Shown: one piece after another, positions 1-64,000 of the stretch
Position numbering within the stretch: the first letter of the stretch is position 1
Layout: the number at the start of each line of letters is the position of its first letter
Source of the DNA: a virus
Taxonomy: Duplodnaviria > Heunggongvirae > Uroviricota > Caudoviricetes
Virus record (IMG/VR): IMGVR_UViG_3300005613_000005
Span: 27,213 to 91,212 of that record
DNA: 64,000 nt
Reading direction: 5' to 3' (one strand)
Notes under the pieces: generated by a model
What the model saw: only the letters and a program-made list of their open reading frames with translations
Told to the model about the DNA's origin: nothing
The model's database searches: none
Position numbers and translations under genes: made by a program

Positions 1-544
1 AGTAAATAGCTTGAAACTGTATTTTTTCAGTAGCCATACCACGTTTAGTAACTCCACCGTCTATGCGGGTTATTCTACAATCTCTTAAGCGCACAAAAGC
101 TTGTAATGGATCTGTATCATCGAAACTTTTTTGATATACTTCTATGTCAAATTTCATGGCATCTTTCATCTGAGACGGGTCTAAACTTTTGTTAACATGC
201 CCACTATGCATGAACTGATCAAAGCGTGATCCCCATTTATTTCCCCACGTTGGTCCCATAGCCCCTATACCATTTCCTTTGTTAGAAACTCCCGGAGGCG
301 TAGTTCTACCATGAGCTTCCATGAAATCTTTCATGTTTTTGGTGTATCGTATGATAGTAAGTGTACCAGTAACTTTATAAACTAACGGTTCAACGTTAGC
401 AACCTCATACATACCTAATAATTGTGGAGTAGCGTGTTCAACTACTACGCTGTATGAAAAATCGGTAGCGAACGCGATCGTTTTACCGTCGAGTTTTATC
501 TTCGCGTTCGCACCGGTTAAAAAGAAAGGTGATAGCTTAGCCAT
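1..544 (-). CDS. tail tube-like structural protein, paralog 2 (partial; C-terminus beyond window start)
   Basis: Reverse-strand ORF starts at 544..542 (MAKLSPFFLTGANAKIKLDGKTIAF...); shares blocks (F.TGANAK.KL, IRYTK, L.DCR.TR) with product of 555..1103; runs off window edge. Confidence 0.6.
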   Translation of the reverse strand, partial: MAKLSPFFLTGANAKIKLDGKTIAFATDFSYSVVVEHATPQLLGMYEVANVEPLVYKVTGTLTIIRYTKNMKDFMEAHGRTTPPGVSNKGNGIGAMGPTWGNKWGSRFDQFMHSGHVNKSLDPSQMKDAMKFDIEVYQKSFDDTDPLQAFVRLRDCRITRIDGGVTKRGMATEKIQFQAIY

Positions 545-554
545 CTAGATTCCT

Positions 555-1103
555 TTATGAAAGGTCGTCGTCGCCTGAACCTTTTTTATCGAAACTATCG
601 TCATCTTTGTAGATAGCATTAAAAGCAAACTGTTCTACAAGAACGCCACGTTTGTTGATAGCTCCACCTTTACGGGTAAAACGACAATCGTGAAGTTTCA
701 CAACAGCGTCTGAAACGTCAACCGCACCATTGTTGTCGTACTTTTGAAAAATTTCAAGATCAAAAGTTTGTGATGCTAAAAGATCACCAGGATTAACATG
801 TTGTTCACCGGAAGTGCCACTGGGAACTTTGAAATTCCAGTTTCCGATACCGTTGCCGTTAACGGCAGCACCGGCCATGCTTCCTTCTGCAGCTATTTTA
901 GTGTAACGGATAATGCTGAGCGTTCCGTCGACGAAGTATGCAACGGGTTCGTTGCTTACGACCTCATATCGCCCCATCGTTTCAATAGGTATTGTTGTAG
1001 TTGTAACATTGTAACTTACATCTTGTGCGTATGCAAGAGTTATTCCACCTAATTTAACTTTAGCATTTGCACCAGTAATAAAACCAGGTTTTAATCCAGC
1101 CAT
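555..1103 (-). CDS. tail tube protein (candidate)
   Basis: 182-aa ORF immediately downstream (same strand) of tail sheath gene, the canonical sheath->tube order of contractile-tail phages; no motif-level proof. Confidence 0.55.
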   Translation of the reverse strand: MAGLKPGFITGANAKVKLGGITLAYAQDVSYNVTTTTIPIETMGRYEVVSNEPVAYFVDGTLSIIRYTKIAAEGSMAGAAVNGNGIGNWNFKVPSGTSGEQHVNPGDLLASQTFDLEIFQKYDNNGAVDVSDAVVKLHDCRFTRKGGAINKRGVLVEQFAFNAIYKDDDSFDKKGSGDDDLS

Positions 1104-1222
1104 TTAAACTCCTTTTGGGGTTATGGTTCCCCTTACCTAAATATTTTTTTAAGTTAACACTATATTAACTCAATTTTATAATATCATAAAAAATGTTAAA
1201 TATATTATAAGGTCGTGATTAA

Positions 1223-1231
1223 TGGTATAAT
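1223..1231 (+). promoter_or_regulatory. extended -10 promoter element TGGTATAAT
   Basis: TGGTATAAT 7 nt upstream of ATG 1238. Confidence 0.4.
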
Positions 1232-1237
1232 ATAAAT

Positions 1238-2386
1238 ATGATTGATAAAAATAATTTTATATATAAGCTTTCTAAGAACGGAAATCGAAAGAAACGCTAT
1301 AAGGCTTTTTGCGATGAATGTGGCGCAGATCGTGGTTATAAAAAAAGTACGTATGCTAATTATTTATGCCGTCATTGCGCCACGCGTAAAAGCAGTAAAA
1401 AACGAGCAAAGCACATATATGACAATGTTGATTATAATGATTTTGTACGCGTTCCAGCCCCCACTAAAAATAAACCCGATCGAATGTCACTAAAATATAA
1501 AACAAACTGTGTTGAGTGTGGTCGCGATAAAGGATATAGTCGTGCCAAAGATTTTTTAAAACCATGCTTGATATGCGCTGCCAAACTGCGCCATAAAAAA
1601 ATGTCATTAAACAGTAAATTAAAAACCAACATTAAAATATCGTGTACACAACAAAATATTTCTGTAAATAACTTTAACGGTTTTTCTACGCCTAAAAATG
1701 AAAAAGAACGTTCTTTCTTTAAATCAAAAATAAGGCAACAATGTTTCAAAAACGCTAACTACACATGCGACATATATAATGTTAAAGGAGTTGCATTGAA
1801 TGCCCACCATCTATATTCCTGGCATAATAACGAAGATAAGCGCTTTGCTATAGGTAATCTAGTGTGTTTATCAGAAATAGCGCATAAGACTTTCCATCAT
1901 TTATACGGTCATAAAAACAATACTGCGCAGCAATATAAAGAATTTAAAGATAAAATTCAAAAACGTATAAAAAACAAACAAGACCTATATCTAATATGTG
2001 GTGCTCCTGCTTCTGGTAAAACATGGGTGTGTAATCAATTAATGGATATGTTCAATTACATTTCATTTGATAACATCAATAAAAATTATCACGTATATAA
2101 GCTATTGATGGCCAACGACAAACCACTATTATATGATCCCACCATAAAGATCAGTACTTTTACTAAATACTACGGGCATTTATTTAATATAAAGCGTGTG
2201 GTAATAATTGAATCATTAGACACTATACAAAACAGAATGAAACTGCGAAAAGGTAAGGTAACAAAGACGATAAATAATCGCATACAGCGTATGCAGCAAC
2301 TATCAAATGGTGCTGTTTTCTCAGGAACATCTGATCAAGTTTTAGAATATCTTAAAAAAAGTTTAAATAATAAAAAAGGCCGCTGA
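1238..2386 (+). CDS. free-standing HNH endonuclease fused to C-terminal P-loop NTPase (kinase-like) domain
   Basis: N-terminal CxxC pairs (CDECG, CRHC, CVECG, CLIC); HNH block NAHHLYSW..N...IGNLVCL; Walker A GAPASGKTW; AT-rich; opposite strand to flanking tail genes. Confidence 0.7.
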   Translation: MIDKNNFIYKLSKNGNRKKRYKAFCDECGADRGYKKSTYANYLCRHCATRKSSKKRAKHIYDNVDYNDFVRVPAPTKNKPDRMSLKYKTNCVECGRDKGYSRAKDFLKPCLICAAKLRHKKMSLNSKLKTNIKISCTQQNISVNNFNGFSTPKNEKERSFFKSKIRQQCFKNANYTCDIYNVKGVALNAHHLYSWHNNEDKRFAIGNLVCLSEIAHKTFHHLYGHKNNTAQQYKEFKDKIQKRIKNKQDLYLICGAPASGKTWVCNQLMDMFNYISFDNINKNYHVYKLLMANDKPLLYDPTIKISTFTKYYGHLFNIKRVVIIESLDTIQNRMKLRKGKVTKTINNRIQRMQQLSNGAVFSGTSDQVLEYLKKSLNNKKGR

Positions 2387-2400
2387 CTTGAACAGCGGCC
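2378..2400. terminator. bidirectional hairpin between convergent genes
   Basis: GGCCGCTG-acttgaa-CAGCGGCC perfect 8-bp stem between HNH gene (+) and sheath gene (-). Confidence 0.5.
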
Positions 2401-2424
2401 TTAAAAGATCTGTATAAGATCGAC

Positions 2425-4635
2425 TTACGCTTCGCTCTGAGCTCTTGTAAGAGTGATCTCGGCCAAGATAAAGTCGATACCTTCGACAAGAACCACGATA
2501 ACGTTTACGTATATGGTATTGCCAGAGATTCTGACCACCAAGTTTTTAAAACCACTTGGTGCATCAGGTGTAGAAACTGTGATACCTTGAGCAAGATAAG
2601 TTGCTAAGATAGATTCACATGTTCCCTTGACCTCTGCAGCAGAAACCGTGTTCTTAACACCAACGTAGATGTTCTCAAGTTGATTCCTGAAGTCATAAGA
2701 AAGAACGTCAGCAGCGTACTGTACGTTGCCTCGATTATATACCCAATTTGCATCTTTGTTATAGGTTGTGTTATCAACAACGACCCTGTATCCACCGCTC
2801 TGAGGTGCTTCTAAGAAAGTAACACCAGCTTGGATAGCTTCGTCATACTGAAGATCAGGATCAAAGTCGGTTACGATGTCTTCTTCAGCCGCACTCATTG
2901 CTTGTGCAGTATGTCTTAGCCCACTGATGTTCATGTACTTGAATGTTAGAGGTGTTCCAATAGGTGATCCACATCTAGCACCAGCGATTATAGCAGATAA
3001 CATGTGAGGCTGGAACCATTTTATAGTTCCGTACGCGTCGACCTGACGGATGTCCTGGCATAGTAACTGGATCCTTGAAGATGCTAAATTACCAACCTGT
3101 GATTTAACTGTATCAAAAGCTGCCTTATAAGCAAGATATCCCTGACGTTCGGATTTAGACTTTGTCGTCGCCATCAAACTCAAGTGAGTCTTGACTGCCT
3201 GATGAACGCCTGCAATAGTGTATGAAGATCCAGAATCCGTTAAACTATCAGCGATATCGTCTGTAGCGTCTCTTGAGAACAGAGGAACAACACAGTTTAC
3301 CCGGAATTTTGTCAGAGCTTCTAGACCCGCAGTTACGTCAGCTGGTATTGTTGCGCCTTTAACACCACCGGTAAGAGCAGCTTCTGTGATAGCACCGATA
3401 CATCCGCTCTGTGTAGGTGATACTGTTAGTTCACTATGGTATACTAAACTTGAATTTCCAAAGAAGTCGATAACTTCACCATAATCTTTCTTGATACCAA
3501 GAGGTTCAGCAGCAGCGTCAGAAGCGACAGCAGGAGCAGTTGTTACATGGTCTAACCAGTCAACTGAAAGCTGTGCATATAAGCTATCTTCTAATGCTGC
3601 GGTCCATTCAGACTGAAGATTAACAGCATCAACTATGTTCTGTATAGTTGGATACTGACTCTTAGGAAGAGTTATGGTACCAGCGTTAGCACCGCCAGTA
3701 GTTATAAGTTCGATGTTGTCGTCGTCGATCGTCACCTGAGCGTTAGACGCCAATGAATCATGGTTACCTATATTAAGGACTATGTTTCCACCGATAGTAT
3801 CTGATTCTGTGATGAGATCGCGTGTCTGATTTATGGTAACAGTATCAGCGTATTCAACACTTGATCTGTTAACGCCCTCTGACAATCCCCATTTTGTCAA
3901 AGCACTTACACCATCATCGTCAACTTCGATAAACAGTCCGTATCCTCTAGCACGGATGTCAGCAGCTGTATTAGAGTCTGTCATCGTGAACACGAGGTTA
4001 TCACTTCCACCATCGCTGCAGACAACGTCTATGTTACCAACAGCTGCTGGTAGCTGACCATCGACAGATGCTACTAAAGCAGTGATATTTGCAGGTGAAC
4101 CGCTTACTGTGATAGTCGTAACAACACCGTTGATGTTGATATTGAATGATCCGTCAACAGCAGCGCCAAATGAACCGATAGTTGAACCAGTTACTATTGG
4201 AGCAACTTGTGACGTAGCTACGCTTTTCACAGTTATCATGTTTCCACCAATTCCCCATTCGATAGCTTTAACTGTTCCATAGTTATTAGCTAAAGACATG
4301 GAAGCTTGAACTGATGAGTTAGTTTTGTAAATATATAGAGCTTGAGCTCCAGAAGGGATGGCCGCATCACTGGCAGGTGCAAACACAAAACTAGCTGCGT
4401 CTACAATAGGTCCACTGATATATTCATCCCTGATCTCGGAAAGTTGCTCTGGGCTGAAGACAACGTTAGCAATATTAGCTTCCTGATCGCCAGGTTTTCC
4501 ACCGTCGGCTTCACCTATGATAGCAACAATTCCTGTAGGACTTAGGGGAAATCCACCACCAAGGTCAATAGAAACCTTAGAATAACTACCCGGTTTGTAT
4601 ATGGTAGCTCCGTTAAAACTTACATTAATTGCCAT
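2425..4635 (-). CDS. tail sheath protein
   Basis: 736 aa; N-terminus INVSFNGATIYKPGSY and C-terminal domain (..GNVQYAADVLSYDFRNQLENIYVGVKNT..LTRAQ) resemble contractile tail sheath family; size typical. Confidence 0.75.
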   Translation of the reverse strand: MAINVSFNGATIYKPGSYSKVSIDLGGGFPLSPTGIVAIIGEADGGKPGDQEANIANVVFSPEQLSEIRDEYISGPIVDAASFVFAPASDAAIPSGAQALYIYKTNSSVQASMSLANNYGTVKAIEWGIGGNMITVKSVATSQVAPIVTGSTIGSFGAAVDGSFNININGVVTTITVSGSPANITALVASVDGQLPAAVGNIDVVCSDGGSDNLVFTMTDSNTAADIRARGYGLFIEVDDDGVSALTKWGLSEGVNRSSVEYADTVTINQTRDLITESDTIGGNIVLNIGNHDSLASNAQVTIDDDNIELITTGGANAGTITLPKSQYPTIQNIVDAVNLQSEWTAALEDSLYAQLSVDWLDHVTTAPAVASDAAAEPLGIKKDYGEVIDFFGNSSLVYHSELTVSPTQSGCIGAITEAALTGGVKGATIPADVTAGLEALTKFRVNCVVPLFSRDATDDIADSLTDSGSSYTIAGVHQAVKTHLSLMATTKSKSERQGYLAYKAAFDTVKSQVGNLASSRIQLLCQDIRQVDAYGTIKWFQPHMLSAIIAGARCGSPIGTPLTFKYMNISGLRHTAQAMSAAEEDIVTDFDPDLQYDEAIQAGVTFLEAPQSGGYRVVVDNTTYNKDANWVYNRGNVQYAADVLSYDFRNQLENIYVGVKNTVSAAEVKGTCESILATYLAQGITVSTPDAPSGFKNLVVRISGNTIYVNVIVVLVEGIDFILAEITLTRAQSEA

Positions 4636-4692
4636 CTGAGGCCTCCTAAATTCTTCTATTAAATACTAATAAATTATAACATACACACTTTG

Positions 4693-4944
4693 TTAAAAAA
4701 TGATTCCGTATTTTTGTAACGCTTCATCGTATTCCTTAAAAGTCGCTGTAGGACCAAGTCCCCATGCCTTGAAATTAGCTAATATAACTTCTTTGGCATG
4801 AAACCTAGGAATTATCCTGCGTCTTTGAGCCCACCAAACGTCAAAATGGACTTCTTTTTCTATAGGTGCAGCTGTACGTTTTTCTTCTTCCATTTTCTTT
4901 ATAGCTTTGATAGGATCTTTTTCTTTCTTTTTACTCTTAGCCAT
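4693..4944 (-). CDS. hypothetical protein (structural module)
   Basis: 83-aa ORF between sheath and upstream structural genes, Lys-rich N-terminus. Confidence 0.45.
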   Translation of the reverse strand: MAKSKKKEKDPIKAIKKMEEEKRTAAPIEKEVHFDVWWAQRRRIIPRFHAKEVILANFKAWGLGPTATFKEYDEALQKYGIIF

Positions 4945-4987
4945 AATTACTCCTTATATCTATTATATAATGCTACCCACCTTATAC

Positions 4988-5671
4988 TTAAGGTACCCGA
5001 CTGTAATCGATGCCGGAATCATCATCGGGATTACTGCCGTCCTCTTCAGTCTCTTGTGAGTCAAAATCAACGTCGGTTTCAACTTCATCAATCTCTATAC
5101 CATCTTGAAATTCCAGAAGATTTTGAGTAGTACATCTAAATCGTATCCAACGTGTCCATATGTTCTCAGCCATGTACTGACTTTCTTTATTATAGTCGGT
5201 AGCACTCCACGTATGTAATCGTAAACCAAGTCTTTCAGCGACCAATTTTTCTTTGTAAAGTATATGAGATATCATATAATATAGCCAAAGTACCATGTCA
5301 CCGGTACGATCCCCGTGGATACCAATATCTACATTAACTGTAAAAACACCAACTGCCGAATCAAAACCATCTCCCATACCAAAAAAGTCACCCATAGCTG
5401 CTTTACCTTCATCCTCACTTTCACTAGCCAAATGAATGCTGATGCTAGGTACTTGTTTAGCATTAAAGCTCCATGCTTGAACAACCGGTATTTCGGTAGT
5501 AGTGAACCAACTCCATATATCATCAATATAAGATTGTCCAAAATCATCGCTGAGATCGTCTGCCGTATATATCATGAAAATATCGTTGAACGCGTCACGA
5601 TCTTCTCGCAAGTTATCTATACCTTGCTTTATGATTTTCTGGAGAATAGCCTCCGGTATGACAAATGCCAT
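4988..5671 (-). CDS. hypothetical tail/neck-region protein
   Basis: 227-aa ORF in structural operon immediately upstream of sheath; acidic C-terminus; start overlaps stop of 5671..6408. Confidence 0.5.
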   Translation of the reverse strand: MAFVIPEAILQKIIKQGIDNLREDRDAFNDIFMIYTADDLSDDFGQSYIDDIWSWFTTTEIPVVQAWSFNAKQVPSISIHLASESEDEGKAAMGDFFGMGDGFDSAVGVFTVNVDIGIHGDRTGDMVLWLYYMISHILYKEKLVAERLGLRLHTWSATDYNKESQYMAENIWTRWIRFRCTTQNLLEFQDGIEIDEVETDVDFDSQETEEDGSNPDDDSGIDYSRVP

Positions 5672-6408
5672 TATCTCAACTCCCTATACTGATCTATGAT
5701 ATCAAGCGTTGCATTTTCGATATCTTGATCTATGCGATCATTGATATCAATAAGCGCGCCTGTCATATCCATCTTCTTACCAGGGTGAACCCACTGTGTT
5801 TGAGGATTTTGTTTATCGGTCGCTGTTCTGAAGCGCACGGCACCGGTACCTTGTTCGGCAGTGTTTATCGCCTGTCGTCTACTCTCTAAAAATGATTTTG
5901 CTTTACTAAATCCTGTAATCTCCATAGTTCCTCTAAATGATCCTGTTCTCCTGGCATTATCCCTTTCTAACTTGCGCTGTTGAACTTTTTGTCTTCGTTC
6001 CTCGTTCGCTCGTGCTCTCATATCAAATATGTTAGTAGTTCCAGCAGATGTTTTTTCTTTTATCGGTATGTTCTGATATCGTGTACCATCTTTAGCTACT
6101 TTAGCGGTTTTCAATATCTTTGGCAGCATCGGAAACGGTGGTTCTGAAAAATCTGTTTTTCCTGATGACGTACCCAAACGGTATGAAGAAGCGTCTCGCA
6201 TAACTTGCAATTCTTCAACAAACTTGTCAGCACCTATTGCTTCACCGATTTGTGCTGCTTCTAGCATAGCATTGTCTAGTATCTCTTCAACAGCTGCGTT
6301 GATATCATTGCGTGCTAGTTCTATAACATAATCAATATCATTCCAGTCATATCCTTTCCAGCGCAAATCTTCTTTTAACCTATCAAGTTCAAATTCAACG
6401 TTAATCAT
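5671..6408 (-). CDS. hypothetical structural-module protein
   Basis: 245-aa ORF translationally coupled to neighbours. Confidence 0.5.
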   Translation of the reverse strand: MINVEFELDRLKEDLRWKGYDWNDIDYVIELARNDINAAVEEILDNAMLEAAQIGEAIGADKFVEELQVMRDASSYRLGTSSGKTDFSEPPFPMLPKILKTAKVAKDGTRYQNIPIKEKTSAGTTNIFDMRARANEERRQKVQQRKLERDNARRTGSFRGTMEITGFSKAKSFLESRRQAINTAEQGTGAVRFRTATDKQNPQTQWVHPGKKMDMTGALIDINDRIDQDIENATLDIIDQYRELR

Positions 6409-7957
6409 CTATATCAACTTCCCTTGTTTTTCTGATGACACGCGCTTTCATGTCATTGAGGAAGTTTTCTTGATCTAGATGATTCCAATCGTTGGCAAAA
6501 GTAATCCGTATTTTTCCACTAGGAGCGATCTCAATACTAGGTTTTGACAAATAACAGTAGTCGTTGTTCAACAGATCGCGTGATCTAGCAGGGTTTGCAG
6601 ATACAGCCTCAACAGAGACCGGAGCATTACTGAGTTCATCTACTTTCTGTTGAAGTTGTAGTAGCTTTTGTTCTATCTCGTCCAAGTCGTTGCCAGCATC
6701 TGCGTTTAGTTTATTGTGTTGATCAACTAAATGATGCATAGTATTTTCAAGTCGATCAAAGAGTTTCATTATGCGTTTTTCAACTTGCTGAAGATCAACT
6801 GCCATACCGTTTCGTATCTCTTCTCGTATATTCTCAACTTCCTGATATATGTTGGCGATGTTATGACGCTTGTGGTTGTCGATCAAGATGTTTAGACCGC
6901 CGTTTATCGCATCATCGCTCAAGTGTTCCTCACTTAATAATTCTAGGTCTGGTTCATCTTCCGGTAGATACCACTCGAACACGCTCATGAGTTCTGCTGT
7001 CAGTTGAGGAAGTGTTTTATTGGTAAACTGATGTATTACCTTGTGTCCGTCTTCAACACGACCAGAATACATATCGTTAACGTGCTTTCTTATAGCTATC
7101 ATGTAATGATCAAAATGCAGTTGACGAAACTCTTCGTCTTTCATACCTTTGACAGCGTTGTTTATTATACGAAAAGCACCATTGCCTACTAATCTCAAAG
7201 CTTCACCATGACTCACTTCAATGACACCTTCACCTTGACCCATAGTGGTTCGCTTGATGTTCTTCTCTAATTTTTCTTTAGTTAGCATGTACGAAAGACT
7301 TTTTTTGAAATGACAGAAAGGGCTGTCTAGATAAGCTTCTAGCGAAACGCGACAGCATTCACGTAATCTGTCATCATCTATTATCAAACTTGGTTCCATG
7401 AAACGTAAGTTTTTAACTTCTGATTTCTGAGGTTTCATCCTTCCTTTATATGAGTTGCAGAAAAACGATTTACAGTCGTTACCGTTATCTTGAAAACTGT
7501 TTATCTCATGTAGTTCATTAGCTACTAGATTAACCTCTTCTCTCATCTCGCGATGAGCGCCTTCTTCAAAAGTCTCGTCAAAGTTCACGTGTCCGCCAGG
7601 AAAAAGTAACTTGCCGTCGTTGACATCTTCGCCGCACAATATCTTACCGTTTTTATCCACTACTATTACTCCAGCACCTTTGCCTTTATAATATTGTTCA
7701 AACGCTTTTCTTAACTTAGTTTTCTTTTTCTTACGCTCTATCCTAGCTTCTTTTACTTTTTCTTTAGCCCGTGCATGATGGCCTTCTCCCCATGTTCCAC
7801 CAGTATTACTTCCAGATTGTTCCGGCGCATCTTTACCAGGTGACTTATATTTTCCTGCTATCGATTTAGGCGGCGTTCCTCTCGGATGCGAAAACGATTT
7901 GCCATGCAATATCGCCTGCATAAATCTGAATTGCTTTTTACTAACAGCTTTTGGCAT
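6401..7957 (-). CDS. Nudix hydrolase domain protein (518 aa) in structural module
   Basis: Near-perfect Nudix box GHVNFDETFEEGAHREMREEVNL (G-x5-E-x7-REUxEExNU; only the last Gly replaced by Asn); basic N-terminus; coiled-coil-like C-terminal region. Confidence 0.65.
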   Translation of the reverse strand: MPKAVSKKQFRFMQAILHGKSFSHPRGTPPKSIAGKYKSPGKDAPEQSGSNTGGTWGEGHHARAKEKVKEARIERKKKKTKLRKAFEQYYKGKGAGVIVVDKNGKILCGEDVNDGKLLFPGGHVNFDETFEEGAHREMREEVNLVANELHEINSFQDNGNDCKSFFCNSYKGRMKPQKSEVKNLRFMEPSLIIDDDRLRECCRVSLEAYLDSPFCHFKKSLSYMLTKEKLEKNIKRTTMGQGEGVIEVSHGEALRLVGNGAFRIINNAVKGMKDEEFRQLHFDHYMIAIRKHVNDMYSGRVEDGHKVIHQFTNKTLPQLTAELMSVFEWYLPEDEPDLELLSEEHLSDDAINGGLNILIDNHKRHNIANIYQEVENIREEIRNGMAVDLQQVEKRIMKLFDRLENTMHHLVDQHNKLNADAGNDLDEIEQKLLQLQQKVDELSNAPVSVEAVSANPARSRDLLNNDYCYLSKPSIEIAPSGKIRITFANDWNHLDQENFLNDMKARVIRKTREVDIDD

Positions 7958-8010
7958 TGTTATCTCCTATCAACGTATATCATTATAACTCGCTGATATG
8001 CTCAATATTT

Positions 8011-8805
8011 TTATAACTCATCGGCTATCCGTCTTTTAAAATCTCTCTTAACCAGAACTTCTTGCGGTAAACGACGAGCTGTTTTTGTTCCATCTACCAT
8101 CTCTTGTGTTACTCTAAGTTCACGAAGTGTTTGTAGAACTGTATATACAGGATTAGCATAATATGATACGACCAAAACTGTCCCGCGTTGTGTCGCAGTA
8201 TTGTAGGTTGGTTCTTGTCCTGAAACCCATTCTATCTCACCGCTTACTATATTGAAGTGAGTACCTTCAGTATACGGGGTCAACACGTTGTTTTCTACTG
8301 AAGCTATATAATCTACCGCCGTTATCGGATAACGCATTTTTTGACGACTGTTAGAAGTAGGCTCGTATTCTTTGAGTTCCCAAAGGCGAATTTCAAAATC
8401 TGATATAACTAATTGATCATATTCGTTAAAATCTGCCTGTGTACCGTCTTCATATTCGGCAGGAAACGTTATAACGGCTGTACCGACTTCCCACATACCC
8501 TGTTGTTCAAATAAGCGATCAAGTGAATTTCCGGTGAAGATACCCACTATCTCTTTTTCCTCATAGTACAGTATACCGCTATTATCGCATATCTCACAGT
8601 TTGCAGCGTGTGAGTTATTTTCTAAGCTTCTCATGTTAGGGCATGGTGCAGCACGTCGATGCGTAAACCGTATACCTCTGTTTTCTATGAGTTGATCAAA
8701 CGACAGACCCTTGATACTTGGATCCGGAAGTATACCGGGCATCATAGAAGCCGTTGATTTTGCAGAAGCAGTGAACGTACCGCTTGGTTTAGACATCTTG
8801 GACAT
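8011..8805 (-). CDS. hypothetical protein (first gene of minus-strand structural operon in window)
   Basis: 264-aa ORF preceded on minus strand by TGGTATAAT and AGGAG. Confidence 0.55.
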   Translation of the reverse strand: MSKMSKPSGTFTASAKSTASMMPGILPDPSIKGLSFDQLIENRGIRFTHRRAAPCPNMRSLENNSHAANCEICDNSGILYYEEKEIVGIFTGNSLDRLFEQQGMWEVGTAVITFPAEYEDGTQADFNEYDQLVISDFEIRLWELKEYEPTSNSRQKMRYPITAVDYIASVENNVLTPYTEGTHFNIVSGEIEWVSGQEPTYNTATQRGTVLVVSYYANPVYTVLQTLRELRVTQEMVDGTKTARRLPQEVLVKRDFKRRIADEL

Positions 8806-8821
8806 AAAACACTCCTACTTC

Positions 8822-8830
8822 ATTATACCA
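8822..8830 (-). promoter_or_regulatory. extended -10 promoter (TGGTATAAT on minus strand)
   Basis: rc of 8822..8830 = TGGTATAAT followed by gaagtAGGAGtgttttATG of 8805 gene; part of divergent promoter region 8806..8894. Confidence 0.4.
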
Positions 8831-8894
8831 CTTGAAAAGCTTATGCTATATTAATGATAAAACCGTCGATTTTAAAATATTGTATAATATAACA

Positions 8895-9152
8895 ATGGAT
8901 GCCAAACAAATATTGGAAAAAATTATAGAAAATGATGGTAGCTGTGAATGGACTATGACATTAAGAGAAAATATATGTGAACAATGTCCTTTCTCACGCG
9001 ACAAGAATGGTAAGTTAATCTCATGCGTTGACCATATCGTGGGTAATCAGATAACAAACAGTGAAAAACAGATCAACAAATTATATAAACAAGCCGCTGA
9101 ACAACGCCTCACGGATTTACTTATGGAGGAAATGCTCAGTGGATCTAAGTGA
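8895..9152 (+). CDS. small Cys-rich protein (EQCPF motif), paralog 1
   Basis: ORF trimmed to ATG 8895 (MDAKQILEKIIENDGSCEW...ICEQCPFSRDKNG); motif shared with next gene. Confidence 0.5.
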   Translation: MDAKQILEKIIENDGSCEWTMTLRENICEQCPFSRDKNGKLISCVDHIVGNQITNSEKQINKLYKQAAEQRLTDLLMEEMLSGSK

Positions 9153-9354
9153 TAAAGATAAGAAGATATTAGAAGAGATAGTAAAACTTAACGGAAACTG
9201 TTTGGATGGGCGTCCAAGATGTGAGCAATGTCCTTTCAGATCAATATGCTTACCTGAATTTCTAAACCCATTTCCGTTGTCAAAAAATGTTCGTTTAGAG
9301 ATGGCGTTGAAGATATTGGTGCATCATGCCGTCTTTGAGGACGACGATGAGTAA
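9139..9354 (+). CDS. small Cys-rich protein (EQCPF motif), paralog 2
   Basis: Tentative GTG start 9139 (..DKKILEEIVKLNGNCLDGRPRCEQCPFRSIC); aligned start with paralog 1. Confidence 0.4.
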   Translation: MDLSDKDKKILEEIVKLNGNCLDGRPRCEQCPFRSICLPEFLNPFPLSKNVRLEMALKILVHHAVFEDDDE

Positions 9355-9535
9355 GCTAGACGAATACATAAAACAATTTTTTGGAACGCCGCTCACTAGA
9401 AGAATATTGATATACAATTATTTCACCATCGTTGCCAAAGCAGCAGGTTGGAAAGGCAACATAAACGGGAGACGTTTGACAGATGACTTCAAGAGAAAAG
9501 AGAACTCGAGAGCTGTTAAAAAGCATGAGCCATGA
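9326..9535 (+). CDS. hypothetical small protein
   Basis: 69-aa ORF, coupled to neighbours. Confidence 0.3.
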   Translation: MPSLRTTMSKLDEYIKQFFGTPLTRRILIYNYFTIVAKAAGWKGNINGRRLTDDFKRKENSRAVKKHEP

Positions 9536-9665
9536 TGAGATCCATGAAGTTCTAAAGTTATGTGAACCAGACAGGATATTGCTGAGCATGCGCAAGTACG
9601 GGTTTCAACCAGATAAAAAGATAGTGATGGAATATCTGGTCGACGAGATATTACTGGTATCGTGA
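9483..9665 (+). CDS. hypothetical small protein
   Basis: 60-aa ORF; weak LKLCEPDRILL motif. Confidence 0.3.
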   Translation: MTSREKRTRELLKSMSHDEIHEVLKLCEPDRILLSMRKYGFQPDKKIVMEYLVDEILLVS

Positions 9666-9666
9666 T

Positions 9667-9933
9667 ATGATTAAAAGTATCATGAGTAAATTAGCGTTAA
9701 CTTTAGAAGAAGCTACTAAAGCTGATAAATTAGCAAACGACGATTGCGCGTGTTGGTGGAATCTTTGTCTTTTATTAGAAAAACTACAGATATTAGAAGA
9801 TAAAAGCATGATAACATCGTCAGAACTGTACTCGTTCAATTTTTATCGTGAGATGGTACACTTAAAAACAATACGTCCAGATCTTATGTCACAGATAGTC
9901 GCGGCACTAAATAATTTTGGTAAATACGCGTAA
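9667..9933 (+). CDS. small protein, LLxxLxVI-motif family
   Basis: contains NLCLLLEKLQILED. Confidence 0.5.
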   Translation: MIKSIMSKLALTLEEATKADKLANDDCACWWNLCLLLEKLQILEDKSMITSSELYSFNFYREMVHLKTIRPDLMSQIVAALNNFGKYA

Positions 9934-9970
9934 ACAACGTCCGTTCACGTATCATTAGTATAATGGTGAT

Positions 9971-10201
9971 ATGTCTATCAATAAAGACAAATACAAAAAT
10001 GATTACATGAGTATAGAAATTTTGGGTAAGTCTCAGTTAACAGGTGAATATTGTGTCCAGATAAAAGTAACGTCACGACAATACAAGAACGCGTTGAACG
10101 ATCTTGGAACCCACACGACCTGCTATCCTTTAACGCAGAACGCCTGGTATTCTGAAAAACAGTTGAAAGATATCTTTAAACGCTATAACCTTAGGAGATG
10201 A
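9971..10201 (+). CDS. hypothetical protein
   Basis: 76-aa ORF; TATAAT upstream at ~9960. Confidence 0.5.
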   Translation: MSINKDKYKNDYMSIEILGKSQLTGEYCVQIKVTSRQYKNALNDLGTHTTCYPLTQNAWYSEKQLKDIFKRYNLRR

Positions 10202-10202
10202 T

Positions 10203-10499
10203 ATGAAGACAAATCTTATCGCTCTGCGTCGTCTGGACGTTTCCGATTCCGACAATCCAACTTATTACACTTACTATATCCATGGAGAAAAACGCAGGGG
10301 GTGTTTTCACAGGTGTCGCAAGGAACATCTTGTTGGTGACACGAGCATACGTCAAACCAAAGGTACCTTATATGAGGTACGCGTTCACGAAGAACTCGAC
10401 TGGAAAACGGTCGGCAGAGGAGAGTTTGGTCTATGGTTGTCTAGTTTTAACGCTATACGGAAAGAACGAGGTTGGGAACCTATAGTTTTAAGTGATTAA
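10203..10499 (+). CDS. hypothetical protein
   Basis: 98-aa ORF, start 2 nt after previous stop. Confidence 0.5.
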   Translation: MKTNLIALRRLDVSDSDNPTYYTYYIHGEKRRGCFHRCRKEHLVGDTSIRQTKGTLYEVRVHEELDWKTVGRGEFGLWLSSFNAIRKERGWEPIVLSD

Positions 10500-10521
10500 C
10501 TTATAACTCAAAAAAAGTTTT

Positions 10522-10743
10522 ATGATGGAAAGATGGTGCAACAATTTTATGTCAGGTCCTGAACTTGGTATATTAAACTTGTTGTGTGAGTTAAAAATCA
10601 TAAGTGAAACCGTGCGAGCTAATGTAGCAAGCCAGATAGCGTTAGACCGGTTGATGGAATCGATAGAGCGACAAGTATTTAAGAATATGTACGCCAGTCC
10701 CAGTCTTGATGGCTTAGAAAAAATATTGAAAGATGCGACTTAA
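10522..10743 (+). CDS. small protein, LLxxLxVI-motif family
   Basis: LGILNLLCELKIISE. Confidence 0.5.
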   Translation: MMERWCNNFMSGPELGILNLLCELKIISETVRANVASQIALDRLMESIERQVFKNMYASPSLDGLEKILKDAT

Positions 10744-10918
10744 CTATAAAAAGATGTTAGACAAAGCGCAGAAGATAGAAACCATTAACGATTTCATACA
10801 CCTTTTATCGATGTTGGAGGTGATAACACCCATGCGAGCTTTCATATACTCTTCTACTATAGAAGTATACTTTAACCAGCACATAATACCGTGGTGGTCA
10901 TGCGAGGAGGAAGAATAG
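10733..10918 (+). CDS. small protein, LLxxLxVI-motif family
   Basis: FIHLLSMLEVITP. Confidence 0.5.
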   Translation: MRLNYKKMLDKAQKIETINDFIHLLSMLEVITPMRAFIYSSTIEVYFNQHIIPWWSCEEEE

Positions 10919-11085
10919 TGCCGGGACACTACTATTTCAGTGAAGATACCTGGAACATGATAGAAGCGATATACGACCTTCCCGTGTACATCAAACTGGG
11001 ATGCCACTACGAAGCTTATCTGGAAGAGTACATAGAATTTCTAGATCTTCTAGAGGTGTTCAACGCGGGGGAATATGAAGCCTAA
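10891..11085 (+). CDS. small protein, LLxxLxVI-motif family
   Basis: YIEFLDLLEVFNA; true start may be GTG 10918 after GAGGAGG. Confidence 0.45.
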   Translation: MVVMRGGRIVPGHYYFSEDTWNMIEAIYDLPVYIKLGCHYEAYLEEYIEFLDLLEVFNAGEYEA

Positions 11086-11299
11086 GATTATCACGGGTGC
11101 TAGCGCTCGCTTCATGATCAACGGACAACCCGTAGCGTACGCTAAAAACGTGACTTATAGACCTCCAGAAGACGATCTCATGCGTTTCTTCAGCGTGCTG
11201 GTTAAATTATCGATCATCGATGCAGAAACGATACGGGGAATATGGTACGAGCATCAACTCATGACAAACACTGTTAATTACGGTCAATATAAAGTATGA
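11075..11299 (+). CDS. small protein, LLxxLxVI-motif family (divergent)
   Basis: FFSVLVKLSIIDA. Confidence 0.45.
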   Translation: MKPKIITGASARFMINGQPVAYAKNVTYRPPEDDLMRFFSVLVKLSIIDAETIRGIWYEHQLMTNTVNYGQYKV

Positions 11300-11364
11300 A
11301 CTATAGTTCCTGATTAAAATTTTGGGGCCCCCTGGTATGTAAGTTAATTTGGAGTTAAACTCAG

Positions 11365-11541
11365 ATGGTACTATCAAAAACTTTTAACGGCTGTAACATA
11401 TATCCTCCCGGTGTATACCTTGGTATACCGTCTTCAATGGCATACGATCTGCTGATTTTACTGTATAAATTCAACGTGATAACTAGACACGAGGTACGCT
11501 ACATCGACGCCCTGATACGCGCACGTTTCGGTATAATATAA
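11365..11541 (+). CDS. small protein, LLxxLxVI-motif family
   Basis: 58-aa ORF below ORF-track cutoff; AYDLLILLYKFNVITR. Confidence 0.45.
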   Translation: MVLSKTFNGCNIYPPGVYLGIPSSMAYDLLILLYKFNVITRHEVRYIDALIRARFGII

Positions 11542-11543
11542 AC

Positions 11544-11720
11544 ATGATAAAAGAAATTGAGATACCGTATTCATCACCGTTGTACCTATTCCGCTTCGAC
11601 CGCTTCTTGGACCTCTTAGAAAAACTGAGGGTGATACGGTCGTATACCGAGGGCGGTCAATGCTCGCCCCCGTACAAGATATCATACGTGTACGACGTGG
11701 AGATCGACGATGATAGATAA
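11544..11720 (+). CDS. small protein, LLxxLxVI-motif family
   Basis: 58 aa; FDRFLDLLEKLRVIRS; GGTATAAT upstream. Confidence 0.45.
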   Translation: MIKEIEIPYSSPLYLFRFDRFLDLLEKLRVIRSYTEGGQCSPPYKISYVYDVEIDDDR

Positions 11721-11868
11721 CGTCAAGATATGGCGCGGCAATCCAGCAGCAGAGTGCTTGATAAACTACTTTGAGATGGTACGAAACGGCGGAAACTTTT
11801 CCTCAGCCTGCGACCTCGTCAAAGTTTTAATATTGCTGAACGTGATAAAGAACAAGAGGCCACGATGA
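11710..11868 (+). CDS. small protein, LLxxLxVI-motif family
   Basis: 52 aa; DLVKVLILLNVIKN; start overlaps previous stop. Confidence 0.4.
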   Translation: MIDNVKIWRGNPAAECLINYFEMVRNGGNFSSACDLVKVLILLNVIKNKRPR

Positions 11869-12059
11869 AGAGATACGAGCACCTGCGAGAATACAGCATC
11901 CCGCTGCACGACATACACGTCCCGACGATAGAAGAGCGAAAAGAACAACTGCACCTTATAGTACACTTCCTAGAAATATTAAAACACCTCGAAGTCATCC
12001 ACGATTTCGAGATATTGGTCAACTGGGCTTTCACCTACGACCTGAGGATATGGAGATGA
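11865..12059 (+). CDS. small protein, LLxxLxVI-motif family
   Basis: LHLIVHFLEILKHLEVIHD; ATGA overlap with previous. Confidence 0.5.
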   Translation: MKRYEHLREYSIPLHDIHVPTIEERKEQLHLIVHFLEILKHLEVIHDFEILVNWAFTYDLRIWR

Positions 12060-12361
12060 TGAGAGAACAAGAGACCCTAAAAGCTATCACCGTAGACGAC
12101 CTGATCCGCCTACTGCACCGCTTGCAGGTGTTCAACTCCGACGAGTATTTGTGGGAGTGGGTGCCGGACGCTTTCGGGGGTGAGGGTGCCGGGATACCGA
12201 TCAAGATCGAGCGCGTGTCCGTGCGCGGTACTGACCATCGAACGATGTCCGCGGTGGGTGATTTCATGAACCTATTAACTAAATTTGAAGTTATTCGACT
12301 TCGCAGTTTTGAGTGGACGACTTCAGGATATGGCATAGACGTGAAGGTGGAGTTGTACTGA
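12050..12361 (+). CDS. small protein with two LLxxLxVI-type motifs
   Basis: LIRLLHRLQVFNS and FMNLLTKFEVIRL. Confidence 0.5.
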   Translation: MEMMREQETLKAITVDDLIRLLHRLQVFNSDEYLWEWVPDAFGGEGAGIPIKIERVSVRGTDHRTMSAVGDFMNLLTKFEVIRLRSFEWTTSGYGIDVKVELY

Positions 12362-12591
12362 TGACGAACGACGACTGGAGCACGGTGTTCGAGGAGCAGT
12401 TTCGGCTGAGGGCCGATATAAGCTCGTTCTTGAGCGCTTTGTACCTGCTCAAGGTCATCGAGGCTCACCACATCAAGGTAACGATGCAGAACCTCAACAT
12501 ACGCAGCGGTGCGCTCGATCCCTGGTGCAACACGATCACGGAGCGCAGCGCCGACGGCCAGATCATAAAAGTAACGAGGACGGACGTATGA
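12361..12591 (+). CDS. small protein, LLxxLxVI-motif family
   Basis: start trimmed to ATG 12361 (ATGA coupling); FLSALYLLKVIEA. Confidence 0.5.
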   Translation: MTNDDWSTVFEEQFRLRADISSFLSALYLLKVIEAHHIKVTMQNLNIRSGALDPWCNTITERSADGQIIKVTRTDV

Positions 12592-12755
12592 GCTGGTCTC
12601 GGGACATAGAACGCCGCCACGAGCTCATGAACGACATGTTCGAGCTCATGGACCTGCTGCTGGGACTAGAGGTGATCGACAAGGACCATATGGTGGTCGT
12701 AGCTCATTTCTGCATAACCAAGCGAAAGCTCCTGGACCGCTGGAAGAAAGATTAA
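12588..12755 (+). CDS. small protein, LLxxLxVI-motif family
   Basis: start trimmed to ATG 12588 (ATGA coupling); MFELMDLLLGLEVIDK. Confidence 0.5.
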   Translation: MSWSRDIERRHELMNDMFELMDLLLGLEVIDKDHMVVVAHFCITKRKLLDRWKKD

Positions 12756-12758
12756 AAC

Positions 12759-12896
12759 GTGGACCTCAGCTTTTCAGACAAGCAGACCGCATACGACTTC
12801 CTGCGTTTCCTTCGCAGGCTCGGCGCGATAGATGAGTGTTGCTTCTTTTTTGTCGCCTATGAGATGGGCTGCCGCAACTGGGTGTCAGAGATATAA
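12759..12896 (+). CDS. small protein, LLxxLxVI-motif family (GTG start, tentative)
   Basis: AYDFLRFLRRLGAIDE. Confidence 0.3.
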   Translation: MDLSFSDKQTAYDFLRFLRRLGAIDECCFFFVAYEMGCRNWVSEI

Positions 12897-12898
12897 CC

Positions 12899-13018
12899 GT
12901 GGGTACTGATTGGTGTTGGATATTCGATGACCCGCTGCAGAGGCTGTGCTTGTTGAGCGATCTCGGGGTCATAGATTTCGGCACGTTTGAACGAGTCATC
13001 AACGAGATCATGCGATAA
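12899..13018 (+). CDS. small protein, LLxxLxVI-motif family (GTG start, tentative)
   Basis: LQRLCLLSDLGVIDF. Confidence 0.3.
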   Translation: MGTDWCWIFDDPLQRLCLLSDLGVIDFGTFERVINEIMR

Positions 13019-13294
13019 AAATACCAGTAAATTTATATAAATATATATATAGGAAGGTACCGGTACCTTTGCGAGGATATAGTACGTTAGGCCACCGGGC
13101 CCTGTTCTAAAAGAAAAAGCTCGCGCTCGCAGTAGGCTGGCGGGGTACTCGGTACCGACGTGAAGCTTCCTTTTGTTAGTCGAGGCCGGCCGGTACCAGC
13201 CGAAACGAGATGTGCTGCGAGCTGTCATGGCCTCGACCACCGTCAAACGACCGACACGACAGCTCAGACGAGAGACAAAGTTAAGGAGGTCAGT

Positions 13295-13411
13295 ATGGGA
13301 GATAACTTCAGGTTCTACTACTATCTCTACCTGGAAGCTGAGCGGAGCGGTTGCGAGATGACCATGGACTGCTGCCTGATGATGATGAGGTTCTACCGAG
13401 ACGAGTACTGA
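13295..13411 (+). CDS. 38-aa Cys/Met/Tyr-rich peptide
   Basis: AAGGAGG 7 nt upstream of ATG; MGDNFRFYYYLYLEAERSGCEMTMDCCLMMMRFYRDEY. Confidence 0.4.
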   Translation: MGDNFRFYYYLYLEAERSGCEMTMDCCLMMMRFYRDEY

Positions 13412-13449
13412 CCGGACGAAACAGGTATTTAAAACTGAAGGAGGTATTT

Positions 13450-13962
13450 ATGAACCAGAGAGAAGCGGTCTACAAGGCAACCCATGCCGTGCTGAAGGAA
13501 GCCGGCATCAGCTTCGAGGACTATCAAGATGGAGGAGTGAAGGACATCGTGACCGACGAGATGAGGAAGCAGATCATCGGGATCGTGTGCGAGGGTTTCA
13601 AGACTGGTGAGGTGGAGTTGAAGGACACCGAGGCGAACAAGTCAAAGCTCGCCAACGAGAGCGAGCTGAGAGCCTACACCTCTGGCCTGGTGAGCAACTG
13701 GCACCGGAAGGACAAGTGCTTCAACGGGAACGAGACCTACAAGGCCAAGAATCCCGGGAGCAGGGCCGGTCAAGGGGACACGCAGATGAAGAACCTCAAG
13801 CTACTCAAGAAGAAGTTCGAGAACGATCCTCAGAAGATCAAGGACATAGACGCTGCCATCAGCAAGAGGACCGAAGAGCTGAGAGCTGCCAGGACCAAGA
13901 CCATCGAGGTCGACTGGAACGAGATACCGGAAGAGCTAAGGACAGCACTTAAAAGCGAGTAA
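13450..13962 (+). CDS. MNQREAVY-family protein, paralog 1
   Basis: GAAGGAGG SD; start trimmed to ATG 13450; shared blocks SGLVSNW.RKD..FNGN..Y.AKNPGSRAGQGD.QMKNL.LL.K. Confidence 0.65.
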   Translation: MNQREAVYKATHAVLKEAGISFEDYQDGGVKDIVTDEMRKQIIGIVCEGFKTGEVELKDTEANKSKLANESELRAYTSGLVSNWHRKDKCFNGNETYKAKNPGSRAGQGDTQMKNLKLLKKKFENDPQKIKDIDAAISKRTEELRAARTKTIEVDWNEIPEELRTALKSE

Positions 13963-13975
13963 GTTAAGCTAAGAC

Positions 13976-13997
13976 GGGCAGGACCGAGGTCCTGCCC
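13976..13997 (+). terminator. GC-rich hairpin downstream of paralog 1
   Basis: GGGCAGGA-ccgagg-TCCTGCCC; no T-tract, so terminator function uncertain. Confidence 0.35.
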
Positions 13998-14001
13998 TCA
14001 A

Positions 14002-14017
14002 TTGACACTGCTACGCC
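14002..14017 (+). repeat. 16-nt conserved motif TTGACACTGCTACGCC (copy 1 of 4)
   Basis: near-identical copies at 14669, 15297, 30414, each after a gene end/hairpin. Confidence 0.7.
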
Positions 14018-14027
14018 GGGGAGCTCT

Positions 14028-14040
14028 GACCGATCCGATA
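14028..14040 (+). promoter_or_regulatory. phage-specific upstream motif GACCGATCCGATA
   Basis: CCGATCCGA core 32 nt upstream of ATG 14060; recurs upstream of many + strand genes. Confidence 0.5.
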
Positions 14041-14059
14041 GGTCTGCTAGGAGGTGGTT

Positions 14060-14236
14060 ATGAAGAACACGATAGTCATAGACTACATGAGGCGAGAGTT
14101 CATACGGTTCGAGACCGAGAACGGCGACGTTCGCTACCTGTTGTACCTGCCGCTGGGAGCTGTCATAAGTCCTGACATAGACACTATCAAGGCGATCATT
14201 GAAGAGGATGTTGAGTATTTGAAGATCGCGGCTTAA
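14060..14236 (+). CDS. hypothetical protein
   Basis: GGAGGTGG SD; ATG 14060. Confidence 0.5.
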   Translation: MKNTIVIDYMRREFIRFETENGDVRYLLYLPLGAVISPDIDTIKAIIEEDVEYLKIAA

Positions 14237-14247
14237 GTTAAGGGTCG

Positions 14248-14445
14248 GTGATGTCTAACCCCCGTCACCGACCACTTTTTCTGGAACCGAAACGATCAGT
14301 TATCGATGATGAGACCTACAGAGAGTCTGGCTGCCACGAGCGTCGAGCAGCAATGGTAGCGATCTCTGACTGCGATAACGGGCAGGTGTCTTCGCAGCGC
14401 CTGCCCACCTTTTGGAGGGATTATGAAGATACCGATATGGATTAA
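14248..14445 (+). CDS. hypothetical protein
   Basis: 65-aa ORF. Confidence 0.4.
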   Translation: MMSNPRHRPLFLEPKRSVIDDETYRESGCHERRAAMVAISDCDNGQVSSQRLPTFWRDYEDTDMD

Positions 14446-14668
14446 AGTTAAAGACTGGAAGATCTATTTCTCGATGTGGGATACTCTGAACTGGGAGTCG
14501 ATAGACTACGATGAGCTGCACTTCTACTATGAGGATCCCAGATATTCCGTTCACGTGGTAGAATAATCTTATGGGTCGTGAGACCCAGCCGGACCAAAGT
14601 TCTGAGCCAGGAACTCGAGGACTTTACTGTCGGGCGCGTCCGGCGCCCGCAGGTTTCCCTTCAAAACA

Positions 14669-14684
14669 CTGACACTGTTACGCC
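14669..14684 (+). repeat. 16-nt motif CTGACACTGTTACGCC (copy 2)
   Basis: preceded by hairpin CGGGCGC-gtccg-GCGCCCG. Confidence 0.7.
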
Positions 14685-14697
14685 CCAGCCGCCGCTC

Positions 14698-14710
14698 GAC
14701 CGATCCGACC
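14698..14710 (+). promoter_or_regulatory. upstream motif GACCGATCCGACC
   Basis: 52 nt upstream of ATG 14750. Confidence 0.45.
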
Positions 14711-14749
14711 TCTAGTCAGAACAAACAAGAAACTTTAAAGGAGGTTAAC

Positions 14750-15256
14750 ATGAACCAGAGAGAAGCAGTCTACACCATCACACACTCCATCCTCAAAGAG
14801 CATGGGGTAACTTTCGAAGACGGGGACAACATCAGTTCCGTCATGACTGACGAGTACCGCAAGCAGATCATCGAAGCGATCGTCACCAGTTTCCAGTCCG
14901 GCAAGATCGACTTCAAAGATACTCAAGCGAACCAGGAAAAATTAGGTGACGTGAGCAAGCTCCGCAGCTATACTTCCGGTCTCGTGAGCAACTGGTTCCG
15001 CAAGGACCCTCGCTTCAACGGCAACGTCAAGTATGAAGCCAAGAACCCAGGTTCAAGGGCAGGTCAAGGCGACGCGCAGATGAAAAACTTAAGGCTCCTC
15101 AAGAAACAGTACGAGGGGACAGACAAGGTAAAAGACATAGACGCCGCCATAGCCGACCGCACCGCCGAGCTCAGGGCTGCCAAGGCCAAGAAAGTTGAAG
15201 TAGACTACACAGCGATACCCGAAGAACTCAAGGAAGCTCTCGGCATCACCGAATAG
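14750..15256 (+). CDS. MNQREAVY-family protein, paralog 2
   Basis: AAAGGAGG SD; ~60% identical to paralogs 1 and 3. Confidence 0.65.
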   Translation: MNQREAVYTITHSILKEHGVTFEDGDNISSVMTDEYRKQIIEAIVTSFQSGKIDFKDTQANQEKLGDVSKLRSYTSGLVSNWFRKDPRFNGNVKYEAKNPGSRAGQGDAQMKNLRLLKKQYEGTDKVKDIDAAIADRTAELRAAKAKKVEVDYTAIPEELKEALGITE

Positions 15257-15296
15257 GTCAAGATACAGCCGGCCGCAGGTCAACCGCTTGCGGCCA

Positions 15297-15312
15297 CTGA
15301 CACTGCTACGCC
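15297..15312 (+). repeat. 16-nt motif CTGACACTGCTACGCC (copy 3)
   Basis: preceded by hairpin GGCCGCA..TGCGGCC. Confidence 0.7.
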
Positions 15313-15595
15313 TACCGACCCCGGCCGCTCCCGGCTAGGGACCTGAGTGGGCCAACGTCGGTCAGCTCGCAGCCGCCCTCTCCATCTAATAATTTAAACA
15401 AAACGTACCCCAAAACCCCCTAGGGAAAGACGGACCTCCACCGATCCTCACCGTCCCTGACAGGGCTCCGGTGCTGGCCCTCGTCGGTCAAGTTCTTTCT
15501 AAGTTAGTTAGCTTGCAACAGTCTGTGAGCCGCCCCACCCCCGCCCCTTGCTGTCTTTTGATCTAATAAAATCAAGGGCTTACATGGCCTTATGC

Positions 15596-15610
15596 AACCG
15601 ATCCGAATTA
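15596..15610 (+). promoter_or_regulatory. upstream motif AACCGATCCGAATTA
   Basis: 30 nt upstream of ATG 15626. Confidence 0.45.
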
Positions 15611-15625
15611 TCCTCGAGGTGGTGC

Positions 15626-15901
15626 ATGAGTAAGCTGCAAGTAGTGGGAATAGAGTCCCTGGAAAGTCTACCACGAGTAGTTGCCTGGTGGCTGCGGTGT
15701 AGTTCAAGGTTAAGTTCTGTAGAAGCTGCTGCTAGGATTCCTGGTCCGAGGTTGCTGGAGAAGTTGTATGAGTTCTTGACCACGGTAGACGTAGAAATGT
15801 TTCGCAGCGGATATGGCTCTAGAAACCGTGATGCTAAAGCTTACGATGTTCACTTAGAGGTCTTGTTCGATGAGATTTTGAGGAGAAGGGTATTATGGTA
15901 G
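15626..15901 (+). CDS. hypothetical protein
   Basis: ORF trimmed to ATG 15626 downstream of motif and GAGGTGG. Confidence 0.45.
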   Translation: MSKLQVVGIESLESLPRVVAWWLRCSSRLSSVEAAARIPGPRLLEKLYEFLTTVDVEMFRSGYGSRNRDAKAYDVHLEVLFDEILRRRVLW

Positions 15902-16059
15902 AAACTTTATTCTGGGGCGTGTTGGTGTTGAGCTGTCTGGTGATAAGCAGATGCATCACCGGCCTGACGCTGTGCTGGTTTGAATACGGTCGTATAGGGA
16001 AGATGATAGACGACCGAGCGGTTTCAAAGGGAGAGTACCGTGAAAAAAATAGGGGCTGA
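15895..16059 (+). CDS. small hydrophobic protein (tentative)
   Basis: 54-aa ORF MVETLFWGVLVLSCLVISRCITGLTLCWF..; overlaps next gene start. Confidence 0.3.
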   Translation: MVETLFWGVLVLSCLVISRCITGLTLCWFEYGRIGKMIDDRAVSKGEYREKNRG

Positions 16060-16471
16060 AGATCTGAGAAAGTTGTCGCACCGGTATCAGGCTAAGTTCG
16101 CTGTGTTCTGTGCTGAGCAAGTTACTGAATACCTTGATGATGATACTAGAGAACCGGCCTTGAAAGCCATTGAGACCGCTAGACTGTGGTTAGATGGTAA
16201 AGCCACTGGAGAAGACTGTCGCAATGCTGCTGCTGCTGCTGCTGCTGCTGCTGATGCTGCTGCTTATGCTGCTGCTGATGCTGCTGCTGCTGCTGCTGCT
16301 GATGCTGCTGCTGCTGCTGATGCTTATGCTGCTGCTGCTGCTGATGCTGCTGCTTATGCTGCTGTCGATAATAAAAAAGCAACAGTCAAAGCTCAGTGGG
16401 ATTACTACTATGAGCTGCTCAATTTTGATACCAATTTTGAAAATATAGTTTTAGGGAGAGGGACACCGTGA
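16040..16471 (+). CDS. protein with internal Ala/Asp low-complexity repeat
   Basis: GTG start; unique N- and C-terminal regions flank a (GCT)n-encoded AAAAADAAAYAAA tract. Confidence 0.5.
   Translation: MKKIGAEDLRKLSHRYQAKFAVFCAEQVTEYLDDDTREPALKAIETARLWLDGKATGEDCRNAAAAAAAAADAAAYAAADAAAAAAADAAAAADAYAAAAADAAAYAAVDNKKATVKAQWDYYYELLNFDTNFENIVLGRGTP
16226..16365. repeat. imperfect (GCT)n trinucleotide microsatellite, ~140 bp
   Basis: GCTGCT... interrupted by GAT/TAT; encodes poly-Ala/Asp on + strand (poly-Gln/His on the other). Confidence 0.9.
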
Positions 16472-16722
16472 AGAAGTTTATCTGCGATAGATGCTCAAAA
16501 AGGTATAAGCAATGCGAGTTTGATTTTGAACGGGGTATATGTTTAGTTCGTCATGCAGGCATTTTTGAGCTTGAGATATGGCGTCGCGACGATGTCTGGT
16601 ATTGGAGACCAGCAGGAAGTTATACGCCTGTTTATGAAACCGACCCATTCCTGTGCCAGCCGCAGTACGATCGTCTGTATCAAGAATATTTGACAGATAG
16701 AGCGATAGAAGAAGTTTTATGA
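16468..16722 (+). CDS. EEIL-tail family protein 1
   Basis: C-terminus LYQEYLTDRAIEEVL; Cys-rich N-terminus. Confidence 0.55.
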   Translation: MKKFICDRCSKRYKQCEFDFERGICLVRHAGIFELEIWRRDDVWYWRPAGSYTPVYETDPFLCQPQYDRLYQEYLTDRAIEEVL

Positions 16723-16934
16723 GCAAGTACCGTTATTTTAAAGTTGATCTCGGTGTTTTAGATTTCGAGGAGATGGTTGAGAGATTTTATAGATGTTCTG
16801 GTGAGGTCTATTGCGAATTTCCGTTGCGGTGGAACCGTGATTTTATAGAATGGTACAGCGATATTGCTGGTGATTGGGAAAGATACGAGCGGTGGAAAGA
16901 AGTTGGCGAGTCGATCGAAGAGGAAATATTATGA
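16719..16934 (+). CDS. EEIL-tail family protein 2
   Basis: C-terminus ESIEEEIL; ATGA overlap. Confidence 0.55.
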   Translation: MSKYRYFKVDLGVLDFEEMVERFYRCSGEVYCEFPLRWNRDFIEWYSDIAGDWERYERWKEVGESIEEEIL

Positions 16935-17161
16935 AGAGTTTTTGGTGGGCTGGTAACCAGTACGGCGTGGATTTCGATGAGATGGTAGTGTACGATAAAT
17001 TCCATGGTACGGAGCTCATCTACAAGATAGACAATCGTTTTCATTGGTACTATCAAAACAGCGATGATAGAGGAGCGTATAACCTTCATTTTTCAATAAA
17101 ATTAGACAAACTGTATGAGGAATATCTAATGGATAAAGCCGTAGAAGAGGAGTTATTATGA
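16931..17161 (+). CDS. EEIL-tail family protein 3
   Basis: start trimmed to ATGA-coupled ATG 16931; LYEEYLMDKAVEEELL. Confidence 0.55.
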   Translation: MKSFWWAGNQYGVDFDEMVVYDKFHGTELIYKIDNRFHWYYQNSDDRGAYNLHFSIKLDKLYEEYLMDKAVEEELL

Positions 17162-17436
17162 GGAAATACAAGAGACGATGCGAGTTTGACTACTGCGAGT
17201 TCGATTTTGAAGAGATGACGTGCGAGAGTCACTCGGTCGAGACCGATCCCGTGAACGTGCGAACGTGGTCGTTGAAACGAGCACCGTCGATCGCACGGTG
17301 GTGGATGAAAGAGGTTTACGTTGAAGATTCAACAGATAATTTTTGGCAGAACTGTGGTAAGGACTGCAACAAGTGTCAAGAAAGCGCGTACAAACAGTAC
17401 CTGGTCAACAAGTCCATAGACGAGGATGTGTTATGA
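17158..17436 (+). CDS. EEIL-tail family protein 4
   Basis: AYKQYLVNKSIDEDVL. Confidence 0.55.
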   Translation: MRKYKRRCEFDYCEFDFEEMTCESHSVETDPVNVRTWSLKRAPSIARWWMKEVYVEDSTDNFWQNCGKDCNKCQESAYKQYLVNKSIDEDVL

Positions 17437-17672
17437 GCCAAAAATTTACATGGGGCAGTCGGCCAGGAATATGGGAGTGCGAGGTATGCTTCGACAGCAT
17501 GCAGTTGAACACTTATCTTTTTCGGAGTCACATCACCAGGATACATGATAGGTGGTGTGTTGTTGGTACTAACGGGGTTGTTAATCGATTAACCGACGAG
17601 TTCTCAGAAAAGTTAGACGAGCTGTACAAAGAATATCTGATCGATAGATCAATAGAAGAGGAGATTCTATGA
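17433..17672 (+). CDS. EEIL-tail family protein 5
   Basis: start trimmed to ATG 17433; LYKEYLIDRSIEEEIL. Confidence 0.55.
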   Translation: MSQKFTWGSRPGIWECEVCFDSMQLNTYLFRSHITRIHDRWCVVGTNGVVNRLTDEFSEKLDELYKEYLIDRSIEEEIL

Positions 17673-17869
17673 CCTACACTGTTAATTTTGAGAAAATGGC
17701 GATCGTAGATAAAAATACCGGTGAGGAACATAGGATAGAACGATTGGTAAGTGGTCGATGGGTCTCTCCATCTTTTCCAAATCAGTTTTTATTGCTTGCT
17801 GATCGTTATTTTGAAGAAGCCTACCAGGAATGGTTAGTAGATAAAGCTATCCGTGAGGAGATCCTATGA
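17669..17869 (+). CDS. EEIL-tail family protein 6
   Basis: AYQEWLVDKAIREEIL. Confidence 0.55.
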   Translation: MTYTVNFEKMAIVDKNTGEEHRIERLVSGRWVSPSFPNQFLLLADRYFEEAYQEWLVDKAIREEIL

Positions 17870-18090
17870 AGACTTTCGTGTTAGAAAAATCGCGATATAC
17901 CGTAGATTTCGATCGCATGATGATGATGCGGGGTATCAGTGCCGTGTGGTTTATATATAGAGAACATGAGAATCTATGGGGTTCTAAAGACCCTTTGAAC
18001 TGGAGATTTGGTGCGATCGTGGGACGCCAGTTGGAGAAACTGTATCAAGAATGGTTGGTCGAGAAAGCTATAGAAGAGGAGATCCTATGA
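17866..18090 (+). CDS. EEIL-tail family protein 7
   Basis: LYQEWLVEKAIEEEIL. Confidence 0.55.
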   Translation: MKTFVLEKSRYTVDFDRMMMMRGISAVWFIYREHENLWGSKDPLNWRFGAIVGRQLEKLYQEWLVEKAIEEEIL

Positions 18091-18371
18091 CTAAAAAAGA
18101 ACTGATACAAAAGATAGAAAAACACGTGGACGATATATATGAACTGCCGGAGGACGACCGTTTCGGGATCGCGTTGGCCATGTTCGGCAGCAAGCGAGAG
18201 ATCATCGATTGTCTGTTCACACACGTCATAGGTATGGAAGAGCTCGGCGATTACGACTTCGATCAACTCGAATACATCCTCAAGTCGTTGGAACAAGGCT
18301 GGAAAGATAGAGAAGAGAAGATAGCTCAGATCATAGAGAAAGAGGTGATATTATGCGTAAAAAGAAAATGA
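18087..18371 (+). CDS. hypothetical protein
   Basis: ATGA-coupled ATG 18087 (MTKKELIQKIEKH..). Confidence 0.5.
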   Translation: MTKKELIQKIEKHVDDIYELPEDDRFGIALAMFGSKREIIDCLFTHVIGMEELGDYDFDQLEYILKSLEQGWKDREEKIAQIIEKEVILCVKRK

Positions 18372-18517
18372 TCACAAGTTGTGATCAATGCCGAGACAAA
18401 TGTTGCAAGTTTGGACCGGGTCCGTACGAGAAACTGTCCCCAGAAGATTTTTTAGAAAACTACGCGACACTTGAAAGTTACAACACGATGTGCAAGGGCG
18501 TTCACCGACGACGGTAA
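18353..18517 (+). CDS. small Cys-rich protein
   Basis: 54 aa, CDQCRDKCC motif. Confidence 0.35.
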   Translation: MRKKKMITSCDQCRDKCCKFGPGPYEKLSPEDFLENYATLESYNTMCKGVHRRR

Positions 18518-18808
18518 GTGCATGTTGTGGGTACTCCTAATTTTCCTCATGTATGTCGAGTTCATGTATGCAACCAGCGCGTTTTCTCCAAAGAGGAGCT
18601 TGAAGCCATAGACCAGGTACATGATCGCGAGTGTCCGAACTGCGGTTGTGAATGGGTAAGAGGAATCATGTGCAAGAACAAGGACTGGCACGATATCTGC
18701 GAGGTGTGTGGTACGGTTATCAAATGGCGTCGTTCGGTGGTTAAAAAAGGAAAAGTATCGTTAAAGGGTCTGAAGAAAATTGATAAAAAGAAATATAAGA
18801 AACGCTAG
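18518..18808 (+). CDS. zinc-finger protein
   Basis: CPNCGCEW...CEVCG; Lys-rich tail. Confidence 0.5.
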   Translation: MHVVGTPNFPHVCRVHVCNQRVFSKEELEAIDQVHDRECPNCGCEWVRGIMCKNKDWHDICEVCGTVIKWRRSVVKKGKVSLKGLKKIDKKKYKKR

Positions 18809-18820
18809 TAGGAGGTTTAT

Positions 18821-19009
18821 ATGTGGGCTTTTATTTTTGTATTGTACATGGGCATCGGTATATTGTACTGGTTAATGATAAGCAACAGTCGCAAGGCGTC
18901 AACGCGTGTGGGCCAAGTGGTATTTTTTATACCGCTGGTGTTCGTCGCATTTGCCTGTGGTATAGCGGTTTTAGTTGAAAGGATCGTGCAACTGTTCTAT
19001 GAGGATTGA
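18821..19009 (+). CDS. small membrane protein
   Basis: two hydrophobic segments; GGAGG SD. Confidence 0.45.
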   Translation: MWAFIFVLYMGIGILYWLMISNSRKASTRVGQVVFFIPLVFVAFACGIAVLVERIVQLFYED

Positions 19010-19147
19010 TCAGTTGACTGGAACCGAACCGAATAGTTGATAACGATAGGGATAACCCACCAAATACGGGTTCAGTCGTCGCTGAGGTAGGCGGAGAATT
19101 TGGGGCGACTGCGAAAGTTGATCGCGCCCCATTAACTTGGAGGAATT

Positions 19148-19297
19148 ATGGGATGGTTTGAGAGGTTGATGTGCAGGGTTGGCAAACACCACCCAACCAC
19201 CATATATCCTAGAAACCATATAGCATGGGGCGGACGTGATAAGATGAGGGTCTTCTGCATGAACTGTTTCAAGATAATTTGGGTAAGGAAAAGATGA
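19148..19297 (+). CDS. hypothetical small protein
   Basis: GGAGGAATT ATG; 49 aa. Confidence 0.4.
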   Translation: MGWFERLMCRVGKHHPTTIYPRNHIAWGGRDKMRVFCMNCFKIIWVRKR

Positions 19298-19566
19298 TGG
19301 AGATAAACAGCGATATCATGAAGATATGTATGATCATTAACAGGCGCAACGAGCTCATGCGAGAGCGTCAGAGATGTCGTAGTCGTAGGAATTATCGCTT
19401 ACGCCGCTATAAGAGTAAACAAATTTTAAACGAGATTCAAAAGGGAGTGGAAACTTGTTCGTTTCGTGACTATTATTATTGTACGTCGTCGCGTTTAAGA
19501 AATACCAGTGTGATGGATGTCAAGGTAGCGTATAAAAAAGCTGAAATAGATTTTTTTACAGGCTGA
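19279..19566 (+). CDS. hypothetical basic protein
   Basis: 95-aa Arg-rich ORF. Confidence 0.4.
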   Translation: MGKEKMMEINSDIMKICMIINRRNELMRERQRCRSRRNYRLRRYKSKQILNEIQKGVETCSFRDYYYCTSSRLRNTSVMDVKVAYKKAEIDFFTG

Positions 19567-19773
19567 TGTTAAATTACATGAACTAACTATAGAGACGACC
19601 AATGAACTGCGTTCGCTGTTAAAACGAAATAGTTTGATATTAAAGTATGATTTTAGTGAACGTATAGTTGGTTTAACGACCACCAACGGCGATATCATAT
19701 TTGGCGGTGATGATATTGAAAGAATAGCACTTGACAGTACGTTTGAGAAAGAGATTTTGTGTAAGGGTAAAAT

Positions 19774-20001
19774 ATGACTGAGGATGAAATTGTAAAAATT
19801 AAAGAACTGGCGCCTGAAGCTTACAAAGTTTACGGTGCGCCCATAAAAGACAACAAACCTAAACAGCATGTTAAAGACGCATCATGCGCTCGTTGCGGCG
19901 TACGAGGATTGAAAGAATTTATTGCGAAGAATCATGTGTCTATTGGTTACAAGTGTGAATGCGGTATGATAAACATGCGCAGGTATGTGGAGAATAAATG
20001 A
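19774..20001 (+). CDS. zinc-ribbon protein
   Basis: CARCG...CECG. Confidence 0.45.
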   Translation: MTEDEIVKIKELAPEAYKVYGAPIKDNKPKQHVKDASCARCGVRGLKEFIAKNHVSIGYKCECGMINMRRYVENK

Positions 20002-20216
20002 TAGAAGGATGGGTTATAGCTTTAAGCATTGGAATTGGTTTTGGAATTCCCATATTGATATGCGTGCTAGTTGCTTGTTTGAGTGCCGACGCCAACGTCA
20101 ATCATCATGATACTCCTACTAAATTTTCACGCGCCCCCGATAACGTTGAGCATGATGTGGCTAAACTTAAATTCTATAAAGAATATGAATTTTGGCGTGA
20201 CTATCACAAAGAGTGA
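19998..20216 (+). CDS. small membrane protein
   Basis: N-terminal TM segment. Confidence 0.45.
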   Translation: MIEGWVIALSIGIGFGIPILICVLVACLSADANVNHHDTPTKFSRAPDNVEHDVAKLKFYKEYEFWRDYHKE

Positions 20217-20345
20217 TTTCTTCATAATAACCTCCATGGGTCGGGGAAACAGAACCCCGACCACTTTTTCAAATTTAAAATTTTAAAAACCGAAACGACT
20301 ATCTATCGTCTGTTAGTTTTATTTATTTTTTTTAAAGGAGGTCAC

Positions 20346-20849
20346 ATGAACCAAAGAGAAGCTGTTTACACAGCAACGCACAACGTGCTGAAAGAGCACG
20401 GGATTGATTTTGAAGATTACGATAACATCAACGATGTTATGACCGACGATCTTCGCAAGCAGATCACAGCTATAATCTGTGAATCTTTTCAGTCTGGCGA
20501 CGTATCTTTTAAAGATACCCCTGCTAACCAGGCTAAACTCGAGAACGAATCAGGACTTAAAAGCTACGTGAGTGGTTTGGTAAGCAACTGGTTCCGCAAA
20601 GACAAACGTTTCAACGGGAACGTTAAGTACACAGCAAAGAATCCCGGATCAAGAGCTGGTCAGGGAGATCCCCAGATGAAGAACCTCAAGCTCTTAAGAA
20701 AACAGTACGAAGATGACACTGACAAAGTTAAAGAGATCGATGCTGCTATCACAGCTCGTACGGCTGAACTGAAAGTTGCCAAAGCTAAGAAAATTGAAGT
20801 TGATCTGGATGCTATTCCTGCTGAACTTAAAGAAACTCTCGGATTATAA
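20346..20849 (+). CDS. MNQREAVY-family protein, paralog 3
   Basis: AAAGGAGG SD; AT-rich version of the family. Confidence 0.65.
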   Translation: MNQREAVYTATHNVLKEHGIDFEDYDNINDVMTDDLRKQITAIICESFQSGDVSFKDTPANQAKLENESGLKSYVSGLVSNWFRKDKRFNGNVKYTAKNPGSRAGQGDPQMKNLKLLRKQYEDDTDKVKEIDAAITARTAELKVAKAKKIEVDLDAIPAELKETLGL

Positions 20850-20873
20850 TTCAATCTCCTTTCTTTGATATTG

Positions 20874-20908
20874 GGCGGATGTTTCGACGGCATCCGCCTT
20901 TGTTTTTT
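20874..20908 (+). terminator. rho-independent terminator
   Basis: GGCGGATG-tttcgacg-GCATCCGCC followed by TTTGTTTTTT. Confidence 0.6.
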
Positions 20909-20920
20909 ATGGTCATCAGA

Positions 20921-20936
20921 AACCGATCCGAAAAAT
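20921..20936 (+). promoter_or_regulatory. upstream motif AACCGATCCGAAAAAT
   Basis: 30 nt upstream of ATG 20951. Confidence 0.5.
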
Positions 20937-20950
20937 CGTAGAGGAAGTTT

Positions 20951-21289
20951 ATGAAGAACAAGTTAGCTTTACCAAAAGGTAAAAAAGTTAAGAGACCAGG
21001 TCGTCCACCAGATTACATATCCAAACGCGGCATCCCTTATTGGTATGGACCTGACTGGGTCCGTGATCTCAATGGTTCTATAGGTCGTATCAAACCTATA
21101 AAAAGAAAAAATGATTACGGTAACTGTGACGTCAGCCTGATGATGTTGTCTAAGACCGGTAACTTGAGTTTCATACTAGGCAGTATCCAGCGTGAGTTCA
21201 TCAGGTGGCATCAGGACCGTGAGATAGACTATATTTTATTAGGAATAGACGAAGATCAGATGCTGTTGACGGACTGGGAGTACGAATGA
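20951..21289 (+). CDS. hypothetical protein
   Basis: 112 aa. Confidence 0.5.
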   Translation: MKNKLALPKGKKVKRPGRPPDYISKRGIPYWYGPDWVRDLNGSIGRIKPIKRKNDYGNCDVSLMMLSKTGNLSFILGSIQREFIRWHQDREIDYILLGIDEDQMLLTDWEYE

Positions 21290-21804
21290 AGTTAAGTTTT
21301 CTAAGGATAGACAGTTTGTTGTGTCAGCTGATACAATTGTATCACGAAGGTATATCGGTCGACGACGTCGTGCTATACATGGCGAAATTAGGTGAACAAA
21401 TCTTAGAGACCAAACCCAACATCAATACCGGCTGGTGCGTTAGAAAGAATTTAAACCGAGTATGGGTCGTCAAAGGATTTTATCCTGATACTAAAGTACC
21501 GTTGAAGATAACGATCGTGGACGTCAACGTCAGGCACAGGGACAGCCAACACACCTATCCCATCCCATCATCTTATGTTATGAGCGTATATGTTGGCAGC
21601 AGGACCATCTCTCGGTATAATCATAATAGTAATAATTTCATTAAATTAGGTTCCACAGAGATCGCCCAGTTAGAAAAATACGCAGCCGATCGAGAAACGC
21701 GCAGATTGCTGGGTGCTGATGACATGGACGATAAATACAGTGTTAAAAAGCACAGGTTGATGACACCGAAAGGTTTGAAACCTTTGAGGAGGAAAGATGA
21801 CTGA
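21286..21804 (+). CDS. hypothetical protein
   Basis: 172 aa, ATGA-coupled. Confidence 0.5.
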   Translation: MKLSFLRIDSLLCQLIQLYHEGISVDDVVLYMAKLGEQILETKPNINTGWCVRKNLNRVWVVKGFYPDTKVPLKITIVDVNVRHRDSQHTYPIPSSYVMSVYVGSRTISRYNHNSNNFIKLGSTEIAQLEKYAADRETRRLLGADDMDDKYSVKKHRLMTPKGLKPLRRKDD

Positions 21805-22069
21805 TGAATTTAAAGTTTGTCCGGAATGCGGAGCTCAATTGATCGAGACCAAGAACTCAGACGATGGCATATTCGAGCATTTCATGGAGTGTTTAGAATG
21901 TGGCGAACGTTTCAACCTGACTCCACCGAGTTACGACGACGGAGACGATGAAGAAGAGTTTGTGATCAAACCTGAACTACAAGACTACACACAATACTCC
22001 GATTATCCTGAGTACTACGACGCTAATGAAGCTGCTGGTCTTTTAGAACTTGAGGAAGACGATGCCTGA
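21797..22069 (+). CDS. zinc-ribbon protein with acidic C-terminus
   Basis: CPECG..CLECG. Confidence 0.5.
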   Translation: MTDEFKVCPECGAQLIETKNSDDGIFEHFMECLECGERFNLTPPSYDDGDDEEEFVIKPELQDYTQYSDYPEYYDANEAAGLLELEEDDA

Positions 22070-22187
22070 CATGAACAACGATTCGAGATGGATCTGGGCT
22101 TTCATACTGTTATGGGCGATGTTGATATTCATCGCTGAACTAGTTATCGACCGATTCGAAATTTTATAAAACGTGTTGGGGGATTTG

Positions 22188-22892
22188 ATGAGTCAAAGAC
22201 TTATTAACCGAATGAGTCCGAGATATAAAGAAGTTTGTTATGAACTTTTAAAATATATCACTGACGAGTTGGGCAAGATGACTGACTTGAACGTGTACCA
22301 CGTGTACGTGGCTGGTGGTTCGGTGGTCGGTGAGGTCTATAACAAACCGTATAACGACGTAGACGTTTTTATGTCAGTCAACAACTTTGACATGACGCGC
22401 GATCATAACTTTGAAAAGTTTTTCGACAAACTCTGCAATGTCACGAACATCGCTAACAGTAAAGTCACGGAGATGTCTTTCATCAACGGTGATTACGGGC
22501 TTACTTCTATAGCCGCTATCAGGAAAATAGTTAATTTCCCGTACAAAGGATTCAACGTACAGGTTATACTCTGCAACGATGCTTTTCCTTATCGAGTATT
22601 TGATCTTTCGATATGCAGGATCGCCCTGCAATTAAATTGGCAGCGTAAAAAAATGGTATTGTTAAGAACATCTGAGTTTAAAGATTGCATGCGTAAGAAA
22701 AAGATATATATGTACGATACGGCAGCGAGCGTTGATCACTCGTTAAAGAGAATGTACAAATATCTGCAACGATTTACAGATTTCACACCGAAGTTCGAGG
22801 ACGAACTCTACGACCGAGAAGGAACAGAAGATAAGATAACTGATTTCATTAACAGTCTAGAGTTTGAGAAGATAGTCTTGAATGGAAGATAA
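22188..22892 (+). CDS. minimal nucleotidyltransferase-fold protein
   Basis: GGSVVGEVYNKPYNDVDVF fits hG[GS]-x9-13-DhD; start trimmed to ATG 22188 downstream of GACCGATTCGAA motif. Confidence 0.5.
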   Translation: MSQRLINRMSPRYKEVCYELLKYITDELGKMTDLNVYHVYVAGGSVVGEVYNKPYNDVDVFMSVNNFDMTRDHNFEKFFDKLCNVTNIANSKVTEMSFINGDYGLTSIAAIRKIVNFPYKGFNVQVILCNDAFPYRVFDLSICRIALQLNWQRKKMVLLRTSEFKDCMRKKKIYMYDTAASVDHSLKRMYKYLQRFTDFTPKFEDELYDREGTEDKITDFINSLEFEKIVLNGR

Positions 22893-22902
22893 AGGAGGTT
22901 TT

Positions 22903-23118
22903 ATGGAGAGTAAAATCGTTAAGAAAAATGGTTACAGCGTCGGCAGCAGCGTGTTCTTTGAAGCTGTCTCCGACATTGAGATCACAGAAGAGCAAGCCTT
23001 GAAAGAACAACAAAAATTAGGTTATCACCCTGCTGGCTATGGTTTTTACAGGTTCAAGTGTGAACTTCAAGAAAATAAGTTCGTAGCGACTTGGGAATGT
23101 CAGGCGAGCTGTGACTAG
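22903..23118 (+). CDS. hypothetical protein
   Basis: AAGGAGG SD; ATG 22903. Confidence 0.45.
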   Translation: MESKIVKKNGYSVGSSVFFEAVSDIEITEEQALKEQQKLGYHPAGYGFYRFKCELQENKFVATWECQASCD

Positions 23119-23371
23119 TCATCAACGAAAACAGATCATTGATTTTTTAGCTGAGATGGACGCCATGAGGTGGGAATGTTGCGATGAAACTGATTTTATT
23201 AAACTAGCTAAAGAAGGACTTAAAGGACTTAATAGTTACACCGATGAAGAGCTCGTTGAAGAACTAGAATATCATGAAGAAATGTTCGATGATGACGATG
23301 GCATGGCTCGACTGTTGTATGAGATCCGAGCTGACAAAACTATTCATCAGATTTTGGGGGTGGACAAATGA
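23111..23371 (+). CDS. hypothetical acidic protein
   Basis: 86 aa. Confidence 0.45.
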   Translation: MTSHQRKQIIDFLAEMDAMRWECCDETDFIKLAKEGLKGLNSYTDEELVEELEYHEEMFDDDDGMARLLYEIRADKTIHQILGVDK

Positions 23372-23501
23372 AATTTTATGATGCGTTTTTTATGTTTTTC
23401 TTGGGACTCAATCTTTTTTACGGGATTGTATATCGCATGCGATTAAATTTATTCATAGCAGGGATTATGATATTACTTTGGATATTCATGAGGTAAAGAT
23501 T

Positions 23502-23669
23502 ATGGATCAGACCACTCAAGCCTTGAACTATTGGTGGAACCGTTGTTCTGAACTTGAACGGCTTCTCAAAAAATACGAGAAAAAATTCAAGACCGACAAC
23601 GCGTTCGATACCTTAAAACACTTGATCGAGAACTATGAAAAAGGAAAGTATGATGAGCAGAAAAAGTAA
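23502..23669 (+). CDS. hypothetical protein
   Basis: trimmed to ATG 23502. Confidence 0.4.
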   Translation: MDQTTQALNYWWNRCSELERLLKKYEKKFKTDNAFDTLKHLIENYEKGKYDEQKK

Positions 23670-24069
23670 ACGTTCGCCGATTACTCCACAGATTTTTCAA
23701 GAGGTCATCGACGAACTCGAGAACAATCCTAAATGGGCTAAGTACAAGAATCAGACTACGATCGATTGGCTCCAGAAAGCCATAAAACGATGTAAAGAAG
23801 GTCTACCATTTCATCCTGAGATATTAAGAAAATTACTGGGATGTCGCAAGCGCATACTCAACGATACTACAGAATATAGGAACGTTACCGTCAGGGAAAA
23901 GAAAGCAAAGATTAAAGCTGATTTGGATGAACTGACAAAGATCAAGAACGATTACTATTTCAGGCGTGAAGAAGCTAAGGTGAAGGGTGATATGAAAGCT
24001 TACGAAAAATATAAGAAACTGCATCAAGAGGCGATGCAGAGGCAGATGGACTACTACAAGGATCATTGA
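23650..24069 (+). CDS. hypothetical protein
   Basis: ~139 aa, Lys-rich. Confidence 0.45.
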   Translation: MMSRKSKRSPITPQIFQEVIDELENNPKWAKYKNQTTIDWLQKAIKRCKEGLPFHPEILRKLLGCRKRILNDTTEYRNVTVREKKAKIKADLDELTKIKNDYYFRREEAKVKGDMKAYEKYKKLHQEAMQRQMDYYKDH

Positions 24070-24338
24070 TGAAAGAAAAGTTGCAAAAAATAGATTACAT
24101 TTATAAGGCAGACAATAAGTTTACTGAGTTCGATTTTGAACACATGGAGTACAAGATGTACAACGTCCCGTGCGTGTCTTTCATGGAGCATACGGATGAC
24201 GGACTAAAAGGATATCAGTCAAACGAGTTCGGCGGTGAAATGAGAACGTTTAACTCTACGATACAGAAAGCGTATGCTCAATGGTTGATAAACGAGTTTG
24301 AGAGAACGATACTTGGAGCAAACCATGAAACAATGTAG
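24066..24338 (+). CDS. EEIL-tail family protein, divergent member
   Basis: FDFEHM...KAYAQWLINEFERTIL. Confidence 0.45.
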   Translation: MMKEKLQKIDYIYKADNKFTEFDFEHMEYKMYNVPCVSFMEHTDDGLKGYQSNEFGGEMRTFNSTIQKAYAQWLINEFERTILGANHETM

Positions 24339-24849
24339 GATTGCTGTTACTTTAAACTGTAATCTGAGCTGCTCATACTGCTGTATGAGATATCCTGAGG
24401 TGCTGAAGACTTTTAAAGAAGTAGAGACACTAGAGGAGATACCGTTGAAAGACTACTACGCGATCGGCATAACAGGCGGTGAACCGTGGATGGAGTATCG
24501 GAAGGTTATCTCATTGGCGATCTACATAAAGAATTTTTTACGTAAGAAAGAAGTTCCGATTTATTTATACACCAACGGTGTTTTACTGCAACCTGAACAT
24601 TTGAAAGAGATACAGGAGATATGCATCGTACCGTTCGATGGTATCAATATCGGGTGGCATGACAATGCGATATCATATGAAAAAGTAATAGACATCAACA
24701 AGATAGTACCAGTTCGCATTTTGATATGGGAAAAAGAAATCACCGATGACTTTTTAGAGTTCGTAAAAGAACATAATATAAAATATCGTGTATGGAAAAT
24801 GGATGAATGCGATCCGATTAATGAAGACCGATATCTTTTAAAATTATAG
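24325..24849 (+). CDS. small radical SAM protein (activase-like)
   Basis: CNLSCSYC (CxxxCxxC) and GITGGEP; 174 aa. Confidence 0.55.
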   Translation: MKQCRIAVTLNCNLSCSYCCMRYPEVLKTFKEVETLEEIPLKDYYAIGITGGEPWMEYRKVISLAIYIKNFLRKKEVPIYLYTNGVLLQPEHLKEIQEICIVPFDGINIGWHDNAISYEKVIDINKIVPVRILIWEKEITDDFLEFVKEHNIKYRVWKMDECDPINEDRYLLKL

Positions 24850-24864
24850 TTTACTTATAACTGA

Positions 24865-24880
24865 TACCGATCCGATTAAT
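24865..24880 (+). promoter_or_regulatory. upstream motif TACCGATCCGATTAAT
   Basis: 32 nt upstream of ATG 24897. Confidence 0.5.
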
Positions 24881-24896
24881 TATTGACGGAGGGTAT

Positions 24897-25115
24897 ATGA
24901 GAGTTACAAAATTTAAAGTTAAAAATATCAAGGCAAAAGGTCGTCGTGTTAGAAAACACAGTCGTCGTTTGAACCATTCCAAAGAAGAGTGGGCAGTTAT
25001 TGTCGCTCGCATCAACGCTGAAGATAAAGTTCGTCGTGAAAAAGAACAACAATTTCAAAATATTATTAAACAAAGCAAGATCAATTTAGAAAAAGTAAAC
25101 TCTGAAATTAAATGA
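24897..25115 (+). CDS. hypothetical basic protein
   Basis: 72 aa Lys/Arg-rich. Confidence 0.45.
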   Translation: MRVTKFKVKNIKAKGRRVRKHSRRLNHSKEEWAVIVARINAEDKVRREKEQQFQNIIKQSKINLEKVNSEIK

Positions 25116-25172
25116 TTTAAAAATTTACTGAAATTAACATTTTTGTTAACGTAGGTAAAATTTGGAGGAGTT

Positions 25173-25463
25173 ATGAAAGAGTTAGTTCAGTGTCCCTTGT
25201 GTAAACGCGAAGACGAACGAGTTTTACTACGTCCACATTGTAGCAAAAAATACCATGAGTTCATATGTGGACATTGTAAGATAGAATTTTCTTTCGTACG
25301 CAACGAAGATGATATAGAAAAACAACTTAAGAAAGCACTCGACGATTATTTGGTTAAGATCACCGGTGAGACGATGGAAGCTGCCGTGCAACGGATAATG
25401 AATACCATGTCAGAAGAAGATATGTTGAACAGGTTAGACGAACTCAATCAAACCTATCATTGA
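25173..25463 (+). CDS. zinc-finger protein
   Basis: CPLC...CGHC. Confidence 0.5.
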   Translation: MKELVQCPLCKREDERVLLRPHCSKKYHEFICGHCKIEFSFVRNEDDIEKQLKKALDDYLVKITGETMEAAVQRIMNTMSEEDMLNRLDELNQTYH

Positions 25464-25708
25464 GGAGTTTTATGAGTGAGGGTATCGAGTTTAAGATCAT
25501 AACACATAAGTGTGAGACCTGCGGCAAGATAATAGGATCTTACGTTGACGATCACGTACAGGACTGGGATGCTGCAGAGATATGCACGTCCTGTTTTAAA
25601 AAGTATAAAGAAGAAGTAGAGATGTTGTTGCATAAATTGATGGGAAAGAGAGACATCTACACTGAGAACAAGACCGTTAACAAACCGCTTAACATCTACG
25701 AGGAGTGA
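25460..25708 (+). CDS. zinc-finger protein
   Basis: CETCG...CTSC. Confidence 0.5.
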   Translation: MRSFMSEGIEFKIITHKCETCGKIIGSYVDDHVQDWDAAEICTSCFKKYKEEVEMLLHKLMGKRDIYTENKTVNKPLNIYEE

Positions 25709-25971
25709 TTATGTACAAGATAAAGATGAATAAGATAACATCGTCGCACGAGAACTTCAGAGCAGAGATCATTGGCGTAGCACCAGAACTACCGAAAATC
25801 AATAAGAATTTCGTGATAGTCGGTGAACCTCTCGAAGACATGAGTGCGAACGTCCGCACCGTGATCACGTCACCGATCAAGAACATAGACAAGAAGAGCT
25901 CGCAAGAATGGATCGTTACCACCTTAAACTCAACCTATAAGGTTGAATTCTTGGAAGACGAGGAGGAATGA
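25705..25971 (+). CDS. hypothetical protein
   Basis: 88 aa. Confidence 0.5.
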   Translation: MIMYKIKMNKITSSHENFRAEIIGVAPELPKINKNFVIVGEPLEDMSANVRTVITSPIKNIDKKSSQEWIVTTLNSTYKVEFLEDEEE

Positions 25972-26126
25972 TGAAGAGGACTTGGCTTAACAAGCGCAAC
26001 TTGATAGGTGGTTTATTAGCACTGTTGTTTTGGGGGATGTTGTTCTTAGGCATATACCTGAGACGCGTCAACCATTTTAACGGTCATGGTAAGATCGCTG
26101 ATACCATCAATTTTCCCAAGGAGTGA
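25968..26126 (+). CDS. small membrane protein (tentative)
   Basis: 52 aa, one TM segment. Confidence 0.35.
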   Translation: MMKRTWLNKRNLIGGLLALLFWGMLFLGIYLRRVNHFNGHGKIADTINFPKE

Positions 26127-26128
26127 GC

Positions 26129-26350
26129 ATGTGTACTAGTATGAGTGGTTTCTGGTACCTGTCAAAGCACGACAGAAAACTGGGCGACTTCATATACATC
26201 GAGGACGGTGATCACCCGCGCAGGAGACGCAAGAGACCGTTCCTTATTACCGGCATAGCAGCTGATGTACAGATGATAGACGGCAAAGCTTATCGAGAAT
26301 ACTATATAGTTCAACCCAACCGTAGGCGATACGATAGGAGAAAAAGATGA
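26129..26350 (+). CDS. hypothetical basic protein
   Basis: AAGGAG then ATG 26129. Confidence 0.45.
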   Translation: MCTSMSGFWYLSKHDRKLGDFIYIEDGDHPRRRRKRPFLITGIAADVQMIDGKAYREYYIVQPNRRRYDRRKR

Positions 26351-26535
26351 CAGAAAACATATGGTTAGAATTTCCGTGTCGTTATTGTGGTGAGACAATC
26401 AGTCTCCCTTTCTGCATGTTCAACGGGATAGAAGAACCGCACCACTATCGCTGTACCAAGTGCAACAAAGATTTTTATTACATGTACGATCGAGACATGA
26501 GATTCCACTATATTAATGAAGAGGATTTGACATGA
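26347..26535 (+). CDS. zinc-ribbon protein
   Basis: CRYCG...CTKC. Confidence 0.45.
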   Translation: MTENIWLEFPCRYCGETISLPFCMFNGIEEPHHYRCTKCNKDFYYMYDRDMRFHYINEEDLT

Positions 26536-26711
26536 GAGATCCCAAGAGAATTAAACCATTCTTAGATGAATTAGAAAAATTATGGAAGAAATATCCTGAC
26601 ATGCGATTCTTTCAGTTGATAGACTCTATCATCATATGCAACGGAGATCTTTATTACAAGGAAGACGATGAGGCATTGAAGATAATAAAGAAAATAGACT
26701 TTAAACTTTGA
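26532..26711 (+). CDS. hypothetical protein
   Basis: 59 aa. Confidence 0.4.
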   Translation: MRDPKRIKPFLDELEKLWKKYPDMRFFQLIDSIIICNGDLYYKEDDEALKIIKKIDFKL

Positions 26712-26742
26712 CCGAATCGATCAGTATCTGTGAGGGATATAA

Positions 26743-27153
26743 ATGAGAAGATTACTTGTGATACAAGAGCATAATGCGCTTAAGGCCGGAAAGCATTGGG
26801 ACATCCGTTTCGAGGCTCGCGGCGATACGTTCGCCTACGATACCAAACGACCGGAAACCAACGAACCGCGCGGCACGACAGAAAAAGTACTGCGCAGCTT
26901 TGTTATCCCTAAATGCAGATTTCCCAAAAAACGTGAGTATATCCTGGCTATCCAAACCGAAGATCATCCCTGGAAATATAAAGATTTTGAGGGAGAGATA
27001 GAGCAAGGATACGGCAAAGGACACGTTAGACTAGTGTACAACGATGACATTACGGTATACAAGTTCAAAAATGAGAAGATAACTTTTCATTATGGGGGAG
27101 TTGACTACGTTCTTTTCAAGACCAAGAAGAACTGGTTGATGACGAGGAAATAG
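26743..27153 (+). CDS. LigD-type 3'-phosphoesterase domain protein
   Basis: VIQEHNALKAGKHWDIRFE...SFVIPK...AIQTEDHPWKYKDFEGEI..GYGKG matches LigD_N signature (Q.H.A...H.D.R.E ... EDHP..Y..FEG). Confidence 0.6.
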   Translation: MRRLLVIQEHNALKAGKHWDIRFEARGDTFAYDTKRPETNEPRGTTEKVLRSFVIPKCRFPKKREYILAIQTEDHPWKYKDFEGEIEQGYGKGHVRLVYNDDITVYKFKNEKITFHYGGVDYVLFKTKKNWLMTRK

Positions 27154-27154
27154 T

Positions 27155-27304
27155 ATGAGTTACATGTCAAGGTTATATTTAGAGTTAATAGATGAGTTCT
27201 ATAACGAGCACGACCGTGAACCGACGGAAGAAGAGCTGCAGAAATTATTTGAAAATTGGTGTTCTAGACAGATAGAAAAAGCAGAACAACTGGAGGACAG
27301 ATGA
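27155..27304 (+). CDS. hypothetical small protein
   Basis: 49 aa. Confidence 0.35.
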   Translation: MSYMSRLYLELIDEFYNEHDREPTEEELQKLFENWCSRQIEKAEQLEDR

Positions 27305-27504
27305 ATATCTGGTTAGTTTTTGTAGTATTGATACTGGCGGCATCGTTCATCAACGCATACTGGGTGAGTTGCAAAGAGAAACAGTTAGGCAGAGAGTTAA
27401 CCGTCAGTGAATATTTGCTATATAACTTTATTAGTGCTTTTATCGGAGTTATAGTTATATTACTTATCATGTTTTGTCGGTATGAAGGAGGGTTATTGTG
27501 CTGA
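27301..27504 (+). CDS. small membrane protein
   Basis: two TM segments. Confidence 0.45.
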   Translation: MNIWLVFVVLILAASFINAYWVSCKEKQLGRELTVSEYLLYNFISAFIGVIVILLIMFCRYEGGLLC

Positions 27505-27806
27505 ACCATTTTAGAAAATGGAAAGAGACTGAGAACTGGTATTCGGAAGAAGGTGATTGGAGGATAGCTCTTACCAAAGGTAAGAAATGGAAATGGGGAG
27601 TTTTTTATAAAGGTAAATCTCTTAAAAAAAGCAGTGGTTTTACCCATATAATTGAAGCATCTGAAGCTGCACTTATGGCAGTCAACAAGCTTCAAGAGGA
27701 GACGAAAGATGAGAAAGGCGAAAAATCGAAAGCAAGATCGAAAACTAAAGGCAAAAGAGAACAAGAAGCAAAAAGCAGAAAAAGTTGCCAAGCGCAAAGA
27801 GCGTGA
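27498..27806 (+). CDS. hypothetical Lys-rich protein (frame A)
   Basis: GTG start; overlaps alternative frame 27709..27903. Confidence 0.3.
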   Translation: MLNHFRKWKETENWYSEEGDWRIALTKGKKWKWGVFYKGKSLKKSSGFTHIIEASEAALMAVNKLQEETKDEKGEKSKARSKTKGKREQEAKSRKSCQAQRA

Positions 27807-27903
27807 CCGCAGATACCAGGAATGGCTCGATCTTCCCGTAGAAGAGTGGACCGATGCCAGGAAACGCCGAAACGGTATTTCTGTCGATGAAGAGGTAGAA
27901 TAA
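27709..27903 (+). CDS. hypothetical Lys/Arg-rich protein (frame B)
   Basis: ATG 27709; ends 5 nt before next gene. Confidence 0.3.
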   Translation: MRKAKNRKQDRKLKAKENKKQKAEKVAKRKERDRRYQEWLDLPVEEWTDARKRRNGISVDEEVE

Positions 27904-27907
27904 TACA

Positions 27908-28540
27908 ATGAAATGTAAACAGTGTGGTATAATTTTTCGAAAAACTGGTCGCAATCATTTATATTGTTGCAGGAGCTGTCAACAAAAATTTAATCGTCAT
28001 TCTAAAATTGTTGATAAGGTGTGTGTTATATGCGGTGCGACATTTTCTACTAAAGAAGGTTACATAGATAAAAATACGTGTTCTAAAAGATGTTCAAATA
28101 AGCGATATTATATAAACAATAAACAAAGAATAAACAAAAATAGTAGGGAGTATTATCAAAAGAACAAATTAACTCAAAATAAATATAAAAAAGAAAGATA
28201 TCACAGTAATTTAACGGCAAGAGTTAGTAACGTGCTGCGACGTAGATTAGGACACGCTCTTAAAGACAATCAAAAATCAGGCTCAGCTGTTAAAAATTTA
28301 GGATGTACTGTTAAACAACTTAAAGAATACTTGGAAAGCAAATGGTTGCCAGGCATGTCTTGGGATAATTATGGACGGTATAATCCTAAAAGGAAAACAT
28401 GGCATATAGATCATATTCGTCCTTTGAGTAAATTTGATTTAACTAACGAAGAGCAGTTTAAAAAAGCTTGTCATTACACTAATTTACAGCCTATGTGGGC
28501 TGAAGACAATATAAAGAAAAGCAATATGTTGACGAATTAA
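27908..28540 (+). CDS. HNH homing endonuclease
   Basis: N-terminal CKQCG/CCRSC Zn finger; C-terminal GSAVKNLGC...SWDNYG...WHIDHIRPLS..N.QP.W..DN block shared with 40808 and 40009 copies. Confidence 0.7.
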   Translation: MKCKQCGIIFRKTGRNHLYCCRSCQQKFNRHSKIVDKVCVICGATFSTKEGYIDKNTCSKRCSNKRYYINNKQRINKNSREYYQKNKLTQNKYKKERYHSNLTARVSNVLRRRLGHALKDNQKSGSAVKNLGCTVKQLKEYLESKWLPGMSWDNYGRYNPKRKTWHIDHIRPLSKFDLTNEEQFKKACHYTNLQPMWAEDNIKKSNMLTN

Positions 28541-28586
28541 TAGTGCTTTTTATGGGAATAACATGAGAAGAGTAAGGAGAAATTTT

Positions 28587-28886
28587 ATGTTCCATTCATA
28601 TGGTCCTAATCGGTATATTTGTTCAGTTTTTGATGAGATGCGTGAATGCATAAAAACTTTAAACTTTAGCTATATGAAGAGTTTGATAGAAGAGGCTCAG
28701 GTAATGGCTAATCGAATGGAAGCAGCTTTGTCAGACCAGAGCGACGTCAGGGAGCTCAGCGAACAGCGCCGCAAGCTCAACAAAGAGCTGAAAGCCCTGT
28801 ATGAGGAGCGTACCAAGCTCAAGGAAGAGCTAGCTGATCTCAAGAAAACAGCCGGCAAGGACGTCGAGGAAGACGAAGATGAGTAG
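28587..28886 (+). CDS. hypothetical protein
   Basis: trimmed to ATG 28587 after AGGAGA. Confidence 0.45.
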   Translation: MFHSYGPNRYICSVFDEMRECIKTLNFSYMKSLIEEAQVMANRMEAALSDQSDVRELSEQRRKLNKELKALYEERTKLKEELADLKKTAGKDVEEDEDE

Positions 28887-29109
28887 GTTGTACGTGACGT
28901 ACGGCACGGACCGCACCGGCAAGAGCCAGCGCGGTAACGAGTTCGCTGTAGCCGAGGTGCGCTGGGGATCGAAAGGCGACTCCAGGTTGGCCGTGAACGT
29001 CGAGGTGTGGTGGCCGAAGGACCAACCCAAACCCAAGATCCTAGTACGCTACGGCGATGAGTGGATCGATGAGGTTATCGAGGAGACCGTGTTGAAGGAG
29101 ATTGAATGA
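28879..29109 (+). CDS. hypothetical protein
   Basis: 76 aa, GC-rich codons. Confidence 0.45.
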   Translation: MSRLYVTYGTDRTGKSQRGNEFAVAEVRWGSKGDSRLAVNVEVWWPKDQPKPKILVRYGDEWIDEVIEETVLKEIE

Positions 29110-29444
29110 AAGAATACCCGATGATCGAACGAAAACGCCGCGAGATAATAAACTTGAACGAGAACGGGAGACCGACGTCTCTCGTGCGCGAGTTCAACGA
29201 CCATAAACCTCTCAGGCAATCAAAGCGAGATCATCTCAAAGAGATGCGCCGGGGTCTAATAATATTCGCGGCGGGGATAACGATCATGACGCTGTTCGTG
29301 GTGCTCGTTCTGAGACCTTGGGAGAAGGACCTGGTCAAGCGAGCGCACGATATGGTCAAGGAACAGGTCGAGGTAAACCACGATCTGGTCGACCGCTACA
29401 ACGATCTCGCGGACCGGTACCGTGAGCTGTGGAGGTCGAGATGA
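29106..29444 (+). CDS. membrane protein
   Basis: central TM segment. Confidence 0.5.
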   Translation: MKEYPMIERKRREIINLNENGRPTSLVREFNDHKPLRQSKRDHLKEMRRGLIIFAAGITIMTLFVVLVLRPWEKDLVKRAHDMVKEQVEVNHDLVDRYNDLADRYRELWRSR

Positions 29445-29590
29445 GGTGGGCGATAGCGTTGGCCTTACTATTAAGTATAAGCTGTTCCACAACTAAGAAC
29501 TACTACGTCTGCACCGACGACCCGGAGGATCAGGGTCTGTGGGCAGTTCTGGACCAGCTCGCTGAGGAAGACGAAGATGAAGAAGACTAA
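29441..29590 (+). CDS. small lipoprotein-like protein
   Basis: ALLLSISCSTT lipobox-like. Confidence 0.4.
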   Translation: MRWAIALALLLSISCSTTKNYYVCTDDPEDQGLWAVLDQLAEEDEDEED

Positions 29591-29770
29591 GTTCGTGAAG
29601 GACGTTAAAAAAGACTGGAGAGATGGACGGGGATTCCCTCTTGGAGAAGTGGATCAACGCGTATTTAACTTACCGGTTCACGCTCTCGAAAGACATGCCC
29701 AGCGACGAGTGCTTGAGCGAGGCGAGGGCTATACTCAAGGCCATCAGGTCGGGCAAGTTCGGAGGTATAG

Positions 29771-29926
29771 ATGATTAAGAAGGTACTGATCTTGCTGGTG
29801 CTCGGTGCTGTAGGCGGATGGTATGCGGGTATAATTGGTCTGAGCAGTTCAAACGATGTTTACAGCGTTAGTCTTAACGTTGGTAAGATACTAAAATTCA
29901 TAGACGATGTTCGGGAGGACAGATGA
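29771..29926 (+). CDS. small membrane protein
   Basis: TM segment. Confidence 0.35.
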   Translation: MIKKVLILLVLGAVGGWYAGIIGLSSSNDVYSVSLNVGKILKFIDDVREDR

Positions 29927-30117
29927 AAGATAAATTTAAGATAGTAGGTGATTGTCTAGTGTTGGTAGGCAAACGCTTAGTCAAACTAAGCAAAGATCTA
30001 GTGACTCCGCTCAAGGCCATGGGGCCCTTTTTAAAAGAGATTGGGGCATTGATATACGCGGCGACAGTCGATATCATCAAATTAGAAATTCAATGTTTCA
30101 AAGACTTAATTAAATAA
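29923..30117 (+). CDS. hypothetical protein
   Basis: 64 aa. Confidence 0.4.
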   Translation: MKDKFKIVGDCLVLVGKRLVKLSKDLVTPLKAMGPFLKEIGALIYAATVDIIKLEIQCFKDLIK

Positions 30118-30159
30118 GACTTCAAAGCGGGAACATCCGCGACTCATAACCCTCACGTT

Positions 30160-30196
30160 GGTCGTGCTTATTCAAAACGTAAGCACGACCTTTTTT
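30160..30196 (+). terminator. rho-independent terminator
   Basis: GGTCGTGCTTA..TAAGCACGACC + TTTTTT. Confidence 0.6.
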
Positions 30197-30198
30197 AT

Positions 30199-30207
30199 TG
30201 GTATAAT
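30199..30207 (+). promoter_or_regulatory. extended -10 promoter TGGTATAAT
   Basis: 6 nt upstream of ATG 30214. Confidence 0.4.
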
Positions 30208-30213
30208 CTAAGT

Positions 30214-30417
30214 ATGTTTCCTTTTAACTACAACCTAGACAACGATCCTGAATGGGATTACCTCGACGATAAAGACTACGCTGACGGTTTTCGTTTCAAA
30301 AAATACTCAAACAAGAACAAGAAATGTGAATGTGGCTTAGACGCTGCTATCAAAGCTGGTGCTACCGGCGGCAGACACGCTGAGTATTGTCCGAAATACG
30401 AACGCCGCCGCGACTGA
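30214..30417 (+). CDS. hypothetical protein
   Basis: 67 aa; stop TGA lies inside motif copy 4. Confidence 0.45.
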   Translation: MFPFNYNLDNDPEWDYLDDKDYADGFRFKKYSNKNKKCECGLDAAIKAGATGGRHAEYCPKYERRRD

Positions 30418-30428
30418 CACTGCTACGC
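30414..30428 (+). repeat. 16-nt motif CTGACACTGCTACGC (copy 4)
   Basis: overlaps stop of 30214..30417; followed by AAACCGATACGAAT promoter-motif variant. Confidence 0.65.
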
Positions 30429-30495
30429 TCTCCTCTCCGGCCAAAAAGTCAAACCGATACGAATAAAACAAGGATAATTTTATACTGGAGTAATC

Positions 30496-31167
30496 ATGAG
30501 ATTATGGATCGTTGTATTCTTACTTACACTAAGTCTTGACGCCAAGACGATAAGGATAGCGGTCATCGACAGCGGCATACACCGTACAGCATGGGACAAC
30601 AAAGCTCGATATGGTCTATGCAAAAAAGGTCACAAAGACTTTACAGGCACTGGCATAATAGACGACGACGGTCATGGCACTAATGTGTCTAGCTTGATAC
30701 ATTCTAAAGCAAAGAACACGAAATACTGTCAGGTGATAATTAAATTCTATACCTCTAAAAAACCATGGAACATGGACAGATATCTGAGAGCTCTGTTACA
30801 CGCCGTAACCTCTAAGGTAAACATCATTAATATAAGTGCTGCGGGTGACGGTTACAACCCAACTGAGCGTTGGCTAATACGACTTGCGTTCAGAAAAGGT
30901 ATCAAGGTCGTAGTAGCCGCCGGCAACGATGACAAAGATATAAATCTTAATCCAACGTATCCAGCCTCGTATGACAGAAGATTGATCGTGGTTGGTAATA
31001 AAAATAAAAGAGGCGTTCAAGACCACAGCAACTGGGGAAAGATCGTCGACGTTTTTGTGTCGGCGCACGATGTATCAGGAGACTACAATTTCGCTACCCC
31101 AATGTCAGGTACGTCACAAGCTACTGCTTTGGTCAGCGGATTGTTGATCAAAAAATTAAATAAATAG
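30496..31167 (+). CDS. secreted subtilisin-like serine protease (S8), minimal
   Basis: signal peptide; IAVIDSGI (Asp), DDDGHGTNV (His), AAGNDD, GTSQATALVSG (Ser). Confidence 0.75.
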   Translation: MRLWIVVFLLTLSLDAKTIRIAVIDSGIHRTAWDNKARYGLCKKGHKDFTGTGIIDDDGHGTNVSSLIHSKAKNTKYCQVIIKFYTSKKPWNMDRYLRALLHAVTSKVNIINISAAGDGYNPTERWLIRLAFRKGIKVVVAAGNDDKDINLNPTYPASYDRRLIVVGNKNKRGVQDHSNWGKIVDVFVSAHDVSGDYNFATPMSGTSQATALVSGLLIKKLNK

Positions 31168-31175
31168 GAGGAAGT

Positions 31176-31373
31176 ATGTTGATGAGATTGTTGGTGTACG
31201 CGATCTTGTTTATCGTTCCGGCTTATTTCTTAATAAGATGGGCGATAAAGGCGTACAAAAAAGCCGTGTTAGAAGAAAAAGCAGAACAACTAGACGATGA
31301 AAAGTTGTTTGGTAGGCGAATCAACAAATATCTCAAGAACAGGCGTGATATTGAAGAGTTTAAAGAGTTATAA
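31176..31373 (+). CDS. small membrane protein
   Basis: single TM segment. Confidence 0.5.
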   Translation: MLMRLLVYAILFIVPAYFLIRWAIKAYKKAVLEEKAEQLDDEKLFGRRINKYLKNRRDIEEFKEL

Positions 31374-31391
31374 TTTTAAAGAGGAGCTAAC

Positions 31392-32624
31392 ATGAAAAAG
31401 TATTTTATTCTGGGAGCAGCGGTTATCGGCCTGCTGTTTTTACTCTCGTTCGCCGGTAGTGTTTTTGAGACCAATGATCTTGGTTATTATCAGGTTAAAC
31501 AGGCTGCTATAACAGGTGATGTAAGTATAAGAAATGAACCTGGAACTTATCTGCAGAATTTTGGCAACATCAAGACCTATAAGATAGCAGACATATACTA
31601 TTTTTCAAAGCACAGTGAAGAAGGTGGAGATAGTCTGTCAGCAGCACCGATCAAAGTTACGTTCAACGGACGGTCAACCGCTGACATCACGGGTGTTTTA
31701 AAATACAGACTTTCTCGTAAGTTTGAAAATCAAGAGGCGCTTGCAGCAGAATACGGTTCTAATACCGCTGTCAAAGAAGAACTCATAAGACAAGCCGTTA
31801 ACGAAGCCTTGATTCAATCAGCTATTACCATGACAGCAGAGGAAGCTTATGCGCCAAGACTGGCGGAGTTTAAGAAACTGGCCGAAGATCAGTTGAAACA
31901 TGGTATCTACGAGAAATACTCAGAAACCGTTACAATTGAAGATCCAGCAGATCCAACTAAAAAACTAACGGCTAAAGTAGTTAGTGTTAAACGTAATAAA
32001 GACGGCAACCCAACCCTTGATTCTGTATCACCCCTTAAAAAGTACGGAATTGAGATCATACAGTTCACCATCAAGGATATAGATTTTGATGCTAGAACCG
32101 ACGAACTATTTGCTAAGAAAAAGGATGCAGAGATGAAGAAAATCGTAGCAGCTTCTGAAGCTCAAAAAGCTCAGCAAGATGCTATTACGGCTAAAGCACA
32201 AGGAGACGCTAGGATCGCCACTGCAAAAGCGAACGCTGAAGTTGAAAAGAAAACTGCCGTGATCAACGCTCAGAAAGAAAAAGAAGTTGCTGTGTTAGAA
32301 GCTCAGAAAAAATTTGAGGTCGCAGAATTTGAGAAGAAACAAGCCAAAGAAGAAGCCGCTGCTAAATTGGCCAGGGGAGAGGCTATCGCTAGAGTTAATA
32401 AACTTAAAGTAACAGCTGGTCTTACTCCTCAGGAAAGAGCTGAGTACAAGATGAAGACCGCCATCGGCGTAGCAGCTGAACTGGCTAAAGTCAAATTTCC
32501 TGGGATGATGGTACTCGGTGGTGGAAGCAACGGTAAAGGCGCCGTTGATCCTTTCGCTGCTGTTGGACTTGAAACCTTCATGAAAATCAACGATCGTATC
32601 TCCAACAAAGACAACGCGAAATAA
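31392..32624 (+). CDS. SPFH/band-7 (flotillin/YqiK-like) membrane protein
   Basis: N-terminal TM, SPFH-like core, long Ala/Lys/Glu coiled-coil (AEAQKAQQDAITAKAQGDARIATAKANAEVEKK). Confidence 0.6.
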   Translation: MKKYFILGAAVIGLLFLLSFAGSVFETNDLGYYQVKQAAITGDVSIRNEPGTYLQNFGNIKTYKIADIYYFSKHSEEGGDSLSAAPIKVTFNGRSTADITGVLKYRLSRKFENQEALAAEYGSNTAVKEELIRQAVNEALIQSAITMTAEEAYAPRLAEFKKLAEDQLKHGIYEKYSETVTIEDPADPTKKLTAKVVSVKRNKDGNPTLDSVSPLKKYGIEIIQFTIKDIDFDARTDELFAKKKDAEMKKIVAASEAQKAQQDAITAKAQGDARIATAKANAEVEKKTAVINAQKEKEVAVLEAQKKFEVAEFEKKQAKEEAAAKLARGEAIARVNKLKVTAGLTPQERAEYKMKTAIGVAAELAKVKFPGMMVLGGGSNGKGAVDPFAAVGLETFMKINDRISNKDNAK

Positions 32625-32671
32625 CAAGTAGAATAAATTACGGGGGAGCAAATTGCTCCCCCAGAGCTGTT

Positions 32672-32893
32672 ATGGAAATAAAAGATATCGCAAAAATTAA
32701 ATTAGGTATAGACGACGTCTTGGTAGTACAGTTACCAGGTGGTACTAATTGTAGTATCGTAAAGCATGTACGTAAAACTTTGAATAAAATCTTTTTCGGC
32801 AACCAAGTCATAGTGTATTCTGGAGATATCGACTGGAAAATTATTAGCAAAGAAGACATAATCGAAAAGATTATATTAAACGGTGAAGAATGA
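32672..32893 (+). CDS. hypothetical protein
   Basis: 73 aa. Confidence 0.45.
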   Translation: MEIKDIAKIKLGIDDVLVVQLPGGTNCSIVKHVRKTLNKIFFGNQVIVYSGDIDWKIISKEDIIEKIILNGEE

Positions 32894-33135
32894 TAGTTTT
32901 ATTGGTCAAAAAAGGGTTCATTCATCCCACGTACAAGTTCGAGATCAACGATCTTAAAGAACTAGACGAATTATGTCCTGAGCTCAAAAACAGAGGATAT
33001 GAGATATTCGTTGACAAATGTGGTCAGAATTCTCAGGGTGAATACGCTGACAGACAAGGTGATATTCGCTGTGGGTATTGTGGTCATATTATCATAGACG
33101 AAAAGGAATGTCCGTTTTGCAAGAAGATAGTCTAA
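32890..33135 (+). CDS. zinc-ribbon protein
   Basis: CGYCG...CPFC. Confidence 0.45.
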   Translation: MIVLLVKKGFIHPTYKFEINDLKELDELCPELKNRGYEIFVDKCGQNSQGEYADRQGDIRCGYCGHIIIDEKECPFCKKIV

Positions 33136-33368
33136 GATTTTTTGAAACTTCTAATTTCTTGTTTGATTTTCAAGAAATGGTCTGTTATTTCAAAATACAT
33201 ACAGATTACATACACAAAAATTATATATGGAACTATGAACGTCCATTACCGCTTATAATTAAAAACGATCGATTGCGAATTAAGATAACAAAACGACCAC
33301 AAGACCTTATATTCTGTCACGAAACGATTGACGAAGCATACGCTGATTATATATTGTTGAGGGGATGA
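33108..33368 (+). CDS. hypothetical protein (tentative start)
   Basis: in-frame ATG 33108; overlaps previous gene. Confidence 0.35.
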   Translation: MSVLQEDSLRFFETSNFLFDFQEMVCYFKIHTDYIHKNYIWNYERPLPLIIKNDRLRIKITKRPQDLIFCHETIDEAYADYILLRG

Positions 33369-33907
33369 TGATAATAGTAGTTTTCGGAAAGATACGCAGC
33401 GGCAAGACTACGGTCACGGACCTGATTTTAAAATATGCTAAGAAACATAAGATTTCATTGCGAAACAAGCGCTTCGGCGGTCCGATATACGAGTCAGTCA
33501 AAGAGTTCTACGCCAAACATGATTTAAAGTTCAGGAAATTCAGGCCGATGTTCGATGCGATGGGACAAGCTTTGTCCGAGCATACATCGTGGGAAGAAGA
33601 TAAGTTATTGACTTATTTTAAAGAAGATTTTGACCCTGACGAACATATCATAGTCGATGACTGCAGGCGCAAGAAACAAGCTGATTTTTTACGGAAACAC
33701 GGTGCGATATTCATCCAAGTTCGATGCGACGACAACATCCGTAAAAAACGATGTAAATCTGGAGAATGGACGGAAAATCATATAAGCGATGATGACTTGA
33801 TCTTCTACCACAAAGACTACGTGATAATCAACAAACAGTCCAAACGAAAACTGAAAAAAAATGTAGATACTATATGCAAATTGATATTCGGTAAAATATA
33901 TGAGTGA
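33365..33907 (+). CDS. P-loop kinase (polynucleotide/dNMP kinase-like)
   Basis: Walker A VVFGKIRSGKTTV; DDCRRKKQ; ATGA-coupled to downstream phosphoesterase. Confidence 0.55.
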   Translation: MMIIVVFGKIRSGKTTVTDLILKYAKKHKISLRNKRFGGPIYESVKEFYAKHDLKFRKFRPMFDAMGQALSEHTSWEEDKLLTYFKEDFDPDEHIIVDDCRRKKQADFLRKHGAIFIQVRCDDNIRKKRCKSGEWTENHISDDDLIFYHKDYVIINKQSKRKLKKNVDTICKLIFGKIYE

Positions 33908-34488
33908 AATGGTTTATCGCAGACACTCATTTTTTTCATAAAGCAGCTATAAGACACAATCGACGTCCGTTCAAAACAATCGAAGAGATGAACGATCATA
34001 TCGTCAAACAGTGGAACCAGCACATAAAGAAAAAAGATACTGTTTACGTAGTGGGTGATTTTTCCTGGGGTAACCAAGCGATGATCAAAGAGATGGTACA
34101 CAAACTCCACGGCTACAAGATCCTGGTGTTAGGAAACCACGACAAACGAGCGTGGCAGATGATACGTGCCGGCTTTCAGGACGTAAGAGAAAACTTCTAT
34201 ATTGACTTAAACGGCCATCAAGTTTACCTGAGTCATTATCCTTATTATCCCAGTTGGTGGACTCGTTTTAAGTTATGGTGGAACGGATATGCTAAATGGA
34301 AACGATACGCACACAAGACGATGCGTCGCGATGGTCACTGGTTGATACACGGTCACATACACAACAACCGTCACGCGTGGAAGGTTAAAAACAAACAGAT
34401 CAATGTGGGCGTTGACCAATGGGATTTTAAACCTGTATCAGAAAAACAGATATTGGAGATCATAGATGGACGTAAAAAACACGGGTAG
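33904..34488 (+). CDS. calcineurin-like metallophosphoesterase
   Basis: ADTHF, GDF, GNHD, GHIH metal-binding motifs. Confidence 0.65.
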   Translation: MKWFIADTHFFHKAAIRHNRRPFKTIEEMNDHIVKQWNQHIKKKDTVYVVGDFSWGNQAMIKEMVHKLHGYKILVLGNHDKRAWQMIRAGFQDVRENFYIDLNGHQVYLSHYPYYPSWWTRFKLWWNGYAKWKRYAHKTMRRDGHWLIHGHIHNNRHAWKVKNKQINVGVDQWDFKPVSEKQILEIIDGRKKHG

Positions 34489-34795
34489 TTGGGCTCTGTT
34501 CAAAGGTCTGTATCAGACGCGTTTACCTAATCCTTATAATTACTACGATGAGCAACCAGAATGCGATTGCGTACACGTGTGGTTGGGTGATACTTTTTAC
34601 GAATTTTTTGAAGATCCAGGTGATGGTTACAGATCGTTCTGTCGCATCACATCGACCTGCGCGAGACCTGAAAACTCAACGTTCGCGCTAGAAAAGACAC
34701 CGGTCAGGGTATGGGTGGTCGAAGGATCATTTGAACCAGAGTCCGAGTACGCCGATGAACCGTTTGAAGGATTGGTGTTGATAGGCGATGAGTAG
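34466..34795 (+). CDS. hypothetical protein
   Basis: 109 aa. Confidence 0.45.
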   Translation: MDVKNTGSWALFKGLYQTRLPNPYNYYDEQPECDCVHVWLGDTFYEFFEDPGDGYRSFCRITSTCARPENSTFALEKTPVRVWVVEGSFEPESEYADEPFEGLVLIGDE

Positions 34796-35015
34796 ATTTG
34801 ACGATAGGACCTTGGGATGGACGAGATACATAGTCAGCAACCTTGACAAATATCGTGATGATATACTTGATCTAGCAGTTAAGGACCTGACTGGCGTAAT
34901 CGTATGCGGCGAATATGATTTTCAGCGAGATGAGGCTTATCATTTGTTTAAGATCATCGACAAAGAAATAACAAGGCGTCAGATAAACCGAGCTATAGAG
35001 GAACTATTATCATGA
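34788..35015 (+). CDS. hypothetical protein
   Basis: 75 aa. Confidence 0.45.
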   Translation: MSRFDDRTLGWTRYIVSNLDKYRDDILDLAVKDLTGVIVCGEYDFQRDEAYHLFKIIDKEITRRQINRAIEELLS

Positions 35016-35287
35016 CACGTGAAGAAGCATATAAAGAACTGTATTACGTTTTAAATAAAATTCAGCAGCTTGACAACAGCGCCGCGACTGCTGGCATGGG
35101 TATTAAAAGTAAAATTCGCTGGATAATGATCAATTTAACATCGCAAGAATGCGAGATAATCCTTATGTATAATGATATAGTCATAAAAGACAAGACATAC
35201 GTCAACGCGTATCCTCACCCTGATTTGATAGAGGCTATACGTAAGCGTGTGATAGATGAAAATATAAGAAATTTTTTAGAGGAGTAA
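35012..35287 (+). CDS. hypothetical protein
   Basis: 91 aa. Confidence 0.45.
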   Translation: MTREEAYKELYYVLNKIQQLDNSAATAGMGIKSKIRWIMINLTSQECEIILMYNDIVIKDKTYVNAYPHPDLIEAIRKRVIDENIRNFLEE

Positions 35288-35289
35288 GT

Positions 35290-35514
35290 ATGATCAGTTA
35301 TGTTAAAGCTAAAAAAATAGCGGATAAACCTGAAAATGAACTTAAAACATTTAAGGCAGTTAGTGACTACATACGGGCGTTTGCTGACCTAGGTTTTCAC
35401 AACTGCAGTATCCTAGTAGCACCACAGAAAGTAAACCTCGTTGTTAGTAAATTAGAAGAAAGTGGTTTCGACGTGTTCTTCTCTGGTGATTACCTAGAAG
35501 TGGAGTGGTTCTGA
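35290..35514 (+). CDS. hypothetical protein
   Basis: 74 aa. Confidence 0.45.
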   Translation: MISYVKAKKIADKPENELKTFKAVSDYIRAFADLGFHNCSILVAPQKVNLVVSKLEESGFDVFFSGDYLEVEWF

Positions 35515-35753
35515 TGTTTAAGATCGGTGATTTATTAAAGATCAAGATGGACCAGTTTGAGTATCAGTACGGCGGGTGTGCCAACACGACGGTTTACAAA
35601 ACGTTAAAAAAAACGGCTGAGCAGTACAGATATAAAGTTTTGTCCAAAACAGCCGGTTCGTATGAGTTAGAACGCTCCGATGGTCAAGTTGATACTAAGT
35701 CAATACAAGAAGTTCATCAACTTTTAGAGCTAGTTACTTCTGATGACGTTTAG
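35505..35753 (+). CDS. hypothetical protein
   Basis: 82 aa. Confidence 0.45.
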   Translation: MVLMFKIGDLLKIKMDQFEYQYGGCANTTVYKTLKKTAEQYRYKVLSKTAGSYELERSDGQVDTKSIQEVHQLLELVTSDDV

Positions 35754-35910
35754 CAAACTTGTTTTTCTTGGCTTGTTCGTGGTATTTGGAGTGAAGCATG
35801 GTTAGATCAAATGTCGTATACCCACAAAAATTACATTTTATCCACCAGATAAGCTCGGGGTGGTCCTGTAGGATAGCCACGTGGCATACGGGACAGATCT
35901 TTTGCTTCAT
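35734..35910 (-). CDS. zinc-ribbon protein (tentative)
   Basis: 58-aa reverse ORF MKQKICPVCH...CNFCG, convergent with previous gene. Confidence 0.3.
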   Translation of the reverse strand: MKQKICPVCHVAILQDHPELIWWIKCNFCGYTTFDLTMLHSKYHEQAKKNKFAKRHQK

Positions 35911-35964
35911 GCTTACATTATAACACGGGAGGATAGTAAGTTACTATAATAGTTAGGAGATTAT

Positions 35965-36219
35965 ATGAGAAAAATTATTAATTTTTTACCTACTCTGCTG
36001 TCATACGCTATGATCATCAGCGCGTGCTGGTTAACCCTCAACCAGATGGTATATCCTGCGTTTTGGTTGTTCATGGCAGTGCTGTGTTTATCACACTGGG
36101 TCGATGTTACGCGGTTGCGTGATACAATAGAGACTGTAAGAATGGAATCTAGGGATAATCTTAAAAAACAGGTGCAACTTATTGTGAACGCACTTAACAA
36201 TCACCATCACAAGGATTAG
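35965..36219 (+). CDS. small membrane protein
   Basis: two TM segments; AGGAG SD. Confidence 0.45.
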   Translation: MRKIINFLPTLLSYAMIISACWLTLNQMVYPAFWLFMAVLCLSHWVDVTRLRDTIETVRMESRDNLKKQVQLIVNALNNHHHKD

Positions 36220-36221
36220 AA

Positions 36222-36710
36222 ATGAAGTTTTTCAGTGAGATACTATCACCGTTTCTGATATATGCGTTGATATTGATGAGTTTACAACGGTCATGGCCTG
36301 TTCCTGGTCACGTTGACAAATATCTTAAGTTACACGCTGAACAGTGGGTCGTAGAATACAGAAATCGCGTTGACAAGGACTACGAGATGCCGTTCATAAG
36401 CATCAACTTTGGTCCTACCGATCGCGCTAAATCGTCTGCTATCGGCCTGTGTCTTCCCATACCATTCTTTCCTATCGTTTTAATCGATAGAGATTTTTGG
36501 TCTTTCGCGAGTAATCCAGAGAGAGAACAACTTCTCTTTCACGAACTAGGTCACTGTTTGTTGTGGCGTGGTCATACGTCGAAGACGTTTCGAGACGGCA
36601 GGCCCATAAGCATAATGAACCCAGTGTTGATATTATCCGACTATGAGTACATGAGCAATCGTGAGTATTACTTGAACGAATTGTTTGGGGTGGAATCGAT
36701 CAAGGAGTAA
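36222..36710 (+). CDS. zinc metallopeptidase-like protein
   Basis: HELGH (HExxH) with downstream conserved segment. Confidence 0.5.
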   Translation: MKFFSEILSPFLIYALILMSLQRSWPVPGHVDKYLKLHAEQWVVEYRNRVDKDYEMPFISINFGPTDRAKSSAIGLCLPIPFFPIVLIDRDFWSFASNPEREQLLFHELGHCLLWRGHTSKTFRDGRPISIMNPVLILSDYEYMSNREYYLNELFGVESIKE

Positions 36711-36712
36711 TT

Positions 36713-37063
36713 TTGGGACGTAGTAAGTACACAGATAAAGAGATAGAATTGTTAGATAAATTAAAACATGAAAATAGAAAACTCAAAAGAGCATTGAAAG
36801 CCGCGCGCAAGATGCTCGACAGGTATCAGGTAGCTGAAAAAAAAGGTCTGATTGAAGAAGACATAATAGTACCCAGTAAAAAACGTCAGAAAGAGAAAGA
36901 ACTTCGTGACAAATGGCAGTGCTACGAGTGCGATGGTGGCATTCTAGAGCTGATAATCGTTGGCAACCGTTATTTCAGGAAATGCAATGTGTGTGGCAAA
37001 CACACGCGTTCTCAGATATGGGACGAATCAGTAGAAGGGATTCGCGCTAAGTCTCGCGGATAG
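36713..37063 (+). CDS. coiled-coil / zinc-finger protein
   Basis: CYECDGG...CNVCG. Confidence 0.5.
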   Translation: MGRSKYTDKEIELLDKLKHENRKLKRALKAARKMLDRYQVAEKKGLIEEDIIVPSKKRQKEKELRDKWQCYECDGGILELIIVGNRYFRKCNVCGKHTRSQIWDESVEGIRAKSRG

Positions 37064-37193
37064 CTTCTTCATATTCCCAATATGCAATCTGCAGATCATC
37101 GACTATATCATAAAGAACATCGCTGTGTATTATCTTAAGTTTATACAGTAGTCGTACTAGTTCAGCCGCTTGCCAGACTTTTTCATACCTCAT
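37047..37193 (-). CDS. small protein, LLxxLxVI-motif family (outlier copy)
   Basis: 48-aa reverse ORF MRYEKVWQAAELVRLLYKLKIIHSD... Confidence 0.3.
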   Translation of the reverse strand: MRYEKVWQAAELVRLLYKLKIIHSDVLYDIVDDLQIAYWEYEEAIRET

Positions 37194-37336
37194 CAGTTAA
37201 ATTTTAACACGATTTTAGTTGTCAAAAATGTTATAATTAATGTATGAAATGCAACCCAAGTTCTACTCCTAGCACACGTTTTTTAATCAGTAAAACCTAA
37301 TAAATACATACACAATTAACGAAGGGGAAAATTCTT

Positions 37337-39976
37337 ATGTCAGATAAAATGAGTAGTTTTGCAACCAATATCATGCAGATGAAATATTCACATACGAAAG
37401 CTGATGATACTAAAGAAACATGGGAAGATATAGCACGACGAGTCACGAAAAACGTGATGGCTGAAGTGCCGATCGACAGAAAATTAAAGAAAAGGATAGA
37501 ACAGGCAATATGCGATCGAAAATTTATCCCTGCTGGACGGTATCTGTATGCTTGCGGTCGCCAATATCATCAGGTGCAAAACTGTCTGCTTCTAAGAGCA
37601 GAAGACAGTCGAGAAGGTTGGGCAGAGTTACTGCATAAAGCAGCTATGGCACTGATGACCGGTGCGGGAATAGGCATAGACTATTCTGGCATCAGAGCTG
37701 AGGGCAAAAAAGTTCGCAAGACTGGGGGTTTCGCGACGGGACCTTTGGCGTTGATGCAGATGATGAACGAGTGCGGTAGAGGGATAATGCAGGGAGGTTC
37801 ACGACGTTCTGCCATATGGGCTGGATTATCCTGGCAACATCCTGACATACACAAGTTCATAGACGCGAAAAACTGGCCGTCCGAGATACGTGAGCTGAAG
37901 AGCAAGAATTTCAATTTTCCGGCCACGTTGGACGGCACTAATATATCGGTCATACTAGACGATGAATTTTTCAAAGCGTACAACAACGATCGTCATAGTA
38001 AACATGCCCACGCGCATTCAGTGTATTGGGCTACCATCAAGCGTATGCTAAAGACCGGCGAACCTGGATTTTCAGTTAACTTAGGACAGAACTCCAAAGA
38101 AACACTTAGAAATGCTCCAATTCATAGTAATACACATGTACTTACTAAAAATGGTTATAAACAAGTGATAGATATTGTTAATAAGCCAATAACAATTTGG
38201 ACAGGTAAACAATGGGCTCGAGATGTAGTATTTCATAAAACAATTGAAAATGCAGAGTTGATAAAAGTGAAATTTAGCAATAATCGAGAGATTGTATGTG
38301 AACCTAATCATGAATTTCTAGTTGAAAAATATATTGGAAAAGGCAAAAAATATCGTAAATTAGAATCAATTGATCGAGTTCGTGCCATAGATTTACAAGC
38401 TCAAGATATATTACATGTCAGCATGCCTACATATTATGAAAGTTCATTTGATGAAAATGGATATACTTTTGGGTATATATATGGCGATGGATGTTTTCAT
38501 AAAATATTACCTAGAGCTGAAATAACATTTTGTACTACTGAGTCACAAAAATGTTCTAAATATATAAATACTAAATGGCTAACAAAATCAGACGTTTATA
38601 TGGAAAATAGAGGATATCTACAAGCAAATACAAAAAATTTAGATATACTTAAAAATAGATGTAAATCTATGTTTCCCATAGATATATATGCTAAAGACAT
38701 CAATTTTATATGTTCTTTTATAGCTGGCTTATTTGATGCAGACGGTAATTATGTTCAAAAACGACAGTTATTAAGATTAGGTAGTATACACTTTAATTTT
38801 TTAAAAGGAACTCAGCGACTTTTAGATCAAATAGGAATAAGTAGTTCTATTATTAAAGGCAGTACCGGTAATTTTAAAAATAGTTCTAGCAAATCATGGT
38901 TTTTAATTATACATAGTAACTCTATAAAACATTTTCAACAATTAATACCTACAAAAAGAATAAATGTATGTGCTGATAATTATAATCCTTACAGACAAAC
39001 ATTGATTAAAGTTAAATCGATTGGTTTATTGGACGAACACAGTGACGTATATTGCTGTGATACTAAAGTACCAGAACATAGTTTTATGGCTGAAGGAATA
39101 ATAATATCGAACTGCACTGAAGTGTGCAGCGAAGACGATTCTGATATATGCAACCTAGGTTCTATCAATATGGCAGCGATAGACACGATAGAAGAGTTCA
39201 AGAAGGTCGTAGAACTAGCCACTGCGTTCTTGTTGGCAGGTACTCTATACTCCGATGTTCCTTATCCTAAGGTAGATCAGATCCGATCTAAGAATCGTAG
39301 GTTAGGACTAGGAGTGATGGGCGTTCACGAATGGTTGTTGAAACGAGATAAACCATACGCTCCTGACGAAGAACTAGGTAAATGGTTGGAGATATACGCT
39401 ACGTCAACCGAGATAGCAGCGAGGTATGCCGAACAATGGGACATATCTAAGCCTGTTAAAACTCGAGCTATCGCACCTACAGGAACTATTGGTATACTAG
39501 CAGAAACTACTACCGGTATAGAACCAATCTTTGCTGTTGCCTATAAGCGCAGGTATCTCAAACACCATACATGGCATTACGAGTACGTCGTAGATCCATG
39601 CGCGGCTCGACTAATTGAATCAGGAATTCCAGAATATAAAATCGAGGACGCCTTTAAACTATCGGAAGACATTGAGAAACGCGTCCAGTTTCAAGCGTGG
39701 GTGCAGCAGTACGTAGACCATGGCATATCTTCTACTATAAACTTACCGGCGTGGAAATCCCAACACAATAACGATTACAAGATATTACCGTTCGGTGAGA
39801 TGTTGTTGAAATACTTGCCCAAACTACGCGGCATAACGGTTTTTCCAGACGGCAGTCGCAGCGGTCAACCGTTGACTCCTGTCAAATATAGCACAGCGGT
39901 AAAATATACTGGAGAAGTAGTACAAGAACAAGCCGATATATGCTTAATAACTAAAGGTGGATCATGTGGCGAATAG
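37337..39976 (+). CDS. nrdJ: ribonucleotide reductase, class II-like (NrdJ-type), interrupted by an intein
   Basis: N-terminus ETWEDIARRV resembles monomeric class II RNR; no ATP cone; active-site segment ..NLGQN/CTEVCSEDDSDICNLGSINM parallels SNLCLEI...VCNLASL of RNRs; ~340-aa AT-rich insert carries LAGLIDADG (FIAGLFDADGNYV). Confidence 0.7.
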   Translation: MSDKMSSFATNIMQMKYSHTKADDTKETWEDIARRVTKNVMAEVPIDRKLKKRIEQAICDRKFIPAGRYLYACGRQYHQVQNCLLLRAEDSREGWAELLHKAAMALMTGAGIGIDYSGIRAEGKKVRKTGGFATGPLALMQMMNECGRGIMQGGSRRSAIWAGLSWQHPDIHKFIDAKNWPSEIRELKSKNFNFPATLDGTNISVILDDEFFKAYNNDRHSKHAHAHSVYWATIKRMLKTGEPGFSVNLGQNSKETLRNAPIHSNTHVLTKNGYKQVIDIVNKPITIWTGKQWARDVVFHKTIENAELIKVKFSNNREIVCEPNHEFLVEKYIGKGKKYRKLESIDRVRAIDLQAQDILHVSMPTYYESSFDENGYTFGYIYGDGCFHKILPRAEITFCTTESQKCSKYINTKWLTKSDVYMENRGYLQANTKNLDILKNRCKSMFPIDIYAKDINFICSFIAGLFDADGNYVQKRQLLRLGSIHFNFLKGTQRLLDQIGISSSIIKGSTGNFKNSSSKSWFLIIHSNSIKHFQQLIPTKRINVCADNYNPYRQTLIKVKSIGLLDEHSDVYCCDTKVPEHSFMAEGIIISNCTEVCSEDDSDICNLGSINMAAIDTIEEFKKVVELATAFLLAGTLYSDVPYPKVDQIRSKNRRLGLGVMGVHEWLLKRDKPYAPDEELGKWLEIYATSTEIAARYAEQWDISKPVKTRAIAPTGTIGILAETTTGIEPIFAVAYKRRYLKHHTWHYEYVVDPCAARLIESGIPEYKIEDAFKLSEDIEKRVQFQAWVQQYVDHGISSTINLPAWKSQHNNDYKILPFGEMLLKYLPKLRGITVFPDGSRSGQPLTPVKYSTAVKYTGEVVQEQADICLITKGGSCGE
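38093..39112 (+). other. intein with LAGLIDADG homing endonuclease domain inside RNR gene (approximate boundaries)
   Basis: insert begins at Ser after ..LGQN and ends ..IISN immediately before catalytic-type Cys (CTEV); markedly lower GC than flanking extein. Confidence 0.6.
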
Positions 39977-39977
39977 A

Positions 39978-40287
39978 ATTTGCAATAAATGTAAATGTAA
40001 TATAATATATGCTAAAAATTTATGTAAACAATTATAAAACTGGATCAGCGGTTAAAGATCTAGGATGTGATATTAAAGAATTTAAAAAATATATAGAATC
40101 TAAATGGTCACAAGGAATGTCCTGGGATAATTATGGATACAATGGTTGGCATATCGACCATATTATTCCTTTAGTTAATTTTGATTTAACTGATAAAAAG
40201 CAATTAAAAGAGGCTTGTCATTATGGCAATTTACAACCTTTGTGGAAAAATGATAATTTAGAGAAAAGTGGTAATTATGAAAATTAA
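39978..40287 (+). pseudogene. decayed HNH homing endonuclease (frameshifted N-terminal Zn-finger remnant + intact C-terminal HNH block)
   Basis: 39978..40040 encodes ICNKCKCNIIYAKNLCKQL* without start codon in a different frame from 40009..40287 (GSAVKDLGC..WHIDHIIPL..NLQPLW). Confidence 0.5.
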
Positions 40288-40798
40288 AGTACATAAAGAG
40301 GCTGGCTATGAAGAGGCTTTAATGGGACTTTCTTTTAATAAGAATCAACCGTTAGAAAACATGCACGGAGTAGCTGATAAATTAGTTAATAAAGACGGCG
40401 GACATAATAAATTTCTTGAAGCCATTATTATTTGGGTAGAAGTTGAAGCGCCAAGATATATGTGGTCACAAATGGATACCTATAGACTTTCTACCAAACA
40501 AAGCCAAAGCACTATGCATACCATACTAAAACGTCCTCTCACCAAAGATGACTTTAAAGACAGACATATAAGTTGGTGGACCCTCAGACGACTCAACAAA
40601 CTGATTCGGAATCAAGATTTTCATAAATTAAAAAAAGAGCTACCTGAAGGCTTCATGCAGCGCAGGATGTGGTGTATGTCCTATAAAACACTGCGAAACA
40701 TCTACAAACAGCGTAAAAATCATAGATTAAGAGAATGGCATATGTTTTTAAACGCCGTGCTCGACCAAATTCAACATCCAGATTTTATCGTAAGGTAA
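40277..40798 (+). CDS. ThyX-fold (Thy1 family) protein with variant active-site motif
   Basis: GGHNKFLEAIIIWVEVEAPRYMWSQMDTYRLSTKQSQS aligns with ThyX SGHESVLEH..RHRx7S region but RHR replaced by TYR; start trimmed to ATG 40277. Confidence 0.5.
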   Translation: MKIKVHKEAGYEEALMGLSFNKNQPLENMHGVADKLVNKDGGHNKFLEAIIIWVEVEAPRYMWSQMDTYRLSTKQSQSTMHTILKRPLTKDDFKDRHISWWTLRRLNKLIRNQDFHKLKKELPEGFMQRRMWCMSYKTLRNIYKQRKNHRLREWHMFLNAVLDQIQHPDFIVR

Positions 40799-40807
40799 AA
40801 TAATGTA

Positions 40808-41437
40808 ATGAAATGTCAAGAATGTAGTAAAGAATTTGAGTCAAAAGCTCATAACGCGAAATTTTGTTGTAAACGCTGTAGTAATAAACATTGGAAATCC
40901 TGTAATAAAGATAAAATGCGGGAGTACAATTTGAACAGTAAAGAATATAAGAAACGATGGTATATTAAAAATAAAGAGAGAATTAAGAAAAAGAAAGAAA
41001 ATAATAAACAACATCTTAAAGTCTATAACAAACATTGGCAAGAACAAAACAAAGACAAAGTACATCAATACCGTATAAAAAATAAAGAAAAATATCGAAA
41101 AAGACGCAAAGAACGTTATCAAGATGATGTTCAATATAAAATTAAGAAAAATTTAAGAACTCGTTTAAATATAGCTTTAAAAAACAATCATAAATCAGGT
41201 TCTGCTGTTAAAGATCTAGGCTGTTCTATTGAAGATTTTAAATGTTACTTAGAATCTAAGTTTGATGCCCCAATGTCCTGGGACAACTATGGACAGTGGC
41301 ACATAGATCATGTTCAACCTTTAGCTAGTTTTGATCTAACAGACAGAGAACAACTAAAAAAAGCTTGTCATTATAGTAATTTACAACCATTATGGGCTAA
41401 GGATAATCTTCAAAAAAGTAATAAAATTACGAATTAG
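40808..41437 (+). CDS. HNH homing endonuclease
   Basis: paralog of 27908 gene (CQECS/CCKRC, GSAVKDLGC, WHIDHVQPL, NLQPLW). Confidence 0.7.
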   Translation: MKCQECSKEFESKAHNAKFCCKRCSNKHWKSCNKDKMREYNLNSKEYKKRWYIKNKERIKKKKENNKQHLKVYNKHWQEQNKDKVHQYRIKNKEKYRKRRKERYQDDVQYKIKKNLRTRLNIALKNNHKSGSAVKDLGCSIEDFKCYLESKFDAPMSWDNYGQWHIDHVQPLASFDLTDREQLKKACHYSNLQPLWAKDNLQKSNKITN

Positions 41438-41480
41438 TATAATAATAATATACGAATATACTTTAATAAGGGAGAGTTGT

Positions 41481-42182
41481 ATGGCTGAAAAGAACAATTT
41501 GAACGATAATGGAGATGAAACTTGGGTATACAAATTCGATGAAGAAGCAGCTCACAAATTCCGAGTTGACGTTAAGAACAAATCAAAGAGGGATCCCAAC
41601 GCGCCTATCATAGTCTACATCGACTCATACGGTGGAAACGTTGATGGCATGGCTAAGATGATAGATACCATGGACGAGATCCCCAATCCTATCATAACAG
41701 TATGCATGGGAAAATCTATGTCTGCTGGGGCTATCCTGTTGTCGCACGGTGACATGCGTTTCTGTTCAAAGAACAGCAGGATAATGATCCATGAGCTTTC
41801 AGCAGGGGCTTTTGGGAACGTTCGCGACATCGCCAACGATACCGATGAGTTGATGAGGATGAACAGGCATTGGATAGGTTTGCTGGCCAAGAACTGCTGC
41901 ATAAGCGGTGGTTACAACGGTATACGCAAAGTCATAAAAGACAACGACAACCAGAGCATCTATCTGGACGCTGTTATGGCAAAACAGTTCGGCATCGTCG
42001 ATTGCATCGGTGTTCCGACCACCAACGCCGCGGTCTTGTACGAGGTCCTGACGTTAAAAGAAAAAGAAAAGAAACACATGCGCATGGAAGACTTCGAGAA
42101 ACTCCAGAAGAAGATAGCAAAACAGGGTGCTAAGAAAAAAGCACGCAAGAAAAAAGCTACGAAAAAGAAAACTAAAAAATGA
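41481..42182 (+). CDS. ClpP-like serine protease (S14 family-like) with Lys-rich tail
   Basis: IVYIDSYGGNV...CMGKSMSAGAILLSHGD.RF...RIMIHEL matches ClpP core motifs. Confidence 0.6.
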   Translation: MAEKNNLNDNGDETWVYKFDEEAAHKFRVDVKNKSKRDPNAPIIVYIDSYGGNVDGMAKMIDTMDEIPNPIITVCMGKSMSAGAILLSHGDMRFCSKNSRIMIHELSAGAFGNVRDIANDTDELMRMNRHWIGLLAKNCCISGGYNGIRKVIKDNDNQSIYLDAVMAKQFGIVDCIGVPTTNAAVLYEVLTLKEKEKKHMRMEDFEKLQKKIAKQGAKKKARKKKATKKKTKK

Positions 42183-42189
42183 GGTGAGT

Positions 42190-42516
42190 ATGGCTAAATG
42201 GGATCATACGGTAATGGTTATCGAACCGCAGGACGTAGAGTGCGTCTATAAGTTCTGGGACAACTTCGGGTTCAAGATGTCTGATAGTCTCAAGGATGCA
42301 TTAGAGAATTTTAAAGCTGATCCTACTATCGTCACACAGCGTGAGTTAAGAAAACAACTTACAATAGCAACGACTGCCATCAAAGATGAGGCGTTGGCCG
42401 AACTCTTCAAACCTGTCCTAGAAGCCTGTCACGAGAAAGCCGTGGAGATGCAGTTTGAAGACGATATAGACGAGATGCTCCAAGTTGATCCAGACGAAGA
42501 AGGGTATAATAAGTAA
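42190..42516 (+). CDS. hypothetical protein
   Basis: GAGGTGAG SD; ATG 42190. Confidence 0.45.
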   Translation: MAKWDHTVMVIEPQDVECVYKFWDNFGFKMSDSLKDALENFKADPTIVTQRELRKQLTIATTAIKDEALAELFKPVLEACHEKAVEMQFEDDIDEMLQVDPDEEGYNK

Positions 42517-42672
42517 ATGAGTCTGATAATGGTTAGATTTTTAGTAATTATTGGGATGATTGTATTTTTCACTGTACTAGGAACCTCTATGGGATATGCT
42601 ATAGGGTATGAAAAAGCATATATCAAAGCTAAAACTAGTGAGCGAAGAAAAAAAGACCGTCGAAAAACCTAA
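42517..42672 (+). CDS. small membrane protein
   Basis: 51 aa with TM segment. Confidence 0.35.
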   Translation: MSLIMVRFLVIIGMIVFFTVLGTSMGYAIGYEKAYIKAKTSERRKKDRRKT

Positions 42673-42685
42673 AGAAGGAGAAAAC

Positions 42686-43540
42686 ATGAAATTATTTTTA
42701 TTATTGTGTATGCTGCTCGTGGGTACCAGCGCATTCGCCAAAAATGACAAGAAGCTCGACGTTGTTCTAAAAGATGATAACTTTTTTGCGGTTACTTCAG
42801 TCTTTACAGAACGTCTTTTAGAAGACTTCAATCGTAAAGTTATGACTTACGACGGCGATGAGCTCATCGTGTACATCGATAGCCCAGGAGGCAGCGTATT
42901 TTCTGTAGCGCGCATGGTATCTATAATGAGGTCATCTGAGGTTAAATTTACTTGCGTAGCTCGTTTCGCCGCTTCTGCCGCGTTCACGATGTTTCAAGCC
43001 TGCACCAACAGGTATATCTTGTACGATGGTATCATAATGCAGCACAATGCTTCTGGTATTTTCTGGGATGAATTTCCCAGGATCGAAACATTATATACCG
43101 CGATCAAAGATATAGTTACCGATATGGAAACACAGACAGCAAAAAGGATGAAGATGGAGTTCAAGGATTTCAAGGTGGCCATCAACAACAACCTGTGGTT
43201 GTCTAGGATCACCGCTCCAAAATACAACGCGATCGACGCCGTGATAAACACTATAAAATGCGAAGAGTCACTGATCAAGAAAACCATCACTAAAGCAGAA
43301 AGAAAATGCGGTTGGTTCAGCTGTTCGACTACCTATAAAAAATATTCAGCGTGCCCGCTGTTAACCCTTCCTCTTCCCGAACCTCCTAAAAAAGATAAAC
43401 CTGCTGATGATGGATGGTACGACGATGAATTCTACGATGGACATCCTTTATATCTTCCGTTTGATGAAAAAATCAACACGAACATCAAGAACTTCATGCA
43501 CATAGCCCCTTATACTATTAAAGATAAGATCATGAAATAA
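42686..43540 (+). CDS. secreted ClpP/S49-like serine protease paralog
   Basis: AAGGAG SD; signal peptide MKLFLLLCMLLVGTSAFA; LIVYIDSPGGSV...ARFAASAAFTMF...IIMQHN. Confidence 0.55.
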   Translation: MKLFLLLCMLLVGTSAFAKNDKKLDVVLKDDNFFAVTSVFTERLLEDFNRKVMTYDGDELIVYIDSPGGSVFSVARMVSIMRSSEVKFTCVARFAASAAFTMFQACTNRYILYDGIIMQHNASGIFWDEFPRIETLYTAIKDIVTDMETQTAKRMKMEFKDFKVAINNNLWLSRITAPKYNAIDAVINTIKCEESLIKKTITKAERKCGWFSCSTTYKKYSACPLLTLPLPEPPKKDKPADDGWYDDEFYDGHPLYLPFDEKINTNIKNFMHIAPYTIKDKIMK

Positions 43541-43571
43541 CTGATTAAAAATATCGAGCGGGTATAATAAA

Positions 43572-43600
43572 GGTACGGTTGAAAAATCGTACCTTTTTTT
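43572..43600 (+). terminator. rho-independent terminator
   Basis: GGTACGG..CGTACC + TTTTTTT. Confidence 0.5.
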
Positions 43601-43613
43601 ATATGGGGGATTT

Positions 43614-44900
43614 ATGAACGAACTCGATATCCTAGACTTGGTAGAAAACGCGATCGGCAAACAGAAAGAAGCTATCTTAAAAAAGCACAATAAGAACCAG
43701 AGGTTATTTGAGTTACTTGATGCAGCATTAAATTTCAAAAGAAAATTTTACATAAAGAAGTTTGATGACATGGTGACCGGAGTACAAAGCTATGTCCCGT
43801 CATTCCACGATCATTTCATGACATTGCTGACTGATCTAGAAACCAGGGAAATAGTCGGTAACGACGCTATTATACGAGTGACCAATCTGTTGCGAAGTGT
43901 TGGGCCGCAGCAGGCTAAATGGTACTCAAGGGTCATCCGCAAAGATCTTAAGATAGGGTGTAATTTAAGTACGGCTATCAAAGCAGGTTTCGAGATTCCA
44001 AAATTTGAGGTGCAACTCGCCAAAGACGGTAAGAAATGTAAGTGCATCGATAAAATTCTAAAGAACGGCGCGTTCTCGAGTCCCAAGTTTGATGGATACA
44101 GGTGCATCGCTATAATAGAAGATGGTGAGGCTAAATTATTATCTCGCAACGGTACCGTGTTCACCAACTTTCCATCGATAGAAAAGAGTTTAGTAGATAT
44201 GTGGTGGAGCGAAGAACACAACACCAGGTACATCTTCGATGGCGAGATAATGTCGGACGATTTCAACGCCATGCAGCAATCAGCGTTCGCTTCAAAACGC
44301 GGGACGACAGTAGGAGACGTTTCCTATTATATCTTTGACATGATCCCCATAACAGAATGGGAATCTAATGTGTTCACGACCAACGCTAAGGCTCGATATG
44401 AGCGCCTCGAACTCCTGTTTACATGGTCAGAATCAAAGATAAGAAGACTCAACATAACGAATTTAAAATTGGTTGAACACAAACCGGTTTCTACGATGGA
44501 CGAGATCCGGCAGATTGAACGAGAATACATAGAGAACGGTTTCGAGGGGGTGATGTTGAACCCAGATATCCCGTATTACAGGGGCGAAAAATCCAACAAG
44601 ATGTTGAAGTTCAAGACTATGAAATCGATGGACTGCGTAGTATTAGGAGTATATGAAGGTGAAAATGGTAAGAAATTTGAGGGAACATTGGGCGGTGTTA
44701 TAGTTCGTCAGGAAAATGGTATCGAATGTAAAGTTGGCAGTGGTTTTAACGAGATCAAAGGTTCATGGAAAGAGAGAGATGCTATATGGAGAAATCCGGA
44801 CGTGATAATCGGGAGAACGATAGAGGTAAAATATCAAGAAATAGGATCAGAAGGAAGGATGAGGTTTCCCGTGATCATGCGTTTTCGGGACGACAAGTAG
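43614..44900 (+). CDS. ATP-dependent DNA ligase
   Basis: motif I KFDGYR, III FDGEIM, IV EGVMLN, V LKFK. Confidence 0.7.
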   Translation: MNELDILDLVENAIGKQKEAILKKHNKNQRLFELLDAALNFKRKFYIKKFDDMVTGVQSYVPSFHDHFMTLLTDLETREIVGNDAIIRVTNLLRSVGPQQAKWYSRVIRKDLKIGCNLSTAIKAGFEIPKFEVQLAKDGKKCKCIDKILKNGAFSSPKFDGYRCIAIIEDGEAKLLSRNGTVFTNFPSIEKSLVDMWWSEEHNTRYIFDGEIMSDDFNAMQQSAFASKRGTTVGDVSYYIFDMIPITEWESNVFTTNAKARYERLELLFTWSESKIRRLNITNLKLVEHKPVSTMDEIRQIEREYIENGFEGVMLNPDIPYYRGEKSNKMLKFKTMKSMDCVVLGVYEGENGKKFEGTLGGVIVRQENGIECKVGSGFNEIKGSWKERDAIWRNPDVIIGRTIEVKYQEIGSEGRMRFPVIMRFRDDK

Positions 44901-45063
44901 TTACCCTGCGACGTACCCACACGCCTAATAACTGGGCCGTGTTCAGCGGTGACGTACAGATATCTCCGACTTGGTATGGGAACAAGTATCAGGTGATTGA
45001 TCAAGCCAAAGCGTGGATATCATCGTGGACTTGGGAATTGGAGATAGAAGACGAGGAGAAAGA

Positions 45064-45357
45064 ATGAGATACTTAATTTTAGTAAGTTTATTGTTGGTCA
45101 GCTGCAATGTGTCGACTTTCTTTAAAAGTGATCTGTTGTATTGTGCTGAAGAGTCCAGTATGAAAAGAACGTGCGTGAGAGTGATAGAGGGATATCGCGT
45201 CAACAGCCAAGAGATATTAAGTCTTGTCCCTTTGTTACACCAAAATACCGATAAGCAAAACGTAGAGTTCTGTCGCGCTGTGTTGAAGAACGGTAGGATA
45301 CTTGATTTTTCAGCACACTGTGATGATTTTTTTGAGTTTATACAGAAAGTGAGGTAA
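45064..45357 (+). CDS. lipoprotein-like protein
   Basis: LVSLLLVSCN lipobox; start trimmed to ATG 45064. Confidence 0.45.
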   Translation: MRYLILVSLLLVSCNVSTFFKSDLLYCAEESSMKRTCVRVIEGYRVNSQEILSLVPLLHQNTDKQNVEFCRAVLKNGRILDFSAHCDDFFEFIQKVR

Positions 45358-45359
45358 GT

Positions 45360-45575
45360 ATGTACAAATGTGAGAGTTGCGGTAAGACCACCGCGTTAAG
45401 TGAAAAAATGGAACGCGTCGTAACAGAACGTCGCGATCGAGTTTACACGGCTGTGGACAGGCGCGGTAGAGAATACGAGCAGGGTAGAGGCTGGGAGATC
45501 GTGAAAGAGATCGCCGTCTGCAAATCCTGTTTCAAAAAGTATAATAAAACTGATGAAAGTAATACTGACAACTGA
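45360..45575 (+). CDS. zinc-ribbon protein
   Basis: CESCG...CKSC. Confidence 0.45.
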   Translation: MYKCESCGKTTALSEKMERVVTERRDRVYTAVDRRGREYEQGRGWEIVKEIAVCKSCFKKYNKTDESNTDN

Positions 45576-46326
45576 TTTACACGAGGGATTTGATCATAAA
45601 ACAAACCGCATAAACGTCAAGATCATACATGAGATGGCCGAAGAGATCAAAAACGACCCTGACATCAAGGTCATGGTAATAACCGGTGATCTTGCTTCAC
45701 ACAAACAGAAACAATTTCCAAGAATATTAAAGATGCTGCGCTCCAAGATACGGATACCGATCGTGATCGTACGCGGCAATCATGACCTGTGGCAAAGGAT
45801 CAAGGGGAAGTACGATAGGAACGGTTCATGGATCAAAGCCAAACATCCTGAGATACAGACCATATACGATCAACAAAAGATATGGATGAAGGACCAGAGC
45901 GTCCATCATCTTGAAGAGAGCAACTTCGTCATCGATGATGTAGTTTTTGTAGGTTGGGATGGATGGTACCATTCTTTGTTCCCACCCACGAACGACGAGT
46001 ATCACATGATAAACTACACTGAAGGTATACGAACCACTGAATGGCTCACGAAACGAGCCGAGAAAGAGTTCGAAAGGGTCATATACGAAGATACCTACAA
46101 GTATCGCAAAGCGATAGCCGTGACACACATGTCACCGCTGCCCTCGAGTCCCGCGTACCAGGGACACGCGGCAAATCCCAAATTCCTACAGCATATTGTA
46201 AGCAAATATGATTATTTCCTGATAGGACACACGCATCAGCCCACCGATATGGTACTACAAAATTGCCGAATATTAAATGCGGGCAGCGATTATAACAAAC
46301 CACAATACATAATTTTTAAAGTATAA
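45553..46326 (+). CDS. calcineurin-like metallophosphoesterase (second copy)
   Basis: TDLHEG, GDLASH, RGNHD, GHTH motifs. Confidence 0.6.
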   Translation: MKVILTTDLHEGFDHKTNRINVKIIHEMAEEIKNDPDIKVMVITGDLASHKQKQFPRILKMLRSKIRIPIVIVRGNHDLWQRIKGKYDRNGSWIKAKHPEIQTIYDQQKIWMKDQSVHHLEESNFVIDDVVFVGWDGWYHSLFPPTNDEYHMINYTEGIRTTEWLTKRAEKEFERVIYEDTYKYRKAIAVTHMSPLPSSPAYQGHAANPKFLQHIVSKYDYFLIGHTHQPTDMVLQNCRILNAGSDYNKPQYIIFKV

Positions 46327-46375
46327 TAATAATTATGAAACAAAGATAATTTAAGTAAAAATAATAGGATAATTA

Positions 46376-46690
46376 ATGAGCGAGTTTAAAAAGTTTGATC
46401 AAGGAAAACCCAAGTTCAGCCTGATACCGCCAAAAGCACTGCGTTTAGTGGCACACATATTCACGATGGGCGAGAAAAAGTACGGTGCCTACAACCACAT
46501 GAAGGGTACGGACTGGGTCAGGTACTGGGACGCCGCGTCCAGGCACATGAACTCATGGTTGGACCAAGAAGACCTAGATCCTGAGTCAATGAAGAACCAC
46601 CTCGCCCACGCTATCGCCAGTCTCATGATAGAACTAGAGATGATATTACGAGATAAAGGAACAGATAACAGGTACAAAGATGAAGAATAA
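46376..46690 (+). CDS. conserved phage protein (KFSLIPP...YG..NW...DPES..HLAHA family)
   Basis: recognisable conserved phage family; function not assignable from sequence alone. Confidence 0.45.
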   Translation: MSEFKKFDQGKPKFSLIPPKALRLVAHIFTMGEKKYGAYNHMKGTDWVRYWDAASRHMNSWLDQEDLDPESMKNHLAHAIASLMIELEMILRDKGTDNRYKDEE

Positions 46691-46976
46691 GCGACAGATC
46701 AAAGTAGCGTGCCTGCAACGGTTGTTCGATCTCATCGACTGCTGCGACGATGTGGTAAATTTTCTGCTGGAAGAGAAGATAATAGACAAAGAACAGTTAA
46801 AAGACCTCAAGATAGAGTACAACAAAGCTGAATTCTTATACAAGATAATCAAGAAAGCGTTGGACGACGACAAATTATTGCTCGCCGATTTCACCTGGCA
46901 GGTGCTCCCGGACGAGAGAATAATGATAACGTTCGTGACCGAGCGCCAACGTCGCGTTTTCTCACACAACTACTAA
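46680..46976 (+). CDS. hypothetical protein
   Basis: 98 aa. Confidence 0.45.
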   Translation: MKNKRQIKVACLQRLFDLIDCCDDVVNFLLEEKIIDKEQLKDLKIEYNKAEFLYKIIKKALDDDKLLLADFTWQVLPDERIMITFVTERQRRVFSHNY

Positions 46977-47053
46977 GAGCATCGTTCGATTTTAAAAAAG
47001 TACAATATATTTAGAGATTGATATTTAAAAAACGTTTTTGTAAGGAGATTTTT

Positions 47054-47548
47054 ATGGACGCAATCGGTCAGAAACAAGCGGTTCTCAACGCCGTCAAGAA
47101 CATCCTTGGCAATTCTTTCGCATCAGGTGAGACCAACGTAAAAGAGGTTTTAACCTCAGATCAGCTCAACACACTGCGCGACAGAATATACGAGGGCGCG
47201 ATAGACGGTTCAATCGCGTACAACAAGGACACGTCTGATACCAAGGCAGTCCGCAGGTACGTCAACGGCATGATCGACAATCATCTCAGGAAATCGAAGG
47301 AGCTGAACGGGGGAAACATCTACAAGCCGGCGAACACCGGTGCAAAACGTGACGCTACTCTCAAGAACTTGAACAGGTTGCTCAAGAACTATGAGGAAGG
47401 AACTGACGAGTACGATCAGGTCAGCACGGCGATAACGAACCGTCATAACGAGCTAAAAACTATGAGATCAACCAAGAAAAAAGACACGGTGAAAAGTAAA
47501 GTTGATACTGACATAATTCCAGATGAGTTAGCCAGCATCATCGAATAA
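47054..47548 (+). CDS. MNQREAVY-family protein, divergent paralog 4
   Basis: MDAIGQKQAVLNAVKNIL...KPANTGAKRDATLKNLNRLLKNYEEGTDEYDQV...IPDEL parallels family blocks; AAGGAG SD. Confidence 0.5.
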   Translation: MDAIGQKQAVLNAVKNILGNSFASGETNVKEVLTSDQLNTLRDRIYEGAIDGSIAYNKDTSDTKAVRRYVNGMIDNHLRKSKELNGGNIYKPANTGAKRDATLKNLNRLLKNYEEGTDEYDQVSTAITNRHNELKTMRSTKKKDTVKSKVDTDIIPDELASIIE

Positions 47549-47576
47549 ACCCGTACAAGATACGAGGTTTATTCAG

Positions 47577-47617
47577 GCCCGGCAGTTTTCTCTCCCCCTT
47601 CGACTGCCGGGCTTTTT
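47577..47617 (+). terminator. rho-independent terminator
   Basis: GCCCGGCAG...CTGCCGGGC + TTTTT. Confidence 0.6.
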
Positions 47618-47635
47618 ACTGTAGGAGGTACACTT

Positions 47636-47971
47636 ATGACCTTAACGACAAATATACAATCCTTGAGAGCCCTTATAGGAATGCCTGATGGTGACGATTT
47701 TTACTCCGACGAGAACATCGTGCACCGCAAGCGCTTGCAAGCGGTCAGCGGTAGGATCTACTACGAGGTCGTGTTAAGCATGAAAGATGAAGAGCCCGTT
47801 GATAAAGATCTCATAAGTAGAAGATATCGCGAGCGTTTGTGCACGCTCCCGACCAAAGATCTGGAGTATATTTTGTGGGGGCATGAAGAAGGACTCGTAG
47901 TACGACGCGAGGACACTCTGGACGCTATACGTTCTGAGCTCACAGAACGAGGGGTTCTAAACGACGATTAA
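47636..47971 (+). CDS. hypothetical protein
   Basis: TAGGAGG SD. Confidence 0.5.
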   Translation: MTLTTNIQSLRALIGMPDGDDFYSDENIVHRKRLQAVSGRIYYEVVLSMKDEEPVDKDLISRRYRERLCTLPTKDLEYILWGHEEGLVVRREDTLDAIRSELTERGVLNDD

Positions 47972-48123
47972 TCGTTCTTCTTTTGCTTGTACGCGTTACG
48001 CACGTCTTCGTGCGGGGAATTCGAAAGATCTTTATGATCTTCATCACTTAAATGTCCAAAATGATGCTGTACCATTTTCATCTGTCTATTTCTATCACGA
48101 GACCTAACATGTTCACGCATTTT
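47971..48123 (-). CDS. hypothetical small His-rich protein
   Basis: 50-aa reverse ORF coupled to 48113..48595. Confidence 0.3.
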
Positions 48124-48595
48124 TTATCGTTTCAAGACCTTTATGTAACTTGTCTAGTATATCATAGAAATTTTTCTTGAGATCTTTCTCTTTCTTTCGT
48201 TCTTTGAGCTGCCGTTTAGCTTCTTCATCACCGCGTATCGCCCATTCAGTAAGTCTAGCAGCGTTAGCACTGCTGACTTTCGGTTTATGCCCTTTCTCTT
48301 CTTTTACGACTGGAGCACCAACACCTATGCGAGCATCAGACGATCCCTTGCGTCCCAGCTGTGCCTGTGCCATCTGACCAGCGCGCAGATCTTTTATAGA
48401 CCGAGCACCGATCTTTGACTCGGCCGCCGCAGCTGAAGCTTTTATCTTCTTGGCCTTCTTCTCAGCTTCTTTGGTTTCTTTCTCGGACAGTTTTTGGACG
48501 CCTTTCTGAGGACCAGAGGGTCTTATCATTATCCGTCTTACCTTCATGAGGTCTTCGAGTTCCTGCAACGCTTTTCTTACACGAGACTTATCCAT
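48113..48595 (-). CDS. Lys-rich hypothetical protein
   Basis: 160 aa; GATATAAT -10 upstream on minus strand. Confidence 0.5.
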   Translation of the reverse strand: MDKSRVRKALQELEDLMKVRRIMIRPSGPQKGVQKLSEKETKEAEKKAKKIKASAAAAESKIGARSIKDLRAGQMAQAQLGRKGSSDARIGVGAPVVKEEKGHKPKVSSANAARLTEWAIRGDEEAKRQLKERKKEKDLKKNFYDILDKLHKGLETIKNA

Positions 48596-48705
48596 GACAA
48601 TCTCCTAGTATGTTAAAAGAATATATTAAGATTATATCAGTTTTTAAGGTTAGAAAAATTTTTTCCAGATACGTGAAAAATTGCAGTTAGTTAAAAATAA
48701 AAATA

Positions 48706-48714
48706 TGGTATAAT
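48706..48714 (+). promoter_or_regulatory. extended -10 promoter TGGTATAAT for tRNA array
   Basis: ~120 nt upstream of first tRNA. Confidence 0.4.
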
Positions 48715-48836
48715 TAACCCTATGAAACAAACATTGCGCTCCTTATATTTATCGTCATGTAGACCTGATCACAGGTCCAGCGTAGTGTTCTATTTTAGTA
48801 ATAATAGATAATTAAATAAAGTTCACTACTTAGCTT

Positions 48837-48912
48837 GAGTCGGTGGTGATAACGGTAACACGTCAGGCTGTTAACCTGTAAGATCTAGGTTCGATTCCTA
48901 GCCGGCCCGCCA
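48837..48912 (+). tRNA. tRNA-Asn(GTT)-like, possible pseudo-tRNA
   Basis: cloverleaf with A2:C71 acceptor mismatch and weak anticodon stem; loop ctGTTaa; encoded CCA. Confidence 0.4.
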
Positions 48913-48935
48913 AAATTGAATAGGAGATTTAACGA

Positions 48936-49012
48936 GCCACCGTAGCTCAGAATGGCAGAGCGCGGGCCTGAAGAGCCCGGTGTCGGAGTTTCGATACCTC
49001 CCGGTGGCACCA
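48936..49012 (+). tRNA. tRNA-Phe(GAA)
   Basis: acceptor GCCACCG/CGGTGGC, loop ctGAAga, T-loop, CCA. Confidence 0.8.
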
Positions 49013-49046
49013 GGTATTTGAAAAACGAATAGTAGAATGAGATTGT

Positions 49047-49342
49047 GGAGACGGCAAGACCGTTACTGGGAGGTGAAAACCCCTGGAGGATAAAGTCCGG
49101 ACACCGAAGAGCAGCGTAGTGGCTAACGGCCACCCGTCAGGAAGACGAGGACTAGTGGAACAGAGACGAGCCAGTTAAGTCTGGAATGAAACGGCTAAAC
49201 TCTACGCGGTGCAACGCCAAATAGGCTAGCTATTGACCTATGCTCGGGGGACGTTGGCGGGTAGGCGGCAGTGAGCTGGAAGGTAACGACCAGCCCAGAT
49301 AGATTACGGTCGAGGTACAGAATCCGGCTTATTACCGTCTCC
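49047..49342 (+). ncRNA. rnpB: RNase P RNA (bacterial type A-like, reduced)
   Basis: GGAGGATAAAGTCCGGAC (P4 5' strand), GTGGAACAGAGACGAGCC, CGGTGCAACGCCAAATAGGC, GGGTAGGC..CAGTGAGC, GTACAGAATCCGGCTTAT (P4 3' strand); P1 pairing GGAGACGG/CCGTCTCC. Confidence 0.75.
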
Positions 49343-49370
49343 ATCCGGCCAGGAACAATCTCAAAACAAA

Positions 49371-49471
49371 GGAAGACTTATCCGAAAGATTCTGGGTAGC
49401 GGAGACTGTCTTGAAAACAGTTTGGTGAAATATAAGTAGCCGTCAGGGTTCGAATCCCTGGTCTTCCGCCA
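49371..49471 (+). tRNA. tRNA-Ser(TGA), long-arm type, unusually long (101 nt)
   Basis: acceptor GGAAGAC/GTCTTCC, loop ctTGAaa, long variable arm, CCA. Confidence 0.55.
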
Positions 49472-49473
49472 AA

Positions 49474-49557
49474 GGGGTATCTGCGGAGTGGGATCCGCGC
49501 GAGCCTGTAGAGCTCGTGCCGCTGCGCTAGGAGGTTCGATTCCTTAATACCCCACCA
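49474..49557 (+). tRNA. tRNA-Tyr(GTA)
   Basis: acceptor GGGGTAT/ATACCCC, loop ctGTAga, 13-nt variable arm. Confidence 0.7.
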
Positions 49558-49560
49558 GAC

Positions 49561-49636
49561 GCTCACGTAGCCCAACGGGAGAGGCAGCAGCTTCAAACGC
49601 TGAAGAGTGTTGGTTCGAATCCAACCGTGAGTACCA
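49561..49636 (+). tRNA. tRNA with anticodon CAA (Leu-reading) but short variable arm
   Basis: 76 nt, loop ttCAAac, 5-nt variable region, discriminator A. Confidence 0.5.
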
Positions 49637-49637
49637 A

Positions 49638-49714
49638 GCGGAGGTAACCCAACAGGAAGAGGTAGCAGGCTTAAACCCTGTTCAGCATGGGTTCAAATCC
49701 CATCCTCCGCACCA
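49638..49714 (+). tRNA. tRNA with anticodon TAA (Leu-reading), short variable arm
   Basis: acceptor GCGGAGG/CCTCCGC, loop ctTAAac. Confidence 0.55.
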
Positions 49715-49715
49715 C

Positions 49716-49788
49716 GCCTCGGTGGTCTAACAGATAAGGCACTGGTCTTCTAAGCTAATTGATGTGGGTTCGACTCCTACCTGAGACA
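49716..49788 (+). tRNA. tRNA-Arg(TCT)
   Basis: loop ctTCTaa; C2:A71 mismatch and weak anticodon stem; no encoded CCA. Confidence 0.45.
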
Positions 49789-49792
49789 CTAT

Positions 49793-49882
49793 GGAAGGTA
49801 AACTGGCATGGTGCCAGGCTTGCCTGCTAAGCAATGCGCGCTCTTATACGGGCGTATGGTTCGACTCCATTGCCTTCCGCCA
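49793..49882 (+). tRNA. tRNA-Ser(GCT)
   Basis: 90 nt, loop ctGCTaa, long variable arm, CCA. Confidence 0.7.
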
Positions 49883-49973
49883 AGTCTATTTAAAAATATA
49901 GTAAAACAACAATATGCATAATTATGTGCATCAACGGCTGTTTGAACAGCAATGGTAACAGAAAGTAGACATT

Positions 49974-50297
49974 ATGTCTAAAATTAAAGTTAAATTTGAA
50001 GAGCCTAGTTTTTGTAGTTACGACAATGTTTGGAAAATTTCATGGACTATAAACGGACGCAGAACTAATTCTTTCAGTAGTCGTGGCAAAAGAATAGGCC
50101 AGACTATCTCGCCTAAACAAATAGCAAATGAATATCGAGAGGCATTAAAAAGAGGACAAATTGTAGTTGATTTTTTAACTCAAAAAATCACCCGCAAACA
50201 AGCTATCAATAATTTAAAAGACCTGCGATTTCTATGCCCTAAAAACCAAACATCACATTTATTAACATTAGCAGAATTTGCTTTAAATTTACGTTAA
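49974..50297 (+). CDS. hypothetical protein inside tRNA array
   Basis: 107-aa AT-rich ORF between tRNA subclusters. Confidence 0.4.
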   Translation: MSKIKVKFEEPSFCSYDNVWKISWTINGRRTNSFSSRGKRIGQTISPKQIANEYREALKRGQIVVDFLTQKITRKQAINNLKDLRFLCPKNQTSHLLTLAEFALNLR

Positions 50298-50298
50298 T

Positions 50299-50376
50299 TG
50301 GTGTCCTCGACCGGATTTGAACCGGTGTCTCCGGAGTGAAAGTCCGATATCCTAGACCTGACTAGACGACGAGGAC
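50299..50376 (-). tRNA. tRNA-Glu(TTC), opposite strand
   Basis: rc GTCCTCG...ctTTCac...CGAGGAC-A-CCA. Confidence 0.75.
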
Positions 50377-50377
50377 C

Positions 50378-50455
50378 TGGTACTCGGGAGTGGACTTGAA
50401 CCACCGACCTCTGCCTTATCAGAGCAGCGCTACTAACCAACTGAGCTACCCGAGC
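50378..50455 (-). tRNA. tRNA-Ile(GAT), opposite strand
   Basis: rc GCTCGGGTAGCTCAGTTGGTTAG...ctGATaa...GGTTCAAGTCC. Confidence 0.8.
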
Positions 50456-50614
50456 ATGTTCGTTTCTGTTTACAGATTGTATGGGATAACGGGTGCGCGT
50501 TTACGCAACAGACAACTCAACGCACACCTTACATTCGATCTCAATAATAATAAGTTCAAGTGTACGTTTCATCATTAACCCATTATACCACACTTTGTTA
50601 GGTATAAATAATAT

Positions 50615-50812
50615 ATGGATAAGATAAGTAAGTGCGATAAACATCCTAAGTATAATGGATCGAAGAAACCCAGGACTGATTGCGATCAGTGTTGGAAGAT
50701 ATATTTGAAAAAACAAGAACGCAAGAAACGCGTGCCGATCAGACCGACCAAAGTGATACCAGACAAGACCAAGTACACGCGCAAGAAGAAACATAAGAAA
50801 AAAGAGGAGTGA
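50615..50812 (+). CDS. hypothetical basic protein
   Basis: 65 aa Lys-rich. Confidence 0.45.
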   Translation: MDKISKCDKHPKYNGSKKPRTDCDQCWKIYLKKQERKKRVPIRPTKVIPDKTKYTRKKKHKKKEE

Positions 50813-50814
50813 GT

Positions 50815-51093
50815 ATGTCAGTGACAGTAAGTTATCTACTCTCAATGGAAAAAAGTTTAAAAGCCAGGTTAGGCCAACTCAAAGAACTAAGGAGCGAGGT
50901 CTCAACGCTCGAGAGATGGGGCGACAGGGACAAGATCAAAGAACCGCAGTACGATGTAAAGGCGGTAGACAAGATGATAAGCGACATCAACAAGGTCCTG
51001 TTCGAGATCGACCAGAAGATCAAGGAGAGCAACGCTCGCACAAAAATTAAGATTAACGTAGACTATAACGAGTTAATGTCAGAGATCAAGTAA
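50815..51093 (+). CDS. hypothetical coiled-coil protein
   Basis: ATG 50815 after GAGGAG. Confidence 0.45.
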   Translation: MSVTVSYLLSMEKSLKARLGQLKELRSEVSTLERWGDRDKIKEPQYDVKAVDKMISDINKVLFEIDQKIKESNARTKIKINVDYNELMSEIK

Positions 51094-51298
51094 GCGATTA
51101 CTTGCATCCACGACATAGAAGAGGACTGACTTCGATGTCGAGAGAAGAACGTTCCACACTAATGCTGGACGCGTGGTATGACCCCGCATAAAACATTGTT
51201 GTTGATCAGGGGTGCTCACAAATTGTCCGTTGATTGTGGTTGGTTGTTGTCTTTAGTTCTTCTCGTCCTCTTTTTTTTATCACTTAATAAAAATTATA

Positions 51299-51307
51299 TG
51301 GTATAAT
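51299..51307 (+). promoter_or_regulatory. extended -10 promoter TGGTATAAT for second tRNA block
   Basis: upstream of 51500 tRNA block. Confidence 0.4.
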
Positions 51308-51499
51308 GTATTTTATGATTACTAACTTTATAAATCTCATAGTTCAGATACTGAAAGGAACATGTCAAGGCGTGGATACCAACGCCATGGTTCCTTGTCG
51401 TGTGCGTGCTGCCCGACCTATGCGACATATAAAGGCGCCATGGCGTAAGTAATCAAAATCTAGTAAGCAAATCAAATTAAATTTAATAGGTTTTGACGA

Positions 51500-51575
51500 G
51501 GGCTGGTGGTGATAACGGCCAACACGCCGCGCTTGCACCGCGGAGATCAGGGTTCGATTCCCTGCCGGTCCACCA
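51500..51575 (+). tRNA. tRNA-Ala(TGC)
   Basis: acceptor GGGCTGG/CCGGTCC (two G:U), loop ctTGCac. Confidence 0.7.
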
Positions 51576-51612
51576 AGATTTTTGACAACTGAATAGGTAG
51601 ATCATAAAACGA

Positions 51613-51687
51613 TGGGGAATAGTGCAATGGCTAGCACGACGGGCTTTGAACCCGTTAGTGGTGGTTCGAATCCACCTTCCCCAACCA
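51613..51687 (+). tRNA. tRNA-Gln(TTG)
   Basis: U1:A72, loop ctTTGaa. Confidence 0.75.
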
Positions 51688-51688
51688 T

Positions 51689-51764
51689 GCGAGTGTAGCT
51701 CACCGAGAAGAGCGTCGGTCTTCCAAACCGAAGGCAGCGGGTGCAAGTCCCGCCTCTCGCTCCA
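51689..51764 (+). tRNA. tRNA-Gly(TCC)
   Basis: loop ctTCCaa; one acceptor mismatch. Confidence 0.65.
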
Positions 51765-51765
51765 T

Positions 51766-51842
51766 GCCAGAGTAGCCCAATTGGAAGAGGCATACGGCTT
51801 AGACCCGTAGTGTTGTGAGTTCGAATCTCACCTCTGGTACCA
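51766..51842 (+). tRNA. tRNA with anticodon TAG (Leu-reading), short variable arm
   Basis: acceptor GCCAGAG/CTCTGGT, loop ctTAGac. Confidence 0.55.
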
Positions 51843-51843
51843 A

Positions 51844-51920
51844 CTGAGTGTAGCGCAGTCTGGTAGCGCGCCTGGCCTGGGCCCAGGAGGTCGGAGGTTC
51901 GAATCCTCCCACTCAGACCA
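51844..51920 (+). tRNA. tRNA-Pro(TGG)
   Basis: acceptor CTGAGTG/CACTCAG, loop ccTGGgc. Confidence 0.75.
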
Positions 51921-51929
51921 AGTAAACGA

Positions 51930-52004
51930 TGGCGCTTGGTGTAACAGATAGCATATCAGGCTACGAACCTGAAGATGAGGGTGCAATTCCTTCAGTGCCA
52001 ACCA
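51930..52004 (+). tRNA. tRNA-Arg(ACG)
   Basis: U1:A72, loop ctACGaa. Confidence 0.7.
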
Positions 52005-52011
52005 TATATAT

Positions 52012-52086
52012 GCCCGCGTGACCGAGTAGCTTAGGACACGGACTGCAAATCCGTGCACGCTGGTGCAAATCCAGCCGCGGGCTCCA
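52012..52086 (+). tRNA. tRNA-Cys(GCA)
   Basis: acceptor GCCCGCG/CGCGGGC, loop ctGCAaa. Confidence 0.7.
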
Positions 52087-52087
52087 C

Positions 52088-52163
52088 AGACGAGTAGCTC
52101 ACCGAGAAGAGCGCTAGCCTTACAAGCTAGAGGCAGTGGGTGCGAGTCCCTCCTCGTCTACCA
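52088..52163 (+). tRNA. tRNA-Val(TAC)
   Basis: A1:U72, loop ctTACaa. Confidence 0.65.
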
Positions 52164-52164
52164 T

Positions 52165-52244
52165 GGGCGTGTATCGGCTTACTCTTATAAGGTATAGAAA
52201 CCGTAATTGGAGACATGGAGGTTCGAGTCCTCCCACGCCCACCA
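52165..52244 (+). tRNA. atypical tRNA-like gene (anticodon undetermined)
   Basis: perfect acceptor GGGCGTG/CACGCCC and T-arm but no canonical D/anticodon arms. Confidence 0.35.
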
Positions 52245-52245
52245 C

Positions 52246-52319
52246 GCTCCATTAGTTCAGTGGCAGAACTGCTGTCTTGTAAACAGCGTACAGAGGTTCG
52301 ATTCCTCTATGGAGCTCCA
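52246..52319 (+). tRNA. tRNA-Thr(TGT)
   Basis: acceptor GCTCCAT/ATGGAGC, loop ctTGTaa. Confidence 0.8.
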
Positions 52320-52320
52320 G

Positions 52321-52394
52321 GGGCGGTTAGTGTAACGGCAGCACGTCGGCTTCCAAACCCGACAGTTTGGGTTCAAATCCTAAGCCGCCCGCCA
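52321..52394 (+). tRNA. tRNA-Trp(CCA)
   Basis: loop ttCCAaa. Confidence 0.7.
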
Positions 52395-52398
52395 ACGA

Positions 52399-52473
52399 GG
52401 TGCTATAGTGTAGTGGTTATCACGCCGGACTGTCTATCCGGAGACCGGGGTTCGATTCCCCGTAGCACCGCCA
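52399..52473 (+). tRNA. tRNA-Asp(GTC)
   Basis: acceptor GGTGCTA/TAGCACC, loop ctGTCta. Confidence 0.8.
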
Positions 52474-52492
52474 GATAAGGTATAATATCAAC

Positions 52493-52762
52493 GTGATAAC
52501 AACGATCAGTAAAAAAATTTTAGATATACTTTTAAACGTGACCGCAACGAACAGTCATGAAAAATGTCCTTACTGCGAACGAACTTTAAAGTACGACAGG
52601 ATAGTTGAGTGCGATATATACGAATCCGTTCATCCTACCAACTACGGTATGTGGTTTACGTTCACGTATAAAAAATGCCCGTGCAACTACGGCCCTTCTA
52701 CTGTAAGCAATCACTTGATCATCGATCATCTTCTATATAAATTAGGTATCAGGTACACGTAG
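52493..52762 (+). CDS. hypothetical Cys-rich protein inside tRNA array
   Basis: 89-aa ORF (CPYC...CPC); TATAAT upstream. Confidence 0.4.
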   Translation: MITTISKKILDILLNVTATNSHEKCPYCERTLKYDRIVECDIYESVHPTNYGMWFTFTYKKCPCNYGPSTVSNHLIIDHLLYKLGIRYT

Positions 52763-52800
52763 TCAAATTTGAGTTTTTAAACATATTTAAAGACCTAGAT

Positions 52801-52875
52801 GTGACTATAGTGTAACGGTCAGCACGAGAGGTTGTGGTCCTCTAAGTGAGGGTTCGAGTCCCTCTAGTCACCCCA
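52801..52875 (+). tRNA. tRNA-His(GTG)
   Basis: loop ttGTGgt; discriminator C73; no encoded G-1. Confidence 0.75.
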
Positions 52876-52944
52876 GGTCAATAAAAAATTTCCGATCGAA
52901 CGGGGGAAATCTGCAGCTTGGAAATTATACGGTATAATATGTAT

Positions 52945-53020
52945 GGCGGGATAGAGCAGTGGTCAGCTCACAGGTCTCATAAGCCTGGCGTCGGTGGTTC
53001 GAATCCACCTCCCGCTACCA
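52945..53020 (+). tRNA. tRNA-Met(CAT) (elongator-type, or Ile-lysidine)
   Basis: loop ctCATaa; lacks initiator hallmarks. Confidence 0.7.
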
Positions 53021-53051
53021 AATTATCCATTTTTACAAGTATAATTAAAAA

Positions 53052-53423
53052 ATGAAAAAACAGATTATCTTTCAGGACGACTACGACGAGTTCAAGCTCA
53101 ATTTTTGGAGCAACGGTAAAGTAACCACCGTAATAAACTCCTCTGTTTTCAGCTCTCGCTTTTTTTACTTTCTTTTAAATCCCTTCTTGATATTACGATG
53201 GAAACTAAACGACGGTAAGGTTTTTATCCAATATTCGTTAGCAACCCGCGTAATATTTAAGGTATGGTCTATCTTGAACAAAGAGTTCAAGGAAGAATGG
53301 TTAGGTTGGAAAGAAATAAGCCAATGGATGGAAGTCGATGATCCAACTACTCATGACATCAAGAAAGCTTATGACGAGTATGCGAACGATACTATAGAAC
53401 AGCAGATACTGGACGTACGATGA
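53052..53423 (+). CDS. hypothetical protein
   Basis: 123 aa. Confidence 0.5.
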   Translation: MKKQIIFQDDYDEFKLNFWSNGKVTTVINSSVFSSRFFYFLLNPFLILRWKLNDGKVFIQYSLATRVIFKVWSILNKEFKEEWLGWKEISQWMEVDDPTTHDIKKAYDEYANDTIEQQILDVR

Positions 53424-53623
53424 AGAAATCGATAGGGCAATACATATTCATAGACCCAGAAGATCTACCTGATTCACAACACCTTAAAACTACCATAGAT
53501 CGCCTAGAAAAAGACATAGAAGTGTTCCAGCGCCTGAAGAACGACAAGTGGCCGATCGAACATCTCAGGTCGGTTCTGAGCTACCTTAAACTACTGGTCC
53601 AAAAACAGAAGGAGAGAAGATGA
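53420..53623 (+). CDS. hypothetical protein
   Basis: 67 aa. Confidence 0.45.
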   Translation: MKKSIGQYIFIDPEDLPDSQHLKTTIDRLEKDIEVFQRLKNDKWPIEHLRSVLSYLKLLVQKQKERR

Positions 53624-53826
53624 TGGGACGATTACTGTGCTTGATTGGTTTTCACGCTTATGTCCCAGACAAAAAGTACGGCGACGGCTGGGAGATATGC
53701 GCTCGCTGTTCGCAGCGACGTCTGGTTATACGGTGTATGTGGTACGATGACTATAAGAAACTCCCTGACGATGTTAAGGCTAAGGGTAATTTCGTAGGTT
53801 TACCTGACGAATCGGAGGATGTATGA
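53620..53826 (+). CDS. Cys-rich small protein
   Basis: 68 aa. Confidence 0.45.
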   Translation: MMGRLLCLIGFHAYVPDKKYGDGWEICARCSQRRLVIRCMWYDDYKKLPDDVKAKGNFVGLPDESEDV

Positions 53827-54266
53827 AAAAGAAAGCTATCATAGTTGACCTGGACGGAACCTTGTGCAACACCAAGCATCGCAACCATATACTGGAAACA
53901 AATCCCGGCAACTGGGACAAGTTCAACGAGGGTATCCCGTTTGATATCCCCAACCCGTGGTGCATGGAAATAGTAGAGAACTTCGCGAAAGAAGGGTATC
54001 ACATCCTTTTCGTCACCGGCAGAAACTCCAACACACACGACGCTACGGAGCAATGGTTAAGAACTTACCTGAACCCGACCGTCCAATGGGACCTGCACAT
54101 GAGACCCGACCACAACTACATCGCAGATACCATAATTAAAACAAACATCTATTTCACTAAGATACTGCCATTCTACGACGTGGTGTTCTGCGTCGACGAC
54201 AAACGTTCCATATGCGATCTGTGGAGAAGTTTAGGACTAGTAGCCCTTCACTGCGAAGATTACTGA
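53823..54266 (+). CDS. HAD-superfamily phosphatase (polynucleotide 3'-phosphatase / nucleotidase-like)
   Basis: motif I IIVDLDGTL (DxDGT); FVTGR; C-terminal CVDDK. Confidence 0.6.
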   Translation: MKKKAIIVDLDGTLCNTKHRNHILETNPGNWDKFNEGIPFDIPNPWCMEIVENFAKEGYHILFVTGRNSNTHDATEQWLRTYLNPTVQWDLHMRPDHNYIADTIIKTNIYFTKILPFYDVVFCVDDKRSICDLWRSLGLVALHCEDY

Positions 54267-55042
54267 TTCTCGGGGATTATATCTTCGCCCGACTCGTCGA
54301 TGATTATGTCGGGATCAAACTCTTCTTTCTTAGGTACTGTAACATCTATCTTGACTATCCCTTTACGGTTCGTACGCTTATATAAATCTTTGATCAGTTT
54401 CTTGAGTTCTTTTTCGTCGGGCGCATTCGACATCTTAGCTATCCTTGATCTTCGTAAGTTACCCCGCTTCTTGGGTTGAATTATGTTGTCGGCGATTCCC
54501 AACGACACTGCTTCACTCGCGGTTATGTAGACGTCACGCTGCAAGATGTCGTTCCAGAAACTTTCCGGCATATGTGAGTTCTCTGCGAATAGTTTGTCAA
54601 GCTTGCTTTGCAGGTCCTTAGTTGATTTAGCTTCGATCTGTACGTCGGTATGCTTACCCTCTATCTCGTCCAACCCGTCGTGCAACATTATCTCAGTGTT
54701 GGGATATAAGTTCCTTTCATCACATATCGCCATAAGCCAGGTCGCCGCTGATGCTATCTGTCCGCCGCCGAAAAACTTAACCTGACAAGGGCAAGACAGT
54801 ATGACGTCGACCAGACGCAGCATCGACGTGGCACTACCACCGCACGACTGTATATGTAACTCTATAGGTTTCTTAGGATTGTCTGATACTAATAGGTGGA
54901 TAGCTCGAACAGCTTTCTCAACGGTGTTCCAACTGAACTCTTCGTGTCCCTCATCGTTCAACACGCCAAAATATATGCGCCGCATCTTACGATCAAAGTT
55001 TCTCTCAAAAATCTCCTCGACACGGCTGTTTTTATCAGACAT
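54260..55042 (-). CDS. ClpP-like serine protease, third paralog
   Basis: start trimmed to M27 (MSDKNSRV) which has AGGAG + TGGTATAAT upstream; IELHIQSCGGSATSMLRLVDVI...TEIMLHDG. Confidence 0.55.
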   Translation of the reverse strand: MSDKNSRVEEIFERNFDRKMRRIYFGVLNDEGHEEFSWNTVEKAVRAIHLLVSDNPKKPIELHIQSCGGSATSMLRLVDVILSCPCQVKFFGGGQIASAATWLMAICDERNLYPNTEIMLHDGLDEIEGKHTDVQIEAKSTKDLQSKLDKLFAENSHMPESFWNDILQRDVYITASEAVSLGIADNIIQPKKRGNLRRSRIAKMSNAPDEKELKKLIKDLYKRTNRKGIVKIDVTVPKKEEFDPDIIIDESGEDIIPENQ

Positions 55043-55061
55043 CTTCACTCCTATTGATACT

Positions 55062-55070
55062 ATTATACCA
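55062..55070 (-). promoter_or_regulatory. extended -10 promoter (TGGTATAAT on minus strand)
   Basis: rc of 55062..55070 followed by AGGAG and ATG 55042. Confidence 0.4.
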
Positions 55071-55142
55071 CCGTGAACGTAGTATGCTATCGTGCGAGTT
55101 TCAATAACCGATTCGATCAATATTCAGAATTGAGGTGCATGT

Positions 55143-55397
55143 ATGAGCAAAGATACTAAAAAGAAAGTTGAAGAATATCTAGCAAAAGGCGGAAAGATAA
55201 CCAAATGTCCGTCAGAGCCAACACCGGAGAAAGAGATAACTATGAAGCCAAATCACTCTGGACTTGCTAACATAATGACTTTATTAGAAGGCGCTTTATA
55301 CTACGGTGAGCACGCTCGCAAGAAGAAAAAGAGGGATTTATCAAAGATCGATCTCAGTACTATACCTGAAAATCTAAAGAAAAAACTAGGAATATGA
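55143..55397 (+). CDS. hypothetical protein
   Basis: 84 aa; AACCGATTCGATCAA motif variant upstream. Confidence 0.45.
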   Translation: MSKDTKKKVEEYLAKGGKITKCPSEPTPEKEITMKPNHSGLANIMTLLEGALYYGEHARKKKKRDLSKIDLSTIPENLKKKLGI

Positions 55398-55485
55398 TTA
55401 GGATATCAGCACTTTTATATATAATAGACGAACAACGTCGGCAGATAAATATCTTGAAAAAGATCTTGAGGATCTGGAATCTGAC

Positions 55486-55677
55486 ATGCATTGTCTCAAA
55501 GAAGATATGAAAGAACAGGAAAATAATTATTGGGAAAACGAAGCCAATAACTTTGAAAGTCAATGCGACGACCTGCCAGACGACGTAGCGGAAAGGGACG
55601 ATGAGATACAGAGACTAGAAGAACGTATAGAGGAACTAGAAGAGGAGTTAGCAGATTACGTGCTACTGGCTGAATGA
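55486..55677 (+). CDS. acidic coiled-coil small protein
   Basis: 63 aa. Confidence 0.4.
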   Translation: MHCLKEDMKEQENNYWENEANNFESQCDDLPDDVAERDDEIQRLEERIEELEEELADYVLLAE

Positions 55678-56282
55678 AAACGTTTGCGAAGAAGTTTATG
55701 GGCTTTTATATGTTGTTTTTTAGTTAATATTTCTAAATTCCATGGTACATGCAAACCATATATACCCAGATGATTAAATTCACGTAAAGGTATTTTATGG
55801 TGAACAAATCTAGGAATACCATCAGATGATTCAAGTTGTTTTGCTTTTTTATAAATTTCTCTAATTTCTTCATCAAATCCAATTATTGATGAGGATATCT
55901 TAGCGGCTTGACGTTTTCGTACTTTATGTATATATTTTGCTGGATTCTTTTTATATTGTTCACGGCTTACAGCATTTATATGATTTTTGTTCGCGCTTTT
56001 CCATCTTTTATTGACGCTGTAATTATAACCAGGAAATTGTTTTCTGTGATATTGTTGTTGACATTTTTTATTGCAAAATTTTTTATATGGAACAAGAGAG
56101 TTAAGCTTTATGCTACAATTTAGACATGTACGATTTAATAAAAAATTATCTGTTAAAAGTAAATTACGCTCTAATCGTATACATTCTTTACACTTAGAAC
56201 GTACTCCAAATTTACCTGTTTTTTGTTTAGAAAAATACGATAGATTTTTTACTTTACTACATTTTTTGCATATTTTAACCAT
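55656..56282 (-). CDS. HNH homing endonuclease (distinct subfamily)
   Basis: N-terminal CKKCS...CKEC, CLNCS...CNKKC zinc fingers; C-terminal HHKIPLREF...NL..L....H..H. Confidence 0.65.
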   Translation of the reverse strand: MVKICKKCSKVKNLSYFSKQKTGKFGVRSKCKECIRLERNLLLTDNFLLNRTCLNCSIKLNSLVPYKKFCNKKCQQQYHRKQFPGYNYSVNKRWKSANKNHINAVSREQYKKNPAKYIHKVRKRQAAKISSSIIGFDEEIREIYKKAKQLESSDGIPRFVHHKIPLREFNHLGIYGLHVPWNLEILTKKQHIKAHKLLRKRFHSASST

Positions 56283-56303
56283 ATCACTATTATACTACAA
56301 TTT

Positions 56304-56320
56304 GAACCGATCCGATTAAT
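56304..56320 (+). promoter_or_regulatory. upstream motif GAACCGATCCGATTAAT
   Basis: 51 nt upstream of ATG 56355. Confidence 0.5.
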
Positions 56321-56354
56321 GATCGTGAGATTTCAATAATATAAAGGAGGAATA

Positions 56355-57503
56355 ATGAAACCAACTAAAATGTTCGATATCCTGGATCTTGCCTGGGAGG
56401 CCAGGATGAAAGACAGGGTTTTTAATCCCCTGTTCACAGGCGAAGCTGGACTTGGAAAATCTGCTATCGCTCAGCAATGGGTAGCTAAGATGCGCAAGAA
56501 ATACCCGGATTTCGTGTTTTTAGACCTGCGTATCGCTTACATGGAAGCGCCGGACATGATCGGTTTTCCGGAAGCGGACGTCGTCGGCGGTGTTAAGAGA
56601 ACCGTCCACAACATACCGGAGTTCTGGCCCGATGCCGAAGTTAATCCTGATCAAAAAGGGTTGATACTATTTGAAGAACCAAATCGCGGAACTACCGGCG
56701 TCATGAACTGTCTGATGCAGATATTGACTGATCGTAAAGTTCATAAACTCAAGATACCCGACGGTATCATGTTCGCGGCGTGCATCAACCCTGACTCAGC
56801 AGAGTACGATGTCAACCACATGGACGCGGCGCTGAAGAACAGGTTCGAAGAGTTCATAGTCGAGTACGATCATATGGCTTTCATGTCCTACATAGACAAG
56901 CAGAAATGGCACGACGATATCCAAAGGTTCGTCGGCAGTGGTACCTGGATCTATAAACCAACGAAAGAGATCAAGGAAAACGGTAAGTATATATCGCCAA
57001 GAACTTGGGAAAAAGTTGAAGCTGCTCTCGCAGCCGGAGTAAAAGAGGATCGCGGACTGCACAGGACGGTCATGGGCTCTATCCTTGGTAGGGACATCGG
57101 CAATGAGTTCCACAAGTTCTGCTACGAAGAAGCTCCTGTTACGGCTGAAGAACTGCTCGAGAACAAAGAAAAAGCATTGAAAAGATTAAAGAAACAATCT
57201 GACCCGAAACACTATAAAGGCGACATGATCGCCGTTACGGTAGAGTCGATATCAAACATGTATGGTGGTCTCCCAGATACTTGTCCAAAGGACAAGATAG
57301 ACGAGAATCTTATGGCTGAGGTCGCCAAGATAATTCCTTCTGATCAAGCGATCAACCTGTTGAAACAATGTGGTTTCAAACAAAAAGGTGTTAATATCTC
57401 CGCGTACTTCAAGGAGTTCACAAAACGTCATCCAGAACTGGTGACAGTACTGCGCGGTAACATAAAGATAGATCGTGCGCTTAACAAAAAAACAGATAAA
57501 TAA
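56355..57503 (+). CDS. MoxR-like AAA+ ATPase
   Basis: Walker A GEAGLGKS, Walker B LILFEE, sensor NRGTT, MoxR-type C-terminal region. Confidence 0.7.
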   Translation: MKPTKMFDILDLAWEARMKDRVFNPLFTGEAGLGKSAIAQQWVAKMRKKYPDFVFLDLRIAYMEAPDMIGFPEADVVGGVKRTVHNIPEFWPDAEVNPDQKGLILFEEPNRGTTGVMNCLMQILTDRKVHKLKIPDGIMFAACINPDSAEYDVNHMDAALKNRFEEFIVEYDHMAFMSYIDKQKWHDDIQRFVGSGTWIYKPTKEIKENGKYISPRTWEKVEAALAAGVKEDRGLHRTVMGSILGRDIGNEFHKFCYEEAPVTAEELLENKEKALKRLKKQSDPKHYKGDMIAVTVESISNMYGGLPDTCPKDKIDENLMAEVAKIIPSDQAINLLKQCGFKQKGVNISAYFKEFTKRHPELVTVLRGNIKIDRALNKKTDK

Positions 57504-57569
57504 GCACGATCACAAACTGCAGCGGTCTCACCTCCTTTGGCCGCTGCAGAACTTTAAATTGGAGTTGAT

Positions 57570-59051
57570 ATGGCAGATAAAAAGAGACGTATCAGGATTA
57601 CCAAAGAGTTATTGGACGATGAGTTCGTCGAAGTACACGAGCAAGAACAATGTCTTGCGACGACGTTGTACGAGACTACACGATCCCACCCGTTCATGGG
57701 AGCGATACTTCAGTGCTTAAACATAACGTACACTCACGTTCTCCCTACAGCTGGCGTTACGTTCAACGCAGATGCTAAACGCTGGGATCTTTGGATAAAC
57801 CCTAAGTTTTTTTGCCACAAGTTGAACGAAACCCGCGGCGCCAGCGGAAAAAAGATAGGCGATAAAGCAAGAAAAGCCGTTCTATTACATGAACTTTACC
57901 ATATAACAAACAAGCATCCAATGAGGGTGCCTTTCATAAAACTATCGCCGCAGAAACGGCAGCTCATGAACATAGCCGCTGACATGGCGATCAACCAGTT
58001 CATACAGCATCTTCCAAACGGATGTAGCCAATGCCCACCAAAAGAAGCTTTAATGATGGGAGCGGAATGTAAGAACAAGAACTGTTGCGGCAGCACCATA
58101 GACGTCAAAGATTACTATGACGAAGACGACAAGGGCAACAAAAAACCGTGGCCGGAAGGCGAGACCATGGAAAACTACTACGACCGGTTGCTCAGGAGAA
58201 TCCAAGAAGCTGAAGAAAGTGGATGCTGTCAGACCTGCGGCGGCGATGGCATGGAGAAAGACGAGAACGGCGAGAACACCGGCAAGGTTTGTCCTGACTG
58301 CAAGGGTTCGGGAAAAGGGAAAGGAATGCCTAGTACATTGGATTCTCATGACTGGGACGCGTCTGGGGACGAAAGAGATATGTTAGAAGCAACAGAGGAT
58401 CTCGTTAAACGTGCCATGATCAAACAAAGGATGTCCTACGACGACCTTCCAGGTTCCATGAAAGACCTACTAGAAGACATCAAAGCTAGAAAAGCAGAAT
58501 TAGATTATAGAGGTGAGATACTCGCTGCAATCAAGAAATCAGCCTCAGGCCACGAGCGCAAGCATACCTGGTCCAGGAAATCGCGAAGATTCGGCACAAA
58601 AGCTCCTGGAACTAAGGTCGGTGACCTACCAAAACTATCGTTTTACTTGGACACGTCGGGATCAATATCCATAGAAGAGCTTAACGAGTTTCTTGACATA
58701 GTTGATAATTTTCTCAGAGCTGGTTCCAGAAAATGTCACCTGAACATGTTCCATGCCTCTAACTATTTCAGCGAGGAGTACAAACTAGGACGCAGGATCA
58801 AGCGCGAGGAGATAGAGACGGGTGGAACTTGTCTGGAGAGTTCCATGCGCGACGTGTGCAAGCGACGCCCTGACCTGGCAATATTCGTCACGGACGGTTG
58901 CTACGGCGACATCGACATAACCGGTTGGCTACCGCCAGGCATGAACTTCCCGCAGTGCCTGTTCATAATCAGCAGGGAAGGGGATGCTAAACACCCGCTG
59001 GAACGGTTCGGGAAAACGATCAAGATACCAACTACCACCAACGTGAAATAA
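57570..59051 (+). CDS. VWA-domain protein with N-terminal putative metallopeptidase (HExxH) domain, MoxR partner
   Basis: LLHELYH (HExxH) in N-terminal domain; Cys-rich linker; VWA MIDAS DTSGS, TDG. Confidence 0.65.
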   Translation: MADKKRRIRITKELLDDEFVEVHEQEQCLATTLYETTRSHPFMGAILQCLNITYTHVLPTAGVTFNADAKRWDLWINPKFFCHKLNETRGASGKKIGDKARKAVLLHELYHITNKHPMRVPFIKLSPQKRQLMNIAADMAINQFIQHLPNGCSQCPPKEALMMGAECKNKNCCGSTIDVKDYYDEDDKGNKKPWPEGETMENYYDRLLRRIQEAEESGCCQTCGGDGMEKDENGENTGKVCPDCKGSGKGKGMPSTLDSHDWDASGDERDMLEATEDLVKRAMIKQRMSYDDLPGSMKDLLEDIKARKAELDYRGEILAAIKKSASGHERKHTWSRKSRRFGTKAPGTKVGDLPKLSFYLDTSGSISIEELNEFLDIVDNFLRAGSRKCHLNMFHASNYFSEEYKLGRRIKREEIETGGTCLESSMRDVCKRRPDLAIFVTDGCYGDIDITGWLPPGMNFPQCLFIISREGDAKHPLERFGKTIKIPTTTNVK

Positions 59052-59070
59052 GATCGATAAGTCATGTCTG

Positions 59071-59079
59071 TGGTATAAT
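59071..59079 (+). promoter_or_regulatory. extended -10 promoter TGGTATAAT
   Basis: 7 nt upstream of ATG 59086. Confidence 0.4.
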
Positions 59080-59085
59080 TTAAGT

Positions 59086-59625
59086 ATGGAACCATTAGAG
59101 AAGAAATGCCCTCGCTGCGGCAAAGCGTCCGCTAATCCCAACAATCCACAGGGACGATGTTCAGCTTGTTTAAAGAAATTACGTGAAAATAAAAAAAAAC
59201 CAGGACGGTACGAGCACGAACATAAATTAGCTGATGACGCTTTGAGACGCCAAGACGGCAAGACCAAGCAATCAAAAAAGAAAACGTCCGGAAGAGGGTC
59301 CAGGAAATCGATCATTAAGCAAGTTCGTCGCGCCTACAACGAGCACGGCAAAAACACTACGCTCTCGCCCGATCGCAAAGACAACTCGAAAGGTTACTCA
59401 GCGTCGAACACGAGGATGGTTCCCAAAAAATTAAACCGCGGGCGCCACAAGGTCAACCCTGAAAAGCTTAAGAACTGGCACAAACGACTTAAAAAATCAA
59501 GTTTATCACCTAAAAATTTACTCACTCTGATGAGAGCGTGGGCTTATAACCGCGGAGACGAAGAGCTCGCAAAAGCGCTGGAGATAAACGGTCTCGAGCT
59601 GATAAAAGCAATCATAAACATGTAG
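59086..59625 (+). CDS. basic zinc-ribbon protein
   Basis: CPRCG...CSAC; Lys/Arg-rich. Confidence 0.5.
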   Translation: MEPLEKKCPRCGKASANPNNPQGRCSACLKKLRENKKKPGRYEHEHKLADDALRRQDGKTKQSKKKTSGRGSRKSIIKQVRRAYNEHGKNTTLSPDRKDNSKGYSASNTRMVPKKLNRGRHKVNPEKLKNWHKRLKKSSLSPKNLLTLMRAWAYNRGDEELAKALEINGLELIKAIINM

Positions 59626-59648
59626 TATAATAAAATCTCAAATATAGA

Positions 59649-59737
59649 GGGCATGGCAGCAACGCTGGTCCCGTTAGCACCGAGTTGGTCGTAGACCACG
59701 ACCGTAAAAACGAACCTTCCTTGGAAAAACCATGCCC
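59649..59737 (+). other. long imperfect inverted repeat / possible structured RNA
   Basis: GGGCATGG...CCATGCCC closing ~75 nt with inner hairpin GGTCGT-agacc-ACGACC. Confidence 0.35.
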
Positions 59738-59741
59738 ACTT

Positions 59742-59760
59742 GAACCGATCCGATAATTAA
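59742..59760 (+). promoter_or_regulatory. upstream motif GAACCGATCCGATAATTAA
   Basis: follows structured element, precedes terminator-like hairpin and small ORF. Confidence 0.45.
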
Positions 59761-59791
59761 TCATAGAGATAACAGACCTCCTTGAGAAGCG

Positions 59792-59824
59792 CCGGAGGGT
59801 CCTTATACGGGCCTTCCGGTTTTT
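59792..59824 (+). terminator. rho-independent terminator
   Basis: CCGGAGGG..CCTTCCGG + TTTTT. Confidence 0.55.
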
Positions 59825-59836
59825 GATGGATGTAGA

Positions 59837-59998
59837 ATGAATATAAACATATTATTAATAATAATAGGTTTTATGATGACATTAATTGCTATCACATTAC
59901 ATTTTAAGAAAGAAGAACGTCGTATAGCAAATTATTGTAATATGACAAAAGTTGTTATCTTATTAGAAAAATTAAAAATTTTTTGTAAACGGAGTTAA
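59837..59998 (+). CDS. small membrane protein (tentative)
   Basis: 53-aa very AT-rich ORF with TM segment. Confidence 0.3.
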   Translation: MNINILLIIIGFMMTLIAITLHFKKEERRIANYCNMTKVVILLEKLKIFCKRS

Positions 59999-60000
59999 CG

Positions 60001-60225
60001 ATGCCCATACTTGACTTTCACGGTTTGACGGTTAAAGAAGCCAAACGCGTGGTAGAAAAACTAATAGACGACGCGAGATCGTGCGGCGCTACCTACGACT
60101 GCAAGTTCATAACTGGTCAAGGTCGGATCAAGAAAGCTCTGATCAAGTTACTTAAGAAAACTTATGGGTTCAAAGTCTACGAGCAAATATCGAACCCAGG
60201 TGTTATAAAAGTAGAGATCGAGTAG
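60001..60225 (+). CDS. Smr-domain protein
   Basis: LDFHGLTVKEA...ITGQG pattern of small MutS-related domain. Confidence 0.6.
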   Translation: MPILDFHGLTVKEAKRVVEKLIDDARSCGATYDCKFITGQGRIKKALIKLLKKTYGFKVYEQISNPGVIKVEIE

Positions 60226-60232
60226 GAGGTAA

Positions 60233-60865
60233 TTGATGGTCAATATTATAGTAGCAAGTTTTATAAGTTTTGTTCTTGGAATAATACTAACGTTGATTTT
60301 TGTCTACATCATGAGCATGAGACAATTGAAAAAACTGAAACAGGAAGCAGAAAAGATCGACAAAAAAATTAAAGAGACCATCAAGAAAGTTAAGAGTGAA
60401 GCTAATAACCTAATAGATCAACTGCACAACGTCAACACTAAGCAACAACAAATTTTAGAAACTCTGCATTCACCGAATCAGGGTGTTCTGCACGCCAAAC
60501 ACAAGGGAGAGTTGGTCGACGAATATCAGAAACTGGAGGTCGAAAAGATCAATATCCTGGAAGATATAGTCTACAACAAGAAGATAGACGAGACCGTCAA
60601 GATAAACGAAGACGGACAGATTAAAGAGATGAAACTATCTGAGTTTTTAAAAAGGATAAAAGAGGTCGCTGCTGCAAATAACCCACATTACTCCGGCTAC
60701 GATGAAGACAAACAGCTGAAAGAATTTATCAACAACCTTGAGAAATCTAAAAAGAAAGAGCCAGTGAGCAAAAACGGCGGTGTCAAAAGACACGGAAACT
60801 TTTTTGTCATAGACGGTGGTAAAGACAGTTTCGACGACGACAACGGCAGTGGAGGTAACGCATGA
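60233..60865 (+). CDS. membrane-anchored coiled-coil protein
   Basis: N-terminal TM, central coiled coil. Confidence 0.5.
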   Translation: MMVNIIVASFISFVLGIILTLIFVYIMSMRQLKKLKQEAEKIDKKIKETIKKVKSEANNLIDQLHNVNTKQQQILETLHSPNQGVLHAKHKGELVDEYQKLEVEKINILEDIVYNKKIDETVKINEDGQIKEMKLSEFLKRIKEVAAANNPHYSGYDEDKQLKEFINNLEKSKKKEPVSKNGGVKRHGNFFVIDGGKDSFDDDNGSGGNA

Positions 60866-61041
60866 TATATCTGATGTGTCTATGGTTATTTAGTTTAACA
60901 TTTTCATGCTACATATCAAAACAAAACAAACATAAAAATTGGTGGTTCGTTGGAGTTGTAATAGGTAATCTGGCGTTTGTCGCCACCATTGCCATGATGT
61001 GTGCCGCATTGATTATAGTGAGTAAATTTACAGGTAGTTGA
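60862..61041 (+). CDS. small membrane protein
   Basis: two TM segments. Confidence 0.35.
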   Translation: MIYLMCLWLFSLTFSCYISKQNKHKNWWFVGVVIGNLAFVATIAMMCAALIIVSKFTGS

Positions 61042-61042
61042 T

Positions 61043-61360
61043 ATGTCAAACACCATAACAGTTCCTAAATACGATCACGGAGATCGAGTCATAGTCAACG
61101 GGTACCACGGTGAGGTAACATCGTGGCAGTACAACCTAGACTATTACTACTATGAATATAAGATAGCATTCGACGTAGACGGACTAATAGGTGCAAACGG
61201 ATGGTTTCCAGAAGGTAGCTTAGAATCGCTCAGCAAAAACCGTCCGTGGACGAGAACTGTCCAGTATGCGGGACCAAATGGAAATGCACGATATCGCCGG
61301 TCGTCGGAGAAGTATGGAAAGATTGTCCAAAATGCAAGCAGACCAAAGAAAAAATTTTAG
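61043..61360 (+). CDS. hypothetical protein
   Basis: 105 aa. Confidence 0.45.
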   Translation: MSNTITVPKYDHGDRVIVNGYHGEVTSWQYNLDYYYYEYKIAFDVDGLIGANGWFPEGSLESLSKNRPWTRTVQYAGPNGNARYRRSSEKYGKIVQNASRPKKKF

Positions 61361-61369
61361 GAGGTTGAG

Positions 61370-61741
61370 ATGACCATTAAAGAGCTCTATAGAATACTAG
61401 AAACACACATTAAAACTAAACCAAAATACTGTCTAGAATCCATTAAAGTAAGGATACCGATAGCTAAACACAGCATCGGACCAAAGGCTTCAGTAGAAGT
61501 TACTAACGCCTGGTGCGGTTTTGACTGGAACTCTGACTCGTTCTTCGTAGCACCTGAAAAAGATCTGACACCGAAGTCAGAGAACGAGGAGATATGGGAC
61601 GATGCGCGTGAACTGTTGATGTTCATAGCGACTAAACCCGTTAAGAAAGTAACCTATGAAGTTAGACAAGCTCGAAGAATTTTTGAGAGACTAAATATAG
61701 ACTACATGCAATATCAAAGCATATTTCACAAGGAGGATTAG
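61370..61741 (+). CDS. hypothetical protein
   Basis: GGAGG SD. Confidence 0.45.
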   Translation: MTIKELYRILETHIKTKPKYCLESIKVRIPIAKHSIGPKASVEVTNAWCGFDWNSDSFFVAPEKDLTPKSENEEIWDDARELLMFIATKPVKKVTYEVRQARRIFERLNIDYMQYQSIFHKED

Positions 61742-62029
61742 ATGACTGATGTACAGAAACGTTTCGTTGAACTTGAGAAGAAAAAAGTTGAGATCAAGAA
61801 ATACTTCGATAACCTGATTGAAGCTACAGAAGCGGTAGCACAGGAAATCGGTATTGAGGGATCATTTCAGGACGAAGAGGGAACGGTCTATCAGATCGTG
61901 ATTCCCGAAGGTCGTTTCGTCAAGTTTGAGAAGATCGGCTATGTTCGCACTCGCAGGATCGACGAGAAAAAAGGTGATCTCTCTTTGACAAAAGCCAGAG
62001 AACTGGGTTACGTCGTAGAAGGTAAATGA
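61742..62029 (+). CDS. hypothetical protein
   Basis: 95 aa. Confidence 0.45.
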   Translation: MTDVQKRFVELEKKKVEIKKYFDNLIEATEAVAQEIGIEGSFQDEEGTVYQIVIPEGRFVKFEKIGYVRTRRIDEKKGDLSLTKARELGYVVEGK

Positions 62030-62289
62030 TGTCCAACATGCTGGAGAAAGATTGGTCCAAGCTGACCGACGCTGAACTGCAGTACGAGCTGGAACTATGC
62101 GAGCAAGTACTTCACGGCCACGAGTTCTTTGACGGTAAAGAGATGATAAAGATGGTCGGTCTTGAAGATTCTAACTATAAATTAAAAAACGGAAAAGACA
62201 TCTTCTTCAACGCCAGAAAAGTATGGAGGCAGAGGTTAGCGAACGCACAGCGTGAACTGTTAGAACGAAACTTATTAAAAGAGGATTAA
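62026..62289 (+). CDS. hypothetical protein
   Basis: 87 aa. Confidence 0.45.
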   Translation: MMSNMLEKDWSKLTDAELQYELELCEQVLHGHEFFDGKEMIKMVGLEDSNYKLKNGKDIFFNARKVWRQRLANAQRELLERNLLKED

Positions 62290-62290
62290 G

Positions 62291-62722
62291 GTGGGATGCG
62301 ACATACACATGTACATAGAGTACAGACACAACGGTTGTGACTGGCAAGCAGACAAGCACCACGTCGTCAGATCAGAAGACGGTGATTGTCCGCGCGACGT
62401 AGATGCCGCTTGTAGAAAATACGCTTTGTTCGCTGAACTGGCGAATGTCAGGGGATATGGTAACCGTGACATAGATCCACTTGGAATTCCTAAAGACGCC
62501 TCAAAAACTGTTAAAAAAGCCGTGGAATACTGGAGAGACGACGGACACTCGCACTCGTGGATAAGTTTAGAAGACTTTGAAAAGATCTTTAAAACTAAGG
62601 GATGGTACGATGATTCTGTTACTACGACTAAAGCGTTTTTCGATTGGCAAACGAGTCCTGGTAGTTATGGCGGATACCAAGATATCATAAATTACTGTCG
62701 CCGTAGTTATGGCGGATACTAA
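62291..62722 (+). CDS. hypothetical protein truncated by stop inside a 42-bp tandem duplication
   Basis: frame continues ~25 codons past the TAA in duplicated copy. Confidence 0.45.
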   Translation: MGCDIHMYIEYRHNGCDWQADKHHVVRSEDGDCPRDVDAACRKYALFAELANVRGYGNRDIDPLGIPKDASKTVKKAVEYWRDDGHSHSWISLEDFEKIFKTKGWYDDSVTTTKAFFDWQTSPGSYGGYQDIINYCRRSYGGY

Positions 62723-62744
62723 GATATCATAAATTACTGTCGCC
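62661..62744. repeat. 42-bp tandem direct duplication (2 copies, 1 mismatch)
   Basis: GTAGTTATGGCGGATAC(C/T)AAGATATCATAAATTACTGTCGCC x2; the C->T creates TAA. Confidence 0.9.
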
Positions 62745-62901
62745 AGCTCAAAGAACAAGAAGAAGTTATCGACTCTATTATCCTAGGAAAAGGTGCACAA
62801 GGAAAAGTTGACGTACGACTCGTATTTTTCTTCGATAGCTAGAACGATATAACCGAATCGAAATTTTATCGAGAAAATATAAAACGATTACAGGAGTATA
62901 C

Positions 62902-63624
62902 ATGGGAGTTTTTGATGACAAGACCTACGAAGATATGGATTTCGTGTCACAGTTGTGCGAGCCTGTGTTCAACCCGTTGGACGAAAAACTAGCCCAACTT
63001 CCCGACGAGTTCATAATCAACGACGACAACGTGTTCGATTTCGTTGAGGGAGGATATCGCGGACTGCGGACAATAGATTTCGACTTGATATTCAACAAAT
63101 TAACTGAGAGCATCACGATTGACTACGGTAGTAAAAGTGAACTTAAAAGTTGTTTTGATATAGAAATCCAAGTCGATGACGACGCCGTCCTAGACGTAGA
63201 AGAGCGAACATCAAAGGGGATATTCATCCGCGTCTTCAAGATCAAGGAACGGTTCGATGAAAAAGAAACGTTGAGTAAGCTCGGAAGAGAAGGTTTAAGC
63301 AAACTCAATCATGCTGTATATTGTTGTCGTCAGATGGACAAAGGACGCGTCAACGAGATGTTGGAGTTGTTGGGATTAGACGAAGCGCGTCGGTTCAGGT
63401 CCGTAAGAAAAAAAATAGGTTCACTGTACAACGAATTAAAGAAAATAATGGAAGAGAATCGCTGGAACTTGCGAGACATAGAATTGTCCAACAAAGTGTG
63501 TAAATGGATTTACTTGTACATGCGGGACAACAACGGTGCTGCTCTCGTCAACTTCTGTAAGTTAAAAGCGATGACGCACCAGACCGATGCCCCCATATAT
63601 TCTATAGAGGAGGAACAGGTATGA
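62902..63624 (+). CDS. hypothetical protein
   Basis: 240 aa; AACCGAATCGAAATTTT motif variant upstream. Confidence 0.5.
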   Translation: MGVFDDKTYEDMDFVSQLCEPVFNPLDEKLAQLPDEFIINDDNVFDFVEGGYRGLRTIDFDLIFNKLTESITIDYGSKSELKSCFDIEIQVDDDAVLDVEERTSKGIFIRVFKIKERFDEKETLSKLGREGLSKLNHAVYCCRQMDKGRVNEMLELLGLDEARRFRSVRKKIGSLYNELKKIMEENRWNLRDIELSNKVCKWIYLYMRDNNGAALVNFCKLKAMTHQTDAPIYSIEEEQV

Positions 63625-64000
63625 GCGAGATCTTTAAAGCCATAGAAAAACTTCGTCCAAGTAGATCCATATGGAAGCCGAAAGCAAGATCAGAATGGCG
63701 CCATCAAGATAAGATAGCCGCTGTATCTTTTGAATGCATAGGTGAGATCGATCAAGACATGAATGATGATCCAGTAGAACAGCTCGTTCTCGAAAAATAC
63801 AGTGAGGCATGGAACGACACCAATAAGAGATACCACATCGACAGTGACAGAACTTACAATGACGTGAGACGCAGCATGGCTGAAACCATAGTCACGTTGT
63901 TCAGCAATAACCATAAGACCATGCATCCCTTAAAGACTAAAATAGGTAAATGGCTCGTGGACAGTAATTTTTTAACAGCAGGAGACACGGACGACGTGAT
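63621..64000 (+). CDS. hypothetical protein (partial, continues beyond window end)
   Basis: ATGA-coupled ATG 63621; open to window edge. Confidence 0.45.
   Translation, partial: MSEIFKAIEKLRPSRSIWKPKARSEWRHQDKIAAVSFECIGEIDQDMNDDPVEQLVLEKYSEAWNDTNKRYHIDSDRTYNDVRRSMAETIVTLFSNNHKTMHPLKTKIGKWLVDSNFLTAGDTDDV

Follow-up and report, generated by a model that had tools for sequence, protein, structure and literature searches.

The host-takeover module of Bacillus phage SPO1 comprises 26 small genes (PMC6873191). Like the array we describe here, it is a dense, one-strand cluster of very small genes, mostly orphans, carried by a large lytic myovirus, and it lies outside the structural module behind its own promoters, which for the array are promoter-like sites recognized from sequence only. 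For the SPO1 module, early timing and host shut-off have been demonstrated, whereas for the array they would be putative, and comparison through PHROGs found zero sequence similarity between the two. To our knowledge, the SPO1 genes neither form one paralogous family nor have a common motif. Anti-defence and anti-CRISPR style loci offer a second likeness, as conserved flanks bracket hypervariable small genes: in the array, a CxxC gene pair (8832-9354) and a multi-copy 203-aa gene (13351-13962), both conserved, bracket small genes that differ in every relative. However, known anti-defence loci encode unrelated proteins, whereas the array members have one motif in common, and no known anti-defence family was detected among them in general protein-family libraries.

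Other comparisons concern the proteins themselves. The internal proteins and Alt of phage T4 also have a short conserved peptide in common despite being otherwise dissimilar small proteins. The T4 capsid-targeting sequence always sits at the N-terminus, where the prohead protease cuts it off at an L/I-x-E site, whereas the position of the array motif ranges between residues 4 and 68 of the member ORFs and there is no conserved cleavage site. Rop-like hairpins, which form four-helix bundles by dimerisation, resemble the predicted ~48-aa hairpin of the minimal array member, and the best (non-significant) structural neighbours of this member are likewise oligomerising hairpins, although neither a sequence match nor a significant structural match was obtained. 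Finally, the multigene families of large eukaryotic DNA viruses (such as the ASFV MGF and poxvirus terminal families) are analogous as tandem arrays of fast-diverging paralogues that sit in variable regions and are gained and lost between strains, but their proteins are much larger, belong to another host domain and have no homology to the array.

Layout of the array

The window, a stretch of 64 kb, derives from a 157-kb metagenomic myovirus contig for which there is no cultured close relative. SPO1-like phages are among the distant matches of its tail sheath and DNA ligase (about 25-32% identity), and the phage also has genes for three ClpP-like protease paralogues and an S8 peptidase. On the + strand, positions 9667-13018 hold 14 tightly packed motif ORFs of 39-103 aa, arranged head to tail, with 15 motif copies because ORF 12050-12361 carries two (Table 1). 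A 16th copy is found in a 48-aa ORF that is the sole minus-strand ORF in the gap preceding the ribonucleotide reductase gene. A preliminary description had proposed an array of about 15 genes starting at 9483. The array is real, but it comprises 14 motif ORFs, and the gene at 9483-9665, with homologues in the relatives L009, L011 and L049 (52% identity in the last), lacks the motif and is not a member. All 14 motif strings quoted in that description are present where it placed them and the minus-strand copy is genuine, while one additional copy, in ORF 11075-11299, had been missed. The reported ATGA/TGATG coupling is seen at the junctions at 11865, 12361 and 12588; the other junctions range from +3 to -11 nt of gap or overlap, and the packing is operon-like. 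Only ~5 of the 14 ORFs were annotated by the source gene caller. The encoded proteins are soluble, with GRAVY values of about -1.0 to +0.6, and carry mixed charge, many of them being acidic (pI 4.1-5.2).

Table 1. Motif-bearing ORFs, neighbouring genes and promoter-like sites (window coordinates)
Feature	Position	Strand	Remarks
Promoter-like GTATAAT	8882..8888	+	exactly 6 nt before ATG 8895
Non-member gene, 60 aa	9483..9665	+	kept in relatives
Member 1, 88 aa	9667..9933	+	WWNLCLLLEKLQILEDK at nt 9754-9804; called in source contig
Promoter-like GTATAAT, in array	9958..9964	+	exactly 6 nt before ATG 9971
Possible degenerate member, 76 aa	9971..10201	+	trace ALNDLGTH; first gene after GTATAAT-N6-ATG
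Non-member gene within array, 98 aa	10203..10499	+	motif absent; L049 orthologue 57% identical
Member, 73 aa	10522..10743	+	ELGILNLLCELKIISET at 10561; identical to database protein P0003, ENA contig k141_2301005
Member, 61 aa	10733..10918	+	INDFIHLLSMLEVITPM at 10784
Member, 61 aa from ATG 10900	10900..11085	+	LEEYIEFLDLLEVFNAG at 11020, 7 residues from C-terminus; longest ORF from GTG 10891, source gene call from 10900
Member, 74 aa	11075..11299	+	LMRFFSVLVKLSIIDAE at 11177
Member, 58 aa	11365..11541	+	AYDLLILLYKFNVITRH at 11440; leave-one-out 20.0 bits
Promoter-like GTATAAT, in array	11531..11537	+	exactly 6 nt before ATG 11544
Member, 58 aa	11544..11720	+	FDRFLDLLEKLRVIRSY at 11595; first gene after GTATAAT 11531-11537
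Member, 52 aa	11710..11868	+	ACDLVKVLILLNVIKNK at 11806, 6 residues from C-terminus
Member, 64 aa	11865..12059	+	IVHFLEILKHLEVIHDF at 11958; ATGA-coupled to preceding gene
Two-motif member, 103 aa	12050..12361	+	VDDLIRLLHRLQVFNSD at 12092, VGDFMNLLTKFEVIRLR at 12254; called in source contig
Member, 76 aa from ATG 12361	12361..12591	+	ISSFLSALYLLKVIEAH at 12418; TGATG overlap; longest ORF from GTG 12313
Member, 55 aa from ATG 12588	12588..12755	+	MFELMDLLLGLEVIDKD at 12636; ATGA overlap; longest ORF from GTG 12525
Member, 45 aa	12759..12896	+	AYDFLRFLRRLGAIDEC at 12789
Member, 39 aa	12899..13018	+	PLQRLCLLSDLGVIDFG at 12932; final gene of array
Outlying member, 48 aa, minimal short form	37047..37193	-	AAELVRLLYKLKIIHSD

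Along the array, GC3 climbs from 0.30 to 0.82, as the described passage from AT-rich to GC-rich sequence would have it. The gradient itself does not imply the long-term diversification that was read from it, since the block of GC3 0.6-0.8 runs on past the array into the genes at 13351-15256 and the GC content of relatives spans 37-53%; mosaic acquisition from a GC-richer relative fits at least as well. The promoter-like site at 8882 would yield a leaderless transcript of the CxxC genes that head the arm. The region may be early, as had been claimed, judging from its place at the head of the non-structural arm together with such GTATAAT-N6-ATG sites.

The motif and its recurrence in relatives

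The sole part common to all members is a capped amphipathic helix and the turn that follows it. In the window, this motif spans 13-17 residues with the form [DN]-[FL]-h-x-[LF]-L-x-x-L-x-[VI]-[IF]-polar, consisting of a D/N N-cap, hydrophobic residues at positions 4, 5, 7, 8 and 11, then x-[VI]-[IF], and finally a polar residue that N-caps the following helix. It survives composition-matched shuffling: a regular expression modelled on that of the preliminary description matches 12 times across the array's 1181 aa, while 20,000 within-protein shuffles give 0.11 matches on average and 3 at most. Within the 3.7 kb of the array lie 12 of the 19 + strand matches in the whole window, and zero matches on the minus strand. 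When a position matrix is built from the 15 array copies, with the copy at 37169(-) left out, this unlinked copy scores 24.6 bits versus 11.9 bits for the next best site outside the array. In leave-one-out scoring, two or fewer of 54,396 outside positions outscore 9 of the 15 copies, the weakest being those at 9754 (133 outside positions better) and 10561 (439 better). An unbiased all-against-all Smith-Waterman comparison likewise gives a mean of 26.2 versus 21.5 ± 0.44 for shuffled sequences (z = 10.9), and the best local alignment aligns the invariant Leu in 61 of 105 member pairs. In ORF 9971-10201 the motif is at most degenerate, and the matrix gives no match; the L049 orthologue (47% identity) has KELLAKLGEIE at the aligned place.

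Among IMG/VR and JGI relatives, the same kind of motif recurs in small ORFs of the corresponding region but is absent from their structural genes. Scanning 47 IMG/VR loci, we observe 33 matrix hits of at least 14 bits in the 233 kb upstream of a conserved structural gene versus 0 in the 421 kb downstream. The consensus of the relatives, LLxLLxKLG[VI]xSA (48 distinct hits), includes Lys at motif position 10 in 29/48 copies, a conserved D/N at position 3, and a turn Gly in 23/48 followed by an S/T-A helix N-cap, whereas in most window copies the Gly is missing and the turn is longer by one residue. In relatives, the motif can be preceded by unrelated N-terminal modules, including CxxC...CxxC (L007:7090, L012:2262, L020:775, L040:8054, L041:3508).

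Rapid diversification, another claim of the preliminary description, is borne out. By phmmer, the members at 10522-13018 have zero full-length orthologues in the 47 IMG/VR relatives, and two members searched against IMG/VR gave no match; most members are thus without an orthologue in the sampled relatives, which makes the region hypervariable. In L049, the one closer relative, synteny extends over the first six genes, with 47-65% identity versus 78% for the neighbouring structural protein. An orthologue was detected for no member other than member 1 (L049:623-895(-), 51% identical), and in it the motif is kept (LWKLVLLLEKLCIISNE), while the outlying member has a weak homologue in another relative, L022 (E 1.4e-5). 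Judged from these comparisons, the array family is fast-evolving and occurs across the relatives of this phage.

Alternative readings

The ORFs might not be genes at all, and their amino-acid pattern might be a side effect of base composition or of some repeated signal in DNA or RNA. This is very improbable, even though the ORFs are very short and most were left uncalled by the source pipeline. Motif information is concentrated at codon positions 1 and 2, with third positions free and Leu encoded by both CTN and TTR codons, so the constraint is on protein rather than DNA, as expected of the genuine small-protein family that had been proposed. The order GC3 > GC1 > GC2 holds in 8/8 GC-rich + strand ORFs and mostly not in the overlapping minus-strand ORFs, which is the signature of coding sequence. 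There is no DNA repeat longer than ~29 nt in the region and no Rfam match within the array. Together with the shuffles, the recurrence in relatives of differing GC content in that region only, and the L049 orthologues of the first genes, these codon patterns contradict an artefact.

More plausible, though still doubtful, is that the motif is a portable docking helix, a short linear interaction module on unrelated small proteins that would deliver them all to one hypothetical shared partner. That partner could be a hub protein of the host, a protease or chaperone of the phage, or the prohead, the last for co-injection, as the T4 internal proteins achieve through their capsid-targeting sequence. 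On this reading the members would be a collection of cargo proteins and not true paralogues. Conservation limited to about 13 residues agrees with this, as do the motif's N-terminal, central or extreme C-terminal placement and its position behind unrelated modules in relatives; the conserved Lys and D/N suggest a specific contact, for which the ClpP-like proteases and S8 peptidase would be candidate partners. However, several neighbours are similar beyond the motif, the two-motif ORF looks like two normal-sized units fused together, and the motif has neither the fixed position of known N-terminal targeting peptides nor a conserved L-x-E site, as E precedes V-I in only 5/16 copies. We consider it unlikely that the members are small DNA-binding regulators, in which the motif would correspond to helix 2, its turn and the first part of helix 3 in a degenerate helix-turn-helix or helix-hairpin-helix, and the array to a large set of small transcription factors or nucleoid binders. 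The relatives' LLxKLG[VI]xSA, with its turn Gly and N-cap, is reminiscent of the classic h-A-x-x-h-G-h-S pattern, and the 48-aa member is modelled as helix-loop-helix. Yet the Pfam models HTH, HhH, SAP and Rho_N have no recurrent match among 57 members at E up to 10, and fold searches give no significant HTH match; the longer, mostly Gly-free turn of the window copies, the acidity of many members, and the impossibility of a recognition helix where a member ends a few residues past the motif also argue against DNA binding.

A diverged family of very small proteins

The genes of the array make up a diverged multigene family, and its products are very small, soluble proteins. In line with the preliminary description, which recognised no family for the motif, they match no known family in Pfam, PHROGs, NCBIfam, PDB or a 1.84-billion-protein profile search; as a protein family they are new, though of a familiar kind. 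We favour, at slightly better than even odds (about 0.55), the reading that the array is an accessory island of the phage in which tandem paralogues encode helical-hairpin mini-proteins, perhaps for host interference or anti-defence. The members with longest-ORF starts at 12313 and 12525 align across about 55 aa, and the pairs 10891/12050 and 10733/12050 have residues beyond the motif in common; such extended similarity between some neighbours indicates tandem duplication. Because most pairs are similar in the motif alone, it is not proven that all members share one ancestor. The ORF at 12050 has two domains and looks like a fusion of two units. Tandem duplication and fusion, along with exchange between this phage and its relatives, may have enlarged the family, while sequence outside the motif helix would evolve too fast for orthology to persist across the clade.

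For the 48-aa member, AlphaFold2 gives a confident helix-loop-helix hairpin (H2-18, loop 19-23, H24-47; pLDDT 91, pTM 0.61), from a paralogue-fragment alignment anchored on the motif and with such hairpins also being the default output for sequences of this type. In this model the motif unit is predicted to supply the last part of helix 1 together with the loop, a picture that is not valid for all members since in several the motif lies 0-7 residues from the C-terminus, and the partner helix would have to be upstream. The single-sequence model of the 103-aa member is useless (pLDDT 44). Foldseek found no significant structural match (best E 2.0 in PDB and 0.7 in BFVD); the nearest folds are designed homo-oligomers, the ESCRT-I core and a serine-integrase coiled coil. 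As a hairpin this small is unlikely to be stable alone, members would most likely pair into four-helix bundles, whether with themselves, with each other or with a helical groove on a target. In such bundles the conserved helix may provide a constant contact surface, with the variable second helix and tails conferring specificity. The host-takeover or anti-defence role that had been proposed draws on context and analogy: the place at the head of the non-structural arm, the promoter-like sites and the extreme turnover favour host-interference or anti-defence accessory proteins as the most likely role of this family.

The array and its shared motif

Along the plus-strand array of small ORFs at 9667-13018, we recover every motif string quoted in the preliminary description, together with a copy in ORF 11075-11299 that it had not quoted. 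Of the roughly 15 motif genes claimed there, 15 copies are present, but these are carried by 14 ORFs, as the 103-aa ORF at 12050-12361 contains two. The outlying minus-strand copy (37047-37193, 48 aa) is likewise found in the sequence. The array had been drawn as 9483-13018, an interval in which most ORFs are members, with the exception of ORFs 9483-9665 and 10203-10499, which lack the motif, and ORF 9971-10201, which has at most a decayed copy. As described, the genes have coupled junctions, with both ATGA and TGATG present and operon-like gaps or overlaps of +3 to -11 nt elsewhere. The description was thus essentially right, and the feature is real.

The motif is enriched in the array beyond chance. 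When the motif form first proposed is used as a regular expression and residues are shuffled within each protein, we observe 12 matches in 1181 array residues, compared with a mean of 0.11 and a maximum of 3 in 20,000 such composition-matched shuffles. The array's 3.7 kb hold 12/19 of the plus-strand matches in the 64 kb. When the window is scored with a position matrix derived from the 15 array copies, the unlinked minus-strand copy comes next after them (24.6 bits), and the site that follows it reaches only 11.9 bits. Independently of the motif, all-against-all Smith-Waterman alignment of the members gives a mean score of 26.2 versus 21.5 +/- 0.44 after shuffling (z = 10.9), and the invariant leucine is in register in the best local alignment of 61/105 member pairs. 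Outside the array, two plus-strand ORFs have marginal, motif-like sites: ORF 59837-59998 (53 aa; a hydrophobic helix at the N-terminus, KVVILLEKLKIF at the C-terminus) and ORF 46680-46976 (98 aa; DDVVNFLLEEKIIDKE, 14 bits). Both sites are too weak for us to count these ORFs as members.

Several observations indicate that the constraint acts on translated protein. With 16 motif copies aligned as codons, codon positions 1-2 carry up to 2.0 bits of information and third positions 0.02-0.75 bits, and both CTN and TTR codons are used for the motif leucines. In the GC-rich half of the array, all eight plus-strand ORFs (8/8) have the coding signature GC3 > GC1 > GC2, which most of the overlapping minus-strand ORFs lack; the operon-like junctions point the same way. 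We therefore reject a DNA repeat or regulatory element read as protein: third positions are not conserved, direct repeats in the array region do not exceed ~29 nt, and an Rfam scan gives no match within the array. That the motif is an artefact of any kind is very improbable.

Members show no transmembrane character, are mixed in charge, and range in pI from 4.1 to 9.6. The motif begins anywhere from residue 4 to residue 68, so that it may be close to the N-terminus, central, or 0-7 residues from the C-terminus. In proteins of related phages it is sometimes preceded by CxxC...CxxC modules. A short form of 45-55 aa recurs in the outlying copy and in several of the relatives' proteins: 8-12 residues precede the motif, and an S/T/D cap and then a second helix follow it.

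Relatives, turnover and genomic setting

Related loci were recovered through the neighboring structural protein encoded at 8011-8805, yielding 47 loci from IMG/VR and 52 from JGI metagenomes, on contigs of up to 177 kb and with 46-78% identity in that protein. When the window matrix is applied to the 47 IMG/VR loci, 33 hits of at least 14 bits fall in the 233 kb upstream of the homologue of this gene, versus none in the 421 kb of structural genes downstream. The hits lie in small ORFs (~38-140 aa) with the consensus x-[DNR]-L-[LIM]-x-L-L-x-K-L-G-[VI]-x-S-A, of which the window copies are a variant with V-I and, mostly, without the glycine. This window-type variant is common to the AT-rich and GC-rich halves of the array.

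The content of the array differs between lineages, which bears out the rapid diversification proposed earlier. None of the members within 10522-13018 has a full-length homologue in the 47 IMG/VR loci, and two members queried directly against IMG/VR gave no match. The closest relative, L049 (structural protein 78% identical), spans just 3.7 kb, but it retains the first six genes in the same order at 47-65% identity, and its orthologue of member 9667-9933 has an intact motif. These genes are thus real and constrained by purifying selection, yet they diverge faster than the structural genes. ORF 9326-9535 (+, 69 aa), by comparison, is probably not a gene, as it overlaps both neighbors and is absent from L049, in which the genes on either side directly adjoin.

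The segment has also been rearranged, since motif ORFs lie on the opposite strand in several relatives. They are antisense to the conserved flanking genes in four loci (L007, 6900-8100; L040, 5700-9400; L041, 7100-9000; L043, 4600-7600), while those of the window are co-directional with them. From these arrangements, the hypervariable segment seems to be inverted or reassembled between lineages. Its borders are conserved, with a pair of CxxC paralogues on one side and a gene of a 203-aa family (13351-13962) on the other. The CxxC pair directly adjoins the virion protein gene, in divergent orientation to it, and is present in most relatives; its one Pfam match is a weak, sub-threshold one to the endonuclease III iron-sulfur loop, and a search of JGI metagenomes with the CxxC gene found none. 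The 203-aa family, with the core ...GLVSNWxRKDxRFNGNxKYxAKNPGSRAGQGD..., has four paralogues in the window and 1-3 copies amid the small-gene arrays of nearly every relative, and it has no Pfam or PHROG match. A link between the motif and the N-terminus of this family (AVLKEHGI) was considered and rejected, as that family has His or Ala in place of the near-invariant leucine of the motif (position 11). In one relative (L002), three tandem minus-strand genes of MORN-like repeats (YYEDGSIESERWYLDDKCHRIDGPA...) lie beside the small-gene region at 2907-4383.

GC content changes along the array, with GC3 rising from 0.30 at ORF 9667 to 0.82 at ORF 12361 and staying near 0.7 in the next two conserved genes, through 15256. 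The span of the family across AT-rich and GC-rich stretches had been taken as a sign of long-term diversification. The gradient itself is present, but a mosaic junction with a GC-richer relative fits better: a block at 11500-16000 (~52% GC, GC3 0.6-0.8) starts mid-array, includes two of the 203-aa paralogues and sits in a genome of ~40% GC, and the relatives range from 37 to 53% GC. This composition suggests that the block is such a junction, although the window-type motif variant is found in both halves of the array.

The sequence GTATAAT is over-represented in the window (31 sites versus 11 +/- 3 expected). At least 10 of these sites lie exactly 6 nt upstream of the ATG or GTG start codon of an ORF, and for two more the distance is 7 nt; the GTATAAT-N6-ATG sites near or in the array are those at 8882, 9958 and 11531. 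A -10 box so placed would put the start of transcription at or next to the start codon, and the phage thus appears to make wide use of leaderless mRNAs. A consensus scan for sigma-70 promoters and terminators gave no more sites than expected from shuffles.

The window comes from a tailed phage, represented by a metagenomic contig of 157,173 bp. The array lies between the minus-strand tail-sheath and virion module and the nucleotide-metabolism arm, a long plus-strand region that contains many small ORFs, an ATP-dependent DNA ligase and 22 tRNA genes. Two of the three paralogous ClpP-like genes are adjacent in this non-structural arm. Judged from the translation, the insert in the ribonucleotide reductase is apparently an intein with a homing endonuclease. 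Within the tRNA cluster, between tRNA-Phe and tRNA-Ser, Rfam model RF00010 detects an RNase P RNA of bacterial class A (179.6 bits, gathering score 100, E 2.4e-56), and the match covers model positions 1-367 in just 300 nt; a literature search found no description of a phage-encoded, shortened RNase P ribozyme. The cultured relatives found, through the tail sheath and the ligase, are distant: the sheath shares 30% identity with its counterpart in Myxococcus phage Mx1, the ligase is ~32% identical to those of SPO1-like Bacillus phages, and the two together span ~25-32% identity to the SPO1-like phages. Of 50,697 phage records, none matches the array by megablast, and tblastn with the NUDIX-containing protein likewise gave no match.

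Coordinates of features in the window outside the array members, with GTATAAT examples
Feature	Position	Strand	Remarks
Structural block	555-8805	-	
Tail sheath	2425-4635	-	within structural block
NUDIX-domain protein, 518 aa	6401-7957	-	within structural block; NUDIX at residues ~88-160; weak portal-protein PHROG match
Virion protein	8011-8805	-	within structural block
CxxC paralogous gene pair	8832-9152, 9061-9354	+	ILEKIIENDGSC...CEQCPF, ILEEIVKLNGNC...CEQCPF
Multi-copy family, 167-203 aa	13351-13962, 14750-15256, 20346-20849, 47018-47548	+	
Radical SAM protein	24298-24849		in plus-strand arm
S8 subtilase (peptidase)	30496-31167		in plus-strand arm
Ribonucleotide reductase large subunit, 879 aa	37337-39976	+	insert with LAGLIDADG-type motif (FIAGLFDADGNY)
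ClpP-like/head-maturation-protease-like paralogues	41481-42182, 42608-43540	+	
ClpP-like/head-maturation-protease-like paralogue	54260-55120	-	
RNase P RNA	49047-49346	+	
GTATAAT examples	1225, 8882, 9958, 11531, 30201, 42504, 53039, 59073	+	
GTATAAT example	56295	-	

Predicted fold and comparison with known families

For the 48-aa outlying member, AlphaFold2 gives a confident two-helix hairpin (pLDDT 91, pTM 0.61), although the motif served as anchor for the input alignment of window paralogue fragments and four clade proteins, and sequences of this sort readily yield a predicted hairpin. In this model (helix 2-18, loop 19-23, helix 24-47), the motif forms the final two turns of the first helix and the loop L-K-I-I-H. 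We thus describe the fold as a predicted helical hairpin. Prediction from the single sequence of the 103-aa ORF was uninformative (pLDDT 44). Foldseek returns nothing significant for the hairpin (best E 2.0 in the PDB and 0.7 in BFVD), as the fold is too simple for a diagnostic match; the closest shapes, none of them significant, are oligomerizing hairpins and uncharacterized small phage proteins.

Searches of Pfam, PHROGs, NCBIfam and the PDB, together with profile searches, bear out the view that the motif belongs to no recognized family. Ten window members scanned singly against Pfam and PHROGs give nothing below E 0.01. For 57 members from the window and relatives, the best E-values are 0.015 (Pfam-A), 0.0026 (PHROGs v4) and 0.027 (NCBIfam), and each matched family is struck by one member only. 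A sequence profile search of the PDB gives only chance matches at E >= 0.15, to the TM6-TM7 turn of the angiotensin receptor and the IFI16 pyrin domain. Word-indexed protein searches return either the query alone or six weak matches (E 0.2-3.4), all from the same phage clade. A 20-sequence profile run against 1.84 billion representatives recovers only the four input proteins and the window's 103-aa ORF, a result that does not prove absence elsewhere, the motif being too short for significance at that database size. The profile HMM proposed as a check could be built from a 17-residue seed, but it shrank on iteration over the local ORF set, HMMER statistics being unsuited to so short a motif, and the position matrix with region controls was used instead.

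The LLxKLG[VI]xSA portion of the relatives' consensus has what we take to be a resemblance to the turns of helix-turn-helix or helix-hairpin-helix domains, which would fit a role in DNA binding. No helix-turn-helix Pfam model matches any of the 57 members, however, and the 48-aa model has two helices rather than three; members that end 0-7 residues past the motif leave no room for a recognition helix. We therefore reject a helix-turn-helix domain. SAP, HeH, Rho_N and helix-hairpin-helix motifs (L-x-x-L...G-h-x-x-x-G-x-K or G-h-G-x-x-x-A) are likewise rejected, as their Pfam models are absent among the matches of the 57 members at E up to 10; on inspection, the Leu-to-Gly spacing in the relatives' consensus also differs from theirs. 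Given these results, we regard DNA binding as improbable. Membership among T4-type capsid-targeting peptides is excluded as well. Such peptides are fixed at the N-terminus and followed by a protease site, whereas the motif here varies in position, is sometimes C-terminal, and has no conserved cleavage site. The residue before V-I is E in just 5/16 window copies, which rules out a T4-like L-x-E site, and is G in 23/48 of the relatives' copies.

Possible roles of the family

The members form a clade-wide, hypervariable family of tiny proteins that have in common one capped amphipathic helix and are encoded in a compact, one-strand array heading the non-structural arm. The layout is of the host-takeover type, with small one-strand genes outside the structural modules and promoter-like sites, and the closest analogy is the host-takeover module of SPO1, a cluster of 26 genes (PMC6873191). 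By this analogy, and from the position of the array, its promoter-like GTATAAT-N6-ATG sites and its turnover, we propose the members as candidate accessory proteins of host interference or anti-defence. Hairpins this small normally pair to bury their hydrophobic face. With its conserved Lys, Asp/Asn and hydrophobic face, the helix would most plausibly serve as a constant contact surface, whether for self-association, mixed association or binding of a common target, and the variable remainder of each member would determine specificity.

In the main rival to this proposal, which we consider unlikely, unrelated cargo proteins carry the motif as a portable docking label. In many member pairs similarity is indeed confined to the motif. 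Similarity across the members is nevertheless above chance and in register, as in tandem paralogues, and in some pairs it extends beyond the motif: ORFs 12313 and 12525 align across ~55 residues, pairs 10891/12050 and 10733/12050 also have flanking residues in common, and the 103-aa ORF resembles a fusion of two normal-sized units. These features are evidence that at least part of the family arose by duplication and divergence. A related and similarly doubtful possibility is that the 13-residue helix is an address label on the changing effectors of a whole clade of large environmental phages, either docking them to one hub or assembling them in mixed four-helix bundles; the hub would be a host protein, or a ClpP-like protease or chaperone of the phage. 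If true, such a label would parallel, in phages, the targeting motifs common to effectors of eukaryotic pathogens.

The members constitute a new protein family, but the setting is a familiar one, small and fast-evolving genes in an accessory island of a phage, and the category of system is not new. Many phage tools for host manipulation and anti-defence are encoded in clusters of tiny orphan genes, which usually cannot be grouped. Here, one signature unites dozens of them in a clade of uncultivated phages that occurs in many metagenomes, and a helix of the LLxLLxKLG[VI] type, with the CxxC pair and the 203-aa family at its flanks, offers a handle for finding the island. Standard gene calling misses most such genes, with about 5/14 motif ORFs called in the source assembly (ENA ERZ27256772:k141_2301005). 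The array is also a natural library of variants on one scaffold for screens against bacterial defences or host targets, and the importance of the family would be greater if the shared helix is a common docking or assembly module.

Follow-up and report, generated by a model that had tools for sequence, protein, structure and literature searches.

The 64,000-nucleotide stretch of phage DNA analysed here (hereinafter the window) carries a short motif, ACCGATCCGAT, that recurs upstream of its plus-strand genes, raising the question of whether it is a promoter and, if so, what reads it. An earlier note on this DNA had taken it for a phage-specific promoter, middle or late, served by a phage-encoded sigma factor, activator or RNA polymerase.

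A strand-specific motif upstream of auxiliary genes

The exact core CCGATCCGA is present in seven copies, all on the plus strand (14030, 14700, 15598, 20923, 24867, 56307 and 59745), against an expectation of 0.35 and with none of 100 shuffles reaching seven; these are the seven sites listed in the earlier note, whose coordinates, given for a longer motif, fall 2-3 nt further upstream. For the relaxed core ACCGANNCGA the window has 18 copies on the plus strand and none on the minus strand, against about 1.6 (1.56) expected copies and a shuffle maximum of 6, bearing out the claim that its recurrence is unlikely by chance. The same bias extends over 91 kb of the contig (21 versus 1) and across about 80 related loci (123 versus 19). 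Five of the six variants reported previously (22149, 26710, 30451, 55106 and 62851) fit the core, and the sixth, at 8861 (AACCGTCGAT), does not; it is placed in the host-type TGGTATAAT class because of this misfit and of an adjoining TATAAT followed by 6 nt and an ATG. That class had been proposed as a separate one and is real, with 15 copies of TGNTATAAT versus 3.5 expected. The copies at 13250, 13395, 14286, 19023 and 20289, plus a further one at 68415 just beyond the window edge, had been overlooked.

Most relaxed copies in the window lie between genes, upstream of coding sequences (Table 1): 13 of the 18 fall outside the rough ORF calls, in 13% of the window (binomial p = 1.7e-8). Of the five 'coding' copies, only that at 13627 is clearly within a gene; the other four coincide with a stop codon or with small ORFs of doubtful status. 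The distance to an ATG with a Shine-Dalgarno sequence (SD) is 29-57 nt, so the earlier figure of 30-52 nt was nearly right; its extension to every case fails at 59744, which has no ORF, and at 14286 and 19023, with leaders of about 120 nt. Overall, the motif is rarer in coding DNA, strand-specific and held at a constrained distance from starts, rather than equally frequent within genes or randomly placed. As had been noticed, it often sits just past a terminator hairpin: terminators lie directly upstream at 20239-20262 and 20873-20899, and one at 14240-14275, upstream of the copy at 14286, was recognised by eye. Because copies follow intrinsic terminators by 5-27 nt or occupy divergent intergenic regions, there is no space for a second promoter; at 14286 the terminator is a mere 5 nt away, and the copy at 55107 is the sole conserved element available to the gene downstream since the adjoining gene faces the opposite way. 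The sequence evidence supports ACCGATCCGAT being a real, phage-specific promoter.

The copies sit in the plus-strand block of auxiliary and nucleotide-metabolism genes. Both flanking structural-gene blocks lack them, which argues against the suggested late promoter. Certain placements recur in related phages: the motif stands upstream of the orthologous MoxR-type ATPase in L012, L032, L033, L034, L048, L054, L059, L079, L081, L087 and L098, and its pairing with an ORF-less hairpin RNA, as at 59744, is seen again at L012:13376 and L048:5059. The window RNA has a folding dG of -29.4 kcal/mol (z -3.8) and no Rfam match.

Table 1. Motif copies in the window, with predicted gene assignments, and the position that holds the sigma gene in related phages.
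Positions	Strand	Sequence	Candidate assignment and context
13250..13269	+	ACCGACACGA	In GC-rich island; 38-aa ORF with SD lies 47 nt downstream; no pyrimidine/purine step; doubtful, maybe chance in 52% GC DNA
13395..13414	+	ACCGAGACGA	Possible promoter copy, 55 nt before paralog gene 13450-13962; C/G at +18/+19
14029..14048	+	ACCGATCCGATAGGT	Exact core; predicted start 14048; candidate promoter of 58-aa gene 14060-14236; preceded by GC-rich hairpin at gene end; SD from about +20
14286..14305	+	ACCGAAACGA	Past hairpin + T-run terminator; ~120-nt leader to ATG at 14424
14699..14718	+	ACCGATCCGA	Exact core; candidate promoter of paralog gene 14750-15256
15597..15616	+	ACCGATCCGAATTAT	Exact core; candidate promoter of 15626-15901; SD begins at predicted start site
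19023..19042	+	ACCGAACCGA	Weaker candidate; long structured leader, ATG at 19148; A/T instead of pyrimidine/purine at +18/+19
20289..20308	+	ACCGAAACGA	27 nt past terminator; candidate promoter of paralog gene 20346-20849
20922..20941	+	ACCGATCCGAAAAAT	Exact core; 23 nt past terminator; candidate promoter of 20951-22069
22150..22169	+	ACCGATTCGA	Candidate promoter of nucleotidyltransferase-like gene 22188-22892 and genes downstream
24866..24885	+	ACCGATCCGATTAAT	Exact core; candidate promoter of 24897-25115 and genes downstream
26711..26730	+	ACCGAATCGA	Candidate promoter of LigD-type phosphoesterase gene 26743-27153
30453..30472	+	ACCGATACGA	Candidate promoter of S8 protease gene 30496-31167
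42517..43613	+		Sigma slot of relatives, between 108-aa gene and DNA ligase; holds 51-aa gene and ClpP-like paralog
55107..55126	+	ACCGATTCGATCAAT	Divergent intergenic region; candidate promoter of 55143-55397
56306..56325	+	AACCGATCCGATTAAT	Exact core, divergent intergenic; candidate promoter of MoxR-type ATPase 56355-57503 and VWA protein 57570-59051
59744..59823	+	AACCGATCCGATAAT	Exact core and predicted ~60-nt ORF-less transcript with hairpin + U-run end
62852..62871	+	ACCGAATCGA	Candidate promoter of 62902-63624

Predicted start site and a sigma-28-like -10 box

Numbering the first A of ACCGA as 0, we compared about 115 non-redundant family sites drawn from the window phage and its uncultured myophage relatives of 115-177 kb. 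A pyrimidine occupies +18 in 92 of the 115 (G once) and a purine +19 in 98, a pattern that neighbouring positions do not share; in the window alone the respective counts are 13 and 15 of 17. ATG codons show a spike at exactly +19 (9 sites), all of them without an SD and all opening long ORFs, an arrangement that is sensible only for an mRNA beginning there; the orthologs of 62902-63624 in L012 and L048 likewise have an SD-less ATG exactly at +19. Virtually no SD 4-mers fall between 0 and +18, and their maximum lies at +22-25. On the basis of the pyrimidine/purine step, the SD-less ATGs and the SD position, we place the probable transcription start at +19, and the leaderless genes of the form TGGTATAAT + 6 nt + ATG in the same genome serve as an internal calibration of this geometry. 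With such a start, (T/C)CGATAA, or with its variants (T/C)CGA(T/A)(A/T)A, would lie at -14 to -7 and AC(C/A)GA at -19 to -15.

The -10 box of sigma-28 (FliA) promoters is given as (-15)GCCGATAA(-8) in both PMC12784957 and PMC2859248. The window consensus, TCCGAT(A/T)A at -14 to -7 from the predicted start, matches it at 7 of 8 positions and is shifted 1 nt towards the start relative to the Pa fliC complex of known structure; of the canonical GC of the extended -10, one half is retained (window TC, relatives WT). At the spacings expected between the -35 box TAAA(GTTT) and the -10 box, 11 nt (octamers) or 15 nt, no match was found in the 17 window or 115 family sites, and neither set shows conservation at the corresponding columns. 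What had been read as a phage-specific promoter is thereby sharpened to a -10-only, sigma-28-like promoter class, as supported by these alignments, and of the three kinds of reader suggested (sigma factor, activator, RNA polymerase) a FliA/sigma-28-type sigma is the one favoured.

A mini-sigma in related phages and the candidate readers of the motif

Related phages encode a mini-sigma of 110-165 aa that comprises only a FliA-type domain 2 and the first sigma-3 helix. Pfam Sigma70_r2 (PF04542) is recovered in 11 of 12 members, and profile searches against the PDB gave WhiG/FliA as the best match (2e-17), covering FliA residues 18-112 only, with RpoD/RpoS at about 1e-6. The AlphaFold model (pLDDT 86) consists of four helices and, after them, a disordered tail rich in Pro and Glu; Foldseek ranks SigD, WhiG and Pa sigma-28 at the top (rmsd 2.2 A, TM on target ~0.3). 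Domains 3 and 4, which bring FliA-class sigmas to a total of about 240 aa, were not found in the mini-sigma, the match ending at FliA residue ~112. What the family shares with group 3 (FliA class) of the sigma-70 family is domain 2 (regions 2.1-2.4).

The motif and the mini-sigma co-occur. All 10 loci retrieved by the sigma alone carry the motif, with 47 copies opposite the sigma-gene strand versus 5 on the same strand; the motif is present in sigma-positive ligase loci and absent from loci whose visible slot lacks a sigma (L022, L058, L050, L073, L124 and L131). The sigma-positive group C relatives L108 and L112 show no clear motif. Mini-sigma subfamilies correlate with promoter variants. At the position matching Pa D87, the residue in contact with -13C, the mini-sigmas are conserved if CGA is retained and vary if it has been lost. 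ACCGATT-ATATAAAT occurs in L014 alone, and the exact window 10-mer ACCGATCCGA recurs in the sigma-encoding loci L067, L102 and L103. In relatives the mini-sigma gene, on the opposite strand, fills a slot flanked by the 108-aa gene and the DNA ligase, and a conserved gene of 104-108 aa always adjoins this slot.

In the window, sigma HMM and tblastn searches of the slot were negative, and the window, its flanks and a further 10-kb walk, together 91 of 157 kb (58% of the contig), yielded no sigma gene; profile searches of a 5.8-billion-protein collection returned no sigma family member from a 157,173-bp contig. With the slot filled by other genes and no sigma gene found in these 91 kb, the phage sigma envisaged by the earlier note is present in relatives, and for the window phage we infer the factor that reads the motif: a mini-sigma may be encoded in the remaining 66 kb, or the contig may be incomplete.

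We consider it probable that the motif is read by bacterial RNA polymerase with a FliA-class sigma, namely the phage mini-sigma in the relatives. At least 13 loci have TGGTATAAT + 6 nt + ATG at the mini-sigma gene, which makes an order of host sigma-70 first and mini-sigma second likely. Host sigma-70 would make the mini-sigma from this host-type promoter, and the mini-sigma would then redirect core polymerase to about 20 ACCGA promoters serving plus-strand auxiliary, nucleotide-metabolism and small genes. The absence from the mini-sigma of the domain that binds the -35 box fits with promoters devoid of this element. The mini-sigma would itself read the motif, and AC(C/A)GA at -19 to -15 may extend the -10 box unusually far upstream, where the first sigma-3 helix or the tail would contact it.

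The reading that comes next, though we think it rather unlikely, has the same promoters read by full-length host FliA in a window phage that lost its mini-sigma, with the ACCGA upstream element aiding the flagellar sigma at about 20 promoters without a -35. The slot without a sigma, and the absence of one from 91 of 157 kb and from the database searches, are consistent with it, as is the window version TCCGATAA, which matches GCCGATAA at 7/8, the C of the extended -10 included, and comes closer to it than does the TCGATAA of the relatives. However, sigma-encoding relatives have the same promoters, no TAAA-type -35 is present at the required spacing, and motif-frame positions -14 to -11 are unconserved. 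Sigma-28 normally needs a -35 element. Point mutants of the aer -35 bear on this need (PMC2859248). Were host FliA the reader, expression of the gene block would be tied to the host motility programme, with 60 kb of phage genes gated by the motility state of the host, and AC(C/A)GA at -19 to -15 would be a new element replacing the -35 box for sigma-28-class domains.

We regard as improbable an operator role, in which the motif would bind a phage activator or repressor working with host sigma-70 polymerase: its core can be parsed as a tandem half-repeat (CCGAT-CCGAT) followed by an A/T-rich stretch with a conserved T, but a 6-bp repeat spacing in strict single orientation is atypical for dimeric regulators, and no candidate regulator co-varies with it, whereas the sigma does. 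Moreover, the hexamer at -12 to -7 is CGAWWA, with G where sigma-70 requires A at -11, no TTGACA-like element is present, and generic sigma-70 matches are neither enriched nor coincident with the sites. Slightly less credible still is a processing or translational-regulator site acting at the RNA rather than the DNA level, in the leaders of transcripts begun upstream, as its strand-specificity, its placement just upstream of ribosome-binding sites and a short CGA...TCG inverted repeat in several window copies might suggest. Several copies lie 5-27 nt past intrinsic terminators, nine sites have an SD-less ATG at +19, a non-coding hairpin RNA follows one copy, and the motif co-occurs with the sigma gene; the TCG is accounted for by the family-wide pyrimidine/purine step and is without compensatory changes. 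Least probable is recognition of the promoter by an RNA polymerase of the phage itself, single-subunit or non-canonical multisubunit: the compact, -35-less motif of ~20 bits near the start resembles phage polymerase promoters and 66 kb of the genome lies outside the examined part, but no polymerase domain is found in the 119 window ORFs or the flanks, the motif matches a known sigma -10 box, and the pyrimidine/purine start and geometry, as in the TGGTATAAT class, fit the bacterial enzyme.

Comparison with known promoter systems

Extended -10 (TGnTATAAT) sigma-70 promoters, also found in the window genome with predicted leaderless mRNAs, are like the ACCGA class -35-independent, with extra contacts, predicted in the ACCGA class, immediately upstream of the -10 hexamer. 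The ACCGA class differs in having no TG at -15/-14 and no TATAAT, in its G at -11 (A-11 and T-7 being likewise absent), and in an extension reaching -19 rather than -15. The Bacillus phage SPO1 cascade (gp28, gp33/gp34) offers a parallel to the proposed order from host sigma to phage sigma gene to a distinct phage promoter class; however, SPO1 promoters are bipartite (-35 and -10) and unrelated in sequence to the -35-less motif, and SPO1 sigmas are full-length for -35 recognition, unlike the mini-sigma of the relatives.

Phage T4 gp55 is a small sigma equivalent to domain 2 that reads -10-only late promoters on host core polymerase, and T4 late transcription further involves the co-activator gp33 and a DNA-loaded sliding clamp. 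The relatives resemble it in combining a domain-2-only sigma with a -10-only promoter; in the window phage the likeness was seen on the promoter side. The T4 late promoter, with TATAAATA at -10 and no -35, is unrelated in sequence to the phage motif and serves late (structural) genes, whereas the motif serves non-structural ones; and while gp55 (mentioned in PMC9429907) is barely alignable to any sigma, the mini-sigma is recognisably FliA-derived.

The -10 box is common to the motif and sigma-28 (FliA/SigD/WhiG) promoters (consensus TAAAGTTT-N11-GCCGATAA), and the motif departs from them in lacking the -35 TAAA and in the extra conserved AC(C/A)GA at -19 to -15. Sigma-28 promoters drive flagellar genes, whereas those described here are phage-borne and predicted to drive phage metabolism genes. 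The mini-sigma of the relatives is clearly homologous to FliA domain 2 in sequence and fold and lacks domains 3.1-4; like FliA it keeps the residues contacting -12G and -13C, and it has a basic residue where R97 contacts the extended -10.

Geometry of the ACCGA motif and its predicted start site

The exact motif CCGATCCGA occurs seven times in the window, always on the plus strand, against 0.35 copies expected, and its relaxed core ACCGANNCGA 18 times on the plus and never on the minus strand (1.56 expected), which bears out the recurrent motif proposed in an earlier note on this DNA. It is not equally frequent in coding DNA: 13 of the 18 core copies lie outside rough ORF calls, which leave just 13% of the window uncovered (p=1.7e-8), and the copy at 13627 is the sole one that is clearly intragenic. 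The claim that every site precedes an ATG with a Shine-Dalgarno sequence holds for most copies, at a spacing of 29-57 nt; the accompanying site list gains five overlooked sites and loses a variant at 8861 that is not a motif member. Over the window, its two flanks and a 10-kb walk past the flank, 91 kb of contig in all, we counted 21 copies on the plus versus one on the minus strand; within the walk the plus-strand block ends and a structural block follows. All plausible sites lie within the plus-strand block, and both flanking minus-strand structural blocks have none, so the suggestion of a late promoter falls away.

Taking the first A of AC(C/A)GA as position 0, two columns outside the search pattern form a step: +18 is a pyrimidine in 92 of 115 non-redundant sites (G once) and +19 a purine in 98 of them, with 13/17 and 15/17, respectively, in the window alone. 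Exactly at +19 there is a spike of ATGs, comprising nine sites that all lack a Shine-Dalgarno sequence and all open long ORFs, and Shine-Dalgarno 4-mers are near-absent from 0 to +18, rising thereafter to peak at +22-25. The same genome offers a calibration, in that TGGTATAAT or TGTTATAAT followed by 6-7 nt and an ATG is seen at seven places, indicating that leaderless mRNAs are normal in it and that the last base of the -10 hexamer lies at -7; the TG(G/T)TATAAT sites in the table likewise indicate that this phage commonly makes leaderless mRNAs, here from extended -10 promoters of the host type. Further, several motif copies lie 5-27 nt downstream of intrinsic terminators and two in divergent intergenic regions, leaving no space for another upstream promoter. 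From the +18/+19 step, the ATG spike, the Shine-Dalgarno onset, the calibration and the terminator-adjacent sites, we identify the motif as a promoter, with a predicted transcription start at +19. Conservation is zero in the expected -35 region, and the AC(C/A)GA block suggests a new upstream element in place of the -35 box.

Each copy of a second repeat, TGACACTGCTACGC(C), comes after a GC-rich hairpin at the end of a gene; three copies lie 25-37 nt upstream of an ACCGA promoter, and the repeat resembles a tRNA 3′ acceptor end at L012:3095-3110 (L-numbers denote loci of related uncultured phages). The GC-rich stretch downstream of one repeat, which has no Rfam match at the gathering threshold, could be a structured RNA. 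The ORF-less transcript predicted from 59763 ends in a strong hairpin and U-run (dG -29.4 kcal/mol, z -3.8) and has no Rfam match; the same arrangement of promoter and hairpin RNA recurs at L012:13376 and L048:5059.

Coordinates of features in the window, its flank and L114, with promoter elements relative to the predicted start
Feature	Position	Strand	Description
CGA(T/A)(A/T)A	-12..-7		promoter element
Preceding T/C	-13		promoter element
AC(C/A)GA	-19..-15		promoter element
Weak C-T-T-n-A	-24..-20		promoter element
Tail/structural genes	0.5-8.8 kb	-	block
Small and nucleotide-metabolism genes	8.8 to ~72.8 kb	+	block downstream of first structural block
TG(G/T)TATAAT, exactly 6 nt, ATG	1223, 30199, 37229, 59071 (+); 35925 (-)		
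TG(G/T)TATAAT-type promoters with Shine-Dalgarno	4681, 8830	-	upstream of structural genes
TGGTATAAT promoters	48706, 51299, 50590(-)		upstream of tRNA arrays
GC-rich island	12000-16000		52% vs ~40%; holds two of three MNQREAVY... paralogs
MNQREAVY... paralogs	13450-13962, 14750-15256, 20346-20849		each behind a motif copy
TGACACTGCTACGC(C)	14003, 14670, 15298, 30415	+	four copies vs 0.33 expected
GC-rich stretch, ~300 nt	15260-15596		no ORF; between TGACACTGCTACGCC copy and 15597 promoter
(TGCTGC) tract, 23 copies	16225-16364	+	in gene 16040-16471; poly-Ala/Asp stretch of Imm5-like protein
Radical SAM enzyme	24325-24849		Pfam match
Ribonucleotide reductase gene	37337-39976	+	split by intein with LAGLIDADG endonuclease domain
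ClpP-like protease genes	41481-42182, 42686-43540 (+), 54260-55042 (-)		three genes
RNase P RNA gene	49047-49346	+	class A bacterial, 179.6 bits; inside 22-tRNA array 48837-53020
Candidate non-coding RNA or leader, ~60 nt	59763-59823	+	begins at predicted start of 59744 promoter
Tandem duplication, 42-bp unit	62661-62744	+	97% match; spans end of gene 62309-62722; directly upstream of 62852 promoter
Mini-sigma/HNH endonuclease region, closest large relative	L114:7643-8519	-	mini-sigma gene overlaps end of HNH endonuclease gene, same strand

A truncated FliA-type sigma in related phages

With the MoxR-type ATPase gene (56355-57503) as the query, we retrieved four viral and 80 metagenome loci belonging to a 115-177 kb phage family, which is widespread, wholly uncultured and known from freshwater, sediment and soil, with genomes of ~160 kb. 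In these loci AC[AC]GA..CGA has 123 copies on the coding strand versus 19 on the other and recurs at orthologous sites, for example upstream of the ATPase, a VWA gene and an MG(V/L/I)FDDK gene, with diverged flanks; the ACCGA and ACAGA versions stand side by side in single genomes. An exact 16-mer scan of viral contigs returned 11 matches with one motif copy apiece, which is the level of chance.

When every ORF of the retrieved loci was screened by local phmmer with a FliA query, small ORFs in 14 loci matched; this query and the sigma-70 and gp55 probes served as bait only, and the conclusions rest on Pfam, PDB and fold results. The proteins, hereafter mini-sigmas, are 110-165 aa long, and Pfam Sigma70_r2 matches 11 of 12. 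In a PDB profile search WhiG and FliA scored best (~2e-17, FliA residues 18-112 only), with housekeeping sigmas at ~1e-6. The AlphaFold model (pLDDT 86) shows four helices and, after them, a disordered tail; in fold it is nearest to B. subtilis SigD, WhiG and P. aeruginosa sigma-28 (rmsd 2.2 Å, 37% identity) over about a third of each target. Given the restricted PDB coverage, the four-helix model and the partial fold matches, the mini-sigma as modelled is a sigma domain 2 plus the first domain-3 helix, without the sigma finger or domain 4, an architecture that suits a -35-less promoter whose -10 region is extended.

Flanked by a ClpP-like gene and the DNA ligase, the mini-sigma gene is encoded opposite to the genes that the motif drives. 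It is preceded by TGGTATAAT, 6 nt and an ATG in at least 13 distinct relatives. It would be transcribed from this host-type promoter, and its product would redirect the host core polymerase to ACCGA promoters. The overlap with the HNH gene in L114 suggests that the sigma cassette may be mobile. A few members of the family carry the JGI label FliA in databases, and searching bacterial genomes for the sigma yielded a single match, a 19.8-kb MAG contig labelled Bacilli that is too weak to name a host.

In a viral scan with an alignment of the four closest sigma members, all ten loci retrieved by the sigma alone hold the motif, with 47 copies opposite to the sigma strand versus five on it. Among ligase- or ATPase-anchored loci with a visible sigma slot, motif density is 0.2-0.6 per kb in the sigma-positive loci of the main subfamily and zero in the sigma-negative ones (L022, L058, L050, L073, L124, L131). 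Group B loci (L082, L088, L089, L093, L094, L097), which encode a different mini-sigma subfamily, have the promoter T-TTCCGA-WTC-(T/A)AAT, with the pyrimidine/purine step 19 nt downstream in six of eight sites (by eye), and L014 has ttAAA-ACCGATT-ATATAAAT. These variants define (A/T)CCGAWT(C) at -19..-12 as the invariant part of the family; the -11..-7 part varies by lineage, such that the upstream CCGAWT is kept and the -10 hexamer changed. For the group C sigma loci, k-mer discovery gave no clear promoter motif.

The window genome and its empty sigma slot

The DNA is phage-like, with 22 tRNA genes and an RNase P RNA, and the window is nearly identical to part of a 157,173-bp ENA metagenome contig. 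Megablast with 18 kb of sequence found zero matches in cultured phages, and the tail sheath is closest to that of Myxococcus phage Mx1 (30% identity). Pfam matches to a MazZ-type dATP/dGTP diphosphohydrolase N-terminal domain (8e-31) and the radical SAM enzyme are a hint of modified bases in the DNA. The GC-rich island has the appearance of cassettes that were acquired or duplicated recently; the MNQREAVY... paralogs have no family match. GCTGCT-rich repeats akin to the (TGCTGC) tract are also present in L058 and L069.

Alone among the motif-rich genomes, this one has no sigma in the slot: the 108-aa gene ends at the stop codon at 42516 directly against a 51-aa gene and the ClpP-like paralog, which has a signal peptide and holds the place of the relatives' mini-sigma gene. 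Over 81 kb of contig (window and flanks) a sigma HMM found nothing and a permissive tblastn for remnants nothing below E = 0.15; the next 10 kb has no sigma, and Pfam/PHROG searches with ~140 window and flank proteins gave no sigma, RNA polymerase or obvious transcription factor among the matches listed (25 of 31 families in one scan). Two ORFs in roughly syntenic places with TG.TATAAT promoters were rejected as not sigma-like, namely 48113-48595(-) and 50501-50845(-), the latter being a 25-aa ORF ahead of two tRNAs. An 879-aa ORF considered as a polymerase is the intein-containing ribonucleotide reductase, whose homologs align as two pieces covering ~62% of the protein. Two profile searches of a large protein collection recovered 26 and 49 sigma family members, none of them from a 157,173-bp contig. 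The absence of the gene from the part read is a concrete puzzle. A relocated sigma in the remaining 66 kb, or an incomplete contig, is plausible, since the window's exact 10-mer ACCGATCCGA is also present in the sigma-encoding L067, L102 and L103, the gene neighbors an HNH gene in L114, and the contig is 8-20 kb shorter than those of large relatives.

A less probable alternative is that the promoters of the window phage are read by the FliA of the host. A phage RNA polymerase is an unlikely reader, as none is seen among the proteins scanned in the window and flanks and the box corresponds to an established sigma -10 element. Nor is the motif likely to be an operator for sigma-70: position -11 is a G, and generic sigma-70 matches show no enrichment and do not coincide with motif sites. 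An element acting in the RNA is improbable in view of the terminator-adjacent sites, the Shine-Dalgarno-less ATGs at +19 and the copy preceding a non-coding hairpin RNA.

Relationship to sigma-28 promoters and phage sigma factors

The sigma-28 consensus is TAAAGTTT-N11-GCCGATAA (PMC2859248). In the solved P. aeruginosa sigma-28 open complex (PMC12784957) the -10 box is (-15)GCCGATAA(-8): its GC forms the extended -10, with which R97 makes contact, R80 touches -12G, D87 is close to -13C, and the base A-11 flips out. At -14..-7 the window has TCCGAT(A/T)A, the same -10 box placed one base nearer the predicted start, and the equivalents of R80 and D87 are kept in the mini-sigma subfamily whose promoters keep C-G-A, with a lysine at the R97 position. 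However, the phage promoters have no -35 box and the sigma is without domains 3-4, which places them outside the canonical sigma-28 class.

As in T4 gp55 and the SPO1 sigma cascade, a phage sigma is proposed, here from sequence, to redirect the host core polymerase; unlike T4 late promoters, these have a different sequence and do not drive late genes, and hence do not belong to that class. A limited literature survey gave no description of the truncated sigma family or of its promoter. That phages can encode sigmas with a promoter class of their own is a principle established for T4 and SPO1. The present system differs in four respects: a promoter class with inferred start geometry, defined from sequence alone for an uncultured phage family; its link to a truncated yet recognizably FliA-derived sigma, a natural minimal form of domain 2 plus one helix and a possible intermediate toward extreme forms such as T4 gp55; the putative upstream element; and a simple pattern by which annotators can find transcription units and leaderless genes in these genomes.
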